This document shows, piece after piece, positions 1 to 64,000 of a stretch of DNA of 64,000 bases. The notes below the pieces were generated by a model, which saw only the letters and a program-made list of their open reading frames with translations, was not told the DNA's origin and searched no databases. The stretch comes from Lepidodermella squamata. Lineage: Eukaryota; Animalia; Gastrotricha. A program made the position numbers and the translations under genes. Every line of letters begins with the position of its first letter. The stretch's first letter is position 1. The DNA lies in NCBI GenBank assembly GCA_047495785.1, contig JBLDXI010000085.1, forward strand, positions 124,001 through 188,000, written 5' to 3'.

Positions 1-150
1 ATATCAGAAAAACCCAGCAAAACAGCGCTATTCTCATTCAAATTAATCTGGTAACTAAACAAGCCCTGGCAAGAATAAAGCATTGCAATCCGGTGAAATC
101 AGATGTGACAGAGTTAAACATTGGCAGTTTTCCGTAAAGTTATCCGGCTG

Positions 151-332
151 CAGTGTCGAAGATGGCGGGGGGGACGGGGGGGATTGTCCCTGCTTCGAGC
201 CCTCGGGCTCGAAGCCTAACCACAGGGGGGACCCTTACGATTTTTTCCCTGGCCCCTACGGAAACTTGAGAGATGTAAGGGGGGACCCTTACCTATATCC
301 CCCTTTCGGCAAAATGTCCATCTTCTACACTG
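151..332. mobile_element. hAT-type MITE (182 bp)
   Basis: TIR CAGTGTCGAAGATGG / CCATCTTCTACACTG (1 mismatch); perfect 8-bp TSD TCCGGCTG at 143-150 and 333-340. Nested in another repeat resembling 50922-51143. Confidence 0.85.
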
Positions 333-1492
333 TCCGGCTGGCAAAGCGAGAAAGCCTCGAAAAGTGGCCGAATCTAGGGCTGGATGCTCTATTACACTTT
401 TAAACTAAACTACTGAAATTAAACTGAAAATCGTGTTAATGAGCAGATGTGACGCTATTAAGCGGCGCTATATTTGCTGATTGAGCAACTTGAGCAAACA
501 TTTCCATTGCGAGCGTGTAACAGTTCCATTTCACAATTTAAGCCATAGACATAATTTAGAGTGAATTATGTCTACGATGCCTTTACTAATCTGGTTACGT
601 GTGACGTATTTGTTTGTATTAGCTGCTGACTGGGACAAGCAAGCATCTTTCTACCTCGAGTATGAATCAAGAAAAAAATCTCGAGCGTTCTATGTTCAAT
701 GTACTTCGATGTTAAATTCAATCAGGTCATGCAATTGAGCGTTGAATTATCGCCAGGAAGTATAACACTCGACTGACTCATAGTTATCCGATGAAAAGTT
801 TTGCTTTTGAGTCACTACTGTCTTGGATGTTTGGCTTTACTATCATAGGGGTTTGAATAAAGCATGGTAAATATGTAGTGTTGATGTAGTGCTGTTAAAC
901 CAGCAGCGTTGACAGCTAAATTAGAATCAGAATCAACAAAACGAAAGGAATCGATTGCCAAGTGCCAAGTGAGTTGTGCCATGTTAATCAAATCACACGA
1001 TTCTTAGTTGAAATCACTTGTAATTTTGTCAAATACAGCAAACAATTTGTTTCCATCCCGCCGGCAACTCCGGGATCAAAGATCGCACCCTGGCTGAACC
1101 CTTTTTCGTAGTTGGCAAGACTTTTTATTGACGCTGTATCCTTCGTCCTCCGACGTAGATGCACCAGCCACCGTCTCACACCGTCTCAAAAGCAACCCTA
1201 CATCAAAGGAGAGGATCGCCACCGTCAAGACTCAAGACAATGAAACGTCTGATCGTCCTTCTTCAGACTTCCTAACCGGATGTTTTCAATCTATGCGTGG
1301 GAATTTCAACAAAGGTTCTGAATAATTTAATCCTCACGCATTGCATCAATATTATAAAACGAGAAAAAACACGAGTTGAAACCTAATAAATAAGAAAATA
1401 CTTGAACGAAAACAAAGCAACACGTAGTAAATGCGCATACGGGCAAGAGGAAATTCTTGCTTGACAGCTCAGTTTTCTTGTTTAATTTCAAA

Positions 1493-3036
1493 ATGCTTCT
1501 CTATTTAGCAATTGTAATCGCTTTCCTTGGGCTGGGATCTGAACTGGCCCTTGCTCAGGAAGATCTTGAATGCGGAGCTGCTACCTCCACATCTGCGGCG
1601 GAAGCAAGCGACTCAGCTGGCAGCCAGCCGGTGGAACCAAATGCCTACCCATGGCTAGTATGTTTCGATTGTAAATATTATTAATTCATTTAACAAAAAC
1701 AGAATGTTCATTCAAGGTTTCTCTTGAGATTCGCAAAAGGGGTGAAACATCAGCCTCGTACTGCGGAGCTTCCCTTATCTCGAAGCAATGGCTGATAACT
1801 GCAGCTCAGTGCGTTTCGAATGCCATTTCGTGAGTGCTTTAATAAATTCCCCTACTTATGACGATTCAGTGTTTGTTTGAACAGGATCAAGGCAACGCTA
1901 GGTCGCCATAATACCAGTGATCGTTTAAAGAGAGCCTACTATGAATCTTTCGTATCGCTACCACCTTTGGTGCATCCGCTATACAATAGAAATGAGAATG
2001 TATCCGACTTTGATTTCGCCCTCTTGCAATTGAAGAAGCCGCTGTCTAGGTTCTCGCAGCAGATCAAACCGATTTGTTTGCCTGACGCTAGAACCATGTG
2101 CCGAGCCGATTCAATTGATGGATGCGAGTCAGTTTTCGCTGTTGGCTGGGGTCGTTTCGAATACGGTATGATCTAACATCATACATAACAGTCGCCAGGC
2201 ATTCAGACCAAGAGGCCCGGGATTCGTTGGGATTTTGAAAGTAGGACATAGCCCCATTTCTATTTTTGTATTTTAGCCCAACCAAGATCTGAGATTCCGA
2301 GGAAAATTAATCTGCAGGTTCAGTCGTACGCAAATTGTTCGCAGGAGTATTCCCGCGACTCGAAGATGTGTTTCGTCACCGATAGCAGTGGCGTTTGCTT
2401 TGGCGATTCTGGGAGTCCACTCATGTGTTCGAAATCAAATAGGACTTACCTACTCGGTATAAATTCGAACAATGGTGATTCGTGCACGGCAGAAACGCCT
2501 GGCATCTACAGCAGGGTCTGCAAGATTCTGGATTGGATTTCGAACAACACAGATTTCCGAAGGCAGAGCAGCATCCCAGCAGTCCAGTCCTGTTCCGTGC
2601 CAAGCGTAACGGCGGGATTAGTCACCCGAGTGGGCCCAGAAACCTTCCGAGATACTGGGGCAGTTCTAATGCCTGAAGAAGTTGTAGAAAGAGGAAGTGT
2701 AGTGAGTGTTAAGTGCAACCTTGGTTACGAATACTCCTCTGTCTCAATTGCAACGTGCCTGCCTCCATTTCAACCGTTATTAAATGGAAGGTGTAACCCT
2801 ATAGGTAAGTAACATTGTATGTAACCAATTTTACTCACTGTTTGAATGTGGGTTGTTAAGGCTGCGGTTCCGTCCCCACGATCTGGAACGGCGACGTATC
2901 TCCTGGTCTATCGAGCTTCGGAGCCACTCGAACCGTATCATGCAATGAAAATTTCGAGATTCAAGGAAATGCTGCAATCTCGTGTCTATCGCACGCAACC
3001 TGGTCGCAGCCTGGGTATTGCGTTCTCAAAGAGTCT
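1493..3036 (+). CDS. Secreted trypsin-like (S1) serine-protease homolog with two C-terminal Sushi/CCP domains; catalytic His replaced by Gln; 3' end uncertain
   Basis: Signal peptide MLLYLAIVIAFLGLGSELALA. Spliced exons give EPNAYPWL|VSL..YCGASLISKQWLITAAQC, DFDFALLQL, AVGWG, GDSGSPL, PGIYSRV..WI. Then CSVP..VSVKCNLGY..ATC and GCGSVPTIWNG..TVSCNENFEIQGNAAISC..TWSQPGYC (Sushi pattern). A donor gtaagt follows 3036, so a further short exon is likely. Confidence 0.85.
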
Positions 3037-3643
3037 GTAAGTTGCTTTTATGCAATTAGCCCGATGTTTTTAACATTTCGTTCGGGTTTACGGGCATCGA
3101 TCAAATTCACCCTCAATCCGCAAGCTTTTGAAATTTCAAAATTCAAATCCAAATTAGATTTTTTGAGACGGAGTCAGGCGAGAAAATCTGCCACCGCATG
3201 TTCCCAGTGGGAATGGGGACATTTTATTCTGAGATCTAAAAATTCAGGGAAATGAGAAGATTTTCTGTCTCTTTGTCTATTTTTGGCTTGGTAAAACTGC
3301 ACGAAATTCAACCTCGCCTTCGCATTTTCATTTTTCATTTTTTGTTAGTTTTTAGGTGAATCTTTTCCACCAAAAGTCGCTAGAAGACGGGCTATAGCTC
3401 AAAGAAAACAGGCAAGAGTCCGCTTTCGAACGGATGTAGCACAGAGCGGGGTAGGACCGTGGAACTGGTAGGGGTAGCCAAAATCAACATAAGGGACTCC
3501 CTTTGGTCTTTGGATAAGCTCATCGTACAGACCGATGGAAATAGTAGGGATGATCCCTTACCATGCCTAGCTCGCGGGGATGTAGGGTCGTAGAAAATTT
3601 ACTGAAGAAAGCACGATGCATAGAGAATAGAGAATTGGGCACG

Positions 3644-5549
3644 ATGATACACCCTACTCCCTGTGCTACTGTGCTGCTGTGTCTTCTTTATTAAGATCAG
3701 CACAGCATACGAGAGGCTGTGGGATGCAACAGCCGATGCGAAAGACGTGGCGCTAGTGAGACAACTGATTGCGCAGATCGACAATGCCACTGGCGGCAAG
3801 TTCGACCCGAACTGGCGCAACCCAAAGCTGGTCGTCTGCATTTTAAGGGAATACGATAACGATTATCTGCCACGGTATACGAAGTATACTCCCCTCCTTC
3901 ACAGTGTCATGTGTTCTAATCGGACGGAATCTGACCAGCGGGCGCTTATAGCTCAACTGTTGATCGAGGATCGTGGTGCTGACGTGAATTCCAAGGAGGC
4001 TTTTCTTGGTTGGACGGCGTTGATGATTGCGGCTATGAATGGGCGTGTCGAAGCTGTGCGACTGTTGCTGGATCACAACGCTACTATCGACGCAGAGGAT
4101 GACGATGGCTGGACGGCGTTGATGCATGCGGCTAGGAATGGGAACGTCGAAGTATTTCAACTTTTGCTGGATCACAACGCTACTATCGAGGCAAATGATG
4201 ATATTCGCTTGACGGAGTTGATGTTTGCGGCTGAGGCAGGGAACGTCGAAGTAGTTCGACTGTTGCTGGATCATAACGCTACCATCGATGCCAAGGATTA
4301 TGAAGGCCAGACGGCATTGATGCATGCGGCTAGGAATGGGAACGTCGAAGTATTTCGACTGTTGCTGGATCACAACGCTACTATCGACGCAAAGGATGAT
4401 CGTGGTTGGACGGCGTTGATGAATGCGGCTGAGGCAGGGAACGTCGAAGTAGTTCGACTGTTGCTGGATTACAACGCTACCATTGGCACCAGGAATTCCT
4501 TTGGCCAGACGGCATTGATACAGGCGGCTAAATTTGGGAACGTCGAAGTAGTTCGACTGTTGCTGGATCACAACGCTACTATCGACGCAAAGGATGATCG
4601 TGGCTGGACGGCGTTGATGGATGCAGCTAAGAATGGGCGTGTCGAAGTTGTTCGACTGTTGCTGGATTACAGCGCTACTATCGACGCAAAGGATGATCGT
4701 GGCTGGACGGCGTTGATGGATGCAGCTAAGAATGGGCGTGTCGAAGTTGTTCGACTGTTGCTGGATCGCAACGCTACCATCGAGGCCAAGGATAATGATG
4801 GCTGGACGGCGTTGATAAATGCGGCTACATATGGGCATGTCGAAGTTGTTCGACTGTTGATGGATCGCAACGCTGCAATCGAGGCCAAGGGTAATGATGG
4901 CTGGGCGGCGTTGATGAATGCGGCTACATATGGGCATGTCGAAGTTGTGCGACTGTTGCTGGATCGCAACGCTACCATTGACGCCAGGTATTTCTTTGGC
5001 CAGACGGCATTGATGTGGATGGATCGCAACGCGACTATCGGGGCCAAGACTGAAAATGGCATGACGGCGTTGATGTGTGCAGCTAAGAATGGGCATGTCG
5101 AAGTTCTTCGACTGTTGCTGGATCGCAACGCTACTATCGAGGTCAAGGATAATGATGGCTGGACGGCGTTGATGCATGCGGCTAGGAATGGGAACGTCGA
5201 AGTATTTCGACTATTGCTGGATCACAACGCTACTATCGAGGTCAAGGATAATGATGGCTGGACGGCGTTGATGCATGCGGCTAGGAATGGGAACGTCGAA
5301 GTATTTCGACTATTGCTGGATAACAACGCTACTATCGAGGCCAAGGATAATGATGGCTGGACGGCGTTGATGCACGCGGCTAGGAATGGGAGAGTCGAAG
5401 TAGTTCGACTGCTGCTGGATAGTGGTGCAAATAAGGATGTTAGAAATATAAATGGAAGAACAGCGCTCGATTTGGCGATTTGCAAAAACTACGAAACAGC
5501 CGATCTGCTGAGGTCGCGAGGAGCAAGTCGAGCGATGTCATCCTGCTGA
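3644..5549 (+). CDS. Intronless ankyrin-repeat protein (~16 repeats of 33 aa) with a putative signal peptide; ATG at 3644 is one base out of frame
   Basis: ORF 3663-5549 with tandem GWTALMxAAxNGxVEVVRLLLDxNATIxAKDxx repeats (99-bp units, near-identical DNA). ATG-a-TAC ACC CTA.. would give MYTLLPVLLCCCVFFIKISTA if one A were removed. Confidence 0.85.
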
Positions 5550-5764
5550 CGTGGCCCACAACGTTTGACAGCGTTCAGTTGGAACAGATATGGATCATTT
5601 GACTGCATACTTGTATACTTAATCTGCATACTTCCTGAATTTTCCCAATGCGCTGATTATAATTGTTCTTTTATCTCGAAGGATTTCACAGTTTTCAATC
5701 AAGCTGAATCCTTGAAGCAAAATATTATTACACCTTTTTTCCTTTGCAATTTCATTATTTTTAT

Positions 5765-8700
5765 TAAAGAAAAGCGCGTTTATTTTTTCATGATTATCAG
5801 CGTATTCATTATTTTATTCATTTTCTTACATTTTTCTACCTAAGGATTTACTCGATCTTCGAAGGTTCGCTGTATGCGAATACGAAACCCGAATTGGATG
5901 AATTATATATCAAATTGAAGCTAGAGATCTGATCTATCTAGCTGTGAAATTAGAATACTGGATGCCATTTTGTTCTTGAAGGTATTCAACGTTTTAGCTG
6001 ACTGGTTGTTCGGAAAGTTTCTTCTGATTTTACCTACAGTAACGTTTATTTTTCAACAAATAACTACTAAGGATGCCGGGGGGAACCCTCATACTGTCAC
6101 CGTTTGTGAGTTGACAAGTTGTTTGTTTGTTTGTTTGTATGCCGCCAGTGTGCGCACAATCTATGCACGCCTCTCGCGCACGCTTTAAATTACATAGGTT
6201 TGGTTTTTGGATCTAAAACTAGGCGATTGCTTATATTCTTACGTGTTTGTATGACAATTGAGCAACGACAATTCGGCAATTCGGCAATATTTTGTTATTC
6301 GATCGAAAACTCGAAACTTGCCAAACGACTAATGGTACCTCGCACCCTGCTCCGCTCGCATAGCCTTTTTACCCCTAATATTCTTGCTCAATGCAGGACA
6401 TAACATTTTGTCCCGTTCTCGGACTTTATCACTCTTTCTCAAACGTGAATTTATTCCTGCCGAGTTGTCGTTTCCCAATATCCAGTGATTTTCATCATAT
6501 CGAGTTGTCGTTTTGCCGAATTGTCGTACCGAGCTGTCGCACGTTGAATAGCCGCTTGCTCCATTGTCGCCCCACCTCTTTCTAGCGCTGTCTTGCGCTG
6601 TCTGTCGATGTTACTCACGAGTTACGCGATAAGTTTTTGAATCCCATTAAGCCGTTGAACGAGTCTATCGCCCTTGAGCTCTCAGACTGCTATCACAGGA
6701 AGTTTGTCGCGTCCGAAAACGTTATGCAACGAACTGACCTAACAAACTCTCTTGAACTCCCAGAACGCTACTATCGACGCAAAGGATGATCGTGGTTGGA
6801 CGGCGTTGATGAATGCGGCTGAGGCAGGGAACGTCGAAGTAGTTCGACTGTTGCTGGATTACAACGCTACCATTGGCACCAGGAATTCCTTTGGCCAGAC
6901 GGCATTGATACAGGCGGCTAAATTTGGGAACGTCGAAGTAGTTCGACTGTTGCTGGATCACAACGCTACTATCGACGCAAAGGATGATCGTGGCTGGACG
7001 GCGTTGATGGATGCAGCTAAGAATGGGCGTGTCGAAGTTGTTCGACTGTTGCTGGATTACAGCGCTACTATCGACGCAAAGGATGATCGTGGCTGGACGG
7101 CGTTGATGGATGCAGCTAAGAATGGGCGTGTCGAAGTTGTTCGACTGTTGCTGGATCGCAACGCTACCATCGAGGCCAAGGATAATGATGGCTGGACGGC
7201 GTTGATAAATGCGGCTACATATGGGCATGTCGAAGTTGTTCGACTGTTGATGGATCGCAACGCTGCAATCGAGGCCAAGGGTAATGATGGCTGGGCGGCG
7301 TTGATGAATGCGGCTACATATGGGCATGTCGAAGTTGTGCGATAAGTTTTTGAATCCCATTAAGCCGTTGAACGAGTCTATCGCCCTTGAGCTCTCAGAC
7401 TGCTATCACAGGAAGTTTGTCGCGTCCGAAAACGTTATGCAACGAACTGACCTAACAAACTCTCTTGAACTCCCAGAACCGCCGAGTTCTCCGTTCTCCG
7501 GTGCGTGGTAGCCGATAATGTGCGTTGCCTTGAGACTCTAATAACTAACTGGTTTTATGCCATTTGTCCCATTTTCTAGTAGGGAACTGGTGGCAAGTGG
7601 CAACTTTTCTTATACTGTCGTAATACAGCGATTGCCGCAGTTTTACGAGGTTTTCACGGCAAAACGTCGTAAAACTTCGCAAAAACACAAAAAAAACATA
7701 AAGTTTGGCAAAAACTTGGCGATTGCTGATTATCGCGATCAACCACCCTATATCGTCGCTGTGTCGGGGATATCGTTGGTAGCGCGTCAGAAGGAACCTC
7801 TAGGCTTGTTTACATGAGGCGGTAAAAGTCAATGCGGTCGAAACAATTGTCTATATCCAAATTTACTGGTGGTAATCGACTAGCTGCTGTAAGTTATTAC
7901 GCCGTTCGCCGAATCTATTGCTCTCTCCGTCTCCGGCGCATGGTTGCTGATACTGTGAATCGCCTTGAGACTTTTGTAACTCCCTGGTTGGAGGCCATTA
8001 TTCCTATTTTCTACAAGCGAGAAAACGGTGTTAAGTGGCACTTTCGTTGTACTCTGGGGCACAGCCTGCGGTACTTTTCCTGGGGCACAGCCTGCGGGCT
8101 CAGAACGGAATAGATCTGATCTAAGCCTAAGCAGCAGTTGTCTGTGACGGCAACAGTTAAATGTCGTCAATGTCAGTGGGTATGTGATTCCGCAAAGTTA
8201 TTATCTCGAGTCAAGGGCTCAGACATTGTGTAACCAAAAGCTACCTTTCCGGAGGCACAGTCAAGGTCTCAGAACGGAATCGATCAGGCTCGAGCAACGC
8301 TGTCGCTTGCCAAGCATGCATTCGTTGTTGCGCGCTTAACGCCACTACGAGGATAACGCTTGCTAGATAATGCCTTTGCCCGATGATTTGGAGAGGTTGC
8401 TGCCAATCTTGATCGCAGTTAATTGCGGCATTAGAGCAGTTCGAGCCCGTCCCAGCAGTGTACAGATTGAACTACTAGTATTGTTGTCATCAGTCTCGAT
8501 GGTTCCCCCCGGCGCTACTGCAACAGCTAAGCTGTTGCTGTGGCCAATTATTCTGTTACTTAGTCTTCGCTAATTTCATCATTTCATCATGAAACCAAAG
8601 CAATATTTGGGAAAACTACCTCAGCATCCGGGTAAGCTATTGCCCAAAATGCTACTAAAGCTCAATTTTTCGAAGTTCCATCGCTTCTACTCGAGATATC

Positions 8701-9032
8701 ACCTTCGCCTGATTGTTCTTATCATTTTTGGAGAGGAGGGAGGGGCCTTATACCTATAAAATATAAAAACTACCCAAGTAAAACATCTTTGCAGTTCATT
8801 CTAGTTACTCCTTAGTTTCTGCGAAACAAATAATAATTTTGTCGATCTGATCGCATATTTGAAAAGATCATATGTCTAGCTTCAATTTGATATATAATTC
8901 ATCCAATTCGGGTTTCGTATTCGCATACAGCGAACCTTCGAAGATCGAGTAAATCCTTAGGTAGAAAAAAGTAAGAAAATGAATAAAATGAATACGCTGA
9001 TGATCTTGAAAAAATAACCGCGTGTTTCTTTA
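5765..9032. repeat. Dispersed ~170-bp inverted repeat pair (about 5765-5935 and 8865-9032)
   Basis: ctacctaaggatttactcgatcttcgaaggttcgctgtatgcgaatacgaaacccgaattggatgaattatatatcaaattgaagctaga is present in reverse complement at about 8876-8965. No clear TSD. Confidence 0.7.
6764..7342 (+). pseudogene. 579-bp copy of ankyrin gene segment 4374-4952, flanked by a 141-bp direct duplication (6626-6766 / 7339-7479)
   Basis: Identical by eye to 4374-4952. Junction microhomologies AAC and GCGA. No start codon and no 3' end. Confidence 0.85.
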
Positions 9033-9572
9033 CACCTTTTCCATTTGCATTCTACCGCGGCACAATTGCATTTTGCCGGTCTATATTTAGCATGAACTTG
9101 TTCACGTGAATGATGGCTGTTTATTTTTGCGTCTTCTTCGTCGTCGTATTCCACTTCTATGGCAATGATGGTAATGAATGAATTTTATTGCTCTTGGCAC
9201 TGATCAGTAGCTAAATATAGCACACTTTTATTACGCTGATATCGGTTGCGCCAATTTCGTGTTGTAATATGTGCAGAAATTTGCGATTTATAGTTGAATG
9301 AAACAATAGACAGGGTAAAAATTAAAGAGCAAACGTAATTTATTACCAGATTTCACTTCAAATTTTATAAATTTATAAATTAATTTCAGTCTTATAAATA
9401 GCGATAATTTATTAGACAATGAACATCTGCTGATTCCATCCGAGAACTGAAAAATTAAAAATTCAGATTTGTGTCTTTGATCGAAGTTGAGACGGCAATC
9501 GACAAGCTTTCTTACAAATCGACTACTGGTTACGATGGCGTTCCGGAATGCATCGTGAAAGTGGTGAAAATA

Positions 9573-10629
9573 ATCACCACTGTTATGTAGCTTGCTCAAT
9601 ATATACCTCATTTAACTGTCTTATCCATGTTAACTTGACAGCATAGACAAATAATAAGAGACTGGACACTCTTGCCTTTGCAATACTGCCGAAATTATTC
9701 GAATTTACAATTTAAAATTCATCCTTAAGCACATTAAACACATCCTTAAGGAAATTTACGAATTTCAGCCCTCACTATATCCTGGCGTTGCAAAGACAGT
9801 TTTCATCGGTTGTGGACGAGCCGTGGCCATAAAAGGCAGTAGCTTACGCTCTATTCAACCATATAAATTTTGAAGCTGTAACATAAATATTTCCTCAAAA
9901 ATCAGGGCTTTAAAAACTTTGAGAGCCTGCCCTGCAATTTGCCCCATCTCGGAATCAAGAATGGTACTAATGGGATCGATGCAGAATTGTATGAGCTTTC
10001 TTTTGATACCAAAATCATGTGGTGCATGGAAAGTTGCACTAGATCGTGAAACCTTATCTCTGCATCGTGAAAACACAAGGCGCAATTAAAACACAAAGTT
10101 AGTGTGCAGATAAAAAAACAAATTCGATCTACCTCAAATTGGATTAAAAAGACACTTCATCAAATTTGCTTTTTCGTTTTTATTAAACTGTGAAAGCCCA
10201 GGTAAATACGCACCTCATGATTTTGGTATCAAAAGAAAGCTCATACAATTCTGCATCGATCCCATTAGTACCATTCTTGATTCCGAGATGGGGCAAATTG
10301 CAGGGCAGGCTCTCAAAGTTTTTAAAGCCCTGATTTTTGAGGAAATATTTATGTTACAGCTTCAAAATTTATATGGTTGAATAGAGCGTAAGCTACTGCC
10401 TTTTATGGCCACGGCTCGTCCACAACCGATGAAAACTGTCTTTGCAACGCCAGGATATAGTGAGGGCTGAAATTCGTAAATTTCTCGAACGATGAACATT
10501 CGAATAATTTCGGCAGTATTGCAAAGGCAAGAGTGTCCAGTCTCTTATTATTTGTCTATGCTGTCAAGTTAACATGGATAAGACAGTTAAATGAGGTATA
10601 TATTGAGCAAGCTACATAACAGTGGTGAT
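9573..10629. mobile_element. Fold-back/MITE-like element with ~420-450-bp terminal inverted repeats and TA TSD (Tc1/mariner-like, non-autonomous)
   Basis: Arms 9573-~10025 and ~10211-10629 are reverse complements, except a replaced patch at ~9704-9750. Ends TA|ATCACCACTG ... CAGTGGTGAT|TA. Confidence 0.75.
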
Positions 10630-10640
10630 TAATGGCCGCA

Positions 10641-13600
10641 TTAGACTGAAAGTACTGGCGAGAAAGCAGCGCAGTTCACCTCGAGGCGTTGCATTTCTTC
10701 TTCAGGTACCACTCGGCCGACAATGCTCATGCAATTCATCTGACCGACAAGCGGGTCACCGATAGGAGAGCTGAAAAGCAACATAATGTAGCAATTAGAA
10801 AGCCTAGGCAGTGGGCGAAGTAGGATCCTCGAACTAAGGGGGATTTCAGGGCTCAAGTTTTGGTAGACCAAGGGACCACTGTGGTCTTTTTGTGTTTCGC
10901 CGCTTTTTCTGCCGAACTGGGGGTACTTCCCGCCCTGAGCGTAGCCCCGCTTGTGATTGACAATGTTTGGACTCAAACATTCTAGATTTAAAAACGTTAA
11001 AACACGTTGTAGTATGACTCAGGCATTGTTGGGACAGTCACATTGCTAGGCGGTGGTATGATATCGCTGCATATTCAAATCCAGCCTTAAATCTTAAATT
11101 GTTCTACGATTCTACAGCTTGGAAATCTTCTCAATAGTTATGACAGCTGTACCGAAGGCGTGCGTGAATTGAATTGTACAGTTGTTTCGCGTTGATTTGC
11201 TCAGCATTGCTCGGCACCAGAATGCTATTGGATAGATGCTGGTAGCACTTCCTTCGAAGCTACTTTTCTTGCTACGCGTTGTACAACACGTAGCAAGAAA
11301 AGTAGCGGTCAGTTTGTGGTTCAGTTGACTGCACTGAGGTGAAAACCTGACCGAAGGAGATCGAATAAGAAATATTGACAGGCACATCCTTGTTGCTGTC
11401 TACGACACTGCGATGGTCGCAGAACAGAGTCAGATCTTTCGTGTTTCCGTCAAACGTGAAGCCGATAAAGTGCCAACGATCGAATTCCGTAGTCGAGCAG
11501 CTCAAAATCTTGACACCTGGATTATAGGTAAAAAAGAACCTCGAATTTTAATTTTAATTTTAATTCCTCAAAACCATACCTCCTGTGTATCGCATAACCA
11601 GTTGCTTCGACGCACCAGTGAAATGTAAGCTGATTTTCCACTGACCGTTTGGGTCGGAAAACATGGCGACTAAGATGCTGGGAGGGAGAGCAAGGGCCTA
11701 TATACACCAGAGGAACAAATTCGAAGACGAAACGGGGCTGTTCCAGCGTGGCCGAATGGTCCAGTAGTCCATAACGGTGTATCAGCGACTGCTTAGATGG
11801 AATCTGCGCTGATATCAGTCAGGTCGGAGTTGAATGGCCAGAATCTGAACTCAACCGGCAAATCGGGAAGGTTGTTTGTAAAACAGAGGCATTTTGGCTG
11901 ATTTTCTTGATTTGAAGTATAAACGCAAACGAACTCATTTCGCATTCAGCCTAAGTGGGGTACAGCTTGACCTCCTAAAAACAATATCCACAAATCGAGT
12001 GAACGAAAAATTCCTATATCTCACCTGCCAGGGCGAAGTGCAAGAGTCTTGTCTGCCGATGCACTTGTACTTCGTTAAATTTGAGTTGAAGCATAATCGC
12101 CGCTGGAAGTAAAGATTCGATAAAATTAGCAGAAGGCCTTTCTTCTGCTTCAACGCTAACCGCCGTGATAGACTTGGAACATTCAGCGTAGTTACCAGCA
12201 AATGTCGATTAGAAAGAATAGGAACCAACCTATTGATTTATAAGGAATAAGAATGTTATTCGCGATGTTATTTCAATTTCATAATTACCGCTGTAGTTCC
12301 AGCCAGCAGGGCATTCAGCATAGCAGCCGGATAGTCCAGTCGAAGTCATTTTGCACTCATGAACTGCCTAATTCGGGACATATAGATTAATCAATTTCCC
12401 AAAGTATAGACTGTTTCTTACCCCTGACAGGCAATCTGCCCGCGAAGTGAACGTAGTATTGAACGCGGCCTAAAGGCGAAAAATACAAAGATTTAGACGC
12501 TCAGAATTTCAGCTTGGAAACATACGCTGGAAGAGCCGTTGGAGCAAGAGGTGGAGCAGCCTTGGAATCTAAGTTCGACATCGGAAAAGCGCACAAATTT
12601 CAGCGACTGGGCGGCGAGACAATCAGCATAATTACTGGCAAAATCTTGCTTAGCTCTAAACGTAGATACATAGAAAGAAATTCGTGAAAAATCTAGAACA
12701 ACAGAAAAGGAGAGAGAAACCATTTCATTTGGTTGTACTGTGTTATTAACAATAATAACAATGCCTTTAAGACGCAGTGGTATATATTTTTTAATTTTAG
12801 CTTGATAATATTTTGATTAATGGTTGGATTGATTGTTAGCGTATAGATAAAGATTTAGGATTCTAATTCCATCTTTTAGAACTTGAAGGGCGATTTCCAC
12901 TGATTTGCTGCTGTTGATGCCGTAATCCTGAAGTAGTTTCACCGCTTCTTTTGTCAGTGAGCCACGGGCGCCAATGTAGAGGCCGCGTACTTCGACCGAT
13001 TCCAGGTCGAAAGCTTCACAATTAAAGTTACTGCACGGTTCATATATTGAACGCTTTTCCAGATCTAAAGTGTTACGAGTGTCAATCCGTCTCCGCTGCA
13101 TGACCCGCGGCAAACGTTCCCTAGCAGAAGAACAGAGAGCAGCGGGCTGAGAAAAAATTGGCAAAAATTACAAGGCATAAGTATTTAGTGAATCATTGAA
13201 ATTATTGAATTCAGTACCAAACATCATTTTTATTAAAATTAAAATTATTAAAATTATTTACGAAGTTAATAAAATCAGTTCCGAATCTCGAAGTTCTCCA
13301 TCTTGGGCCAGATTTGGGGAGTCAGAGTCCAACTACGTGTTGCTCTGATGGTCGTTAATATGATAGCATTAACGGCGCTTGGTAGCACGCGATTCTTTCA
13401 ATTGTTTAATGTGGTACGAAAAAAATCACACCCACCATCCCGACCAGCCCCACTATCGCGACCGAGCCCGCAACAAGTAGTTGGACTTTAACACTGCATA
13501 TCGAGACTAAGATGTCCAACACGAATTCAATCCTAACTCTAACCCAGCCCTGACCAGCTATATAACCCACAAAAGAGTTTAGTATTGAATTAAATTTCGT

Positions 13601-13860
13601 ATCACCGACAGTTTTTTCAAATTCCAACAGAAAGTGAAATCAACTCACGCCGACTAAGCAGTGGTACCTGTCAATGTAAACATCAGTGCTGAACTCCTAG
13701 AATTGAATCAATATTTTTCCAGTTTTTTGTTGTTGAAATCGGGATTCACCGTTGAAGCGGAAAAAGCCGCAGCGTTTGAATTTGGTCTGTGATTCGGAAA
13801 GACCGGTAGCTATCAGTAACAGCAGCACCGAAGACAGATTCCGCGAGCAAATTATTTTTA
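10641..13860 (-). pseudogene. Rearranged paralog of the 4-Cys-module + LamG gene at 15461-19764
   Basis: Exon-by-exon similarity (RWHFIGFTFDG, FRFWPFNS, ..EEEMQRLEVNCAAFSPVLSV*). Start ATG not found; exon 1 is fused to a later intron by deletion; stop at 11272; most of LamG2 is deleted; inverted exon-2 insert at ~11070-11200; LINE fragment insert. Confidence 0.8.
12740..13075 (-). mobile_element. 3' fragment of an RLE-type (R2/NeSL/R4-like) non-LTR retrotransposon
   Basis: EKRSIY..VEVRGLYIGARGSL..LLQDYGI..IALQVLKDGIRIL matches the KxxxY..GARG C-terminal pattern of restriction-like endonuclease LINEs. Absent from the corresponding intron of the paralog. Confidence 0.6.
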
Positions 13861-14354
13861 ACCAATCTAACAATGAAAAGTATTGGTTACCGAAAAGAGT
13901 AGATCTGCTATTAAATGAAATGTAATGAATTTTGTTTACGATTTTACAGCGCATTTTGAGCTCGTGCACGAGCTGTTGCTTTAAAAAAACCTATAAATGA
14001 AAAATAACAGGATGTTCACTCACTTCAGAGCGTAAAAATGTGAGCGAAATAATGATGAAAAAATGATTCGGCTGGAATCTCGTATACATAGATCTATTGC
14101 CGACGATAGATCACGTTAGGTCATTTTTTTGTTATATTTCCGGGGGAAAAATCTTAAAAATAACGTAAGCTAAAGTTTACCCAAGATCTAAACAAAACTT
14201 CGAAACGAAAAATATGTCACTTGACCCTTTTTTCGCGACACCGACGAGATTAGATCTTGGGTAAACTTTAGCTTACGGTGTGGCGAAAAAAGGGTCAAGT
14301 GACATATTTTTCGGAAATCGTTTTTATGATGAATTCTTAATAATGTTGATACGG

Positions 14355-14617
14355 CAGTGTGCGACTTTCAGGGGGATGGGGGGATCTTCCCCCCCCCCCC
14401 CCCCCCCCCCCAGCTCGGCCGGGCCAGACGACAAAATGAGAATTTATCCCCCAATTTCGTCAATTTTGAAAGGTTCTGGAGCGTGTTTCAGTGGAAAATC
14501 TTCAAAATTTTCTCGTTTCGCTCGGTTATTCGCCAAAATAACTAGTAATTTTGGCAAATAAAGCAACAATTTTTTTTTCCATCCCTGGCAGCTCGGGGAT
14601 CCAAGATCACACCCTGA
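14355..14617. mobile_element. Non-autonomous DNA-element-like repeat with poly-C tract; related copy at ~38728-38870
   Basis: Ends CAGTGTGCGA.. and ..GATCACACCCTG. The 3' part matches 38728-38860 in reverse complement. Confidence 0.5.
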
Positions 14618-15460
14618 TTGATACGGCCGATGGAATGGTGACCTCCGTTTCTCAAAATACCCTTCAGAAATCAAATGCAAATTTCAGCCGAATCACAAAA
14701 CCTTTACACCAAAATGATGGCATCAGCCTTCTGTATCGAACTGTGTAACAAATTTCATCGCGAAATCATAAAATAATCATGCTGGAAACTAATTAAAAAT
14801 GAGCAAATTTATTGAATTCGAGTTTTACATTTTTTTTCTAGTGTGTGATGCATTGTTGCGTCATCGTTTTTTGGATGCGTACTTTGGATAACGGTGCCAA
14901 GTACACCTTATCTCACGCGGAAGCAATTTTCACGTGGAACGAACCATGCCATCGTATTTCTCGCCCCGTAATACCGCCGGGTTCCAAGCCATGAGAAAAA
15001 ATACCAGATCAATTTAGAATAACCGCGTAAGTAGTAGTTTTCAGTCTTGATGCGATCTTTTTGCACAAATTATGAATCATCACCATGCAAAAAATGCAGC
15101 GATGATTCATAATTATTAGCTGTTGTTCGCACTAAGGTCTGCAACGGCGTGGTCCAACGTTAGTTCGTCAAATTCGTAATTCGGGTTCTATTTCGTTGCG
15201 AGAAGTCTGAGCTGCAAGAAAAACACGTCTGAAGTTGTATACTGTATACGGACGACAACTTTATTCCAAATAGAAATGAACCAGAAGCTCATAAATCTAG
15301 AAATCTGGGTGCGTTAGCGTTAGCTAGATAAACTCTTGGAACACAGCTCTGCCATAGATACTATTGTTATAGCAAAAAGGTTCAGCGTTCAGCAAAGATA
15401 ATAGATAAATGAGTTATGAAGAGAGAAAACTGCATAACAGTGGCGATAGATGACCATATG

Positions 15461-18400
15461 TTAGACCGCAAGAACCGGCGAGAAAGCAGCGCAGTTCAAC
15501 TCGAGGCGTCGCATTTCTTCTTCAGGGAGCACTCGGCCGACAATGCTCAGGCAATTCATCTGACCGACGAACAGGTCATCAAATGGATTACTGGAAAGCA
15601 GGAAAATAAGGGATTACAAGGAAATTGAAAGTTAATTATGAATTTATTTGACTTTTTCAGTCCAGATTAATTCTTGCGCTCTCACGAAATTTCAGGTCTC
15701 GAAGCGGTTACGTGGAATTATCGATGAATATTCACTCTTTAAGTAATAAATGACCGAGAACAAGTCAACAACGGGGTTTGGCTTATTTTCTGTATTTTCC
15801 AGTGAATGGCAAAACGTGTGTTGGCTTGAAAAAGAACGATTCTAGAATTCCTAGGTGTCTTTTCTCTTGAGGATTTCGAATTTTCAAGTTTTAGACCTCT
15901 AGGATGAGAAACATTGAAACACGGAAAACCCCAGAAGTGCCCTATAAAGTGTCATTGATTCAGGTTGACCCAGAGACGCTAGCTTGATCCCAACAAAATT
16001 TTCTGCGATTGAATATTAAAATTTTCTGAGATATTGCCTGACGATGGCCACTTTGTGGCCGAAACGTCGCATGAATCTTTAACAACTTGTTGAATAAAAT
16101 GACTCGAAACTTGCATAAGTACCCTACAAATTTTGCGTTTAATTACACCGAGTCAAAATGTCTGAATCGATACCAACATCTATCGGTTCGGTACTCAGTT
16201 GTAATGGAAACTCGAATATTTTTCAAAATTAGAAATTGCCAATCCTAAACTTTGAAGCCCATTTTCTCTGCAACCCTGATGAATATCAACCTATTTTATA
16301 TACCGATCGACTTCTCGTTTATTGATCTTGAAAGCGGCAATCTCACGATGTCAAACTTTTCGCCAGACCCCACTTTTCACTTATTTCGGTCAAATATAAG
16401 ACAAGTTCGAACACACCTTCCAAGATAGAATTGCTTAATCCTCGTGCGAGCGGTTTCTCCAGCCGTAATTGTAGTGTTAGCATACCGCCCGTCACAGCCA
16501 ACAGATATCACCTTGCTGATTGAATTATAGGAGATTGAAAAGAAATGAGGTGACTTGAGCCCGGCGGAATTCGTGGCAGAATTCGGATCTGACAGACCTT
16601 TACAATCGGCTACAAGATTAGCCGCTCCGCCGTAACCGCTGAATACCATCTGGTCCTCGCTTGACAGCAGAATTTGCAGGTCAACATCTAAAGAAGTCTG
16701 GTTATAGAATAGAATGACCTGGCCATTTTGGGGTGAGCGCGCGAAGAAACTGATCGTGAAATCTGCGGCGCCAAAATCGAGCTTTTCTCCTGACATTTGA
16801 ATAGGATTCGAATTGCTTGTTGAAAGTGACGAAGGCAGTTCGTAAAACACGTTGTAAAATGATTCAGGCATTGTTGGAACAGACACATTGCTAGGCGGTG
16901 GTATGATATCACTGAGATTCTCGAACAGAGGCCAATACGCAATGTGGCCACTCACAATCTCGCCGACATTGCTCGGCACCAGAATGCTATTGGATAGATG
17001 CTGGTAGCACTTCCTTCGAAGTTGCCTCAACTGCCCACCAGTCAGCGCCGCGTTGTACAACACGTAGCAAGAAAAGTAGCGGTCAGTTTGTGGTTCAGTT
17101 GACTGTCTTTTCTTCTTGAGGTGAAAACCTGACCGAAGGAGATCGAATAAGAAATATTGACAGGCACATCCTTGTTGCTATCTACGACGCTGCGATGGTC
17201 GCAGAACAGAGTCAGATCTTTTGTTGCTCCATCAAACGTGAAGCCGATAAAGTGCCAACGATCGAATTCCGTAGTCGAGCAGCTCATCAGGTTGACACCT
17301 GTGAGGTAAAAGTTAATTGGGCAGATAGTGATGATTTTGGTTTGAAATTGATGCAAATCCTTTGTAAGCCATACCTCCGGTGTATTGCATAACGAATTGC
17401 TTTGTAGCACCAGTAAAATACAAGCTGATTAGCGACAGGCCATCCGCGTCAGAGAAACTTGCTACTAAAATGCCGGGCTGAGGGTTGAGGGTCTATAGCA
17501 GAATGGAAACATTTCAAAAAGAGAAAACAGTTTCCATTTGTAACCTTACCTTTGCTTGCTCTGTGGTTATGACTTTGACGTAGACAGCTAACGTGATGCT
17601 ATTACCAATGGTCAGTGGCGATTGGGACAGCGAGGCGACTTTGTCATTGTCACCTGCCATAGACAGGGACGTCCCAGGGTGACCGAATGGTCCCTTAGTC
17701 CATAACGGTGTATCAACGACTGCTTTGATGGCATCTGCGCTGATATCAGTCAGGCCGGAGTTGAATGGCCAGAATCTGAACTCAACCGGCAAACCGGGAA
17801 GGTTTTCTGTAAAACAGAGGAATTTCGGCTGATTTTCTTGATTTGGAGTTGAAACAAACTTATTTCGCATTCAGCCTGGGTGGGGTACAGCTTGACCTCC
17901 TAAAAAAAATATTGACAAATCGAGCAATGTCTCACCTGCCAGGGCGAAGAACATGAGTCTTGTTTGCCGATACACTTGTACTGCGTTGTATTTTCGTTGA
18001 AGCAAAGTCGCCGCTGAAATTAAAGATTCAATTAGAATAAGACCTTGCTACTGCTTATTAGGTACTCACCGCCATAGTCGGTTGAGAACATTCAACATAG
18101 TTACTAGCAAACGTTGAATTGGACGAATAGGAACCAACCTATTGAATCATGATGAGTATGAAACTCATTTGCAATATTTTTATTTGATACCGCTGTAGTA
18201 CCAGCAGGGCATTCAGCATAGCAGCCGGATAGCCCCGTCGAAGTCATTTTGCACTCATGAACTGCCTAATTCGGGACATATAGATTAATCCATTTCCCAG
18301 TGTATAGACTGCTGTTTCTTACCCCGGACAGGCAATCTGCCTGCGAAGGGAATGTAGCGTTGAACGTGGCCTGAAGGCAAAAACATCCAAGGCTGAGATT

Positions 18401-19764
18401 TTAGGAAGCTTGAGATCAAAAACACACGCTCATTGAGCCATTTGAGCAAGCCGAGGCGAAGCAGCCTTGAAATTTCAGATCAGCGTCGAAGCAACGCACG
18501 AATTTTGGTGACTGCGCAGCGAGACAATCGGCGTAATTGCCAGCAAAGTCTTGCTTTGATCTAAACGTAGAAACCTAGGAAGAAATCGTAAACAAATGTC
18601 GTCAGAAAAATTAAGTCTAACGAGTGTCAATCCGTTCCCGCTGCATGATCCGCGACAAACGTTCCCGTTAGCAGAAGAACAAAGCGCAGCAGGCTGATGA
18701 TCTTAATTTAAGAAAATTTCAACTCACGCCGACCAAGCAGTGGTACTTATCAATGTAAACACCAGAGCTGAATTCCTAGATTTGAATCAGTATTTTTCCA
18801 GTTTCATGTTGTGGTAATCGAGTTTCACCTGAGTAGCCGAGGTTGCGTTGCAAGGCGTCGATTGGTATCCTAAGAAAGACCGATCGCTTGCCAGAAAACA
18901 GCGTTGATGCGGCTTGAAATCGCCCTCATTTCTGACAACTGTTCAGCAAAGGTTGTTTCTAGTATTTTTCGAAAAAGCCAACTAACTGTTCTGCCCATTC
19001 AAACAAGCCTGCAGCGTCGCAATTCTTCGTACACTTGTCTGTGAAAAAAAGAATTAAAATGTGAGATTTATAAGATCGGCTTTTGCTTCAAGCTTCAAAA
19101 ACTAACTCCGCCATTTGGGCAAGTTCCATTGAATGGGATGCAACTTTTCTCGCCGTTTTTGTCGCATAACACGGCCCCGAGCAGAGTCTGCAGAAAAAGA
19201 TTTACTCGGATATCATACGATGAAGTAACTCATAGACAAACCATATAACCCTTGATAGCCGTTCTGCAATCTTCGTACTTGCAATCTTCGATTTGAACAG
19301 CTTGCCAATGTACTCAAAGGTCTAGCGAGAATCGATCTTAAGAGAGGTGAAGGAGATCTAGAAAATCCGTACCAGAACTTCATCGGACGAACAGCCCATG
19401 TTTCTTGGGATGCAGCGCATGCTGATTTGCTTGAAGTTGAAACAGCTTCGAGTTGACTGAAATATTTATCAAATTAACGCGAAACAACTGTACAATTCAA
19501 TTCACTCACGCCTTCGGTACAGCTGTCATAACTATTGAGAAGATTTCCAAGCTGTAGAATCGTTGAACAATTAAAGAAGATTTAATCAAGGCTGGATTTG
19601 AGCAACATTTAGCTAACCTGAACTTCTTCGAAAAACGAGCAGTTTTCCTTACAGCCCATGAAGTCGTCGTTGAAGCGGGAGAAGCAGCGTCTGAATTGTT
19701 TCTGTGATTCACAAAGGCTAGCCGCTATCAGCAACAGCGGTAATGATTTCCAAGCGAAAAGCAT
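15461..19764 (-). CDS. Secreted protein: signal peptide, 8 novel 4-Cys modules, two LamG/concanavalin-A-like (pentraxin-like) domains; two apparent +8-nt insertions suggest recent pseudogenisation
   Basis: MLFAWKSLPLLLIAASLCES then modules such as RRCFSRFNDDFMGCKENCSFFEEVQ|LGNLLNSYDSC and VRCFDADLKFQGCFASACSNG..|FPSQADC. LamG hallmarks FWPFNSGLTDIS, RWHFIGFTFDG, YNAALTGGQLRQL, YWPLFENLSDI, DFTISFF, HFFSISYN, FVGQMNCLSIVGRVLPEEEMRRL. Frame breaks near 19280 and 17107. Confidence 0.75.
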
Positions 19765-20277
19765 TGCTTCGGCAATTTTAATATATATATTAATAAATTC
19801 TCAAAATGAAAAATTGATTAACCGATAAGAGATGTTTTCATATGAAATGAAATGAGCGAGTTGTTGCTTACGATATTCGTTATTTTGCATTTTCAACGCG
19901 TGCTCAAGCGTTTCTTTTCAACTGGAATTGTAGCTCGCGTGCCTTTAAAAATTTTGAATGGAGAAAAAACTTGTTTTTGACTATTTTCCTATTGCGAAAA
20001 GGTTCGCTCTAGAGCGAAAAGCTGAGCGTGGACGAAAAACGTATGCAAAAAGATTCGGCTGGAATCCCTGGGATGAAGGCCAGGAAATCTTCTTGCTATA
20101 TATTTCGGGTTAAAAAGGTCGAGACAAGAAAATGAAGAAGAATTTAATGTCACAAATTCCTAGACCATGGAGAATTTTATTCTTAGAAGAAAATTCTTCT
20201 GACTCTTGCAATAGTAAGCGACCTGCAATAAATTGTTTGGGGCGCGACAATTGGGGATAAATTGTTTATCGCATTGG

Positions 20278-20409
20278 CCTGAGCACGACGGAAAACAATG
20301 GGAACCAGCGCTCGGGCCTCCGGAATCGGGTGGCCGGGCTTGGGCATTCCTACAACTAGCAAGCGCCTAACATAGCCATTGTTCCCATTGTTCTCCGCGG
20401 TGCTCGGGC
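20278..20409. repeat. Short imperfect inverted-repeat element (MITE-like)
   Basis: cctgagcacgacggaaaacaatgggaac ... gttcccattgttctccgcggtgctcggg. Confidence 0.5.
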
Positions 20410-20541
20410 TGACGCCTTGAGTAGTGACACCGTGAGTGGTGCAGCGGAATTTGTTGAAATTCGTTTAATTTGTGATTAACGTCGCACACGGGCACGTTTG
20501 GATCGGCCCGAGCGCGGACTGGTAAAGTGCTGTTCCCCATC

Positions 20542-21083
20542 CAGTGTTTGGGATTTGATTGATTTTGATTTTGGGACTAAATCTTTGCGCTGTAAAATCA
20601 AATCTTTTCCTCAAAATCAAATCGTCTAGATCCGAAATCAAATCTTTAAAATCAAATCGCCTGGAACCGAAATCAAATCTTCAAAATCAAATCACAATTT
20701 CGGCAAATCTCTCAAAATCTTGGAAGAATTCTTCTCTGAATTTGTTCACGTCGTAAGCTCAATGACACGGTTTTTAGAACATGTGGTAGTAATTTTGAAT
20801 TTAAAAGTGTATCGAGTTGAAAACGGCGAAATTCCCTGGTTCAAATGAATATTGGTCATCATTTTTACATAGAAAAATGGTGTACAATAGGTGTGTTTGC
20901 AGTATTAATTGGAGACCTGATTAGGACTACAAAATCATGGGCAAAATCTTTGAAAAGCTGAATCAAATCTTTGCGCAAAAATCAAATCAAAGCATTTCAA
21001 ATCAAATCCTTTGAAATCAAATCGCGTAAAAATGACCCCAAAATCAATCAATCAAAATCAAATCAATCAAATCCTAAACACTG
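20542..21083. mobile_element. hAT-type MITE with (AAATC)n subterminal repeats
   Basis: TIR CAGTGTTTGGGATTTGATTGATTT / AAATCAATCAAATCCTAAACACTG; perfect 8-bp TSD TCCCCATC at 20534-20541 and 21084-21091. Confidence 0.9.
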
Positions 21084-21444
21084 TCCCCATCGCTTACGGG
21101 CCGGATATAAATTTTTGGAGTTTTTATGGAAAACTGAATAGTGCGCTTCACTGTTGCCTTCAATCCATTTTCAAAGCTATTCCTCTACTTCGAATGTTTT
21201 GAAATTATCCTTGTCAATTATTATCCTAATTTCTGTGGAGTTTGTTTTCCCTGTGAAATTGAATGAATAGACAGGCGTGCTAGCAAATCGTGTTTTTGTT
21301 ATCATGAGTCAAAAAGGGCAAATACCCACGCGTTTTGAGGGATTTTGCGGACGAAAACAAGCGATGCGCCACGCGCCCGGGTGCATTTTAAACGCGGCCG
21401 TTATACTTTTTGCGTCATTCTTCTATTTATCAATCGACTGTATA

Positions 21445-23244
21445 ATGAGAAGTTTATCTTCTTATTATTACGTTTTATGGCTGATTTTGGTTTCAAGCGG
21501 CGTCAACTGCCAATGGAGGCGCTGTCTTTCGCTGCTCGACAATTCCTTCAGCAGTTGTTCGACATCTTGCGACCTAACCACTGATTATCAGGTATTTCCG
21601 TTAAAATTTTTCCTAATTGTTTTATTTTTAATTTTACTTATTTTCAAGTCTGGAAGCAGCTTCACTTCATGGGAGTTGTGCCGCAGTGGGGTGAGAAATT
21701 CAAAGCTGTAATTATAACTTGATTTTTCTTGAATTTTTGCCCGCCTTATAGAACGCTCGGATGTGCTACAAATACGCAGCTCTAATTCCAAGTTGCCGGC
21801 CCGGAATTATTCCTTGCAAAGCTCCAGAGGAAATACCAGTATGTCAATTTTATCTATGATTCCCTCCTTGAAATTCTATTTTATCCGAACAGTTCCAGCC
21901 ATTCTATTCCATGTCGCTGCTACGATCGAGTTTGCTGACCTGCGAGACCGATCGAATGAATTTTTCGGTGAAATTTCTTCCTCTGTAGATAAGTTCTGAA
22001 GTTTCATGTATTCCTCTCTATTAGAATCAAAAGTTCAAGCAGTGCAAGGCGAATGGCACCCTGGTGACGTGTGTTCCAATGGCTCAGAAGTGCCCGAATA
22101 TTTCGGTAATTTACAAGAAATTGTAGCTCGAAAGCTGTAATTTTGGGCTTAATTTTCCTTAGACCACTGACAGCTTACATTTCAATAATCTTGCAACATG
22201 CGTCGATGGGCAAAGTAGGGAATTACTCATGGCCCAGATTTCTGCTTATTTCTATTCTCGCCTTATAGTTCAAGTACCTGATACCGAAAAGCCTCACGTC
22301 CGCTGTTTCAGCAATCCGGATCGAGCTTTTGCTGGCTGCCGTCTCAGCTCAACTGGCTGCTTGGCCAGCAACGAAACACAAGAATCTGCTCCTAAGCCCT
22401 ATCTCGATCAGGCTAGCTGTCTTCGAGGCGTGAGTTGATCCCAGCATTGCCGCCTTCATTTCATTCGATCCTCAATTTCAGGCGGCAGCTCTATGTGATT
22501 CTAATGGAACAAAGAGTTGCGTAGGACGAGCTTGTCCAACAGGATCTAACAGGGTATAACCCTTGTTGTAATTCTTACCAGAAAGCTGAAGTCTTTCTTT
22601 TTCGATTCAAGGTCAAAATTTACGCCAATTCGACTTCATTTCCAAACAATTATGCTGATTGCTTATCGGATCTAAATTCAAATTCGGTTTGTTTTACTTT
22701 TTTGTATTCACATAAAAAGGAAGTTTCCCCTAGATTTTTTAGTTTTTCTTTGTTTGGAACTTCTACCTTTGCCCTCTAGACTGCCTATTCACGCTGCCTC
22801 GGGCCGAAGGGGGTGGTTAAGTGTCGATCAACCGCCTGTCTAGCCGGTGAGAAGCCGTACCCAACGAAGAACTATACAAGCGAATCCGCGTGCCAGAATG
22901 CCGTCAAGACGATAACGTTCCACATGATTGGCGGCGGGCGTTCGCAAGCTGTCAACTATTGCGCAGGATTAGGCGGACTTCTTGTGACAATCAAGACAGC
23001 AGAAGATCTAGCTACGGTTCAGGCACTGAAAGGCGGTGTTACATCGTCTCAGATTGGGCTCGACAACGTGCCTGGTGACTGGACGTGGGCCGATGGTACG
23101 CCCTACGCTAATTTTCCGCCCTGGGATAACAACCAACCGAATGACGGCCCGAATGCGTTTGTCTTGATTTACAACCAAGGAGTTTTGGTCGACCTCGGCT
23201 CTGTTGGTGGTGCTAGTTCATTCCTGTGCGAGACTTACAGCTGA
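21445..23244 (+). CDS. Secreted protein: signal peptide, 6 novel 4-Cys modules, C-terminal C-type lectin domain (QPN motif)
   Basis: About 10 GT-AG exons splice in frame: MRSLSSYYYVLWLILVSSGVNC-QWRRCLSLLDNSFSSCSTSC..|SFTSWELC..|RMCYKY..|KQCKANG..|VRCFSNP..|ALCDSNG..|SRCLGPKGVVKCRSTAC..NYTSESAC. CTLD: AVNYCAGLGGLLVTIKT..IGL..WTWADGTPYANFPPWDNNQPND..FLCE. Confidence 0.85.
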
Positions 23245-23672
23245 TTTCGAGCGAAAAATGAAATTAAATTACTGCTGACTTCATTTAGGAAATAAGTGCT
23301 GTTTATTAGGCTCTATGTTGAACGCATCTGATGTCTGATAAGCTTTAGTATGTTACCTTCCCGTTCGGTTAAATGAAGTAAGAACTTGCGTAAGAATTGA
23401 AATAAATGTTGGGCAGGAGATTTTTTTCCAAGGCGTAGCTTATATTGGAAAGTCGCAAGCAGTGAAATCGACTATACCCAAAAATGCCAAAATGCCAGGA
23501 ACAACGAAATGAAGGAAGTAGGACCGAAGCGAAGGGCAGGGCTTACAGATTTTTCCAAAACTGGCGGAAAAGGTTTATTCCCAATAAATATCATCTCTTT
23601 CCTTATAGATTAACACAGTTTAAAGGTTCAAGAGGCAATAAAAGCCGAAGCTCTTTCTATAGATTCACGGGT

Positions 23673-26196
23673 TCAACATTCATACAAAGCTACAATGCTA
23701 TCAATATTCGCGTAATGTTTCGCTTCATTTGCCATAGTGATGTTAACATATTCGATTAATTTGCCCTCAACCGCGGAACAGGGCACATTCTTGCGGCTAT
23801 CAACAGGCGGAGAGGCGATCAAGTGATTGAAGCCTTTAACTGGTATGACGGAGAACAAATCGTAGGATGGACCATTTTCCATATGTAACTTGACTGTTGC
23901 CGTGAGGTTAAATTCTTTATGAAATAGGGCATTGCTAGGGCGCACGGACAAGCCGAAACGAGGCAGATAGCAGCATTCGCCATTTATCGAACCAGGGCAG
24001 CAGTTTTTTATTCGATGAGTAAAATTCGTTAGCTTCCAGTTAACAGGATTGTTTTTCAGCAATTTATGCTGCGACATCCAATCGTATTTCTCGGTATATT
24101 TCCCAGGCTTGAGTCTCGTATTTCGCCGACCATTGAATTCTTCGAAAGAAAGGAAACAATCAACCCGAACCGCTGGGTTACCACTTTGAATATCTATCAC
24201 AGCCGATGGCCCGTTTGCAACAGCCAGCAATAGGGATTTTTTGATGAAATTGACCAAATACTCGGCCACCATTAAATGAGCCTGAACACCAGGGTGTAAT
24301 CTGTCGTTCGGGGATATGTATGTACCTTGAAAAAACGAAAAAAATAACAATATTTAGTAATTTTTTTACTGAAAAGCTGTTGTTTGAACTGTTCCGATGC
24401 ATCGGTTATATTCCACCAAAATTCTTCGTTATTCGCAACACCGATAGTGCCAACGAGGGGGATGTCATACTTTAGAGCAGCTTGCATATTCGTTTCAAAC
24501 ATAGGACTATTCATTGTTGGTTTGTTGTAAAAAACTCTTCTCGTATCTGGAAAATCGAGTAGGATTAATTGAACGTTTGGATTGCGCTCGAGCAGCGAAT
24601 CTATCATCAAATCGATATGTCTCGTCGTGGGGTTGTTGAGCAGTTGGTCCATGTTGAGCGATTCTTGGATGATGACAATGTCGAAATCAGCGACGTCCAA
24701 CAGCTCTTGGTGGCAGTAGGCGAAATACAAGCTATATATGAGAGTTTGATTTTTTATGAAGACGTTGAAAGCCTACAGTCTGCAGTGGCGTACCTAGGTG
24801 TAGCTCCGGCTGCCCAGTTCTCGCACAGCAACTCGGCACCACATTGTTTCAAGGTATTTTGTAGCCAGGTGCAGAACAAGTAAAAGGCATTTTCATCCTA
24901 CAAAAATTAAAGGCATATAGTGAATTCAGTACCAAATTATTCCAATCAGTTCTAAGTCCCCAATTTTAAGACCCAGCCTCTCACCCTAACCTTGGGGAAA
25001 ACTTTTTTTATCCGACCAAAATGTCTTACTCCATCCGACAACCCAAAATGAGACTAAAACCTGCCGACTTGCTTTTTCATATTTTCAAAAAATTACAGTA
25101 AAAAGGTGACCAATCGGATCACCATAAATCTTTCACCATAAAATTCTGCCGGTTCAGAGCCGAAATGGGGCGCATGAAAGGGGTGTGCACCTACCGAAAA
25201 ATCGAACTCTGGAAAATCGAGGAAACCGATATTTGCTTGTAGGATGATTTTAGTCTCATGTTTGGCTGTCGGATGAAATAAGACATTGGTCGGATGAAAA
25301 AGTCAGACCCCTAACCAGTTAAATAACCAAATACTAGTTAGGAATCGAATTCAATGAAATTCAATATAATCAAATCATCGAAGTTTGTCAAAAATCTTGG
25401 GAAAATACAATTACTGATAATATAGCGTGAATTTTGATAATATGCGAGATTGCCAAAGATGTTTGCGGCTTTTGCGGGTAAAATTCGTATATTAAAATCA
25501 ATAACCAGAAAATCACTCAAATTGGGGATATATTAACACGAGCATTTCGGTTATGAAATCTCCTCAGTAAGGGCCCTGTGAGTATCCTAATTCACCGATA
25601 TTCAAAATCTATCTGAATGCATGCTCAAATAACTAAAAAATTACTAATTTATTTGCCGAATGTTTGAATTGAGGTTTTTTATCAACCCAATTAGAGGGAT
25701 TTTTTTCTAGTAATCGAATCAAACCGCGGCCCAGCCTTAATAAATTATTTAATACCTATCTGAATATGAGAAATTATCGTATAAATTTCATAAAATTCTG
25801 ATTTATTTCGATCAATTTGAACGAAGAATTAAAGGAAAAAATTACCGGTTGAATAGCATGAGGTACAGATGTTGATTCGCCAAGCAGAGCGACCTTCAGT
25901 TTCGGCGGTTTCGTTGGGTCCTTTAGCGCTGCTGCAAGCCGCGAGAGCGCTGATTGAATGCGAGAAACATCGCCCAAATGTCTAATTGACAGCTCGTAAA
26001 ATTGGCTGTAAATTGAGCTGAACGGCGAAGTTGAAACGTTTCGAAAAAGCTCGGCTTCAGTTACTGATAGTGAGCTACGGCCGGTGAAAAATATTGGTCG
26101 CCTGTCGTTGACGCTTGCGGGAAAGTAAAACGCCGAAAGAAGAATGAGTACAATGCATGCAGATGCTAAGAAAAAATGACAGTTTTTAGCCATCAT
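23673..26196 (-). CDS. Type II membrane/secreted SGNH (GDSL-like) hydrolase-fold protein
   Basis: N-terminal TM (FFLASACIVLILLSAFYF). Block I KVALLGESTS, block II ENWAAGATPS (exon ~24795-24897), block III DIVIIQESLN, block V DRLHPGVQAHLMVAEYL. Confidence 0.75.
24993..25310. mobile_element. MITE-like inverted-repeat element in the SGNH gene intron
   Basis: tccgaccaaaatgtcttactccatccgacaacccaaaatgagactaaaa versus ttttagtctcatgtttggctgtcggatgaaataagacattggtcgga. Confidence 0.55.
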
Positions 26197-26634
26197 CTTT
26201 CGAAATGATTGGAATTTTTGGATTTTGAGTAGATGAGTACATAGTAGATAAAAGTTGGTAATAAAAAAAACCGGTGTTATGAATGAAAAATCACGAGCGA
26301 ATTTTCTACGTTACTATAAAAAAACCAGCTCATTAGAGAATGATTTTTCGTTTTTTTGGGGTATTTTCAACAGTCAACAGTCAACAGAGAAAATTATTTG
26401 AACAAGTCATTAGGTCATGATCCAAAAGTATCATCAATTATCAAGCCAGGTCTAATTGATGAAGATGATCTTCACTCGAATTTCAAAAATACCAGCTGAA
26501 CTTTGTACTATAAATCAGAATCAGATCAGAATCGAAACGCATAATATTTCCAAAACTAAATTATTTGAATTTATTAGAAACTTTGGCCATCAATAAGGTA
26601 ATAGTTTCTTCCAGACGGGAATATCGTTATCTGG

Positions 26635-27559
26635 TCACGATTGAGCTGTTGTTGTTGATATCCAGCCAATAACGTCGCAAACTCTCGCGTAAATCACCGG
26701 GCGGTGCTGCCTCGAATTCTCACTACAACCATCCGGCCCATGTGAAGTTACGCCGTAGACGTAGTACTTCTTCGTCACGCCATGCCAGCAAAACAACGGC
26801 GCCCCAGAATCACCCTTGCATGTACTCAACCGAGAAATCCCAACGCCACACAGTTTAGCATGGGTAAATGGTGCCCTGGAGTAAGCAGCTTCGCATAACG
26901 AGTATGAAACCCGAGCGACATTGATCCGTTTCAAAACTTGTCCATCTTTGTTAATAGGATCTTTGATATCGCCCCAAGAGACTGTAACGCCATCAGTTAT
27001 ACACCCATCCGTGATTATTGACTGGCTTCTTAGATTCGAACTGTTATGGCATGTCCAGGGCAGGGGGAGACCGATAGGTTGAACTTGTTTGGTGAGCCCG
27101 GGAACCCTTTCCAGCTCAATCAGGGCGAAGTCGTAGTCGATGGTTGTAGAATTGAACTTGGGATGGATTACAACTCGCTTTGAATTGATGATTTGCTGAT
27201 ATGGTTCTATAATATCGGAGTAGGTCAAATCATGGCGGCCCAATTCGATTCGCAAATTCGCTCTGTTTGAGATTAATTTCACATAAATTGGAAACATTAA
27301 TTCTAAAAGCACTTACCGATTGGCATTAAGGCAAATGGCTGATGTAAGGACCCATTTTTCTGAAATAAGGGATCCGACACAGGACACGCTCGGCTTGTTC
27401 TTTGGAACGATTCTGACCTGTGAAGAAAATGGAAAATTCTGGATTTCAACATTTTTTTGAAAACCTTACTATCCATGGGAACTCATTAGGCTGAGTTGCG
27501 ATCTGGCAAGATGCCGAATCGATTAGAAGTAAGAACACCGCAAAATAATGAACCTTCAT
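26635..27559 (-). CDS. Secreted trypsin-like serine-protease homolog; catalytic His replaced by Ile; no activation peptide
   Basis: Three exons: MKVHYFAVFLLLIDSASC-QIATQPNEFPWI | VRIV..SCVGSLISEKWVLTSAICL | ..IHPKFN..DYDFALIEL..CKGDSGAPL..GVTSHG..IYARVCDVIGWI. Confidence 0.85.
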
Positions 27560-27882
27560 AGTTAGCTTAAATCCACAGATGTATTTTTGAAAATTGCACC
27601 GGCTGAGTCTTAAAAGTAGAATGTAGCAAACCTTTGCACTTAAAGGCTATTGTTTAAAGTCGCAACAGAGTCAATTTATTGTTGAAAAATTTCCCACTCA
27701 TTAAAATTGTAAGCGTGGGAATTATTTTTAGATAAATAATAAAATTCATTAATTATTAAAGGAGCGATGAGTCATCATGAATTTATTAAAACTGATTTTT
27801 CTGATTAAAATATTAATGAAATGGATTTTTCCAGGGGAAACTATTTTTTACAGTAATTATTCGTGATTTGTTCAGATAAAAC

Positions 27883-29248
27883 ATGGAAATCAAAGTTTCT
27901 CCCAGTGATAAGCTAGTATCGAGTAAGGGCGTAGTCAAAGGTTTCAGAATAATGCATTTCACACTGAAGATAATTGGCGTCCTCCCTAATTGGCCTGAAC
28001 CTAACTGCGAATTTTCTCCAAGCTCGAAATGCTACAAGGCCTACGTCATTGTCATGCTGATTATCACCTGGCTATGGGCTCTTAAAATCTACTCGATTTT
28101 TTGGCTGATCGAAGTTAATAAAACACCGATTGGATATTTGTTGTACATTATCACGATCAGCTCATATGTAGTAGTCATGGCCATTATTCGAACTTGCTTG
28201 GTCATCGGATCATGGCGAGGAAAATTTCAAAAAATTTTGGACATATCAGAACCAGAGCTAAGCATTTTCCGACTTGAACCAGCCAAATTGAGCAAAGTCA
28301 CGAAATTCCGTACTGTCTATCTGATTTTTACCGGTGTTTGCTTGTGCTGCTGTGCGATCGTAAATATGGGGTTCCTGTCATTCATGGCTGCAAAGGACAA
28401 GTCAGATTTTGGCGAGACATTTTCGCCTTTTCCGTACTTGATCAAGGACGATGAAGTTTGGCGCTGTGCAGTGCCCTTTCTCAACTTGTTTGGAGCTTTT
28501 GTCGGCGATGGCGGGGCAATCATCAGCATAGGCCTAATGTGCACTTTCGTGCTAGTAAACGCCGCAAAATTCAAAATTTTTGTTGAGAAAATATCCGAAC
28601 TCGCGACGGCTGATTCATCAACCCGCAAAGAAAGCGAGTTGTTCGAGCAGCTACGATATAGGCATCTTTCGTTAGCGAGGGCTGCCCGTCATTTGGACCG
28701 AGATCTTAGGTGGGCAATTATGGCTTGTTCAGGCTACGGATTCATCGGAACTCTCATCAATTTGTATCGCGCGGCATTCGCGAGCGTCGCTGCGGACCAG
28801 GCGGACGAAGCGTCGTCGAAAGCCCTTCAATTTATCTGGGCTATCTTTTGCTTATCGGCTCTACTCATTTGCGTCATCCCATCAGCAATTCTTTCGCATT
28901 GCGCTGATGAGGTGAGGGAGAAGCTATTCAAAATGCGGGTGAAATCGACGGACGTTGAGACGAATACGCAATTGACGATGCTTCTAAGTCAAGTTGCCAC
29001 AGAACAGGTTTGCCTGACAATTGGAGGCGTCATGTCGCTGAAAAAGGAAACCATTGGAGCGGTAAGGCTTTTTCCTGGTTTGAATGATCTCGTGACATAT
29101 TCTCGTTTAGCTTTTCGCAGGTTTCCTTACCTATTTCCTGATTCTGATCGATTACACATCTGGAGAGAAAAGCCGGCAGCAAATCACCTCAGCTCTGGTC
29201 AACAATCCAGTTGCAAACATTTCCAACATAACAATGGGCGGAGCTTAG
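27883..29248 (+). CDS. Gustatory-receptor-like (GRL / 7tm_7) chemoreceptor, copy 1; exons 27883-29061 and 29111-29248
   Basis: Multi-TM protein with LTIGGVMSLKKETIGA|LFAGFLTYFLILIDY C-terminal motif (TYhhhhhQF-like) and a phase-0 intron just before TM7, typical of GR/GRL genes. Confidence 0.85.
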
Positions 29249-29843
29249 ATCCATGGTGTTTAATAAGGATGACTACGCTCTTTAACTCAATCACCTCGAT
29301 GGTTAGAACATAACCTCCGAGTAGCGATTGAGCGATTGAGACTGACCCAAAATCGTTGAATGTGTACTTTTGGGGCATTATTCAATAAAAAGACATGAAT
29401 TGAAAGCAAACATCATGTTTATGTTTATGTACATTCCTTTACCGATACACCCAATTCTACAAAGGGACTTGCCGACTATCGACCTCAGGCCTCAGGCAAC
29501 CGGCATCTTTAGCTTGAACCTTACAGTTTACGATCACGCAAGTAACTAAGAACTGAACAACCAGGTTTCTTAGAGGATGAGGCGAGCTTGTAAGACCCCG
29601 AAAGTGAGCTGCCTTGAAAGACAAAGCCATTTGTTCTCACTCGTCGACTTATTGTTGAAAAATTCCTCATCCATAATAATAATTTGAAAAAAGGATCTAT
29701 GTTTAAATTATTGAAAGGGAAAATGATTCATAGCGAATCGATTAATAAAACTAATTTTTCCGTTAATATATTAATGAAGTGAATATTCCGTGGGAAAAAC
29801 TGCTGTTTTACAGTAATTATACGTGTTTTTTTTCCAATAAAAC

Positions 29844-31207
29844 ATGGAAATCAAAGTTTCTCCCAGTGATAAGCTAGTATCGAGCAAAGACGTAGTCAAA
29901 GGCTTTAGAATCATCCATTTTACCCTGAAGGCCATCGGTATTTTCCCTAATTGGCCTGAACCCAACTGCGAATTCTCGCCAAGCTCGAAATGCTACAAAG
30001 CCTACGTCATAGTCATGCTTATAATCAGCTGGTTGTGGGCTCTGAGAATTTACTCGATCTTCTGGTTGATCGAGGTCGATAAAACGCCGATCGGAGATTT
30101 TTTGTATCTGATCTCTATCACATCCTATGTAATTGTGATGGCCACGATTCGCACCTGCTTGGTCATCGGATCGTGGCGAGGAAAATTTCAAAAAATCTTC
30201 GAAATCTCAGAACCAGAGCTGCTAAGCATTTTCCGACTTGAACCAGCCAAATTGAGCAAAGTCACGAAATTCCGTACTGCTTATCTAATTTTCGCCGGAA
30301 TCAGCTTGTACTGCTGTGTGATCTTGAACATGGGCTACATCTCATTCACGGCTGCAAAGGACAAGTCAGATTTTGGTGAGCCTTTTTCGCCTTTTCACAT
30401 ACTGATCAAAGACGATGAAGTTTGGCGTCATACCGTGCCTTTTCTCACTTTTTTCGGAACTATTGTCAACGACGGCGGGGCGATTTTCTGCTTAGGACTC
30501 ATGTGCACTTTTGTGTTAGTCGTCGCCGCAAAATTCAAGATTTTCGTCAGGCAAATTTCTGAACTCGCGACGGCTGATTCATCAAGCCGCAAAGAAAGCG
30601 AGTTGTTCGAACTCGTACGAGATAGACATCTTTCGTTAGTAAGGGCGGCCCGGCATTTGGACCGTGATCTTAGGTGGGCAATTATGGCTTGTTCAAGCTA
30701 CGGCTTTCTCGGGACTCTGGTCAATTTGTATCGAGCAGCTTTCGCCACTATGTCTGTGTATGAGGCGTCGTCGAAAGCTCTTCATTTCATCTGGACTCTA
30801 TTTTGCTTATCGGCTCTACTCATTTTCATTATACCCTCGGCGATTCTATCGCATTGCGCTGATGAGGTGAGAGAGAAACTGTTCAAGTTGAAGGTGAAAT
30901 CGAAGGACGCTGAGACTACAACGCAAGTGACGCTGCTTCTTAGTCAAGTTACAACGGAACAGGTTTGCCTGTCGATTGGAGGCGTAATGTCTCTGAAGAA
31001 GGAAACTATCGGAGCGGTAAGATTATGATTTTAGCCAAAGTATTTTTAATAAAATTTGGTTTGTTCTAGCTTTTCGCAGGCTTCCTGACCTATTTCCTGA
31101 TCCTCATCGATTATACCTCTGGAGAGAAAAGCCGCCAACAAATCACCTCAGCTCTGGTGAATAATCCAGTTGCAAACAATTCAAACATGACATTGGGCGG
31201 AGCTTAG
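29844..31207 (+). CDS. Gustatory-receptor-like chemoreceptor, copy 2; exons 29844-31016 and 31070-31207
   Basis: Tandem paralog with the same intron and TYFLILIDY motif. Confidence 0.85.
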
Positions 31208-31967
31208 AACTACCATGTATATATACTAACGTAGAACAAGCTCCAAAACAAATTCGTTTCGTTGATTAGGAAATATTCTGTGAATAACTTCTGGGATTGG
31301 GAGTGAACCTAACACACGTTTGGGCATTACCATTTTGAGCATTCAATAAATCAACATGAATTGAGAGTTAACGCTAGATACTGTAAAATGGCCTATGGAC
31401 TAATCAGGAACTAGCCACGAACTAACCCATCAGGATTCTAGGGAATTGAGTGAGCTCATTTCAAAAGACCCCATGTCAAGCCGACTGGTAAACGTTGAAG
31501 TTTTAATCATTAAACAAAGTCGAATGGAACCCCGTCATTTGAATTTTGTAGGCTCTGCAAAATATTTAGAATATTCATGAGCAGAATATCTATAACGTCT
31601 TTTTGTCAGCCGCCTGTGATCCTTAGCATTTTCATCCCCATAGTAAACCCAAACCTTCGATGTTTGTGTAAAAAAATCAATGAAAATACATCAACCTGGG
31701 CCGTTTGCAATAGAATAAGATCTTGCTGTGATTCAACTGTGATTCAGCGTATTTTTTAAAATTAAAAATTCCTCACCCGTTATAATGGGAATAAGCGTGG
31801 GAATTATTCAATAAAGAGAAGCTATATATAAATTATTGAACGTTAAATGATTAATCATGAAATGATACAAAAAACGATTGCTGTAGTTGAATTATTAATC
31901 AATTTTTTCAGGGGAACAAAAAACGGCTGTTTCACAATAATAAGGCGCGCTATTTTTCCGATAACAC

Positions 31968-33334
31968 ATGGAATCTAAAATATCTCCCAGTGATAAACTA
32001 GTATCGAGTAAAGACATAGTCGGAGGCTTCAAAATACTTCACTTTACCCTGAAGGCTATCGGCACGCTCCCTAATTGGCCTGAACCCAACTGCGAATTCT
32101 CGCCAAGCTCGAAATGCTACAAAGCCTACGTCATAGTCATGCTGATTATCACCTGGCTATGGGCTCTCAGAGTCTACTCGATTTTTTGGCTGATCGACGT
32201 TGATAAAACGCCGATTGGAGATTTTTTGTACCTATTCACCATTTGCTCCTTCGCAATTGCGATGGCCACGATTCGCACCTGCATGGTGATATCATCGTGG
32301 CGAGGAAAATTTCAAAAAATATTGAACTTTGCTGAACCGGGGGTCGCAAGTATTTTTCAGCTGGAACCAGCCAAATTGAGCAAAATCACGAAATTCCGTG
32401 CTGCTTTCCTGATTTTCGCCGGCATAATGTTGTACTGCTGTGTTATCTTGAACATGATTTTCGCCTCGTATATGGCCTCGGAGGACAAGTTGGATTTCGG
32501 CACGCCGTTCTCACCTTTTCATTACTTGATCAAAAACGACCAAGTCTGGCATTACACTGTGCCCGTTCTCATCCTTTTTTCCGCTGTCGTAAATGACTGT
32601 GGGGCAATTATCTGCATAGGACTTATGTGCAGTTTCGTGCTATTCGTCGCTGCGAAATTCAAAATTTTCGCTCAGCAAATCGCTAAATTAGCGAAAACTA
32701 ATGCAGCCATTCAAAATGATGCCGAATTTTTTGAGCTGTTGCGAGAGAGGCATCTTTCCTTACTTAAAGCCGCGCGGCATTTGGACCGAGACCTTCGTTT
32801 ATCGATCATCGCTTGCTCTTGCTACGGCTTCATCGGGACCCTCGTCAATTTGTATCGCGCAGCTTTTGCCAGCGTTTCTGTGGATGAGGCGTCGTCGAAG
32901 GCCCTGCAATTCATCTGGGCTTGCTTTTGCCTGGCATCTCTACTCATTTTCGTTATACCCTCAGCGATTCTGTCGCATTGTGCTGATGAGGTGAGGGAGA
33001 AGCTGTTCAAGTTGAAGGTGAAATCGAAGGACATTGAGACGAATACGCAACTGACGATGCTTCTCAGTCAAGTAACAACAGAACAGGTTTGCCTTTCAAT
33101 TGGAGGGGTTATGTCACTGAAGAAGGAAACTATCGGAGCGGTAAGACTCTGATTTAGGCTGAATTCCTATTCATTCATAATTTCTTTTTTCCCCAGCTTT
33201 TCGCAGGTTTCCTTACCTATTTTCTTATTCTTATCGATTACACTTCAGGTGAGAAAAGTCGCCAGCAAAACGCATGTGGTCTGGCCTACAATCAATTGGC
33301 AAACATTTCTAATATCACTATGGGCGGAGCTTAG
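31968..33334 (+). CDS. Gustatory-receptor-like chemoreceptor, copy 3; exons 31968-33140 and 33197-33334
   Basis: Tandem paralog with the same intron and TYFLILIDY motif. Confidence 0.85.
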
Positions 33335-33486
33335 TACTCATCATTCAAAAAGTTTCCTATATGAACTAGTGGACAGTCGGCAGGTTTTCCAAGCTTCGCA
33401 TGGGGCATTTTTTCTTTTTTTATTGTATCTATGGTGTCTAAATAAAACAAGTTATCATTCGAGTTACAGAATGTCTCTTTCCCGCT

Positions 33487-33849
33487 TTAGTCTTGGAGCA
33501 CTTTGAAGCGTGGGCGAATTCTCGTCGGAGTTTTGTGCTCAGCCTCCTGATTCTGGATGTTCGCCTTTGTTTTCTCGACCGCTAGCTCGGTCGCTCGATC
33601 GCCATGTTCGTGCTTTGGCCGGCTATGAGAGTGAGCATTACGCCTGTGATTGCCGTCAGCCGAGGCGCCAAATCTGTTGCGAGCATACTGCTGCGGCGTA
33701 AGAACAGGTGCTGACTGTTCAGGCTTGAAGTTGAAAGTCAGAGCATCCCCGTCACCTTCCTCTGAGGAATGACCGAGGGTTTCTGAGGCTCCAGCAACGT
33801 ATATCATGATGAAGATAGTCAATAACGTAAAACATGCTTTCGAAGCCAT
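33487..33849 (-). CDS. Small secreted protein (120 aa), paralog of 34531-34875
   Basis: Signal peptide; shares LTPQQYARxRFG, HGDRATELAVEKTK and IRPRFKV with its neighbour. Confidence 0.7.
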   Translation of the reverse strand: MASKACFTLLTIFIMIYVAGASETLGHSSEEGDGDALTFNFKPEQSAPVLTPQQYARNRFGASADGNHRRNAHSHSRPKHEHGDRATELAVEKTKANIQNQEAEHKTPTRIRPRFKVLQD

Positions 33850-34530
33850 TTTTCTAGGTGAAGAATTTACAGAGAAACCTATTTATCCTGAAAAATTAAT
33901 AATCGAATGAGAAAGGATCATTTCATTGATTTGTTAGTCCAGTGCCAAGGGCTTTCTTAGCCTTCAAAAATGGTAGTGGACAAAGCCACACAATGGGGGA
34001 AGGGGGCCTCAAAGGCTCAAAATAGCCAAAAGCTCGAAATGTCTGATTTTGTGGCCAAATGTTTGGTTTAGGTGGAGAATGGCTAGAGGCTAGATGAAAC
34101 ATTGGAAAGCGCTATAATTCAGAAAACCAGAGCGAAAATATGCTTAGCTAGATTTTACTATTTTTTCTAAAATTCTCGTAAACTATGTACTTCCCTTATT
34201 CCCTTCTATGTATGACAAATACAAATCTCGATGGGGTCTGAGAAAATTGACATTTCCTGTCTCTGTTTCCTCAACAAGCCAGTCGCAGTGAATATGCGTG
34301 TAGGGAAAAAATCGATATTTTCCAAACATTTCATTTAAGCACCAGCTAATGAATCAATACGAATATTTCAATCAAGCGTCGGTGGTACGTCGCCATTCAC
34401 GCGTCGCTAATTTTTCAATTGCCCATCGCCCCGACGAAATCACGCATTTTAAAACAATTAAAATTTTCGAAAAACGAACTGTGATTGAGCTATACGGTAT
34501 TTTTATTTTCATTTGAACAAAAATAATCCA

Positions 34531-34875
34531 TTAATTGACCTTGAAGCGAGGCCGTATTTTCGGCGGCTGTTTAACTTCGACGACAGGCTTCTTAACGTTA
34601 AACTTGGTCTTCTCAACAGCGAGTTCAGTCGCTCGATCGCCGTGAACGTGCCTGCGATGGGCGTGGGTAACCTTTCGATAGTTGACGTTGGCTTGCTCTC
34701 CAAAACGGGTCCTGGCGTACTGCTGAGGTGTCAAAGGTTTGACTGGAGCTTTGAATTGAATCAGTGGTAGATCTCCCAGATCCTCGTCAACATCAGCCGA
34801 AATACCTTCTTCATGAGCCAGAGCTACGCAGACTATCAGACCAAGGAACAAACAAGCCGTTCTGAAAAATCTCAT
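34531..34875 (-). CDS. Small secreted protein (114 aa), paralog of 33487-33849
   Basis: Signal peptide MRFFRTACLFLGLIVCVALA; conserved blocks as in the neighbour. Confidence 0.7.
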   Translation of the reverse strand: MRFFRTACLFLGLIVCVALAHEEGISADVDEDLGDLPLIQFKAPVKPLTPQQYARTRFGEQANVNYRKVTHAHRRHVHGDRATELAVEKTKFNVKKPVVEVKQPPKIRPRFKVN

Positions 34876-35968
34876 TCTTTCGAGCTCTAAGCGCCTATTG
34901 AGGAAGAAAACAAGAAAAAATATTCAAAAATTGGGCTCTGTAATGAAATTCGAGGGATATTCGAATTAACCTGTAAAAACTCTCAATCGGGAACGCCTTA
35001 GCCTAACTCGTGTAATGACATGATTTTTTGGAAATTTTCTAAAGAAAACTGGGTCAATGTAAACCCTTACTTTCATGGGACGCAAACCGTGTGAAACTGA
35101 TATCTTTGGAATCGTGCGGTTACAATAATTTAATTTTCTATTCCGGATGTAATAGCTTTTCGCCGGAGAACAAAGAGCGGCACACGGTACACTTGAAAAA
35201 AATGAATGAACTCAGAAAAGCCCACTCACTGCGTATTAGAGTACTTACAGCTGACCAATTTTTATTGTCGTTGAATCGCCGCAGCTTTATCTGATTGAGT
35301 TGGAATTATCTGGGGCTTTGTTTTCAATGGTCGGAAATTGATATTCCCGCATGAGTTGACTTAGTGCCCGTGAGTGCTACTACCACGCAGCGCTAAGTGA
35401 ATGGGCCGCGCTCGAAATAGCCCAGTTAAATCGATTTCAACTTTTAATCACTTCCGGCTTCCTAAAATGAGCCGGCTGATGGAGTGAAAGTCGGAGTGTT
35501 CCCAAAAAATCTGGGAAATTTTCAAAAAATAGCCGTAAAACTGTTTTTTTATCTCAAAATTTCATAATTAAAAAAATTCGAGGCCAGAAACGCTTGGAAA
35601 ATGACTTCCGGATCTATTTTCAACTCGATCAAGAATTTCAAGCGGCTTCTTAGTATTTTCTTCAAATTTCAACATTGCAATGTGCGATGAATTCACTGAG
35701 AGCAACGTCCAGAGCTACTTTGACTTCAATTCATCTGGAACCTGGATCGTTTGCTAGGTTATTATTTATCAGTTCGGATTTATTATCTGCGATGAAAAAC
35801 AACTACATTCTCAACCAGGCTCGAACAATGCGTTTTTTTTCTTTCAGTCTAAGAGATAAGAAAAACACGACGATAAAAAAAATACACCTGAAATGTACTC
35901 AGTAGTGTGCGTAAACAACCTTTATAATAGAGGTTATACACAAAGCCGGGACTGAGTAAAGCTTCAAA

Positions 35969-36682
35969 ATGACTAGTAATGGCTCAGAGCTATTTGCGGC
36001 TTGCGAAACTGGCGACTTGAAGACCGTCAAACGACTAATTCACTATGAATCAGTTGACCCGAATCACTCATGTTCAAAACCGGAGAATTTCCGCTTCAAC
36101 AACAACGCAAGCCCGTTGATGGCTGCTGCTTACTTCGGAAGAATCGAGGTTGCGAAATTTCTTATTGAAAATGGAGCTCGGGTCGATGAGCAAGACTCGG
36201 CTGGTTGGACGAGTTTCATGCTAGCCGCCGAACAAGGCCACGTGGCGCTACTACGTCTCCTCGCTGCGAATGGGGCTAACCCTTACCATCGAAATCATCG
36301 AAGCGAAACGGCCCTTATGTGGGCTTCCCTTAACAATAACATTGACACAGTTCGTTTTCTAGTTCAAGAATGCGACTCTGACGTGAATGCTGTTGATTTT
36401 CAACGAGTCAGTGTCCTTATGTATGCGGCTAAATTCTGCGCTAATGCCGTGATTGGTTACCTGATCGCCAACGGAGCGGATCGCTTGTTGCGGGATGCAA
36501 CTGGCAACACTGCGTTTGATTACGCGTCACGGTGTCGTAAGATCGATGAGCGAAAACGTTGGACAGCTTGCGAGATGCTTTACCATCGGAAATTTGATTC
36601 AGGCGGCTATCCTTTACTCGCTATTCCTGCTGTATCTTGTTGGAATTTTGATTTTGTTACTGATGATCAAGCCGTTGCGTGA
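35969..36682 (+). CDS. Ankyrin-repeat protein (~5 repeats), intronless
   Basis: LFAACETGDLKTVKRLI, SPLMAAAYFGRIEVAKFLIENGA, TSFMLAAEQGHV, TALMWAS, GNTAFDYA. Confidence 0.85.
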   Translation: MTSNGSELFAACETGDLKTVKRLIHYESVDPNHSCSKPENFRFNNNASPLMAAAYFGRIEVAKFLIENGARVDEQDSAGWTSFMLAAEQGHVALLRLLAANGANPYHRNHRSETALMWASLNNNIDTVRFLVQECDSDVNAVDFQRVSVLMYAAKFCANAVIGYLIANGADRLLRDATGNTAFDYASRCRKIDERKRWTACEMLYHRKFDSGGYPLLAIPAVSCWNFDFVTDDQAVA

Positions 36683-36879
36683 AAGTCCAGATTTCAATAT
36701 TAAAATCTGCAAAGCTCTTGCTCATTAACATTACCAACAGTTATAGAACATCAACTTGGATGAACCGGTGACTGCTGAGATTTGGCATTGGCTGATTGGC
36801 TTTTCAGCGGCATTCAGAATTAATTTCATATTTTTTTCATGGGATTATTACTGCAAGGATTGAAATAAAACGCCTAATA

Positions 36880-37078
36880 CAGTGAAACCCCGATTTGGCG
36901 TCATCTACGGGCCGGCCAAAAAATCGGGCGGGAAATCCGAAAAGACGGATAATCCGGGTCAATTTACATGCAATGTTATGCTGCGGGGAAAAATGAAGAT
37001 TTTTCATCCCCTTATCTTTTGCATACCCGGATTTCCCGTAGACGGAAAATAAAAGGACGCCAAATCGGGGTTTCACTG
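36880..37078. mobile_element. Tc1/mariner/pogo-type MITE
   Basis: 23-bp perfect TIR CAGTGAAACCCCGATTTGGCGTC; TA on both flanks. Confidence 0.9.
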
Positions 37079-37363
37079 TATGCTAATCTAACTTTGTTCA
37101 ACAAATTGAAATATTTTTATCTCAGTTTTTCGTGCGAGCACTCAACTTTACGCAGGAGGGAATTTGCGCACCCATTTCCCGGCACAGAATCGGCTATAAT
37201 ACTCGATTTATTGCTTAGTAGCAGTCAAAGTGCAAACCATCTACGCCGAAAACTTGAATGGAATGCTAATTGGATCACAAGGCACGCGCGAATCGTTTGG
37301 AATGGTTTGGATCGTTTGGAAAATCAGTTTCAATAATTTTTTATGAATTATATTACCAGAACC

Positions 37364-38553
37364 ATGAAATTTATCATAAGCCTCACAATCATCACGGGTT
37401 TGTCTTCATAAACATGTTTCATTGAATGTTTTTTTTTGCTATCACTCAGGAATTGCCTTTCTTGAATCGGTTTCTGCTGCAAGGCGACAGCCGAAACACA
37501 GAGCATGGCGACGTATCGCCCTCAATGACGATGCGAACACCAACTCGAACGTGAACAAAATCGAAGGCTCGCCGTACTTTTACTATGCGGTTGATGACGG
37601 CAATGACGAGGCGCCAGTGCTGCCCTGGTGGATTTTCTATCACCGAAAAACTACGACGGCTGCAACAACAACGACAACAACCATCAAACCGGTAAGACTA
37701 ATAAAAAATCAATGCCTCAAAATTGTTACGGTAAATATTGGAAATCATGGGTCATGGATCTCGTTACAAACAGTGATTTTATTCAATTTGATTTCTTCAG
37801 TAAATCCCATTTCTTTAAATCACATTACTTATTTCTGATTTTCTGCGAGCCGCGGCGTCCTATCGTACGTCTCATGTATATCAGCAGTAGACCAAGGGGG
37901 CTAAATCATTTGTAAAAAATCATTATAAACATGTTGTAAATCAAATAATCAAAAATGGCCTAAATCAAATTAAATAATATTCAAAGTCTCTGGTTCAAAT
38001 CACACTCTAACTTTGCTTTGCAATTTAAAAAATTCTCACTCCCAATTGCATAAATCTCGAACCAATTTATTTCCATTTTTGTCAGGATTTTTTCCGTTGT
38101 CTCGCCCCAAATGGCCAAGTTACATGCCGCGAAACAGCTTGCCAGGCCGGTGAGAAGCCACACCAAGCAACAACCTTCACCAGCATGACGTCATGCCAGA
38201 ATGCTGTGAAAACGTTGCGTTACATGGCAACCACTGCCGACGCAGCACATGCGATTTCAACTTGCGCGGGCATCAGCGGACTCATGGCGACAATCAAGAC
38301 ACCGGCGGAAGCTGCCACTGCCCTGACCCTTTCTGGTGGCTCATTCGCCAGCGTTGGATTATCGAACCAGGCCGGGCAGTGGATATGGTACGACGGCACG
38401 GCCTATGCCAATTACCCGCCTTGGCGCTTCGATCAGCCTGATAGCGGCGCATCTGCTTGCGGCGCTCTAAGCCGCTATACTGGTAATCCTGTTCTCCTGG
38501 ATTTCCCGTGTAGCAACAATTTGTTCGGCTTTTTCTGTGAAACGTTTGCGTAA
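37364..38553 (+). CDS. Secreted C-type lectin (QPD motif) with Thr-rich linker and one 4-Cys module; exons 37364-37397, 37450-37691, 38086-38553
   Basis: MKFIISLTIITGIAFLESVSA..TTTAATTTTTTIKP|DFFRCLAPNGQVTCRETACQAGEKPHQATTFTSMTSCQNA, then a CTLD with WIWYDG..WRFDQPD..C..LLDFPC..FFCE. Confidence 0.85.
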
Positions 38554-39451
38554 TTATTAATGGAAAAGGAACTGATATTGTATCAAACTATAATTTGTGA
38601 CTATTCTACGCTAATATTTCGCATTCGTTAATTTATGATTGAATTTTCTATTCTTTTGATCAGTCGCAACAACAAATAAAAATAAAGAATTTAAAATTAT
38701 TTAGTCAACTGAACCGATGACCGCCTCCAGGGTGCGATCTTGGATCTGGGAGCTGACAGGGATGGAAAAACAATTCTGCTGTATTTGCCAAAATTACTAG
38801 TGATTTCAACTGAAACACGAGGTTCTTTTTCGAGGTTCTTCCACTAAAACACGCTCCGAAATCTCTCAAATACACCTTTTTCCCATTACTTTTCCTCGCG
38901 AAAACCCCATATTCAATCGATACAGCATTTGTTGGTATAAATTTGTTGGCGATATTTGTGTCATGAGAAGACTTAGTACTTTAAGCATGTTTCACATGTT
39001 ACAATGTGAAAGCAAAATCGAAGTAACACCTGGAAAAGACTGCTGTAACCTCATTTTTAGGAGGTTTCGGAGCCTTTTCTAATGGAAAATCCTCAAAAAT
39101 TCCTCGCTTCGCTCGTATTATTGGTATTACAAATCAACTGTGTTAAAGTTTAAATAACATCTCAGTTAAGGCTATAATTAATTGACTCGTTTAAGTCTTG
39201 AGTAGAAAAATACAGCCGTTAAAACAGTCCGCCTGTCACACTCGGGTAATTACACCGCATGCAGCGGCGGCAGTGCGATGCGTGCCAAAAGCGCAGCGTG
39301 TGACATCTCATCATTGCACACTAATACTGCCCACTGCGCAAAATCTCACGTGCGCAAATATAACACCTAAAAACGACAGCAGTGAAAATTGCAAAAATTT
39401 ACCCCATCCACGACATCCTGCGCGTCTATTCTACTCACAAAAGACTACAAC

Positions 39452-40048
39452 ATGGCTTGCACTGCTATTTTCCCATTTTTTCTCGTAATTTCAGCCGTTT
39501 TATTTGCAATTTCAAATTCAGCATATGATTCGCCGTCTACGTCATCGATTCGAATTCTTAGCGTCGACCCGGGCATGAACTACGGCACTGAGGCCTTTGC
39601 TATCTCAATCGTTCAAGAGGCGATGGTTTTCTACCGCAGCCAAGCGAAAAAACCGGCAAATGGCGCGTTGCTAACAACCCTCGCTGAATTCGTGCGAAAA
39701 CGCCTCGACCAACGCTACGGCCCTTACTGGGGCGTTATCGTCTCGAGAAATGGCGCCCGCGATTCCGGCTGGAAGGTTTGGTACGACATACCGAATTACA
39801 TTGTGCTAGCCACGCGGAATAACATGGCTTTTGTTATCTACAAAAATGCGATTTACAACCCGGATGCGGTGAATGAGTCACAGGAGGATGAGGATTTCAG
39901 CCATGAGGAAGAGCATGATGATGAGGAGGTCAAGTTGCCGGTTGTAGCCCGCAGCAGTTGGCGCGATGCTGAGGCGAAACGGCGGCATCTCGGCCGGTTT
40001 GCAGGCTTTTCGTGGCCGCGAGGTGTTTCATCTTACAATAATCGTTGA
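39452..40048 (+). CDS. Secreted protein with dynein light chain LC8-like (ground-like) domain and acidic tail
   Basis: Signal peptide MACTAIFPFFLVISAVLFAISNS. GMN..EAFAISIVQEAM..LAEFVRKRLDQRYGPYWGVIVSRN..NYIVL..AFVIYK parallels LC8 IA.IKKEFDKKY.PTWHCIVGRNFG..FIYF..AILLFK. Confidence 0.7.
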   Translation: MACTAIFPFFLVISAVLFAISNSAYDSPSTSSIRILSVDPGMNYGTEAFAISIVQEAMVFYRSQAKKPANGALLTTLAEFVRKRLDQRYGPYWGVIVSRNGARDSGWKVWYDIPNYIVLATRNNMAFVIYKNAIYNPDAVNESQEDEDFSHEEEHDDEEVKLPVVARSSWRDAEAKRRHLGRFAGFSWPRGVSSYNNR

Positions 40049-40509
40049 ATAATAAATAAAAATGGTTTTTTTTGAACGCGGATTTTTGAACACAACTTGA
40101 TCGTATTACTTCGTTATGGGGAGCTATTGAAAAATGAGTGCGATTCTGTATACCCAGAGAAATTGCTAAAACCTTGAAATGAAAAAACTGCAATTTCTTT
40201 ATTATTAGTTTTTTGATTTCATACAAATCTTAAAATTCTTTAATTAACAATTTTCACATTTTTTTCTTCAATTTCTTCAATTTAATTTTTCCAAAATAAA
40301 AGCCTATCGTAGTTCGTATCATTTTCAATTTCTCGCATACTATGAGAATTCACCAGTTTACTGTAGAAGACTTGTATCCTATACATCAGATGTCAAAAAT
40401 GGATCAAACGCATTTTTGTACCAGGCATTTTTCGTCATAATCGAGGCATTTTTGTACCATTATCAGACCTAAATTCAGAGAAAATAACCATCAGCTGAAA
40501 CTCGCATCG

Positions 40510-40757
40510 CATGGCCCGGCGGTTCTTTTGACACCGAATTCGTGGCCACAAGGTCTGAGTAGGTCATTGAAAATGACAGTGAAATAACGTCGAAATTTTG
40601 GATTAGAGCCAAAAATCAGACCAAAGAATTGGACCTAATTATTAGACCCAGATTATGGCGCAACAATCGAAATTTCACTGTTTTTCAAGTTTGATTTCTG
40701 TGCGTTTCTTGATGTCTTTGGCCCCAAATTTGGTGTCAAAAGAACCGTTAGGTCATG
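40510..40757. mobile_element. MITE-like inverted-repeat element
   Basis: catggcccggcggttcttttgacaccgaatt versus aatttggtgtcaaaagaaccgttaggtcatg; no TSD seen. Confidence 0.5.
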
Positions 40758-41099
40758 GCCTACACTTTGCCGTGAGGCATTTTGCCCCTCGACGCATCGT
40801 TGACCCGAAAAGAGGACTTTTTGACAGACCCAGGATTTATACCCAAATATCGGACCTCGCAGTCTATTTTTGGCAGTTAAAGTGTAAGCAACTCAACCTA
40901 ACCAAATCTCGAAAATAAAATAATATGGGAAATTTAAATTTATCAAGTAACTTTCACGCAAGCTATGTATGCTATCGTCGGTGGGACAAAACAAGCCGGA
41001 TCGGGTAGGATAGCTGGATAACAGGCGTGATTTTCAAGAATTAAAAATTCTAGACTAATATTTTCACTAGCTTTTTGCTTCGAAGCTGAATAGGAAGAT

Positions 41100-41800
41100 G
41101 AGGACATGGGCAGAGAGCGTAAGCTGTTCTGGGCAGTCCATTATTGTGTCTTGTTGCTATCTACAATGCTTTCGGCGCCTGAAGATCAGCCGGTTTTTTT
41201 TGAGAAGATACCTATCCATTCTACCTAATGTTCAATTCGGAACTGCGAATAGGATCTGCTTCTACAAGCGGGTGAGGTTGGGCGAGCCTTCCACCGATGA
41301 TTTGGTGAAGAATTTCGCAGGTTTTGCAGCCCTGGATGAAATACTATCGTTGCTATAGCTCGAACTTCACGAAATTCGCCTGCGGACCTACGATAAGCTT
41401 TAAGCCTGGAGAGGTTAATTCGAATTGGATAATCAATGTCCTAATTCACTTTTCTCTTGCAGGTCTCAGGTGCGATTACTCAGATCGGGCTAGTTGCCAC
41501 ACAAGGATAGAGATTTTCAAGATCCTATCGCCGAACAGCCCGTGATTCGCTGCTACAAGAATTCGAATGGTAAATTCCAGACCTGTCGACCAGGCTGCCT
41601 CAACGACGAGTTCCAGGTAAGAAATGCGTCCATAAATTTTAGAATAAATACCTACATTTAATTATCATTCCAGAATGGCCCGACGTATATCTTCAAAAAT
41701 CTTGATGTTTGCCTGAAAGCGCTGGGACCTTTCGCGCTAATTGTTTACTATTTCTCCAGGTTTTCTGATATTTCAGGGTGCTATGTAAGTGCTATGTAAG
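41100..41800 (+). pseudogene. Orphan, degenerate 3' remnant of an astacin-type gene (4-Cys-module exons only)
   Basis: Exons MKYYRCYSSNFTKFACGPT.., RCYKNSNGKFQTCRPGCLNDEFQ and NGPTYIFKNLDVCLK match 49330-49750, but with fused or deleted introns and no upstream gene. Confidence 0.7.
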
Positions 41801-42462
41801 CATTATCCCCAGCAGAATCTAATTTTCTGAAGTTGGTCTTATTTCTTATTTTTATGCAATATTATTCGACCGAGAATTAATCGACAGAGTATAGAGTGAG
41901 TAATCAGCATATTAAAAATTAGGCCGAATAATGGAAGTCTTTTTGTTTAAGACTTCCACGTTTGGTTGATCTGACTTGTTTTTGTGGTCGTGAATCAAAA
42001 TTATACCGAATATTAAAGAGCTTCAACTCGAGACACTTGCTGATCGGCTATCGAATAGCGGAGCAGGGCGTAAACAAACTCCCGCCCGTATCTGCCAGTG
42101 TCGGTCGTTTCAGTTTGATGAAATCAATTATTAAATTGAGCTCAATCTTTTTAGCCATGCCCTCACTATTATCGTTAATAAAATCGGTCCGTTTTAGAAA
42201 GGCCGTCTCAGATCGGTCCGATTTGGACAATTTCATTTTTTTCATCATTGAAGAGTGAGAAAATTGTTTCAAACAATTCTGGCAGTTCGGACTTGAAAAG
42301 CATTGAGAATTAGCAAAAAAACAAACATCACGGACTTGCTCTGTGTAATCTGACATGTCTATTCATAGCTCAGGTCACAGCCAGGCACATGATTTGCTTT
42401 TTTTTGCTTGTTTTTGCTCAACTCATTTATTTCATTCAATTTATTTTATTTTATTTGAAAAA

Positions 42463-45400
42463 ATGAAGCAGATACTAGCATTCACACTACTTTTCAGCTT
42501 CGTAGCAACTTCCCGTGGAATTGTGGGTGGCTTTTGCTTTATAAACTCATCTTCATCTAAACACATACACATTGCAGGATCCGGAGCTTGAAGATGTTCT
42601 CTGGCAATTGAACGATGCCATTCTTGCAAATCATGGTCTTCCACCGGTAAATTTTCGAGTAGTATCGCGTTAAATTTGTCATGCTCCTTGTTTTCTAGGC
42701 CAACCGTAGTGTCCCACTGAAGCTATGCGGCGTTCCAGATATGGATACCGCGCAAGCCAAACTGAGGCGACAACTGGCAATCGCGGATGGCGAGCCATTT
42801 GTGGCCGGAGTGAATTTGGCTGCCAATCTCTGGGAATTTCCTATCAAATACCAAATCAGTGAATCGTACAGTTAGTTGAACGCTTGTTTGCTTCGCTTCT
42901 TCTAGGCTAATTTCATCGTGATGTTGCGCATTGAGCAGACGCCTAACGAACCTTCAAATTTCAATTCTTACGCATATTTTCCGCCTCCTTTTCGCGTAAT
43001 AATCAGTGATATTACGCCATAAAGTTAGTTGCATGGTTGTTAAATTGTCTTGCTCGTTTTAGGCTAATTAATCATCTCTCTTTTTAGCTTAATTATTCTA
43101 CTTTCATCAATATTTAATATTGAAAGTCATTCATACAGCGATTCCTCTTGGATGTATTTATTCCAAAGAGAAAGGAATGGCCATAGTTATTATAGTCATG
43201 CTAAAAGATTGGGAAGTAACCAGAATTCTACCGACTTGTTCGGCTGTTTTCATGCCAATTTCTTCGTCTTTGTTCGGAAATACTAAATTCAAGGAAAATA
43301 ATTTCAGCCAAAAAAAATTAGAAATTGGCGAAGGCTGTGGGATTTGAATCATCGTTCTCACACTCCTAACCCAGCCTCTCTCACCACTAAGCCATCTACT
43401 CTCTTGAAATTAGTGACCGATTTCTTGCGACTTCACTTAGTGTGTGGAAATCTTAATTGTCAACTATGATGGCTATGAAAATTCTTTAAAAGCCATTCGA
43501 TCCGTAGCGTGTCCACTTTCATTTTCTTTATGGACTTTCTTTGCTGGCAAGAGGGCTTGAGTGCCCACCGATGTTCAGCATTGAGCTATTCAGTTAAATA
43601 CAGTGCGCGAAGTAGGATCCTCGAACTAGGTGGTATTTTAGGGCCCCCCCCCCCCATTCGAATCGACCAAGGATAGGACGGCCGCCCGGTACCGCTCGAG
43701 GCAGTTATGGTCGCGTTGCGGAGCGTAGTCCTAGGCCGTGGCCGCCGTTCTACCAATGGTCGCTGAAGATCTCCCGAGGAGTTAGATTGAAAGGAAACTA
43801 TGGAAGGAATATTGCCCGATTAAAAATGTGTTTAACTTACTTAGTACTTAGTACTTCTAAACCTGTTAGTATATTGATAAACATGTTGGCAAGATGAAAA
43901 AAGATTTGGCAAGATGAAAAAAGATTTATTGCGAATTTACACTAGATTTAACGATTAAATTATTTTCCAGAACAAATTTTGGTTAGATAAAAAAAAGATT
44001 TTGGCAAGATGAAAAAAGACACAGCCGTAGATGGCTTAGTGGTGAGAGAGGGTGAGAACGATGGTTCAAATCCCTCAGCCTTCACAAATTATTTTTTATG
44101 GCTGTAATTAAATTAAGGGTCATTAAATTAAATTAAATTAAATTAAATTAAAATATTAAATTAAATTAAAATATTAAATTAAGGCCGAAATCAGACCATT
44201 CGCTCAGATTTTTTTACCCCGCCCGAACCTTGAGCTGGTCGAATTAGGGTCCAATTTAATTGTATTATCTATTGTGTAACTTATGATCATAAGCATCGAA
44301 TTTCAAATTCACCTTGTTTTGGATCAAATATAGCTACCTATTTTTAGCGTATCCAAGTTGAAAGTTTGCTGTATTGTGTGATTGCAGCCACCGATGAGAA
44401 AGCAAACATCCGCGCAGCTATGGACCGCTGGGAAGACGTTACATGTGCCCGATTTGTCGAAGATGCAAATCTCGCGCAAGATCAGAACGGCTTGAATATC
44501 TTCAAAGAATCAGGGTGAGTGATTTTTCGAATATAAGTACAGCAATTCATAACAACAGCTATTTCGCGACATTTTCCAAGATGTTGGTCATATATTGGGC
44601 GAATTCAATTAGGAACACGGCAGGACTTGTCTCTAGGCGACGGCTGCACGGCGGTATCTATCATTTCATAAAAAGCTATTCTCCGATTGAAGGAAATTAT
44701 CATTCAGGTATTCATTGCAGCCCACGAAATCGGCCACGCTCTGGGAATGGTTTGGTTTTTTTCTATTTCGAATGGCATGCTGTTAACCTGTGTGTCTCAC
44801 CAGGAACACGAGCAATCGAGAACGGATCGCGATAACTACATCCGAGTCCTATACAAGAACATTTTAGCGTAAGTTCATTTGTAAACATCTTCAAAACTTT
44901 CGTCGTAATTTGTATCCACATGCAGCTCCGATGCATACAACTTTGATACTGTACTTACGGATGAGAATTCCAATGTGTCGTACAATTACGATTCCGTTAT
45001 GCACTACGGCTGGGACGCTTTCGCTAAAGCGGCAAACTTGCGAACCATGGAAACAATTGATAAGCGATACATGTACACGATAAATGAGAAGAATTTTATC
45101 TCTTTCGGAGATGCGAAACGAGTTAACATACGATATAATTGTGGTAAGTTTAACATATGGTTAGGTTACCTAATTTTGCGTAAAAGTGCAAAAGATTCAG
45201 CCTTATATTTTTTCTGAATTATCTGAATTAATCATTGAATAACATTGTCTTGGATAGAATTACCCAGGGCTAGTAAAATTTCAACCTCGAACTTTTGAAA
45301 AATCCTAAAATTAATTATTGGTGAATCGTTCAATGCTATAGAACCGACTTGACCCCTCAACCCAAGGCTACTATTAGGGATGGGCGATTATTAGCGACTG

Positions 45401-48400
45401 GACTACTATTGGCATGTGACGTAGATAGGACGCCGCACTAAGAGGTTTTCGGACACGAAAAACTGAAGTCAGACTAATAAGGGGCAAAGTTCATCGTTTC
45501 AAATTTAATGAGATGAATCATGTCATTATTTTCCACCCCAATATTTCTTGTGCTGTTTGTGTGTAATTTTGAGCTCAGTTCATCTTTGAAGATGCATCTC
45601 CTCTTTGTGGCGTCTCGGAAACCGCGCCAAATCCCTACTTTTTGCGATCTTTGAAACTTGAACTAATTAATTTTAAATTTTTAAATTTTAATTATTAAAC
45701 AAATTCGAATTGAGCCCCGCCATTTTATTTTTTTTAAGCTGCAAAATATTCTGAATATTAATGAGGAAAAAAGTGAACACGTCTTCTTGTCTGTCGGCGT
45801 GCTCTGAGTGCGGCGTCCTATCTACGTCACATGACTATTGGGACACATACGTTAAATTAAATTAGTTAATTTATTAATTTTAATTTATAATTTCAATTTA
45901 TAGCTGAAATGTATTAAGCTGAATTTGTTCTTAGTTTTCTTAATAACTCCATTTTCTTATTTCGAATTCATTAGAATAATAATTTCAATTTCAATTTTAA
46001 TGGCTCTGTGTGTTGCGCCCGCGGAATTCTTAAAATCGCCGCGGTGGTGCGCTGCGGAATAATGCGCGAGTGCGCGCGATTGTTTACCTTTCTGCTTAAT
46101 AGTGTGCAAAGGTGCGGTGTTAAGACTTTTGACGCGGAAACCACTATTCGCGCCGCGGAAAAATTTAAAAATAGACGCGGAAAGTAGCGATGAATCCGCG
46201 GAATTAAATCCATTAATCAGAATAACTTGGCGGCTGGTTTTTTTTGCAAAAATCATCCACTGACCACAGAACCACTTCGTCACGTTAGCTAAACGCGGCT
46301 GATAGCAAACCGCTAGCACCTAGCGACTGGTATTAAAGCTCTATAATGGGCTAACTTTTTCGCGCAATGTCGGCCAGATATGCCGTAAAAGGGATGTTCG
46401 CTATCGGTGCGCATGAACTGGGTGTTCGGCGGCTGCGTACCTATGGGACTCGAAATGAGTTTATACCGGACTGCGCACGAGGGTGGCTATAGTAACACCG
46501 AAACAACCGCCCATTGCTAGCTCCTAGCACCTAATCGGGGTGGTTCGATAACCACTGAGACTGAGCCGAGCCATTTTACGACCCGTGTTACTCAGCTCTT
46601 TCCAAACGCTGGACGCTATTCCCCCGCCGACCCATTACAACATGTAGCAGTCAATTTCTTGAAAAACCGCGTTCGAATGAACCCTCTCCGTGCGCAGTTG
46701 TCACATTTTTATTGCCCTTATTGCAGGTCTGCAAGGCGCTCGCTCTCAAAAGCGGTGTTAATCCGCTAATCCCTAATCCGCGTCTCAAGAGTTCCGCCCC
46801 TCTTCGCCGCCCTAGCCCTCTGTATTGCGCTGTTGACGTGACTCGCTACCTCAGGACACCGGGCTGTGTAAACAGCTTTGGTCAATTTTGCCGATTGTTG
46901 TCGATTTCGTTGAAGTTTTTCGAAAGTTTTTCGAAAGTTTTCACACGGCGCGCAACTTGGCGCAACTTGCAAAAACTTGTCAATATCATCCCACTGGCTG
47001 AATTCGCTCATTTTTACGGTACCAAGAGCAACGGATATCGCTAGCGGCGCTTTGGTGGTGAAGATGTTTTACCGCCTTCTTTACCTGCGTATTACCTGAC
47101 TCAGCGGCAACGGGTCAAGTCGACCCGCCGGTCACCAGTCACCTGTTGGGTCAGGTCACCGGTCTGGTACTAGTCGTGAGACCATGAGACGTACCAGGAC
47201 GCCGAGGCTTGATAAAAGGGGCAAAAAACATCAGCTCGTGCCTCAAATCAATGCGACGAGCTCATGAATAATCCGTTTCGCTTTACACAGATTTTATTAT
47301 AGGAGATTCGAAGCCTCGGCGTCCTGGCACGTCTCATGTTCGCGGCCGGTCAGCCGCTGCCGATTGACCGGTTTTCAACCGAAATATGTCACAAAACTCA
47401 GAAATTTTATAAATCGCGTCTTTTGTTTACTATTAGCGTCTTTTGACCGCGCGCACTCACCGATTTCAGCGGGAAGCGATTAAATAAGCGCGGCGGATTA
47501 ACATTTTGACCGCGCCTTCACAAATTCGCGGCGCGCGCACAAATTCCGCGTCATTTTACACATTTCAGCGTCGTGTTTACTTTGGGCGAATTTTAATTCT
47601 AAGTTTTCCGCCGATTTATTCCAAAGATTTTCCAATTTCTCTCTTTTTAGTTGAAAACTCATGTAATGGCAAGGCTCTACCTCAGCCTTGCCAGAATGGA
47701 GGCTATCAGAGCCCGAATAACTGCTCGAAGTGCCTCTGCCCGGAGGGTCTAGGTGGCGATTTCTGCGAGACCTACGGCCCATACAAAGGTCCAGTTCCAT
47801 GCGGCGGTTACATCGATGTAAACGCTTGCGGCTACACTTCAATCACCTCGCCCGGCTACCCGAATGTTTACGACAAAGAAACGTCTTGCAACTGGTGGAT
47901 TAGAGCGGTAAATTCTAACCAAAATTCTTATCAAATCTTGAAAGATTAATGTTCCAGCCGGCCGGCTCTGGATTAGTTTTCGGCTTCGAAAAAACACCCG
48001 ATCTTCCGAACGAATATTACTGTAATAATCTGAAACTGAATTGAAATTTTCGTTGGATTTTCGCTCTATATTTTATAGATGGGACGAGTTGCGCAGATTA
48101 CGTTTCAATTCGTGATTTCGACAGTGTTGATAAATCACTGATGATGTGCGTAATTTTTGAATCCTGGATTGGGTAATAGTTATATCTCTTTTTTACAGGT
48201 TTTGCACTTTTAGCATTTCCAATGGTCGAGTTTACTCAACTGACGAGAATCAAGCCATAGTCACATTCGGAACGCAGGGCATCTCAAGCACCAGCACCGG
48301 CTTCAATTTGACTGTCTACGCAACTTGCCCTGATACGAAAGCAACCTCGCTTACCAAGGAGTGTCGAATTACCGATACGGGACGTGATTATGAAGGCACG

Positions 48401-50000
48401 AACGTTACTACGTCGTCCAGGGGTGGAGCATGCTTGAAATGGTCCGACAGGGCAACTGTGTACGATTTGGGACTGCCAATGGGTGATGTGGCCGCGTCGG
48501 CAAATGCCTGCCGTGCCTATTTCACCAACGACGATGACCTTGTATGCTTCGTCGGCAAAAACGTTTATGACGATTGTCCTCTAGTTGAAAAGTGCCCAAC
48601 AAGTAAGTAACGTGCTTAATTGAAAAGGGCCGATAAATAATTTAAGCGGAATTTTTCAACTTTTTCCATTTGAACTCTAGCTTTTTGTCCCAATCCGTGT
48701 CAAAACGGGGGAACTTGTGTTGGCGTAGAAATTTGCAGCTGCCAAGCTGGTTGGACCGGATCAACCTGCTCAGCTCGTGAGTTCTGTAGTTTCCAAGAAG
48801 TTTGACTGAGACTTCCTTATTGTAACAGGAATCCCACCAAAATATGAAAGATGCTTCCTGAAGAGCACTGGCGATTTATCTATATGCCGATTGGCACCTC
48901 CGCTGTCACTGGGCTGCCATGAGTTTGAGTACCCGGTAAGGCTAACCAATCATATTAATTCCAGGGTTATTACCTAATTCAAGGGCGGTCGAACTTTTCC
49001 AAGCTACCAATCTTGCGAGAGAGGGGTAAGTGAATGCAAACTTCTTCAAATATGATGATGCTCGGTTGATAAAATAGCCTGTGAGCTACTGCTTTTCACC
49101 CGCAACTGCCGACTTCAATTGTCGCTTTGGTGAATGCAACGTCGGCGAGAAACGGGTAAATCAATATTTTATACCTAAATTCCTGAATTAATTTGATTGA
49201 TTTCAGATCAAAATCTTCTCCAGCTCCCGATTTTTCGCAGGCGAGAATTTAGTGGCATGCCGTAATCTGGCTTCACATGTAACATAGTTCCCATTCTTTT
49301 AAACTCAGCGAACCCTTTTTTATCACCAGATGAAATACTATCGGTGGTCCAGCTCAAACTTCACGAAAATCGCCTGCCGACCAACAAGTGGCTATAAGAC
49401 TAGAGAGGTTAATTCGGATTCGATCATCAATGTTCTATGTCATTGTTCACGTTTCTCTTGCAGGTCCTAAGCGGCGTTTACCCAGATCGGGCAAGTTGCC
49501 TCGCAAGTAAGGATATAGATTTTCGCAGATCCGAATGACGTTTCATTTTCAGACACAATCGCCGAACAGCCCGTGGTTCGCTGCTACAAGAATTCGAATG
49601 GTAAATTCCAGACCTGTCGACCAGATTGCCTCAATGACGAATTCCAGGTAACAAATGCTTCCATAATTTTTTGAAAATAAATATATTTTCATTATGATTC
49701 CAGAATGGCCCGAAATATTTTTTCAAAAATCTAGCTGTTTGTCTGAAAGGGGTTTGGACTTTCGCGGTAATTTGTTACAATTGCAAATGATTTTCTGATA
49801 TTTCAGGGTGCCAGGCTGTGTAAGCGTAATCGCAAGCAAAATTATTGCACAGGAACGAACAGATCATGCAAGAAACAGGTATTCTTTACTTATCTTTCTA
49901 ATTTACTGAAGTTGGTCGTATTTTCATTATACAGATCCGAATTTTCGGCACATCTGACCTATTCGCCGATAATCTGGCAGCGTGCCAAGCAACCAGCTAA
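42463..50000 (+). CDS. Astacin (M12A) metalloprotease: signal, short propeptide, catalytic domain, EGF, CUB, kringle-like, EGF, five 4-Cys modules
   Basis: Spliced HEIGHALGM|EHEQSRTDRD, Met-turn YDSVMHY, CWSYIG, CQNGGY..CLCPEGLGGDFCE, CGG..ITSPGYPN..CNWWI, ECR..GRDYEG..CLKWS..NACR, CPNPCQNGGTC; ends ..ADNLAACQATS* at 50000. Confidence 0.9.
43300..43400 (-). mobile_element. tRNA-derived SINE head, copy 1 (astacin intron)
   Basis: Reverse strand GTAGATGGCTTAGTGG (A box) ... GATTCAAATCC (B box); no proper cloverleaf. Confidence 0.55.
44027..44110 (+). mobile_element. tRNA-derived SINE head, copy 2, internally deleted and inverted relative to copy 1; followed by (ATTAA)n to ~44180
   Basis: gtagatggcttagtggtgagagagg..gagaacgatggttcaaatccctcagccttc. 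Confidence 0.55.
45413..45833. mobile_element. hAT-type MITE (421 bp) in astacin intron
   Basis: 27-bp TIR CATGTGACGTAGATAGGACGCCGCACT; perfect 8-bp TSD ACTATTGG at 45405-45412 and 45834-45841. Confidence 0.9.
47184..47338. mobile_element. Short MITE with ~28-bp TIR
   Basis: catgagacgtaccaggacgccgaggctt / aagcctcggcgtcctggcacgtctcatg. Confidence 0.65.
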
Positions 50001-50239
50001 TGAACCTTCTATTAGCTATTAACTAGAACAGCCAGCCTAATTTAATTGTGATTAATGACTTATTAATGATTTGCGAACCACGTTATTTAGTTGATCAATA
50101 AACCGATAGAACCCTGGCATATTGTTACGCCCATCGATATTCATATTCTATAGAGATTCACGTATATTTACTTGAGGGGAGCTATGACCTTCATTTACAG
50201 GCGAAACCGATTAGCGATGTGAGTCTCCAGAATATACAT

Positions 50240-50572
50240 TTCGTCTCGAGGGGCGTTATCGTCTCGAGAAATGGCGCCCGCGATTCCGGCTGGAAGGTTT
50301 GGTACGACATACCGAATTACATTGTCCTAGCCACTCGCAATAACATGGCGTTTGTTATTTACAAAAATGCGATCTACAACCCAGATGTGGTTAATGAGTC
50401 ACAGGAGGAAGAGGATTTCAGCCACGAGGAAGAGCATGATGATGAGGAGGTCAAGTTGCCGGTTGTAGCCCGCAGCAGTTGATGAGCGATGCTGAGGCGA
50501 AACGGTGGCATCTCGACCGGTTTGCTGGCTGTTCGTGGTCGCGAGGTGTTTCATCTTATAATAATCGTTGAA
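50240..50572 (+). pseudogene. 5'-truncated duplicate of the secreted LC8-like gene
   Basis: Near-identical to ~39730-40048; lacks the 5' half; premature TGA at 50480-50482; junction has duplicated tcgtctcgag. Confidence 0.85.
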
Positions 50573-50921
50573 TAATGAATAAAAAATGATTTTTTTGATA
50601 GCAGAATTTTGAATCAACTTCATTGCTTTACTTCAACAGTGGGCTATTAAAGAAAAAGTGTATTGAATTATTGATATAACCACAGTGTCCCCCTCGGCCA
50701 GGCCGGACGAAAAATTGAAAATTTAGCTTGCTGTTTCGTCACATTTGAGAGATTTTTCAGGATAAATTCTCCAAAATTTCCTCGCTTCGCTCGTTGTTTG
50801 AAATCACAAAAAAAACCCAGCTCCCAGCTAAAAATACAAAGGCGATTTCCACACTAAGCTTGCCGCGACGAATTTAACGGTATCCAACAAGGTTTTAGCT
50901 CAACTGATGATGTGACCGAAA

Positions 50922-51143
50922 TTAGAGCACCCGGTTCCCCAATTCCGGCCAGGAATCTAAGTGACTTCAAAATTAGCCATAAATCAAGGTAAAATCGTCC
51001 GGACTTGCGGGAACCGGCACTCGATAGCCCAAGAACTCATCTACAATCCTGTATTTGCCGAATATTTTCTAAAAATTCAACCGGCTGGCAAAGTGGCAAA
51101 GGAAAAACACGAAAAGTGTCCGAATTTAGGGCGGGATGCTCTA
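50922..51143. mobile_element. Non-autonomous element with TAGAGCA(C/T)CC termini; related to the sequence at ~333-391
   Basis: tagagcacccgg ... gcgggatgctcta; the 3' end is shared with 333-391. Confidence 0.5.
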
Positions 51144-53406
51144 ATAATAATAATCTCATTTTTTTTAAATTGACCTCGCCTAGACCACCGGTCCGATTTA
51201 GATCGGTCCGTTTACGAACCCGTTCACTGTTTTCATCACGGAAAAAAAGAAAATATTCCAGATGATTCTGGCGGTACATGCGTCCAAAAAACAAAAAGCT
51301 ATTTCGAGCTATTCGACTTACGACTTACTCGAAAACAACCGTAACGTACCATTTCTGTCTAGTCGGACTCTATTAATAGCTTCACCATGTTGTTTTCCTA
51401 TAAGCATGCCATGATTCTGCGTGATCACTTTTTTATTTCATTCATTCATTTTATTTATTTTATTTGAAAAAATGAAGCAGTTAGTTGCTGTTACACTACT
51501 TCTCAGTTTCGTAGCCTTATCCCGTGGAATTGTAAGTGGCTTCTATTTTTATCAACTCTTCACCATCTAAAAGCATATGCTTTCAAGGACCCGGAGCTTG
51601 AAGATGTTCTCTGGCAATTGAACGATGCGATTTTTGCAAATCATGGTCTTCCACCGGTAAATTTCCGAGAAATATCGCCATTATGTGTAATGCCCATTGT
51701 TTTCTAGGCTGACCGCAGTGTCCCACTGAAGCTATGCGGCGTTCCAGATATGGATACCGCGCAAGCCAAACTGAGGCGACAACTGGCAATCGCTGATGAC
51801 GAGCCATTTGTGGCCGGAGTGAATTTGGCTGCCAATCTCTGGGAATTTCCTATCAAATACAAACTCAGCGAAGCATACAGTTAGTTGAACGGTTATCCAA
51901 TTTTCTCGCTCCTATCAGTCTAATTATTCTCAACATATTTTGTCCCATGATATAATCCATAGCGAAAGGAACGGCCAGAGTTACCACTCAAGCTAAAAGG
52001 CCATTCCTTTCTCTATGATTATTTACACCAGAACAAAAATCACCCAAATTTATCTACCAAAAGCATGAATTTAGTTTCGGTATCTGAATTCGTTTCAGTA
52101 GATCTGCATTTTTGTAGATGAATTAAGGTAATTTTGGGCATGATTCAGATAAATGTTTAAAATCGGCGAATCAGAATACTTACAGGGCCCTAATTAAGGG
52201 GATACCACAAGGTAAAAGAACCACCCTAATTAGGGTGATTTTTTTCTGTGTAGTGAGTAAGAACAAGTACCCGGTAGGCCTAACTCGTTATAACACTGAT
52301 TAAATAATAACAATTGTTCGTTCAAGGGCACTCGAACGTTTCCAAGTTATCAATCTTGCGAGAGGGGCGTAAGTAATTGGCAACTGATTCAAATATGAGA
52401 ATATTCTGCTAATTTAACAGGCTGTGAGCTACTGCTATTCCCCTGGAGCGGCTGATTTTACTTGCCGCCTTGGAGACTGCAAAAGCAACGAAAAACGGGT
52501 AAAATCAAATCTACCTTTTTATGAATATCTGAAATATTTCGATTGATTCCAGATCAAAATCTTTTCCAGCTCTCGCTTTTTCGCCGCTGAGAATCTGATG
52601 GAATGCCGTAATCTGGCTTCACTGGTAACATAGTTCTCCGTGTCATTTGAACACATCGAGGCTATTGATCCCTCCAGATGAAATACTATCGTTGTCGCAA
52701 CTCAACGAATACATCGAATATCGCTTGCCGACCGACTAAAGGCTGTGCGACTGGAGAGGTTAACTTTAATATTCCACCATGTTTCTTGTTCTTATTAATA
52801 TTTTTACAGCTCTAAAGTGGCGTTTACTCGAATCAGGCTAGATGCCTAAAAAGTGAGGACTATCTTTGCATTCCAAGCTTACAAATGGTAATTTTGTTTC
52901 CAGGTACGTCCGCTGATCAGCCTGTAGTTCGTTGCTACAAGAAAATGAATGGTGGCTTCGTAACATGCCGCCCCGTTTGCCAAAATGACGAATTCGAGGT
53001 GGGATTGCGTCGTTAATTTTCCGAAAGAGCATGTAATTTAATTTTGATTTCAGAATGGCCCGACGTATTTCTTCAAAAATCTGGCTGTTTGCATACATTT
53101 CTTTCCTTTCTCTGAAATTCATGATATATTTCAGGGTGCAAGGCTGTGCAAGCGTAATCGTCTGCAGAAATACTGCATTGGCTCGAATATATCCTGTAAA
53201 AAACAGGTAAAAATAGCAATCTCTCTCTATTATAAGCTATATATGTTAACTTTGCCTGTGACAGATCAAGATTTTCGGATCATCGGACCTTTTCTGCGTA
53301 TCGATTTTCGAATTCTAAGGATTTTTAAAATTTAATACTTGTGTGGAGCGTTCTCCCACTTATTTTATTCAACGTCGTATCAACTTCAAGCACTATCGTC
53401 TTTTCA

Positions 53407-54831
53407 ATGCAAGCTGGGCGTCGACATGGCGAGCATCGACGGGTGTCCTCGAATCCAGGACAAGGTCAAAAAGAAAATGACCTGACCCAGGACGAGAGCG
53501 GTCGAAAGTCCAACCCCGACAACGGCTCGAGCCAGACCGGAGTGCCCAGCAGTCAGTCGCGTGGCAGTCATTCAACAAAACCACAAAAACAACAAAATCA
53601 AAACAAGCACGACGTGAAACCAAATAAGTTCGCAGCGATTGATGGAAATGACGATATAAACTGTGGTACGTGTAAAAAACAAGTAAATATCACTGACCCG
53701 CATACTAGCTGCTTTGTTTGCGACAAAAATTTTCATGATGTATGTGCCGATGTTAAGGTATCGTACGCTAAGGCAATCGCTAAAAACAAAAATATCATAT
53801 ACTTGTGCGATGACTGTATGGACAATATTAGCGTGTGTAAAAAACCATCTCTCGCCGACACGCTTGATGATACGAATAATTGCGTCTCTAACCAAGAACT
53901 GAGTACTCACGATTTACCTACTATTATGTGGGCTGGGGTGGGCTCATTTACCGAACTCGGTCTAAAATCACGAAAAATTGCCGGTAATGGCGACTGTGTT
54001 TTTTCATCTTGTTGCGATCAAGCTTTAGGCACCGTAGCATTTTCTCAGCAACTACGCCACGAGGTACACAAGGAAATTACGGGAAACTTGGATCACTATC
54101 TAGCATTTGTTGATGATGTCAATGACGTCAGCAGAAAACGGTTCCTTCTCGAACTTGAGAAATTCGTTCGACCCGGTTACTGGCACGGGCCATTGGGTGA
54201 CTGCATTTTACCAGCGGTTGCCGCTACGCTTGGACGTAATATTATTGTACATGACTACGAGGGCCAGTTCACAGTAGTAAATTGTAACAAGAACGAATTG
54301 GTTGTTGACGCGCCTCAAATTCACGTGCTGAGGTCAAATGACCACTATGATAGCCTAAGACTTGATGACTCAGACCAACCGAATGAATTTCATTTAAACC
54401 TGATAAAGTGTGCTACTAACAAAAAGCCGTCACAAGTTCAGAAGGTTCAGAAAGCTAGCGATTTTCCGGAGGGCTTTGATCCGAAAAAGGTCGAACCATT
54501 TGGAAAGATCTGTCACGACTGTGGGGATATTCTTCCGAGGCAGCCGCCTTCTTCTTTTAGCGCATTTATGAAAAATATCGCACCTTATATAACAAGAATT
54601 ACTTCGCCTCCTACTCGTTCTTCCATTTATTCCGTCTCGACTTCTTTCAAACCGCCTAGTTACACGATAACACCATCACCTACTGTTTCAAACAAGCCGG
54701 TCGGGCATGAGCCTCAGCCAAACCCGACGATTCAATTTCCTTATTTTCTTCCCTTTCTTCCCTACTTCGCCCCCTATTTCCAACAACCTAATTTTAATTC
54801 TGTGGCGTGTAGTGAAAATTTTCGAAAATAG
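53407..54831 (+). CDS. LINE ORF1: PHD finger plus OTU-like cysteine protease domain
   Basis: C4HC3 PHD CGTC..CFVCDKNFHDVC..YLCDDC (~53662-53817). OTU motifs RKIAGNGDCVFSS..DQ, GYW.G, LGRNIIVH, NDHYDSL (~53965-54360). First ATG at 53407. Confidence 0.8.
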   Translation: MQAGRRHGEHRRVSSNPGQGQKENDLTQDESGRKSNPDNGSSQTGVPSSQSRGSHSTKPQKQQNQNKHDVKPNKFAAIDGNDDINCGTCKKQVNITDPHTSCFVCDKNFHDVCADVKVSYAKAIAKNKNIIYLCDDCMDNISVCKKPSLADTLDDTNNCVSNQELSTHDLPTIMWAGVGSFTELGLKSRKIAGNGDCVFSSCCDQALGTVAFSQQLRHEVHKEITGNLDHYLAFVDDVNDVSRKRFLLELEKFVRPGYWHGPLGDCILPAVAATLGRNIIVHDYEGQFTVVNCNKNELVVDAPQIHVLRSNDHYDSLRLDDSDQPNEFHLNLIKCATNKKPSQVQKVQKASDFPEGFDPKKVEPFGKICHDCGDILPRQPPSSFSAFMKNIAPYITRITSPPTRSSIYSVSTSFKPPSYTITPSPTVSNKPVGHEPQPNPTIQFPYFLPFLPYFAPYFQQPNFNSVACSENFRK

Positions 54832-57717
54832 GAACTGGGCGCCCCTACTTGTTCTGTTAACTTATCTCAGATTGATTTCTTCTACTGCAATGCTAATTCA
54901 ATAGAGCAAAAAAGTGATCTACTCTTATCTAGAATCTTATCGTACGAGAACGTGCCGCAAGTTGTAATTGTGGCTGAAACAGGCTTCAAGAAAGGAAAAA
55001 ATACCATTCATCAATTGACCAACTTAAATTACAATTCGTTCTGTGTTAATAGGCCTGATAACAGGCGTCTTGGTGGTTCAGGTCTGTTCATTCATAATTC
55101 TCTTAATCCTCTTAAAATCGCCGAATTTAACTATGATGGGTTCGTTGAGAGTGTGACGTGTGACTGTACGACGTCTGAATCTAAATTTCGCATCGTTGCG
55201 GTTTATTTCTCTCCAAATTCGCCTAGTAATGCTATGTCTCCATTTTGCAATTATCTCGAAAAAATGATCGATACAAAAATCGATTGTTTACTTGTTGGCG
55301 ATTTTAATCTCCCTGGGTTTGACTGGAAAACGTATACCAATCGTAAAAACCTAAAATATAAAGGCTTTGCTGAGTTTATGTTAACAAATAACTTGAAGCA
55401 ATTGGTTACGGGTATCACGAGACCTAAAAGTAAAAATCTCTTGGATCTTATTATTACGCGACATTCCGAATTAGTCTCGAATATCAAAATCGAAGAACCG
55501 CTAGCCGTAAAATGTGACCATTGTGTTCTCACTTTTAAAATCAATCAATCTTTCTCGTTTAGCAATCCTATCAACTCTATCAAATCAAAATTTAGCTTCT
55601 ACAAGGGTGACTACGCCAGTTTCTCTGCATTTATTTCTTCCTTCGAATGGGAAACATTATTTCGCGGCTTTTCTACCGTGGATTTATGCTATTCTTTCGT
55701 CATCTCCGTTCTTTATTCGGGTATAAAATATTTTATTCCAATTAAAACAGTTTTCAAATCGCCTCGCAGAGTGCCCTGGGAAACTTCAGAACTGCGACGG
55801 CTCTACAACCGTAAACAGCGCATGTTCAATAACTACAAAAAATCCGGCTATAAAAATAGTGAGTATGGTAAATTTAGAGTCGCAGCCTGTCTTCACGATC
55901 AGCTTTTTGCTAAACTGAAGCAGAGGTTCGAGGAGGATCTCATTAAATCTAAATCCATAGCCAAACTATTTGAATATATGAATAATCGGTTCAAATCACG
56001 TGACTCAGTGCCGCCTTTAAAATCGAATGAAGAGACATTTTCCGATAATTCGAAAAAAGCGGAAATCTTAAAAAACTCATTTTCTCTTTCCTATAATTCT
56101 AAATCGTATGATACAAAACAGCAATTTTCTAAAATTAGCGACTGTCTTCAAAATATACCTTTCACATCAGATTCTATATTACCTTTCATGCTTAGAATAA
56201 AGGAGAAGGCTTCGGGTGGCCCTGATAATTTACCGGCCATACTCATTCGTAAACTAGCTCATGTCCTATCCTTTCCTATATCTATAATTTTTTCTCGCTG
56301 CTTTATTGAAGGCCAGATCCCGTTAATATGGAAAAGGGCGAACGTTACCCCGATTTTTAAACGCAACGGTGACTCGTCCGATCCATCCAACTATAGGCCT
56401 GTTTCATTAACTTGTCTTTTTTGTAAGATTCAGGAAGCTATTGTTAAGCATCATCTTTTAAATTTCCTTTACCGCAATAAACTTATACCTTTTAATCAAT
56501 TCGGCTTCTTGTCAAGGCGCTCTAGTGAGACGCAACTTCTTTCTTGTATTATTGATTGGTTGAGAGCGTTAGACCTTGGTTTTGTTGTGGATATTATTTA
56601 TTTAGACCTATCCAAGGCATTCGACACAGTTCCTATTTCGCTTCTTCTATCTCAACTTCTTAAAATTAATATTGTTGGCTGTGTATTTACTTGGCTTAAA
56701 GAGTTTCTCTCTGATCGATATTTTCGCGTTGTGACTGGTGGGGCGTTTTCAGAATGGGCGCCAGCTCCATCGGGCGTGCCGCAGGGTTCGGTTCTGGGAC
56801 CCACGTTATTTATTATTTTCACTATATTTTCTAATGACGTCCTTACTAGTGCTATAGCCAAATATTTTGCGGATGATACGAAACTATACAAGGTGATACA
56901 CTCTATTAATGACTGTCTTTCTTTACAACATGACCTTGATAATATCACAACGTATTATAATACTAATGGGCTTTCCGTGAATCCTAAAAAGTGCGTGGTT
57001 CTTAGATTGGGCAAAAGTGCTATCGATTTTGAATACACTATAAATGGTAATAAATTGGTGCTCGAAAAAGTTGTTAAGGATCTCGGTGTATATATTGACA
57101 ACCAGCTAAATCTTTCGTATAATACTTCTCAAGTAATTGACAAATGTGCCCGAGTTACTAATGCTATATTTAAATGTTTTAAATCAAAAGAAATGCGACT
57201 GAAAGCCTTTAAAACACACGTTATACCTCTTGTTGAGTATTGTCCTGCTGTAGCTTCTCCTATTTTACTTTCCGACATAGATGACCTAGAAAGTGTGCAA
57301 ATTAATTTTACTAAAAAATTGTTATGTCCTGGCTCTTTGTTTTATACTTCTGTCGACGGTTTTAACTATGATGAACGACTGAAAAAACTTGACTTGCGAA
57401 AACTAGAGGAACGTCGTCTCATCAGGGATATTTGTCTCTGTCACAAAATGTATCAAAATACTGTTGATCTAAATTTTTATGATTTTTTTTCTATTTCTAG
57501 TCGCCGTAGAGCAGTTGCTCATGAAATTAGTTTTATACCTACAAATATTGATTCTTATAAATATTCCTTTGTTAGGCGTGTGAGGCCTCTCTGGAATTCA
57601 ATACCTACTGATTATATTAATAATTCTCATAATAACTTTAAAAACTATGTTAAACAGCTCGACCTTAATAACTATTTGACGTCAGTAGTGAGGCGCCATG
57701 ACATTTTGTACCTATGA
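54832..57717 (+). CDS. LINE ORF2: APE endonuclease plus reverse transcriptase; same frame as ORF1, open from the codon after the ORF1 TAG, no initiating ATG
   Basis: APE motifs FFYCNANSI, VIVAET, GGSGLFI, VYFSP, VGDFN, LDLII, CDH. RT motifs NYRPVSL, QFGF, YLDLSKAFDTV, GVPQGSVLGP, FADDTK, KDLGV. Confidence 0.92.
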   Translation, partial: ELGAPTCSVNLSQIDFFYCNANSIEQKSDLLLSRILSYENVPQVVIVAETGFKKGKNTIHQLTNLNYNSFCVNRPDNRRLGGSGLFIHNSLNPLKIAEFNYDGFVESVTCDCTTSESKFRIVAVYFSPNSPSNAMSPFCNYLEKMIDTKIDCLLVGDFNLPGFDWKTYTNRKNLKYKGFAEFMLTNNLKQLVTGITRPKSKNLLDLIITRHSELVSNIKIEEPLAVKCDHCVLTFKINQSFSFSNPINSIKSKFSFYKGDYASFSAFISSFEWETLFRGFSTVDLCYSFVISVLYSGIKYFIPIKTVFKSPRRVPWETSELRRLYNRKQRMFNNYKKSGYKNSEYGKFRVAACLHDQLFAKLKQRFEEDLIKSKSIAKLFEYMNNRFKSRDSVPPLKSNEETFSDNSKKAEILKNSFSLSYNSKSYDTKQQFSKISDCLQNIPFTSDSILPFMLRIKEKASGGPDNLPAILIRKLAHVLSFPISIIFSRCFIEGQIPLIWKRANVTPIFKRNGDSSDPSNYRPVSLTCLFCKIQEAIVKHHLLNFLYRNKLIPFNQFGFLSRRSSETQLLSCIIDWLRALDLGFVVDIIYLDLSKAFDTVPISLLLSQLLKINIVGCVFTWLKEFLSDRYFRVVTGGAFSEWAPAPSGVPQGSVLGPTLFIIFTIFSNDVLTSAIAKYFADDTKLYKVIHSINDCLSLQHDLDNITTYYNTNGLSVNPKKCVVLRLGKSAIDFEYTINGNKLVLEKVVKDLGVYIDNQLNLSYNTSQVIDKCARVTNAIFKCFKSKEMRLKAFKTHVIPLVEYCPAVASPILLSDIDDLESVQINFTKKLLCPGSLFYTSVDGFNYDERLKKLDLRKLEERRLIRDICLCHKMYQNTVDLNFYDFFSISSRRRAVAHEISFIPTNIDSYKYSFVRRVRPLWNSIPTDYINNSHNNFKNYVKQLDLNNYLTSVVRRHDILYL

Positions 57718-58095
57718 CTGTTCACTTCGCCACTGTTGTTCGCGAACAAGAAGAAGAATAAAGAATAAAGAATAAAGAATTTTCGCCGATAATTTTGCAG
57801 CTTGCAAAGCAGCTAACATATGAAGAAGAGTTGGTTCATCAAGTGAACGCAAACAAAATAATGGGACTTGCTCATATTAATGGCTAATTAACGCTGAATG
57901 GTAAATTTGAATTACATAACTTCTAAGCTGAATCTGTTGTGCTTCGCATCTACTTCTTGCCGCAGAATTGCTATTATATTTTTCGCATAATATGTGATAT
58001 GTCGCCGAGGCCGAAGTTGCCCGAAAATCTCACGAAAAGGTTAATTTCAGCAATATAGCAACTATTATTCCAGATCTTACACGAAAAAGGCCAAC

Positions 58096-58167
58096 TGGAG
58101 GCATCGGGGATTGAACCCGAGACCTTCACAATGCGAATGAGACGCTCTACCACTGAGCTATGCCCCC
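58096..58167 (-). tRNA. tRNA-Ala(CGC)
   Basis: GGGGGCATAGCTCAGTGGTAGAGCGTCTCATTCGCATTGTGAAGGTCTCGGGTTCAATCCCCGATGCCTCCA; G3:U70 pair; one T-T mismatch in the anticodon stem. Confidence 0.85.
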
Positions 58168-58247
58168 TAGGCTTGAAAGTGCATAAAAGGCTCACATGGT
58201 AACTGAAAGATTAAATTGTATTCCAGCAGCTCAAAATAACGCTTGAA

Positions 58248-58319
58248 AGGTCTCATCGAGAATCGAACTCGAGTCGCTGGATTAAGAATTCAGAATGCTA
58301 ACCGCTACACCAAGGGACC
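58248..58319 (-). tRNA. tRNA-Gln-type body with anticodon CTT (probable pseudo-tRNA)
   Basis: GGTCCCTTGGTGTAGCGGTTAGCATTCTGAATTCTTAATCCAGCGACTCGAGTTCGATTCTCGATGAGACCT; two acceptor-stem mismatches and one anticodon-stem mismatch. Confidence 0.65.
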
Positions 58320-58346
58320 CTCTCGAAAGCTGATTTCGAAATGATC

Positions 58347-58429
58347 AACGTCAGCCAGAAGTCGAACCCGGATCGGTTGCTTCAAGCCTGCTTGGAAGAC
58401 AACCATGCTGACTGTTACACCACTGACGA
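58347..58429 (-). tRNA. tRNA-Gly(TCC)-derived gene with an 11-nt insert after the anticodon (probable pseudo-tRNA)
   Basis: TCGTCAGTGGTGTAACAGTCAGCATGGTTGTCTTCCA[AGCAGGCTTGA]AGCAACCGATCCGGGTTCGACTTCTGGCTGACG; D-loop GG lost; 1:72 mismatch. Confidence 0.6.
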
Positions 58430-58517
58430 ATGATGAGTGTGAGAACTGTTCTAGTGGCTAAAACTAGCAGTAATTGAGTTTCTGCAAATACGTTCTCTGC
58501 CAGCAGTATACTTATTT

Positions 58518-58570
58518 CCTCAGTAGGATTTAAACCCTCGCGCGGATACCGCATCCGATTTCTAGCCAGA
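58518..58570 (-). pseudogene. 3'-half remnant of tRNA-Ser(AGA)
   Basis: CTGGCT-AGA-AATCGG, long variable arm GCGG-TAT-CCGC, T-arm GGTTTAAATCC; 5' half missing. Confidence 0.45.
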
Positions 58571-59128
58571 GCTACACACTTTTCCAATATCAAAAGAATC
58601 ACATTGGAATCCCAATCCCAGGTTTCGTTCTCAAGAAAGGGTGTTCGGGATCCCATGCCGAGAAAAAGAGTTCTCATAAATTAGCAACTGGTTGCTGGTA
58701 AGGTCTAATAAAGCTGAATGAAGGTTTGCAAGCACATAGTTCAGGGTTGAGAGTCCTGAATACAACGACGATCGACGAGCTTCGAAAAAAAGTCGAACCA
58801 AAGATAATTTATTATTGTCTCACTTATTTGACTTGAAGGTTCATGCTGTCAAAATAAAATGCTACATTGCAGCATTTAACTATACAGCATAGAGAGAGTT
58901 AATAGTCGAATGTCAAATGTATCGACTCATATTAAAGTCCGATTCTTTAGCATCAAGCGAAGGTTTCACAGAGATAACCGAGCGCGCAGGAGCGTTACAG
59001 CTCGCGTCTTGAATAAGGCCGCCATCGTAAAGAATTGCACAGGCATCTGCGCCGAAATTAGGCTCGCCAGCGCCAGAATCCCACAGCGGAAAGTTGGCAT
59101 ACGGCGTGCCATCGTCCCATGTCCAATT

Positions 59129-59392
59129 TCAGATCAGCCTACTGGTGAACAGTTGCCAACTGGTTGCCAATCAGTGAAGCGATCATCAGTGGCATCAGTG
59201 TGCGAAAGACCGAGGTTACAGTGCGAACTGTAACCCCACCTGGAGAGACCTGGAGAGGTTATGGCAAGATAACCACAGAAAAAATACAGGGTCAGATGGA
59301 ATTCGGGGCCGAAACTACCCACACCTGGTGTATCCTACTTCTTCTACTGATTGGCAACCAGTTGGCAACTGGTCACCAGTAGGCTGATCTGA
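59129..59392. mobile_element. MITE with ~45-bp TIR
   Basis: tcagatcagcctactggtgaacagttgccaactggttgccaatcagt / actgattggcaaccagttggcaactggtcaccagtaggctgatctga. Confidence 0.75.
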
Positions 59393-59885
59393 TGAGGTGA
59401 AAGCAGTTCAGTTGGTCCTCAACGCCATCGTCCACAGGTTTTATTAACTCGTTTATTATTAATAATTTTATTAGAACCAAAGAGTGATAGAATGAGGCTA
59501 GGCCAAGGCTACCTGCTTCAAATCAACTCGCCCGCATCCCGACAGGTTAAGCTCGTGTTCCAATAGATCCTTAGTTCGATGGAAAGTTGTAGATCTGAGA
59601 AATATGTAGGATGTGAGTAGCCAATATCAAAAATGTTCAAATTTTCCAAGTTTATTCTAATTTGCAATTGGCTGTCCTGCTACCAGCAATAGTATGAGGC
59701 TCAATTGCATTTGACCTAAATATCTAAAAAAATGGCGTTAAAATCAGGTCAAACAATCAAAGCTATTTGTGAATTGACCTCTTCTTTTTATGCCTAACTT
59801 CTTTACTATGGCGCGCGATAGGTTTTGCGTATAAAACGTGAAATTTCTCTTTTATGATATTTATTTCTATAAATTTTCGCAAAAA

Positions 59886-62800
59886 ATGAGGTCGATTCTT
59901 GCTTTCGCTATATTGCTCAATTTCGCTGAAATTTCTCAAGGAATAGTGAGTAGCTTCCAAATCAATGATTCCTAGTATGATAATTTGTATTTTTTCCATA
60001 GACTCCAGAGCATGAAGATGTTCTCCGGCAATTGAGTGACGCGATGCGTGCAAATCGGGGCCTTTCACCAGTAATTTCCATAGAAATATCGTCATCAGTT
60101 TGTGTTACAAATTATTGCTATAGGCCAATCGTAGCGTCCCGCTAAAGCTATGCGGCATTCCAGATCTCGAAACCGCGCAAGCAAAACTGAGGCGACAACT
60201 GGCAATCGCAGATGGTGAGCCATTTGTGGCCGGATTGAGATTGGATTCGAATTTATGGACATTCCCCATCCGATACAAATTCGATGAGTCTACGCCATAT
60301 GGTTAGTTGAAATAATTGTGATTTTTTTGAATCCCGAGACATCAACATTCACCAAAATTATCGTCATAATTTTCAATTTAATCCAGTCTTCCTGAATAAT
60401 ATAATTTATTTAATTAATTTTTTTTTATTTGTTCATTGAAATATTTAAGAAGAAATTTAATGTTTTCAATACAGAGGTCGGTGAAAAAGCAATCATCCGT
60501 GCAGGTATGGATCGCTGGGAAGAGGTTACATGTGCCCGATTTGTCGAAAATCAAACTCTACCTGAGCCTGAAAATGGTCTGAAAATCTTTAAAGGAATAG
60601 GGTCAGTCAGTTTTGTTAAATGATAGGTATATTGTATGCAAAAAATCTATTGAATATTCTTTTCAAAGATGCTGGTCATACATTGGTCGGCTGCAAGATG
60701 GGAAACGACAAGACTTGTCTCTAGAAAACGGCTGCATGGGGGTATCTATCATTTCTTGAAAAGCTATTGAACTCAAAGATTGAACGCGAACCTCATACAG
60801 GTATTCATTTCAGCTCACGAAATCGGCCACGCACTGGGAATGGTTGGGTTTTTTGATACATATTGATATCCTTAGTCACCATGTGCGTCTCTAGGATCAC
60901 GAGCAATCGAGAACCGATCGCGACAATTACATCAGAATTATATACGAAAATATTGTGGAGTAAGTTGTTTTGAAATTTCGAATCGAAACTTTGATTTGCT
61001 TTCAGGGGCGAGGATTACAATTTCGACACCGAACTGTCCGATGAAAATTTCAATGTCCCATATACGTACGATTCTGTCATGCAATACGGCTGGAACGCTT
61101 TCGGGAAAGGATGGAACTATCGAACAATTGTGCCGTACGATAAACGATTCATGTACACCATGATGCAGCAGAATTACATCGCTTTTGGTGACGCAAAACG
61201 AATCAATATACGTTATCAATGCGGTAAGCCAAAATCTTGCTACAGTAGATGCTAGATGCGATATTTTGGGGATTGAGGAAAACATATCGTTAGAAGTTAG
61301 CATCGAATAGCCACATTTTACTTGTTGGATTTAATAATACGATTTTCTCTGCAAGTCAAGAATCTCAAAAATCAATCATTTCAATTCGAATCTTCAAAAT
61401 TTTCCTGTTACATGAAATCAAATCAAATCAAATTTTGGTACTGGGCTATAATTTCGGGCTCTCCACATTTTGAGGCCGATTTTTTGTCATAACTGTTTTA
61501 TTTATGCTTTCAGTGGAAACTTCATGCAATGGCAAACCCCTGCCACGAAGTTGCCACAATGCAGGCTATCAGAACCCGAACAACTGCTCAAAGTGTCTAT
61601 GCCCGGAGGGTCTGGGTGGCGATTTCTGCGAGACCTACGCTCCGCACAAAGGTCCAGTTCATTGCGGCGGTTACATTGATGTAAAAGCTTGCAGCTACAC
61701 TTCGATCACTTCACCTGGCTACCCGAATACCTTCGACGAGACAACGACTTGCAATTGGTGGATTCGAGCGGTAAAATTTAACCATTTCTTTCAAATCAGA
61801 ACTTGGAAGATTGTCGTTTCAGCCGGCTGGTTCTGGACTAGTTTTCGCCTTCGGAAAAACTCCTGATCTACCCAGCGAATATTTATGTAACACCCTGAAG
61901 CTAATTACCTGAAGTATTGATGGTTTTTCAATTAATTTTAGATTACACGAGTTGCGGGGATTATGTTTCAATTAAAGATTTCAGCAGTATTGAAAAATCA
62001 GCAATGAGGTTCAAAATATTTATTGATAAATTGATTGCTTCATGTATTTTCTCAGGTTTTGCACCGACAGCGTTTCAAATGGCCGAGTGTACTCAACTGA
62101 TGACAATCAAGCTATAGTCACATTCGGAACGCAGGGCATCCCAAGTACCAGCACCGGGTTCAATTTGACTGTCTACACAACTTGCCCGGGTACAACGGCC
62201 AGCTCGCTCACTAAGGAGTGTCGAATTACCGATAGTGGTCGCGATTATGAAGGCCTGAACGTTACTACGTCGTCCAGGGGTAACGCATGCTTGAAATGGT
62301 CAGACAGGGCAACTGTGTACGATTTGGGACTGCCAATGGGTGATGTTGCCGCGTCGGCAAATGCCTGCCGTGCCTATTTCACCAACGACGATGACCTTGT
62401 ATGCTTCGTCGGCAAAAACGTTTATGGCACTTGTCCTCTAGTCGATAAGTGCCCAACAAGTAAGTAACGTGCTTAATTGAAAAGGGCCGATAAATAATTA
62501 AGGAGGAATTTTTCAATTTTTTTCATTTGAACTCTAGCTTTTTGTCCCAATCCGTGTCAAAACGGGGGAACTTGTGTTGGCGTAGAAATTTGCAGCTGCC
62601 AGCCTGGTTGGACCGGATCAACCTGCTCATCTCGTGAGTTCTATAGTTTCCAATAAGTTCCAAAATATTACGCTGACACTTTTCAGGAATCCCACCAAAA
62701 TATGAAAGATGCTTCCTGAAGAGTACTGGCGATTTATCTATATGTCGATTGGCACCTCCGCTGTCTTTGGGCTGCCATGAGTTTGAGTACCCGGTAAGGC

Positions 62801-64000
62801 TAACCAGTCATAGAAATTCCAGGGTTATTACCTAATTCAAGGGCGGTCGAACTTTTCCAAGCTACCAATCTTGCGAGAGAGGCGTAAGTGAATGAAAATG
62901 TCTTCAAATATGATGATGCTCGGTTGATAAAATAGCCTGTGAGCTACTGCTTTTTACCCGCAACTGCCGACTTCAATTGTCGCTTTGGTGAATGCAATAT
63001 CGACGAGAAACGGGTAAAATCGATATTTCATACTTGAACACCTAGAATATTCCGAGAAATTTAAGGTCAAAATCTTCTCAAGCTCCAGATTTTTCGCCGG
63101 TGAGAATTTAATGGAATGCCGTAATCTGGCTACACCGGTAACACGATTTCCCTTTTAATTTGATTTCCACAAGCTTTTCGTTCCCTCCAGATGGAATATT
63201 ATCGTTGGTCCAGTTCGAACTTCACGAAAATCTCCTGCCGACCAACAAGGGGCTTCAAGCCCGGAGATGTTTGCTTGAATTCGATCATAAATTTCCTTGA
63301 TCAAAATCCCTTTGCAGCTTCTCAACGGCATTTACTCAGATCGGGCTAGTTGCCTTAACAGTATGCAATGATATAAATTTTCCATATCCGAATGACTTCT
63401 TTTCTTCATCAGACACAATCGCCGAGCAGCCGAGCAACTGCTCAAAGTGTCTATGCCCGGAGGGTCTGGGTGGCGATTTCTGCGAGACCTACGCTCCGCA
63501 CAAAGGTCCAGTTCATTGCGGCGGTTACATTGATGTAAAAGCTTGCAGCTACACTTCGATCACTTCACCTGGCTACCCGAATACCTTCGACGAGACAACG
63601 ACTTGCAATTGGTGGATTCGAGCGGTAAAATTTAACCATTTCTTTCAAATCAGAACTTGGAAGATTGTCGTTTCAGCCGGCTGGTTCTGGACTAGTTTTC
63701 GCCTTCGGAAAAACTCCTGATCTACCCAGCGAATATTTATGTAACACCCTGAAGCTAATTACCTGAAGTATTGATGGTTTTTCAATTAATTTTAGATTAC
63801 ACGAGTTGCGGGGATTATGTTTCAATTAAAGATTTCAGCAGTATTGAAAAATCAGCAATGAGGTTCAAAATATTTATTGATAAATTGATTGCTTCATGTA
63901 TTTTCTCAGGTTTTGCACCGACAGCGTTTCAAATGGCCGAGTGTACTCAACTGATGACAATCAAGCTATAGTCACATTCGGAACGCAGGGCATCCCAAGT
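59886..64000 (+). CDS. Astacin paralog 3, same architecture, runs off the window; contains an in-frame internal duplication from 63435
   Basis: MRSILAFAILLNFAEISQGI|..KLCGIPD..; HEIGHALGM|DHEQSRTDRD; YDSVMQY; EGF, CUB, kringle-like, EGF, then 4-Cys modules. Confidence 0.88.

Follow-up and report, generated by a model that had tools for sequence, protein, structure and literature searches.

Clustered genes for predicted secreted proteins in a compact animal genome share ~35 copies of a repeat with four cysteines and ~40 residues; this repeat is under purifying selection and forms arrays that are collinear between genes. Gene models were made throughout by hand-splicing from the sequence of the window, i.e. 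the whole 64,000-nucleotide stretch of DNA analysed, and the features are collected in Table 1. Given that module copies in different genes recognise one another and that their coding sequence is selected, we use a new extracellular repeat family as the working assignment. Rather than revealing a novel type of biology, the module looks like another candidate for an extracellular building block restricted to one lineage, and taken as a whole the data are probably best explained by (i) an extracellular repeat that (ii) was copied as a block in the form of an array and (iii) functions as a stalk or adaptor.

In a splice-aware HMM scan, in which every GT/GC..AG splice was enumerated and the joined peptides were HMM-scored, ~24 non-overlapping strong copies scored 22-70 bits versus a maximum of 9.0 bits for decoys made from the reversed sequence. 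Half-module HMMs run separately identified 21 N-halves and 23 genuine C-halves exceeding the decoy maxima; three extra C-half matches, located in antisense frames of the ankyrin repeats, were rejected as false positives. Hand curation gave a total of ~35 copies, the number put forward in the preliminary description, with eight in the LamG-like gene, six in lectin A, one in lectin B and five in astacin 1, again as proposed there, and with three in astacin 2, two in a fragment at 41 kb, 4.5 in a fragment at 52 kb, ~5 in the LamG-gene pseudogene (11.8-13.8 kb) and a half-copy within the inverted scrap at 11.1 kb. All five peptides quoted earlier are present at the positions and on the strands given for them, and module copies do occupy the proposed range, the start of which lies near 11,097 and not at 15,461. 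Roughly 10 of these 35 have degenerated or belong to pseudogenes.

Every one of 18 non-redundant strong copies has the four cysteines, spaced as C-x(7-10)-C-x(3-9)-C-x(15-23)-C; aromatics are conserved as well, namely F/Y following C1, F preceding C2 and the F-x-x-N/S-Y/L stretch ahead of C4. All confident split copies have the phase-0 intron between C3 and C4 that had been described (47-99 nt, GT..AG), three copies lie on single exons (22289-22429, 22783-22902 and 38086-38205), and compliance with the splice consensus is not independent evidence because the scan imposes GT/GC..AG by construction. An HMM built solely from the six modules of lectin A recovered copies from the LamG-like gene (25 and 17 bits) and from the astacin genes (13 and 24 bits) over a decoy maximum of 7.4 bits and missed the most divergent copies; the expectation that an HMM from one gene would find the modules of the others was thus borne out in part.

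Table 1. Module copies, host genes and derived fragments in the window
Feature	Position	Strand	Remarks
Inverted scrap	11097..11165	+	copy of C-half exon of LamG-gene module 1 and part of its intron
Pseudogene paralogue of LamG-like gene	11849..13786	-	79% identical to 17663-18595; beyond the range proposed earlier
LamG-like gene, C-terminal region	16380..17870	-	tentatively ConA-like/LamG-like
LamG-like module 8	17780..18019	-	50.7 bits; 99-nt intron
LamG-like module 7	18079..18265	-	45.1 bits
LamG-like module 6	18323..18505	-	53.1 bits; includes one peptide quoted earlier
LamG-like module 5	18509..18696	-	41.8 bits; score 80 vs lectin A module 5
LamG-like module 4	18728..18915	-	C2 replaced by Tyr; alignment score 100 vs lectin A module 4
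LamG-like module 3	18988..19178	-	weak HMM match; phase-1 intron after; partner lectin A module 3
LamG-like module 2	19279..19456	-	weak; closest cross-gene partner lectin A module 2
LamG-like module 1	19510..19701	-	48.5 bits; N-half 19624-19701, C-half 19510-19551, 72-nt phase-0 intron; closest partner lectin A module 1
LamG-like gene, start codon and signal-peptide-like N-terminus	19702..19764	-	ATG at 19764; hydrophobic leader before first R-C-F
Lectin A, start codon and signal-peptide-like N-terminus	21445..21510	+	
Lectin A module 1	21511..21690	+	45.0 bits; 57-nt phase-0 intron
Lectin A module 2	21752..21952	+	44.0 bits
Lectin A module 3, then phase-1 intron	22028..22213	+	44.9 bits; splice sites read
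Lectin A module 4	22289..22429	+	50.3 bits; single exon; sequence modelled with AlphaFold2
Lectin A module 5	22482..22671	+	42.1 bits
Lectin A module 6	22783..22902	+	42.1 bits; single exon; includes quoted peptide
Lectin A C-type lectin domain and stop	22903..23244	+	Pfam Lectin_C E 2.8e-6; QPN at sugar-motif position
Lectin B	38086..38550	+	single-exon module 38086-38205 (49.7 bits), then C-type lectin domain, QPD motif
Orphan fragment, P3-like and P4-like modules	41336..41721	+	copy of 49329-49842, 76% identical; P4-like 62.7 bits
Astacin 1 catalytic exons	44348..45160	+	Pfam Astacin E 4.5e-13; zinc-binding HExxH...HE motif near 44.7 kb
Astacin 1 EGF-like, CUB, kringle-like and second EGF exons	47653..48802	+	CUB E 2.6e-4; EGF_2 E 1.4e-7
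Astacin 1 five-module C-terminal array, then stop	48840..49997	+	
Astacin 1 P1	48840-49025	+	54.5 bits
Astacin 1 P2	49081-49266	+	10.7 bits
Astacin 1 P3	49330-49505	+	C1 and C3 lost; no HMM score
Astacin 1 P4	49567-49751	+	69.8 bits
Astacin 1 P5	49807-49997	+	41.6 bits
Decayed astacin-tail copy	52327..53294	+	P1 C-half, then P2 to P5
Astacin 2 (paralogue)	60876..63430	+	catalytic, EGF-CUB, kringle-like and EGF exons, then P1-P3
Astacin 2 modules	P1 62698-62883, P2 62939-63125, P3 from 63197	+	

Among the partner domains proposed in the preliminary description, Lectin_C, Astacin, CUB and EGF pass in Pfam, and LamG and kringle fall below the cut-offs: the LamG region, described earlier as two LamG domains, matches Laminin_G_3 only (E 0.2, 12 bits versus a cut-off of 27.6), its remaining exons have no Pfam match and the region has none among PDB sequences, while the Kringle match of astacin 1 has E 0.024 and 15 bits versus a cut-off of 34. 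The lectin domain of lectin B has no direct Pfam match; the whole lectin B unit is 44% identical to lectin A module 6 plus lectin domain. Pfam also detects a Sushi domain in a neighbouring gene. In the LamG-like gene, the C-half of module 5 and the N-half of module 6 lie on one exon with a common open frame (18419-18574). Canonical splicing of module 2 places its C4-bearing C-half one base off frame, the in-frame alternative being without C4, and this frame problem together with the loss of C2 in module 4 suggests that the gene may be decaying. Module 1 and modules 5-8 survive as remnants in its pseudogene, where an in-frame stop is also present and a C1 has been lost. In the decayed astacin tail at 52 kb, P3 contains an in-frame stop and a LINE insertion at 53329 truncates the array, and at 63430 astacin 2 is cut off by a repeat that is 99.8% identical to 61576-62146.

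Conservation of the micro-exons exceeds that of the intervening introns in each of four paralogue pairs (0.94 versus 0.85, 0.76 versus 0.62, 0.90 versus 0.77 and 0.84 versus 0.68) and dN/dS is 0.14-0.19 (n=4); therefore, the micro-exons are real coding exons. The claimed extracellular character of the module agrees with (i) signal-peptide-like starts that run straight into module 1 in two host genes (LamG-like and lectin A), (ii) an enrichment of N-x-S/T sites (15 in 18 modules versus 7.7 expected, a number that 0.4% of shuffles reach) and (iii) partner domains that are all of extracellular types, from which we infer that the module is secreted.

Free shuffling of single modules, as originally envisaged, is replaced on the basis of collinearity by an ordered five-module array as the shared unit. 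The first five modules of the LamG-like gene each match their counterpart among modules 1-5 of lectin A, in the same order (diagonal score 336 versus a mean of 168; rank 1 of 120 orderings), and the two genes adjoin each other head-to-head, are divergently transcribed and have in common the phase-1 intron after module 3. Lectin A module 6 joins the lectin domain without an intron, and the two constitute a separate unit common to lectin B. Astacin P1-P5 also rank 1 of 120 against lectin A but by a small margin (219 versus a mean of 166), and for the astacin array against the LamG array, collinearity fails to reach significance (rank 20 of 120 orderings). We suggest that five positionally distinct modules were duplicated as one block by means of phase-compatible introns, which are mostly phase-0, and local segmental duplication. 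In this model, the array would now be located behind the signal peptides of a ConA/LamG-like protein and a C-type lectin and, with less certainty, at the C-terminus of astacin-EGF-CUB proteases; the co-occurrence of modules in lectin, LamG-like and protease genes, for which a single secreted system linking recognition proteins and proteases had been proposed, can be explained in this way by local segmental duplication.

AlphaFold2 predicts a beta-hairpin, a strand and a short helix for lectin A module 4 with a pLDDT of 78 in the one confident model of five (78 versus 45-50), based on an alignment of three rows. A second, different module has a hairpin and a helix in the same element order inside a poor whole-protein AlphaFold2 model. 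We propose that the module is a small extracellular repeat of ~40 residues that folds independently and is stabilised by two disulfides. In its predicted shape, a beta-hairpin extends between C1 and C2, C3 is followed by a third, short strand, and a short helix runs up to C4. Tentatively, C1 would pair with C3 and C2 with C4. In the P3 lineage, the decayed copy at 52 kb has all four cysteines, the copy at 41 kb is without C3 only and both astacins are without C1 and C3, and this stepwise loss of C3 and then C1 in a single lineage fits C1-C3 pairing; LamG-like module 4, which lost C2 and kept C4, is at odds with simple C2-C4 pairing.

Searches of Pfam-A, PDB sequences and PDB folds returned no known family for the module, in line with the earlier description of it as unrecognised. 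Pfam-A returned no family for 13 module sequences among matches listed to E<=1 or E<=10, HMMER filters discarding most matches above E ~0.1, and at E<=10 listed unrelated noise only (E 0.13-0.47); in these genes Pfam does recognise EGF, CUB, Lectin_C and Astacin. PDB sequences yielded no match to a 14-sequence profile at E<=10, and Foldseek with the AlphaFold model found no match in the PDB below E 2.8. Two metagenome scans for the module were blank, as was a profile search of 1.84 billion proteins with a profile of three sequences and 43 positions; exact look-ups and homology searches returned nothing from the source organism, which is apparently absent from the databases, so that the lineage specificity proposed earlier is putative.

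The loose Kunitz resemblance noted earlier is not supported: modules have four cysteines and not six, their spacing (x(7-10), x(3-9), x(15-23); n=18) is not the Kunitz/BPTI (PF00014) pattern C-x8-C-x15-C-x7-C-x12-C-x3-C, the HMM matches none of the 13 sequences, and BPTI (1brb_I) is at Foldseek rank 39 (E 9.7, TM-score 0.31) with a moderately confident query model. The earlier view that the module is recognisable neither as EGF nor as ShK agrees with the searches. None of the 13 modules match EGF-like families (PF00008/PF07974), which have six cysteines, although EGF in the same gene is detected at E 1.4e-7, and when hhalign compares the module profile with that of the EGF domains in the window, the probability is 0.5%. 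ShKT (PF01549) has six cysteines and is all-helical whereas the module has four and a predicted beta-hairpin, with no Pfam match. CBM1 (PF00734) is an all-beta wedge with ~9 residues from C3 to C4, the module having 15-23 and a predicted helix before C4, again with no Pfam match. Nor do Sushi/CCP (PF00084) and TSP1 (PF00090) match in Pfam, for which a conserved Trp and WxxW plus six cysteines, respectively, would be expected; a properdin TSR is a weak Foldseek match (probability 0.10).

Hand-splicing from sequence alone could in principle have assembled chance cysteine patterns or dead exon relics that are not parts of proteins, and the facts that roughly one third of the copies reside in fragments or pseudogenes and that the scan itself demanded GT/GC..AG would speak for this. 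It is very improbable and largely refuted by the gap between real copies (22-70 bits) and the best decoy (9 bits), by exon over intron conservation and dN/dS of 0.14-0.19 in four independent paralogue comparisons, and by the frame of lectin A, in which no stop interrupts the reading from the signal peptide across all six modules and the Pfam-verified lectin domain up to the final stop codon. Alternatively, the module could be a highly diverged version of a known small disulfide domain (four-cysteine EGF-like or Sushi-like, CBM1-like carbohydrate-binding, TSR-like or a truncated Kunitz domain), the relationship being hidden by sequence drift in an unsampled lineage. Small cysteine-rich domains evolve fast and search power was limited, with only three sequences and 43 positions in the profile of the largest search and three sequences behind the structure model; fungal CBM1 resembles the module in its four cysteines, C1-C2-C3 spacing and an aromatic-x-x-C-L ending and has the 1-3/2-4 pairing tentatively proposed for the module, and properdin TSRs are among the weak Foldseek matches. 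Given that Pfam-A detects EGF, CUB, Lectin_C and Astacin in the same genes and none of 13 modules, that the 14-sequence profile is blank in the PDB, that no Foldseek match lies below E 2.8 and the BPTI TM-score is 0.31, that hhalign against the EGF domains of the window gives a probability of 0.5%, and that 15-23 residues with a predicted helix between C3 and C4 contrast with all-beta CBM1, EGF and Sushi, we regard such a hidden relationship as unlikely.

With an unchanged fold, the role could also differ: the modules may be putative ligand-binding units for glycan, chitin or a mucus matrix that tether both lectins and proteases to one extracellular substrate, with no passive stalk. The conserved aromatics around C1, C2 and C4, a low dN/dS that extends over the entire module beyond the cysteines, and the joining of the same array to three kinds of effector domain would fit such a function, and the position-specific identities kept between genes suggest that each position has its own partner. 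The aromatics are equally compatible with a binding module and a stalk and may merely build a small hydrophobic core, however, the module matches no carbohydrate-binding family in Pfam-A or PDB sequences, and heavy N-glycosylation is more typical of stalks; thus, we consider ligand binding rather doubtful. In the stalk or adaptor model that we infer, the module would be N-glycosylated and deployed in ordered arrays, and an array would form a rigid glycosylated stalk or adaptor by which the domain for recognition or proteolysis is spaced from, or docked on, an extracellular partner common to these proteins, much like CCP or EGF arrays in other mosaic proteins.

Several known systems share traits with the module. 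Kunitz/BPTI domains resemble the module in being small and in features predicted for it, namely secretion and a beta-hairpin ahead of a C-terminal helix that bears a cysteine, but have six cysteines at fixed spacing and a canonical binding loop. CBM1, the fungal-type cellulose-binding module of ~36 residues with four cysteines paired 1-3 and 2-4, is close in its C1-C2-C3 spacing, conserved aromatics and N-x-aromatic...C-L ending; it normally occurs singly on a glycoside hydrolase whereas the module forms tandem arrays on animal lectins. ShKT/SXC domains are found on the C-terminus of astacin metalloproteases in cnidarians and nematodes, and these disulfide-rich modules of 35-45 residues often occur in tandem after an astacin(-EGF-CUB) core like the five-module tail described here. 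CCP/Sushi and EGF arrays, as in selectins and complement proteases, have no sequence or profile similarity to the module and a different cysteine spacing, and differ from it in that each copy of the module is itself intron-split and in its predicted C-terminal helix. Similar to the module arrays, they consist of small disulfide repeats in a fixed order with phase-compatible introns and position-specific identities; CCP and the first four EGF cysteines have the 1-3, 2-4 pairing tentatively proposed for the module; and they act as stalks or adaptors beside a C-type lectin or protease domain, the types of domain that the module arrays adjoin.

The four-cysteine module is a genuine coding unit: it is under selection, it has a regular gene structure and it is arranged in collinear arrays. 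The preliminary description quoted five module peptides, all of which lie exactly where it placed them, and claimed about 35 copies. A strict regular expression written from its consensus recovered just 6 copies. In a splice-aware scan, every GT/GC..AG intron of 35-140 nt was considered on both strands (a ceiling of 400 nt yielded chimeric modules), the flanking open frames were joined in three phases and the products were scored by an HMM iterated from 15 seeds; about 24 non-overlapping modules scored 22-70 bits compared with a peak of 9 bits on reversed sequence. Half-module HMMs run on stop-free segments, without a splice model, found 21 N-halves and 23 true C-halves above the decoy maxima, and the three false C-half matches were antisense frames of ankyrin-repeat genes. 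After hand curation of the weaker copies the census comes to about 35 modules, as proposed (table). The weak modules L2-L4 of the LamG-like gene and P2 and P3 of the astacin tail are poorly recovered by the HMM and were assigned by position, cysteine pattern and pairwise similarity. The expectation that an HMM from one gene recovers the modules of the others held for part of the copies and failed for the remainder: an HMM of the six lectin A modules alone gave 25 and 17 bits for copies of the LamG-like gene, and 13 and 24 bits for astacin copies, with a decoy maximum of 7.4, and the reverse directions behaved similarly.

Module-bearing genes, their derivatives and neighbouring features
Feature	Position	Strand	Modules	Remarks
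Inverted scrap of module	11.1 kb
Pseudogene copy of LamG-like gene	11.8-13.8 kb		~5	outside the range of the preliminary description
LamG-like gene	19764 to 17780 (start codon and modules L1-L8); 16380-17870 (tentative LamG-like region)	-	8	signal peptide
Lectin A	21445-23244	+	6	A1-A6; sugar-specifying site 23100-23180
Lectin B	38086-38550	+	1	sugar-specifying site 38400-38470
41-kb fragment	41336-41721		2	P3-like, P4-like
Astacin 1	44348-45160 (catalytic); 48840-49997 (module tail P1-P5)	+	5
52-kb fragment	52327-53294		4.5	decayed astacin tail
Astacin 2	60876-63430	+	3	paralogue of astacin 1
Trypsin-like gene	1406-3252	+		followed by Sushi-like repeats
Trypsin-like gene	26638-27312	-
Ankyrin-repeat genes	4004-5420; 6761-7342			long; 99-nt (33-aa) units
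7tm_7 genes	27883-33152	+		three intronless tandem paralogues; 476, 394, 394 aa
Small ORFs	33490-33882; 34534-34923	-		~130 aa each
Dynein-light-chain-type gene and partial duplicate	39389-40048; 50102-50479	+
Non-LTR retrotransposon	53329-57714	+		full-length; ORF1 500 aa, ORF2 961 aa
tRNA cluster	58096-58429	-		Ala-CGC, Lys-CTT, Gly-TCC; three genes in 334 bp

The 18 non-redundant strong copies have four invariant cysteines (C1-C4) with spacings x(7-10), x(3-9) and x(15-23); they further share an R ahead of C1 and F/Y/L behind it, an aromatic 2-3 residues upstream of C2 with an R following that cysteine, and F-x-x-[NS]-[YL]-x-x-C-[L]-x-G around C4. The frequent Q preceding the module is the translated CAG of the acceptor site and nothing more.

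Gene models were spliced by hand and the reality of the micro-exons was judged by comparing paralogues. Module exons are better conserved than the intervening introns in all four paralogue pairs compared (0.94/0.85, 0.76/0.62, 0.90/0.77 and 0.84/0.68), and Nei-Gojobori dN/dS is 0.15, 0.14, 0.19 and 0.19. All five differences between the first modules of astacin 1 and astacin 2 are synonymous, and the following module contains a strongly diverged intron. Lectin A has a continuous frame: starting at an ATG with a hydrophobic leader, it passes through ten exons to reach the Pfam-verified lectin domain and ends at a stop codon. The phase-0 intron reported between C3 and C4 is present in every confident split copy, one each, with a length of 47-99 nt and a position 3-7 residues past C3; three copies are intronless. 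Introns between modules are mostly in phase 0, with one in phase 1 after module 3, and some are missing, L5 and L6 lying on one exon and A6 being fused to the lectin domain. The predominance of phase 0 makes any exon-sized unit frame-neutral and thus allows tandem gain and loss. In L2 (19279-19456, minus strand) the frame with the expected C4 is one base off and unreachable by canonical GT..AG splicing, which could reflect a frameshift, a sequencing error or a non-canonical splice site. At 63430, where the preliminary description ended, the third module of astacin 2 runs abruptly into another copy of the gene's own EGF-CUB exon; 61576-62146 and 63430-64000 are 99.8% identical over 571 bp, and the junction reflects either an assembly artefact or tandem duplication in the very recent past.

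All-against-all alignment of the curated modules establishes a five-module cassette common to the LamG-like gene and lectin A. L1-A1, L2-A2, L3-A3, L4-A4 and L5-A5 are reciprocal best pairs, the in-order pairing is the best of 120 orderings (diagonal score 336, mean 168), and a phase-1 intron follows module 3 in each gene. The LamG-like gene and lectin A are arranged head to head (start codons at 19764 on the minus strand and 21445 on the plus strand), and the simplest history would be an inverted duplication of a signal peptide plus five-module array followed by the gain of different 3' ends. A6 and the lectin domain form a separate unit that recurs in lectin B (alignment score 135; 44% identity over 153 residues). 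For the astacins, the same cassette is only suggested: P1-P5 against A1-A5 in order ranks 1 of 120 by a small margin (219 versus 166), and P1-P5 against L1-L5 in order is not significant (rank 20 of 120). Given these collinearity scores, we treat the cassette as firm in two genes and as suggested in the astacins. The clustering of module-bearing genes here follows from local duplication and therefore does not speak for the single secreted system that the preliminary description proposed.

Self-comparison shows a patchwork of segmental duplications in the region; the window (42% G+C) is gene-dense, has GT..AG introns of about 50-100 nt and encodes animal-type extracellular domains. Among the partner domains named in the preliminary description, Pfam supports Lectin_C (E 2.8e-6), Astacin (E 4.5e-13), CUB (E 2.6e-4) and EGF (E 1.4e-7) in the long open frames, but kringle and LamG are weaker than stated: the kringle reaches 15 bits where the cut-off is 34, and the LamG exons gave a single Pfam match, to Laminin_G_3 at E 0.2, and nothing in PDB sequences. 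At the sugar-specifying tripeptide site, read from an alignment, lectin A carries QPN; lectin B carries QPD, which is the galactose-type motif of C-type lectins.

Pfam also confirms Trypsin, Sushi, ankyrin repeats, three 7tm_7 chemoreceptor-like genes and one non-LTR retrotransposon. With the two trypsin-like genes, the neighbourhood's wealth of secreted proteases and lectins extends past the genes that bear modules. The ankyrin block at 4371-4952 (582 bp) matches 6761-7342 at 99.8% identity, a sign of recent gene conversion or duplication. The 7tm_7 trio (DNA identity 75-81%) matches this gustatory-receptor-like chemoreceptor family at Pfam E 1e-14. The two neighbouring small ORFs, which have signal-peptide-like starts and share the motifs TPQQYAR.RFG, HGDRATELAVEKTK and a terminal RPRFKV, may encode a duplicated small secreted protein or peptide precursor. 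Adjoining astacin tail copies is a partly duplicated gene (91% identity) for a divergent dynein-light-chain-type domain (Pfam E 1.5e-7) that follows a hydrophobic N-terminal extension. The retrotransposon, with weak OTU-protease-like and FYVE/zinc-finger-like matches in ORF1 and an endonuclease and reverse transcriptase in ORF2, lies directly 3' of the truncated last module in the 52-kb astacin-tail copy, and its insertion probably disrupted that copy.

The preliminary description did not recognise the module as a known family, and our searches of Pfam-A, PDB, a protein library and metagenomes agree. Of the 5 by-reference and 8 spliced module sequences compared with Pfam-A, none had a meaningful match, the few entries listed being unrelated noise at E 0.13-0.47. 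PDB sequences gave nothing real for profiles of 3 and 14 modules; a chance defensin match at E 0.24 came up first and nothing thereafter. Because just one split module is free of stops when read through its intron, deep by-reference alignments were impossible, and the protein-library search and the first structure prediction used a three-sequence alignment (alignment A2), the second prediction a two-sequence module-plus-lectin alignment (alignment A3). The three-sequence profile had no match at E<=1e-3 among 1.84 billion representative proteins, a search of low power since that threshold is out of reach for one match of 43 positions. Metagenome scans with a LamG-like exon and with the module-plus-lectin alignment were blank, and the literature search found nothing relevant. 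Against the window's own EGF domains the module profile reached a probability of 0.5%. Exact look-up of four window ORFs in the protein collection found no match, homology searches found none for the lectin B module plus lectin domain or for a 7tm_7 receptor ORF, and the best relative of the LINE reverse transcriptase is 33% identical, the named matches being nematodes and insects and uninformative for placing the organism; from these results the source lineage appears to be missing from protein collections.

For module A4, AlphaFold2 gave one confident model out of five (pLDDT 78; the others 45-50), with predicted strands at residues 3-8, 13-19 and 28-31 and a helix at 41-46. The model of module plus lectin domain (pLDDT 44), usable solely for the secondary structure of the module, has the same hairpin and helix. 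With the module model, Foldseek E-values were no lower than 2.8 in PDB and 1.4 in BFVD; bacterial MbtH-like proteins, the top PDB matches (TM about 0.6), were put down to chance likeness in a simple shape of three strands plus a helix. The suggested likeness to Kunitz domains is not borne out (BPTI, TM 0.31). Within the P3 lineage, all four cysteines survive in the decayed 52-kb copy, only C3 is missing from the 41-kb copy, and C1 and C3 are missing from astacin 1 and 2, the pattern expected if C1 pairs with C3; with this single lineage, and L4 lacking C2 alone, the putative pairing stays tentative.

The strong modules and their partners point to proteins that are secreted and glycosylated, as judged from two signal peptides, the partner domains and an excess of N-glycosylation sites (15 compared with 7.7 in shuffled modules; 0.4% of shuffles reach 15). 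We lean towards a reading in which the ordered array of small two-disulfide repeats is a glycosylated stalk or adaptor, which would carry the recognition or protease domain. The main functional alternative, that the modules bind ligand directly, is suggested by their conserved aromatics, by the low dN/dS across the whole module and by the position-specific identities that modules keep. Bolder than the stalk or adaptor, and in our view rather less probable than its opposite, is the proposal of a new domain family, possibly with a new small fold, that is confined to an animal lineage essentially missing from sequence databases and whose five-module array serves as a portable docking cassette on three unrelated effectors (C-type lectin, ConA/LamG-like and astacin protease), sending all of them to one common extracellular target.

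The module opens no new mechanism and settles no long-standing question; the most useful outputs are a module HMM for annotation and a clear case of array-level domain transfer. As each split module is divided between two exons that measure roughly 40-95 nt, these genes will be missed or broken up in standard gene finding and in ORF-based domain scans, and the HMM would improve annotation of the genome of Lepidodermella squamata and its relatives. If the finding holds, the array is a clean, datable case in which an ordered array, rather than a single domain, was copied between neighbours to build mosaic proteins. On the searches made here the module itself is unassigned and probably represents a new family, though of a well-known type, that of lineage-restricted cysteine-rich extracellular repeats, which would add one more family to the small disulfide-bonded extracellular repeats.

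What the first reader, a model, noticed from the sequence alone, without database searches (positions are those of the whole stretch)
53407..54400. LINE ORF1 encodes a PHD finger fused to an OTU-like deubiquitinase
Seen: a PHD finger followed by a compact OTU-type domain with candidate catalytic Cys (IAGNGDCVF, TGT at 53995; canonical is GDGNCLF, so D and N are swapped) and His-x-Asp (NDHYDSL, CAC at 54343). No RRM/zinc-knuckle or esterase is evident. Established: PHD fingers occur in CR1-group proteins; OTU proteases are used by viruses against ubiquitin-based defence and occur in some Helitron-group elements. Inference: an intact, recently inserted LINE carries a chromatin reader coupled to a ubiquitin eraser, either as counter-silencing or as a self-processing protease for an ORF1-ORF2 polyprotein.
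Basis: partly seen in the sequence, partly recalled or inferred. Interest (0 to 1): 0.8.

Follow-up and report, generated by a model that had tools for sequence, protein, structure and literature searches.

The report
LINE whose ORF1 carries an OTU deubiquitinase
An intact, recently inserted CR1-like jumping gene in this small animal's genome keeps its group's usual chromatin-reading PHD finger, but in place of the usual RNA-binding or esterase module it has a ubiquitin-removing (OTU) protease domain, which I found in no paper I could search and no relative I could fetch.

Summary
ORF1 (53407-54831, 474 aa) has a C4HC3 PHD finger (residues 86-137) and an OTU-fold domain (about 181-325).

- **OTU evidence:** human OTUD3 matches by sequence (E 1.6e-5). 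The AlphaFold model matches OTUD3 at Z 16.8, rmsd 1.9 A over 131 residues.
- **Catalytic residues:** The usual DGNC motif reads NGDC.
- **The element:** 4.49 kb, with a 5-bp duplication (TTTTC), an (AAGAATA)n tail and an intact endonuclease-RT ORF2.
- **Relatives:** the nearest ORF2 relatives (about 30% identity) carry PHD-plus-RRM-like or esterase ORF1s, so it is CR1-like. None of them has an OTU.
- **ORF1 relatives:** none closer than about 30% identity turned up among 1.8 billion representative proteins.
- **Prior art:** a 2014 survey of Jockey-superfamily ORF1s lists no protease. Ubiquitin- or SUMO-type proteases are known in other non-LTR elements (Ulp1 in NeSL/Utopia, Josephin in Dualen, OTU on a Symbiodinium ORF2p) and in Helitrons and Ginger1.

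I call it a new variant of a known kind. Function is inferred: most likely an active deubiquitinase acting on host conjugates, less likely a self-processing protease. The scan has separately noted OTU domains on other transposon types in this genome, and LINEs that start with the spliced leader; this copy does too.

The parts
53290..53294 (+). 5' copy of the 5-nt target-site duplication TTTTC (or microhomology)
   Evidence: A contig in run X1 joins 53289 to 57780 without the element, with 5 letters fitting both sides. The sequence is TTTTC at both places.
53295..53326 (+). 5' end of the element: a 32-nt stretch that behaves like the animal's spliced-leader exon
   Evidence: Run X5 has a word depth of 26685 in the bin holding this stretch. 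Its contigs diverge into many different sequences after 53325-53331. Run X4 has a contig that fits 53293-53327 only. Scan notes s1-395075 and s1-384467 report the same for other LINEs of this genome.
53327..53406 (+). 5' UTR without any upstream ATG
   Evidence: 53407 is the only ATG between 53290 and 53410.
53407..54831 (+). ORF1, 474 aa, ending in TAG at 54829-54831
53662..53817 (+). PHD finger (C4HC3, residues 86-137), Pygopus-like
   Evidence: The eight zinc ligands are invariant against five library relatives, four of which reach Pfam's PHD cut-off. Pygopus PHD is the best solved PHD match.
53947..54381 (+). OTU-fold cysteine isopeptidase domain (residues about 181-325): Cys197 at 53995-53997, His313 at 54343-54345, Asp315 at 54349-54351, Asn194 in place of the usual Asp
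54382..54828 (+). C-terminal tail of ORF1: Pro/Ser/Thr-rich, then aromatic-Pro-rich (FPYFLPFLPYFAPYF), with no recognisable domain
   Evidence: Pfam finds nothing. tblastn finds nothing against the relatives' loci.
54832..57717 (+). ORF2 in the same frame as ORF1, open directly after the TAG. It holds an APE endonuclease (from about 54865) and a reverse transcriptase (about 56383-57006, FADD motif). The first in-frame Met lies 135 codons after the stop, inside the APE domain.
57718..57779 (+). Short 3' UTR ending in (AAGAATA)n, 57754-57779
   Evidence: No significant RNA fold.
57780..57784 (+). 3' copy of TTTTC

Best explanation
This is a full-length, recently transposed CR1-like LINE of 4.49 kb.

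Its ORF1 keeps the group's N-terminal Pygopus-type PHD finger. Where its nearest relatives have a coiled-coil/RRM-like or esterase module, it has an OTU-family cysteine isopeptidase domain.

I take the OTU to be catalytically competent. The Cys sits at the start of a helix. The His lies in the HYDS strand motif, and the Asp two residues after it could serve as the third catalytic residue.

The most likely role is a deubiquitinase acting in trans on host ubiquitin (or ubiquitin-like) conjugates for the element's benefit. Candidate substrates are:
- ubiquitin marks on chromatin at or near the integration site, with the PHD finger supplying chromatin contact;
- the element's own proteins, rescued from proteasomal turnover;
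- ubiquitinated ribosomal proteins. From my own knowledge, not tested here, OTUD3 and yeast Otu2, its nearest structural relatives, remove such marks.

Shown: the architecture, the fold, the catalytic residues, the integrity and youth of the element, and its CR1-like kinship. Inferred: activity, substrate and benefit.
For: - **OTU homology and fold:** (Z 16.8 to OTUD3).
- **Catalytic residues:** Cys197 is invariant and His313 nearly so among the relatives. Cys197 opens helix 123-133 of the model and His313 opens strand 239-244, the usual OTU placement as far as I know.
- **PHD finger:**
- **Element intact and young:** empty-site contigs and a perfect 5-nt duplication; both ORFs open; read depth rises from 5' to 3' (80 to 745), as expected for 5'-truncated copies.
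- **Second ORF1 variant:** a 1145-nt contig differs at 6 sites. Four are synonymous, including both sites inside the OTU domain, and none touches the catalytic codons.
- **Other organisms:** pieces of ORF1 also occur in a differently labelled organism, B.
- **CR1-like kinship:** the nearest ORF2 relatives carry PHD + RRM-like, esterase or Tudor-like ORF1s and no OTU.
- **Precedent:** deubiquitinase or SUMO-protease domains are recurrent transposon passengers (PMC2836005, PMC4067079, PMC4640811, PMC8557442, PMC13405545).
Against: - No activity data exist.
- The Pfam OTU score is below the curated cut-off.
- The Asp three residues before the Cys, annotated as catalytic in many OTUs, is Asn here.
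- The PHD finger has Tyr and Asn where its LINE relatives have the Trp residues next to ligand positions, so histone binding is uncertain.
- The evidence for selection rests on six substitutions.
- Only about three ORF1-bearing copies are suggested by depth, so the fusion could be young and not yet tested by selection.
- ORF1 has no recognisable RNA-binding module, which is unusual for a working LINE.
Confidence: 0.55

Rival explanations
1. The OTU is a cis-acting processing protease. ORF1 and ORF2 share one frame separated by a single TAG. Readthrough would make a PHD-OTU-APE-RT polyprotein that the OTU cuts, as OTU-fold proteases do in arteriviruses and tymoviruses (my own knowledge) and as was proposed for Helentron OTUs (PMC4067079).
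For: - ORF2 opens directly after the TAG in the same frame. It has no in-frame Met before residue 135, which lies inside the endonuclease domain.
- The residues just after the stop read E-L-G-A-P, loosely like the LxG(G/A/S) sites of viral deubiquitinase-type proteases (the comparison is from my own knowledge).
- ORF1 lacks an RNA-binding module, which a fusion to ORF2 would make dispensable.
Against: - There is no stable RNA structure after the TAG (z +1.0) and no readthrough context that I recognise.
- A three-residue motif is expected by chance.
- Termination-reinitiation, as in other LINEs, explains ORF2 translation without a polyprotein.
- There is no data on protein products.
Confidence: 0.15
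2. The OTU is a passenger. A fragment picked up recently from a host gene or another transposon is catalytically dead or irrelevant to retrotransposition, and is kept only because the copies are young.
For: - Few ORF1-bearing copies (depth about three times that of neighbouring unique contigs).
- The non-canonical NGDC motif.
- No relative with the same architecture anywhere I could search.
Against: - The domain is only about 30% identical to every OTU found among 1.8 billion representatives. That argues for long independent evolution, not a fresh capture from a conserved host gene. The host's own proteome may be missing from that library.
- The catalytic Cys and His and the whole fold are intact.
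- Two variants, plus pieces in a second labelled organism, keep the frame open.
- Substitutions are mostly synonymous.
Confidence: 0.12
3. The domain is a non-catalytic ubiquitin-binding module (a pseudo-deubiquitinase) that recruits the element's particle to ubiquitinated chromatin or cargo.
For: The Asp-to-Asn change at Cys-3 and the swapped motif. Pseudo-enzymes are common among deubiquitinase folds (my own knowledge).
Against: The nucleophile Cys and general-base His are both kept, as is Asp315 in the HxD arrangement. Asn is an accepted third residue in some active OTUs, such as OTUB2 and OTULIN (my own knowledge).
Confidence: 0.08

Closest known systems
CR1/L2-lineage LINE ORF1 proteins with a PHD finger (type III ORF1; Kapitonov and Jurka 2003 as cited in PMC8557442; survey in PMC4120745)
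   Same: N-terminal Pygopus-like C4HC3 PHD finger. In that survey the PHD's best solved matches are also Pygopus entries 2vpb and 3zpv. ORF2 has an APE endonuclease and RT, and the element ends in a microsatellite-like tail. The nearest ORF2 relatives fetched here have PHD or esterase ORF1s.
   Different: Those ORF1s follow the PHD with a coiled coil and RRM, or with nothing, or carry an esterase. None in the survey or in my sample has a protease. Here the second module is an OTU domain, and no RNA-binding domain is detectable.
Cysteine proteases of the ubiquitin/SUMO system in other non-LTR retrotransposons: Ulp1-like in NeSL and Utopia-1_TSP (PMC4640811), Josephin-like in Dualen (PMC8557442, PMC9977147), OTU at the N-terminus of a Symbiodinium ORF2p (PMC13405545)
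   Same: A retrotransposon-encoded papain-like isopeptidase presumed to interfere with host protein modification or to process the element's protein.
   Different: Those sit in single-ORF or ORF2 proteins of restriction-like-endonuclease or Dualen-type elements, or of a protist LINE. They are not paired with a PHD finger in a separate ORF1 of a CR1-like animal LINE. Only the Symbiodinium case is an OTU.
OTU domains of DNA transposons: Helitron/Helentron (PMC4067079) and Ginger1 (PMC2836005); also Ginger1-9_HM with Ulp1 + PHD
   Same: The same protease family rides on mobile elements. Protease-plus-PHD pairings already exist in Ginger1. Helentrons also carry a CR1-derived endonuclease, so gene flow between these two element types is documented.
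   Different: They have a different transposition mechanism and a different protein context. I could not test whether this OTU derives from one of them, because all OTUs found are about equally distant.
Cellular OTUD3 / yeast Otu2 and nairovirus vOTU
   Same: Best sequence and structure matches. They share the minimal OTU core, the Cys-helix and the His-x-Asp strand.
   Different: 22-23% identity over the structural alignments. The motif is NGDC instead of DGNC. There is a 'GDxxLPAxA' variant of the central helix motif, shared with a few uncharacterised library proteins, one of which lies next to a MULE transposase. No UBA or other cellular accessory domains are present.

Membership tests
OTU cysteine protease (Pfam PF02338) | Sequence match to the family model above the curated cut-off | tested here: not met
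   18.9 bits against a gathering score of 23.3, E 0.0023, covering model positions 2-119 of 128.
OTU cysteine protease (Pfam PF02338) | Significant homology to bona fide members | tested here: met
   OTUD3 (4bou) at E 1.6e-5 by phmmer. The best library hit is E 2.5e-7 for a library of 1.8 billion proteins. All 19 aligned hits are themselves Pfam OTU proteins, best E 2.7e-39.
OTU cysteine protease (Pfam PF02338) | OTU fold | tested here: met
   Model pLDDT is above 90 over most of the domain. Foldseek gives E 8e-9 and TM 0.80 to OTUD3, and all 50 top rows are OTU proteases. VIA-align gives Z 16.8, rmsd 1.9 A over 131 residues.
OTU cysteine protease (Pfam PF02338) | Catalytic Cys and His at the conserved positions | tested here: met
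   Cys197 is invariant and His313 nearly invariant in the alignments. The codons were verified.
OTU cysteine protease (Pfam PF02338) | Acidic or amide third catalytic residue | tested here: inconclusive
   The Asp at Cys-3 is replaced by Asn194. Asp315 is present two residues after the His, as in the HYDS motif of the relatives. Which of the two acts cannot be told without coordinates or an assay.
OTU cysteine protease (Pfam PF02338) | Isopeptidase activity on ubiquitin or a ubiquitin-like protein | not testable with these tools
   Needs a biochemical assay.
PHD finger | C4HC3 zinc-ligand pattern with PHD spacing | tested here: met
   C86, C89, C102, C105, H110, C113, C134 and C137 are invariant against five relatives.
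PHD finger | Match to the Pfam PHD model above its cut-off | tested here: not met
   No PF00628 hit at E up to 1. There are weak FYVE (E 0.006), C1_2 and zf-HC5HC2H hits. Of the five library relatives, four reach the PHD cut-off (27.6, 30.8, 27.7 and 28.3 bits) and P0018 (22.4 bits) and P0022 (19.1 bits) fall below it.
PHD finger | Cross-brace treble-clef fold | tested here: inconclusive
   The model of the finger alone has pLDDT 71. The best rows are FYVE (E 6e-3) and Pygopus PHD (E 2e-2, TM 0.57-0.62). The fold class fits, but the scores are weak for so small a domain.
CR1-like (Jockey-superfamily) LINE | ORF2 with an N-terminal APE endonuclease and an RT, and no restriction-like endonuclease | tested here: met
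   Exo_endo_phos_2 at E 1.6e-11, RVT_1 at E 4.8e-24. FADD motif present.
CR1-like (Jockey-superfamily) LINE | Short tandem-repeat 3' tail rather than poly(A), and a short target duplication | tested here: met
   (AAGAATA) x 3.9 at 57754-57780. A 5-nt duplication.
CR1-like (Jockey-superfamily) LINE | Kinship with elements that carry PHD or esterase ORF1s | tested here: met
   ORF2 relatives at E 1e-85 to 1e-105 (P0028, P0029, P0036, P0040) and P0049 (E 1.9e-73) sit behind GDSL-esterase (L007), PHD (L009, L012, L014) or Tudor-like (L011) ORF1s.
CR1-like (Jockey-superfamily) LINE | Placement within the CR1, L2 or Rex1 clade on an RT tree with reference elements | not tested

The most novel reading that the evidence does not exclude
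A LINE has replaced the RNA-binding half of its ORF1 with an active deubiquitinase and works like a small RNA virus. A spliced-leader-capped mRNA is translated through the single in-frame TAG into a PHD-OTU-endonuclease-RT polyprotein. The OTU cuts that polyprotein and also strips host ubiquitin. If the scan's notes of OTU domains on pogo, Mutator, CACTA-type, Helitron-like and Maverick-like elements in this genome hold, this would be one case of convergent recruitment by many transposon classes against one ubiquitin-based host defence.
Probability: 0.1. Interest if true: 0.85.

Novelty: new variant of a known kind. Interest (0 to 1): 0.58.

Why it matters
LINE ORF1 proteins are usually treated as RNA chaperones or packaging proteins. 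The accepted list of ORF1 modules is RRM, CCHC, coiled coil/Tnp22, PHD and esterase.

An apparently active element whose ORF1 is a chromatin reader plus a deubiquitinase, with no detectable RNA-binding domain, adds a sixth module. It also raises the question of how much of the ORF1 job is really RNA binding.

It adds a CR1-like animal LINE to the set of mobile elements that carry ubiquitin- or SUMO-system proteases: NeSL, Dualen, Helitrons, Ginger1 and MULEs. That strengthens the case that ubiquitin-dependent host control of transposition is a general pressure.

If the scan's notes on other OTU-bearing transposons in this genome hold, this animal would be a natural system to find what that pressure is. 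The domain is small and easy to express, so the central claim can be tested at the bench in days.

Tried and rejected
- **Word-index protein search with ORF1:** nothing.
- **ESM Atlas feature search:** nothing usable.
- **tblastn of ORF1 against phage records:** nothing, and a poorly chosen collection.
- **The search for related loci with ORF1 in metagenome contigs:** no relative. With ORF2, only one decayed 43%-identical RT fragment, L005, with no usable ORF1.
- **Searches for further copies in the window:** none.
- **RNA structure:** none after the ORF1 stop codon or in the 3' UTR (z +1.0 and +1.4). No Rfam family in the element; only the three neighbouring tRNAs matched.
- **2A site:** I considered one at 'SSNPGQ' near the N-terminus and rejected it, because there is no Pro after the Gly and no D(V/I)ExNPGP context.
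- **'RLGGS' in ORF2 as a ubiquitin-like cleavage site:** rejected, because it falls in what I recall as a conserved Gly-rich endonuclease motif.
- **Origin of the OTU (cellular or transposon-borne):** pairwise scores are all 27-33% identity and 40-59 bits, so a tree would not be informative and I built none.
- **Active-site geometry:** I could not inspect it, because model coordinates are not exposed to scripts.
- **Consensus or repaired sequence:** none was built.
Full report
**What is there**

The window holds one copy of a two-ORF element on the + strand.

- **ORF1** runs from the ATG at 53407 to a TAG at 54829-54831 (474 aa).
- **ORF2** opens in the same frame directly after that TAG and runs to 57717. 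It has an Exo_endo_phos_2 endonuclease (E 1.6e-11) and an RVT_1 reverse transcriptase (E 4.8e-24) with an intact FADD motif.
- **The 3' UTR** is 62 nt long and ends in (AAGAATA) x 3.9.

**Boundaries and age**

I laid public contigs on 53100-57900.

- One contig of run X1 joins 53289 directly to 57780, with five letters (TTTTC) fitting both sides.
- Two further contigs, in X1 and X2, join 53287 to 57785/57786 with 7-8 other letters between.
- The flanks in these contigs are only about 87% like the window. They are therefore paralogous copies of a repeat into which the LINE inserted, not an empty allele.
- This sets the element at 53295-57779 (4.49 kb), with a 5-nt duplication or microhomology.
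- Depth rises steadily from about 80 over ORF1 to about 745 near the 3' end, the signature of 5'-truncated copies.
- ORF1 depth is about three times that of the neighbouring unique contigs (27-30). Few copies therefore carry ORF1.

**The PHD finger**

- Residues 86-137 give C-x2-C-x12-C-x2-C-x4-H-x2-C-x20-C-x2-C.
- All eight ligands are invariant against five library proteins found by exhaustive HMMER search. Four of these reach Pfam's PHD cut-off.
- One of them, P0020, is followed on its contig by an endonuclease ORF, so it is itself a LINE ORF1.
- The best solved PHD matches are Pygopus PHD fingers. These are the same structures that Metcalfe and Casane report as top hits for CR1 and L2 ORF1 PHDs (PMC4120745).
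- Pfam's own PHD model does not reach significance on this sequence.
- The fold search with the finger alone gives only weak FYVE and Pygopus rows. I call it a PHD finger on the ligand pattern and on homology to LINE PHDs, not on fold scores.
- The Trp residues that its relatives have next to the fourth ligand pair are Tyr and Asn here. Its histone-reading ability is therefore open.

**The OTU domain**

- Pfam OTU scores just under its cut-off (18.9 against 23.3 bits). Every other test is positive.
- phmmer against solved structures finds the human OTUD3 OTU domain at E 1.6e-5 across residues 181-325.
- An exhaustive search of 1.84 billion representative proteins gives 25 hits. Twenty of them align to this segment, and all 19 I aligned and scanned are Pfam OTU proteins.
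- An AlphaFold2 model of residues 75-340 has pLDDT above 90 over most of the domain.
- The model matches OTUD3 with Foldseek E 8e-9 and TM 0.80. All 50 top rows are OTU proteases. The second aligner gives Z 16.8, rmsd 1.9 A over 131 residues.
- The nearest ESM Atlas clusters are OTUD3-like.
- Cys197 (TGT 53995) is invariant and opens a helix in the model. His313 (CAC 54343) is nearly invariant and opens a strand. Asp315 follows in the HYDS motif. The canonical DGNC reads NGDC, so the Asp at Cys-3 is an Asn.

**What ORF1 lacks**

- Pfam finds nothing in the last 134 residues. They are Pro/Ser/Thr-rich and then aromatic-Pro-rich.
- The N-terminal 80 residues are polar and basic.
- There is no RRM, CCHC knuckle, coiled coil or esterase.

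**Kinship**

- ORF2 relatives in the large protein collection reach E 1e-113 at about 30% identity.
- I fetched contigs for seven of them and read the upstream ORFs:
  - L007 has a GDSL-esterase ORF1.
  - L009, L012/L013 and L014 have an N-terminal PHD followed by a coiled coil and an RRM-like block.
  - L011 has a Tudor/MBT-like start and a PHD-like finger.
  - L015 keeps only the RRM-like end.
  - L006 has no upstream ORF on its strand.
- Esterase and PHD ORF1s are the hallmark of CR1-like elements (PMC4120745; Kapitonov and Jurka 2003 as cited in PMC8557442). I therefore file the element as CR1-like without a reference tree.
- tblastn with this OTU finds nothing in any of these loci. In this small sample the OTU stands where relatives have the coiled-coil/RRM or esterase module.

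**Conservation**

- In run X1, a 1145-nt contig covering 53651-54795 differs from the window at six sites.
- Four of the six are synonymous, including both sites inside the OTU. The two replacements (S142G, H370Q) lie in linkers. No catalytic codon is touched.
- Under neutrality about a quarter of changes would be synonymous. Four or more of six has a binomial probability of about 0.04. This is a weak hint of constraint, no more.
- A differently labelled organism (run X2) holds ORF1 pieces 54101-54317 and 54468-54740 with 7 and 3 differences.

**Is it known?**

- The 2014 survey of Jockey-superfamily ORF1s lists PHD, RRM, CCHC, Tnp22 and esterase. It contains neither 'OTU', 'protease' nor 'ubiquitin'.
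- Full-text searches for OTU with ORF1, non-LTR, CR1 or LINE gave no CR1-, L2- or Jockey-type case.
- Related precedents do exist:
  - Ulp1-like proteases in NeSL and Utopia-1_TSP (PMC4640811).
  - Josephin-like proteases in Dualen (PMC8557442 and PMC9977147).
  - An OTU domain at the N-terminus of a Symbiodinium ORF2p in a 2026 preprint (PMC13405545).
  - OTU in Helitrons, Helentrons and Ginger1, including a Ginger1 with Ulp1 + PHD (PMC2836005 and PMC4067079).
- Helentrons also carry a CR1-derived endonuclease. Exchange between these two element types has therefore happened at least once.
- Repbase Reports and Dfam could not be searched, and that is the main gap in the novelty claim.

**How it most likely works**

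- I commit to an active deubiquitinase, or ubiquitin-like isopeptidase, acting in trans for the element. The PHD finger would give chromatin contact.
- Candidate substrates:
  - ubiquitin marks at target chromatin;
  - the element's own proteins;
  - ubiquitinated ribosomal proteins. From my own knowledge, OTUD3 and yeast Otu2, the nearest relatives, act on the 40S subunit. The preprint PMC13405545 notes that a viral OTU relieves stalling-linked protein loss.
- The self-processing idea stays alive because ORF1 and ORF2 share a frame across one TAG, and ORF2 has no in-frame Met before residue 135, which lies inside the endonuclease. However, there is no RNA structure after the stop, and the 'ELGAP' after it is too short to count.
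- A dead passenger domain, or a ubiquitin-binding pseudo-enzyme, cannot be excluded.

**Seen in passing**

- The first 32 nt of the element (53295-53326) behave like the animal's spliced-leader exon.
  - A run guessed to be RNA has a word depth of 26685 there. Its contigs leave the window after 53325-53331 into many different sequences.
  - 53407 is the first ATG after this stretch.
  - The scan has already reported LINEs of this genome that begin with the leader (s1-395075, s1-384467). It has also suggested that the animal is a gastrotrich (s1-421969). I did not test the species.
- The scan also notes OTU domains on pogo, Mutator, CACTA-type, Helitron-like and Maverick-like elements of this genome. 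I did not check these. If they hold, the LINE is one case of a wider pattern worth a joint analysis.

**Verdict**

- It is a new variant of a known kind.

Noticed in passing
window 53295-53326: The element starts, right after the 5-nt duplication, with a 32-nt stretch that acts like a spliced-leader exon. One run (RNA by guess) has a word depth of 26685 there, and its contigs branch into many different sequences after 53325-53331. So the copied RNA was probably trans-spliced. The scan has reported the same for other LINEs of this genome.
   Followed up: partly
window 54829-54960: ORF1 and ORF2 are in one frame, split by a single TAG. The first in-frame Met of ORF2 is 135 codons downstream, inside the endonuclease domain. 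An out-of-frame ATG at 54890 opens only a 4-codon ORF. No stable RNA fold follows the stop. This is already listed by the scan as s1-374211.
   Followed up: partly
window 53100-53289 and 57780-57899; also 49798-49881: The DNA flanking the LINE is itself a repeat. Contigs of two runs join the two flanks without the LINE at about 87% identity, and an 84-nt copy at 80% identity lies at 49798-49881.
   Followed up: no
window 58096-58429, minus strand: A tight cluster of three tRNA genes, Ala(CGC), Lys(CTT) and Gly(TCC), about 320 nt downstream of the LINE. The third scores only 32.8 bits in Rfam.
   Followed up: no
window 53392-53651: A contig joint in run X1 (depth 49) skips or replaces 53393-53650. 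This hints at a variant of the family with a different or missing N-terminal 80 residues before the PHD finger.
   Followed up: no
L003 417-959 and 2699-4813: A metagenomic OTU protein (P0024) shares this domain's 'GDxxL.A.A' motif. It lies 1.7 kb upstream of a 704-aa ORF with a MULE transposase domain (E 3e-5), a probable Mutator-type transposon carrying an OTU.
   Followed up: partly
L011 482-2185: A CR1-like LINE from a marine metagenome whose 567-aa ORF1 begins with a weak Tudor-knot/MBT-like match (E 0.003-0.007) ahead of a PHD-like finger. This may be another unlisted chromatin-reader module in ORF1.
   Followed up: no
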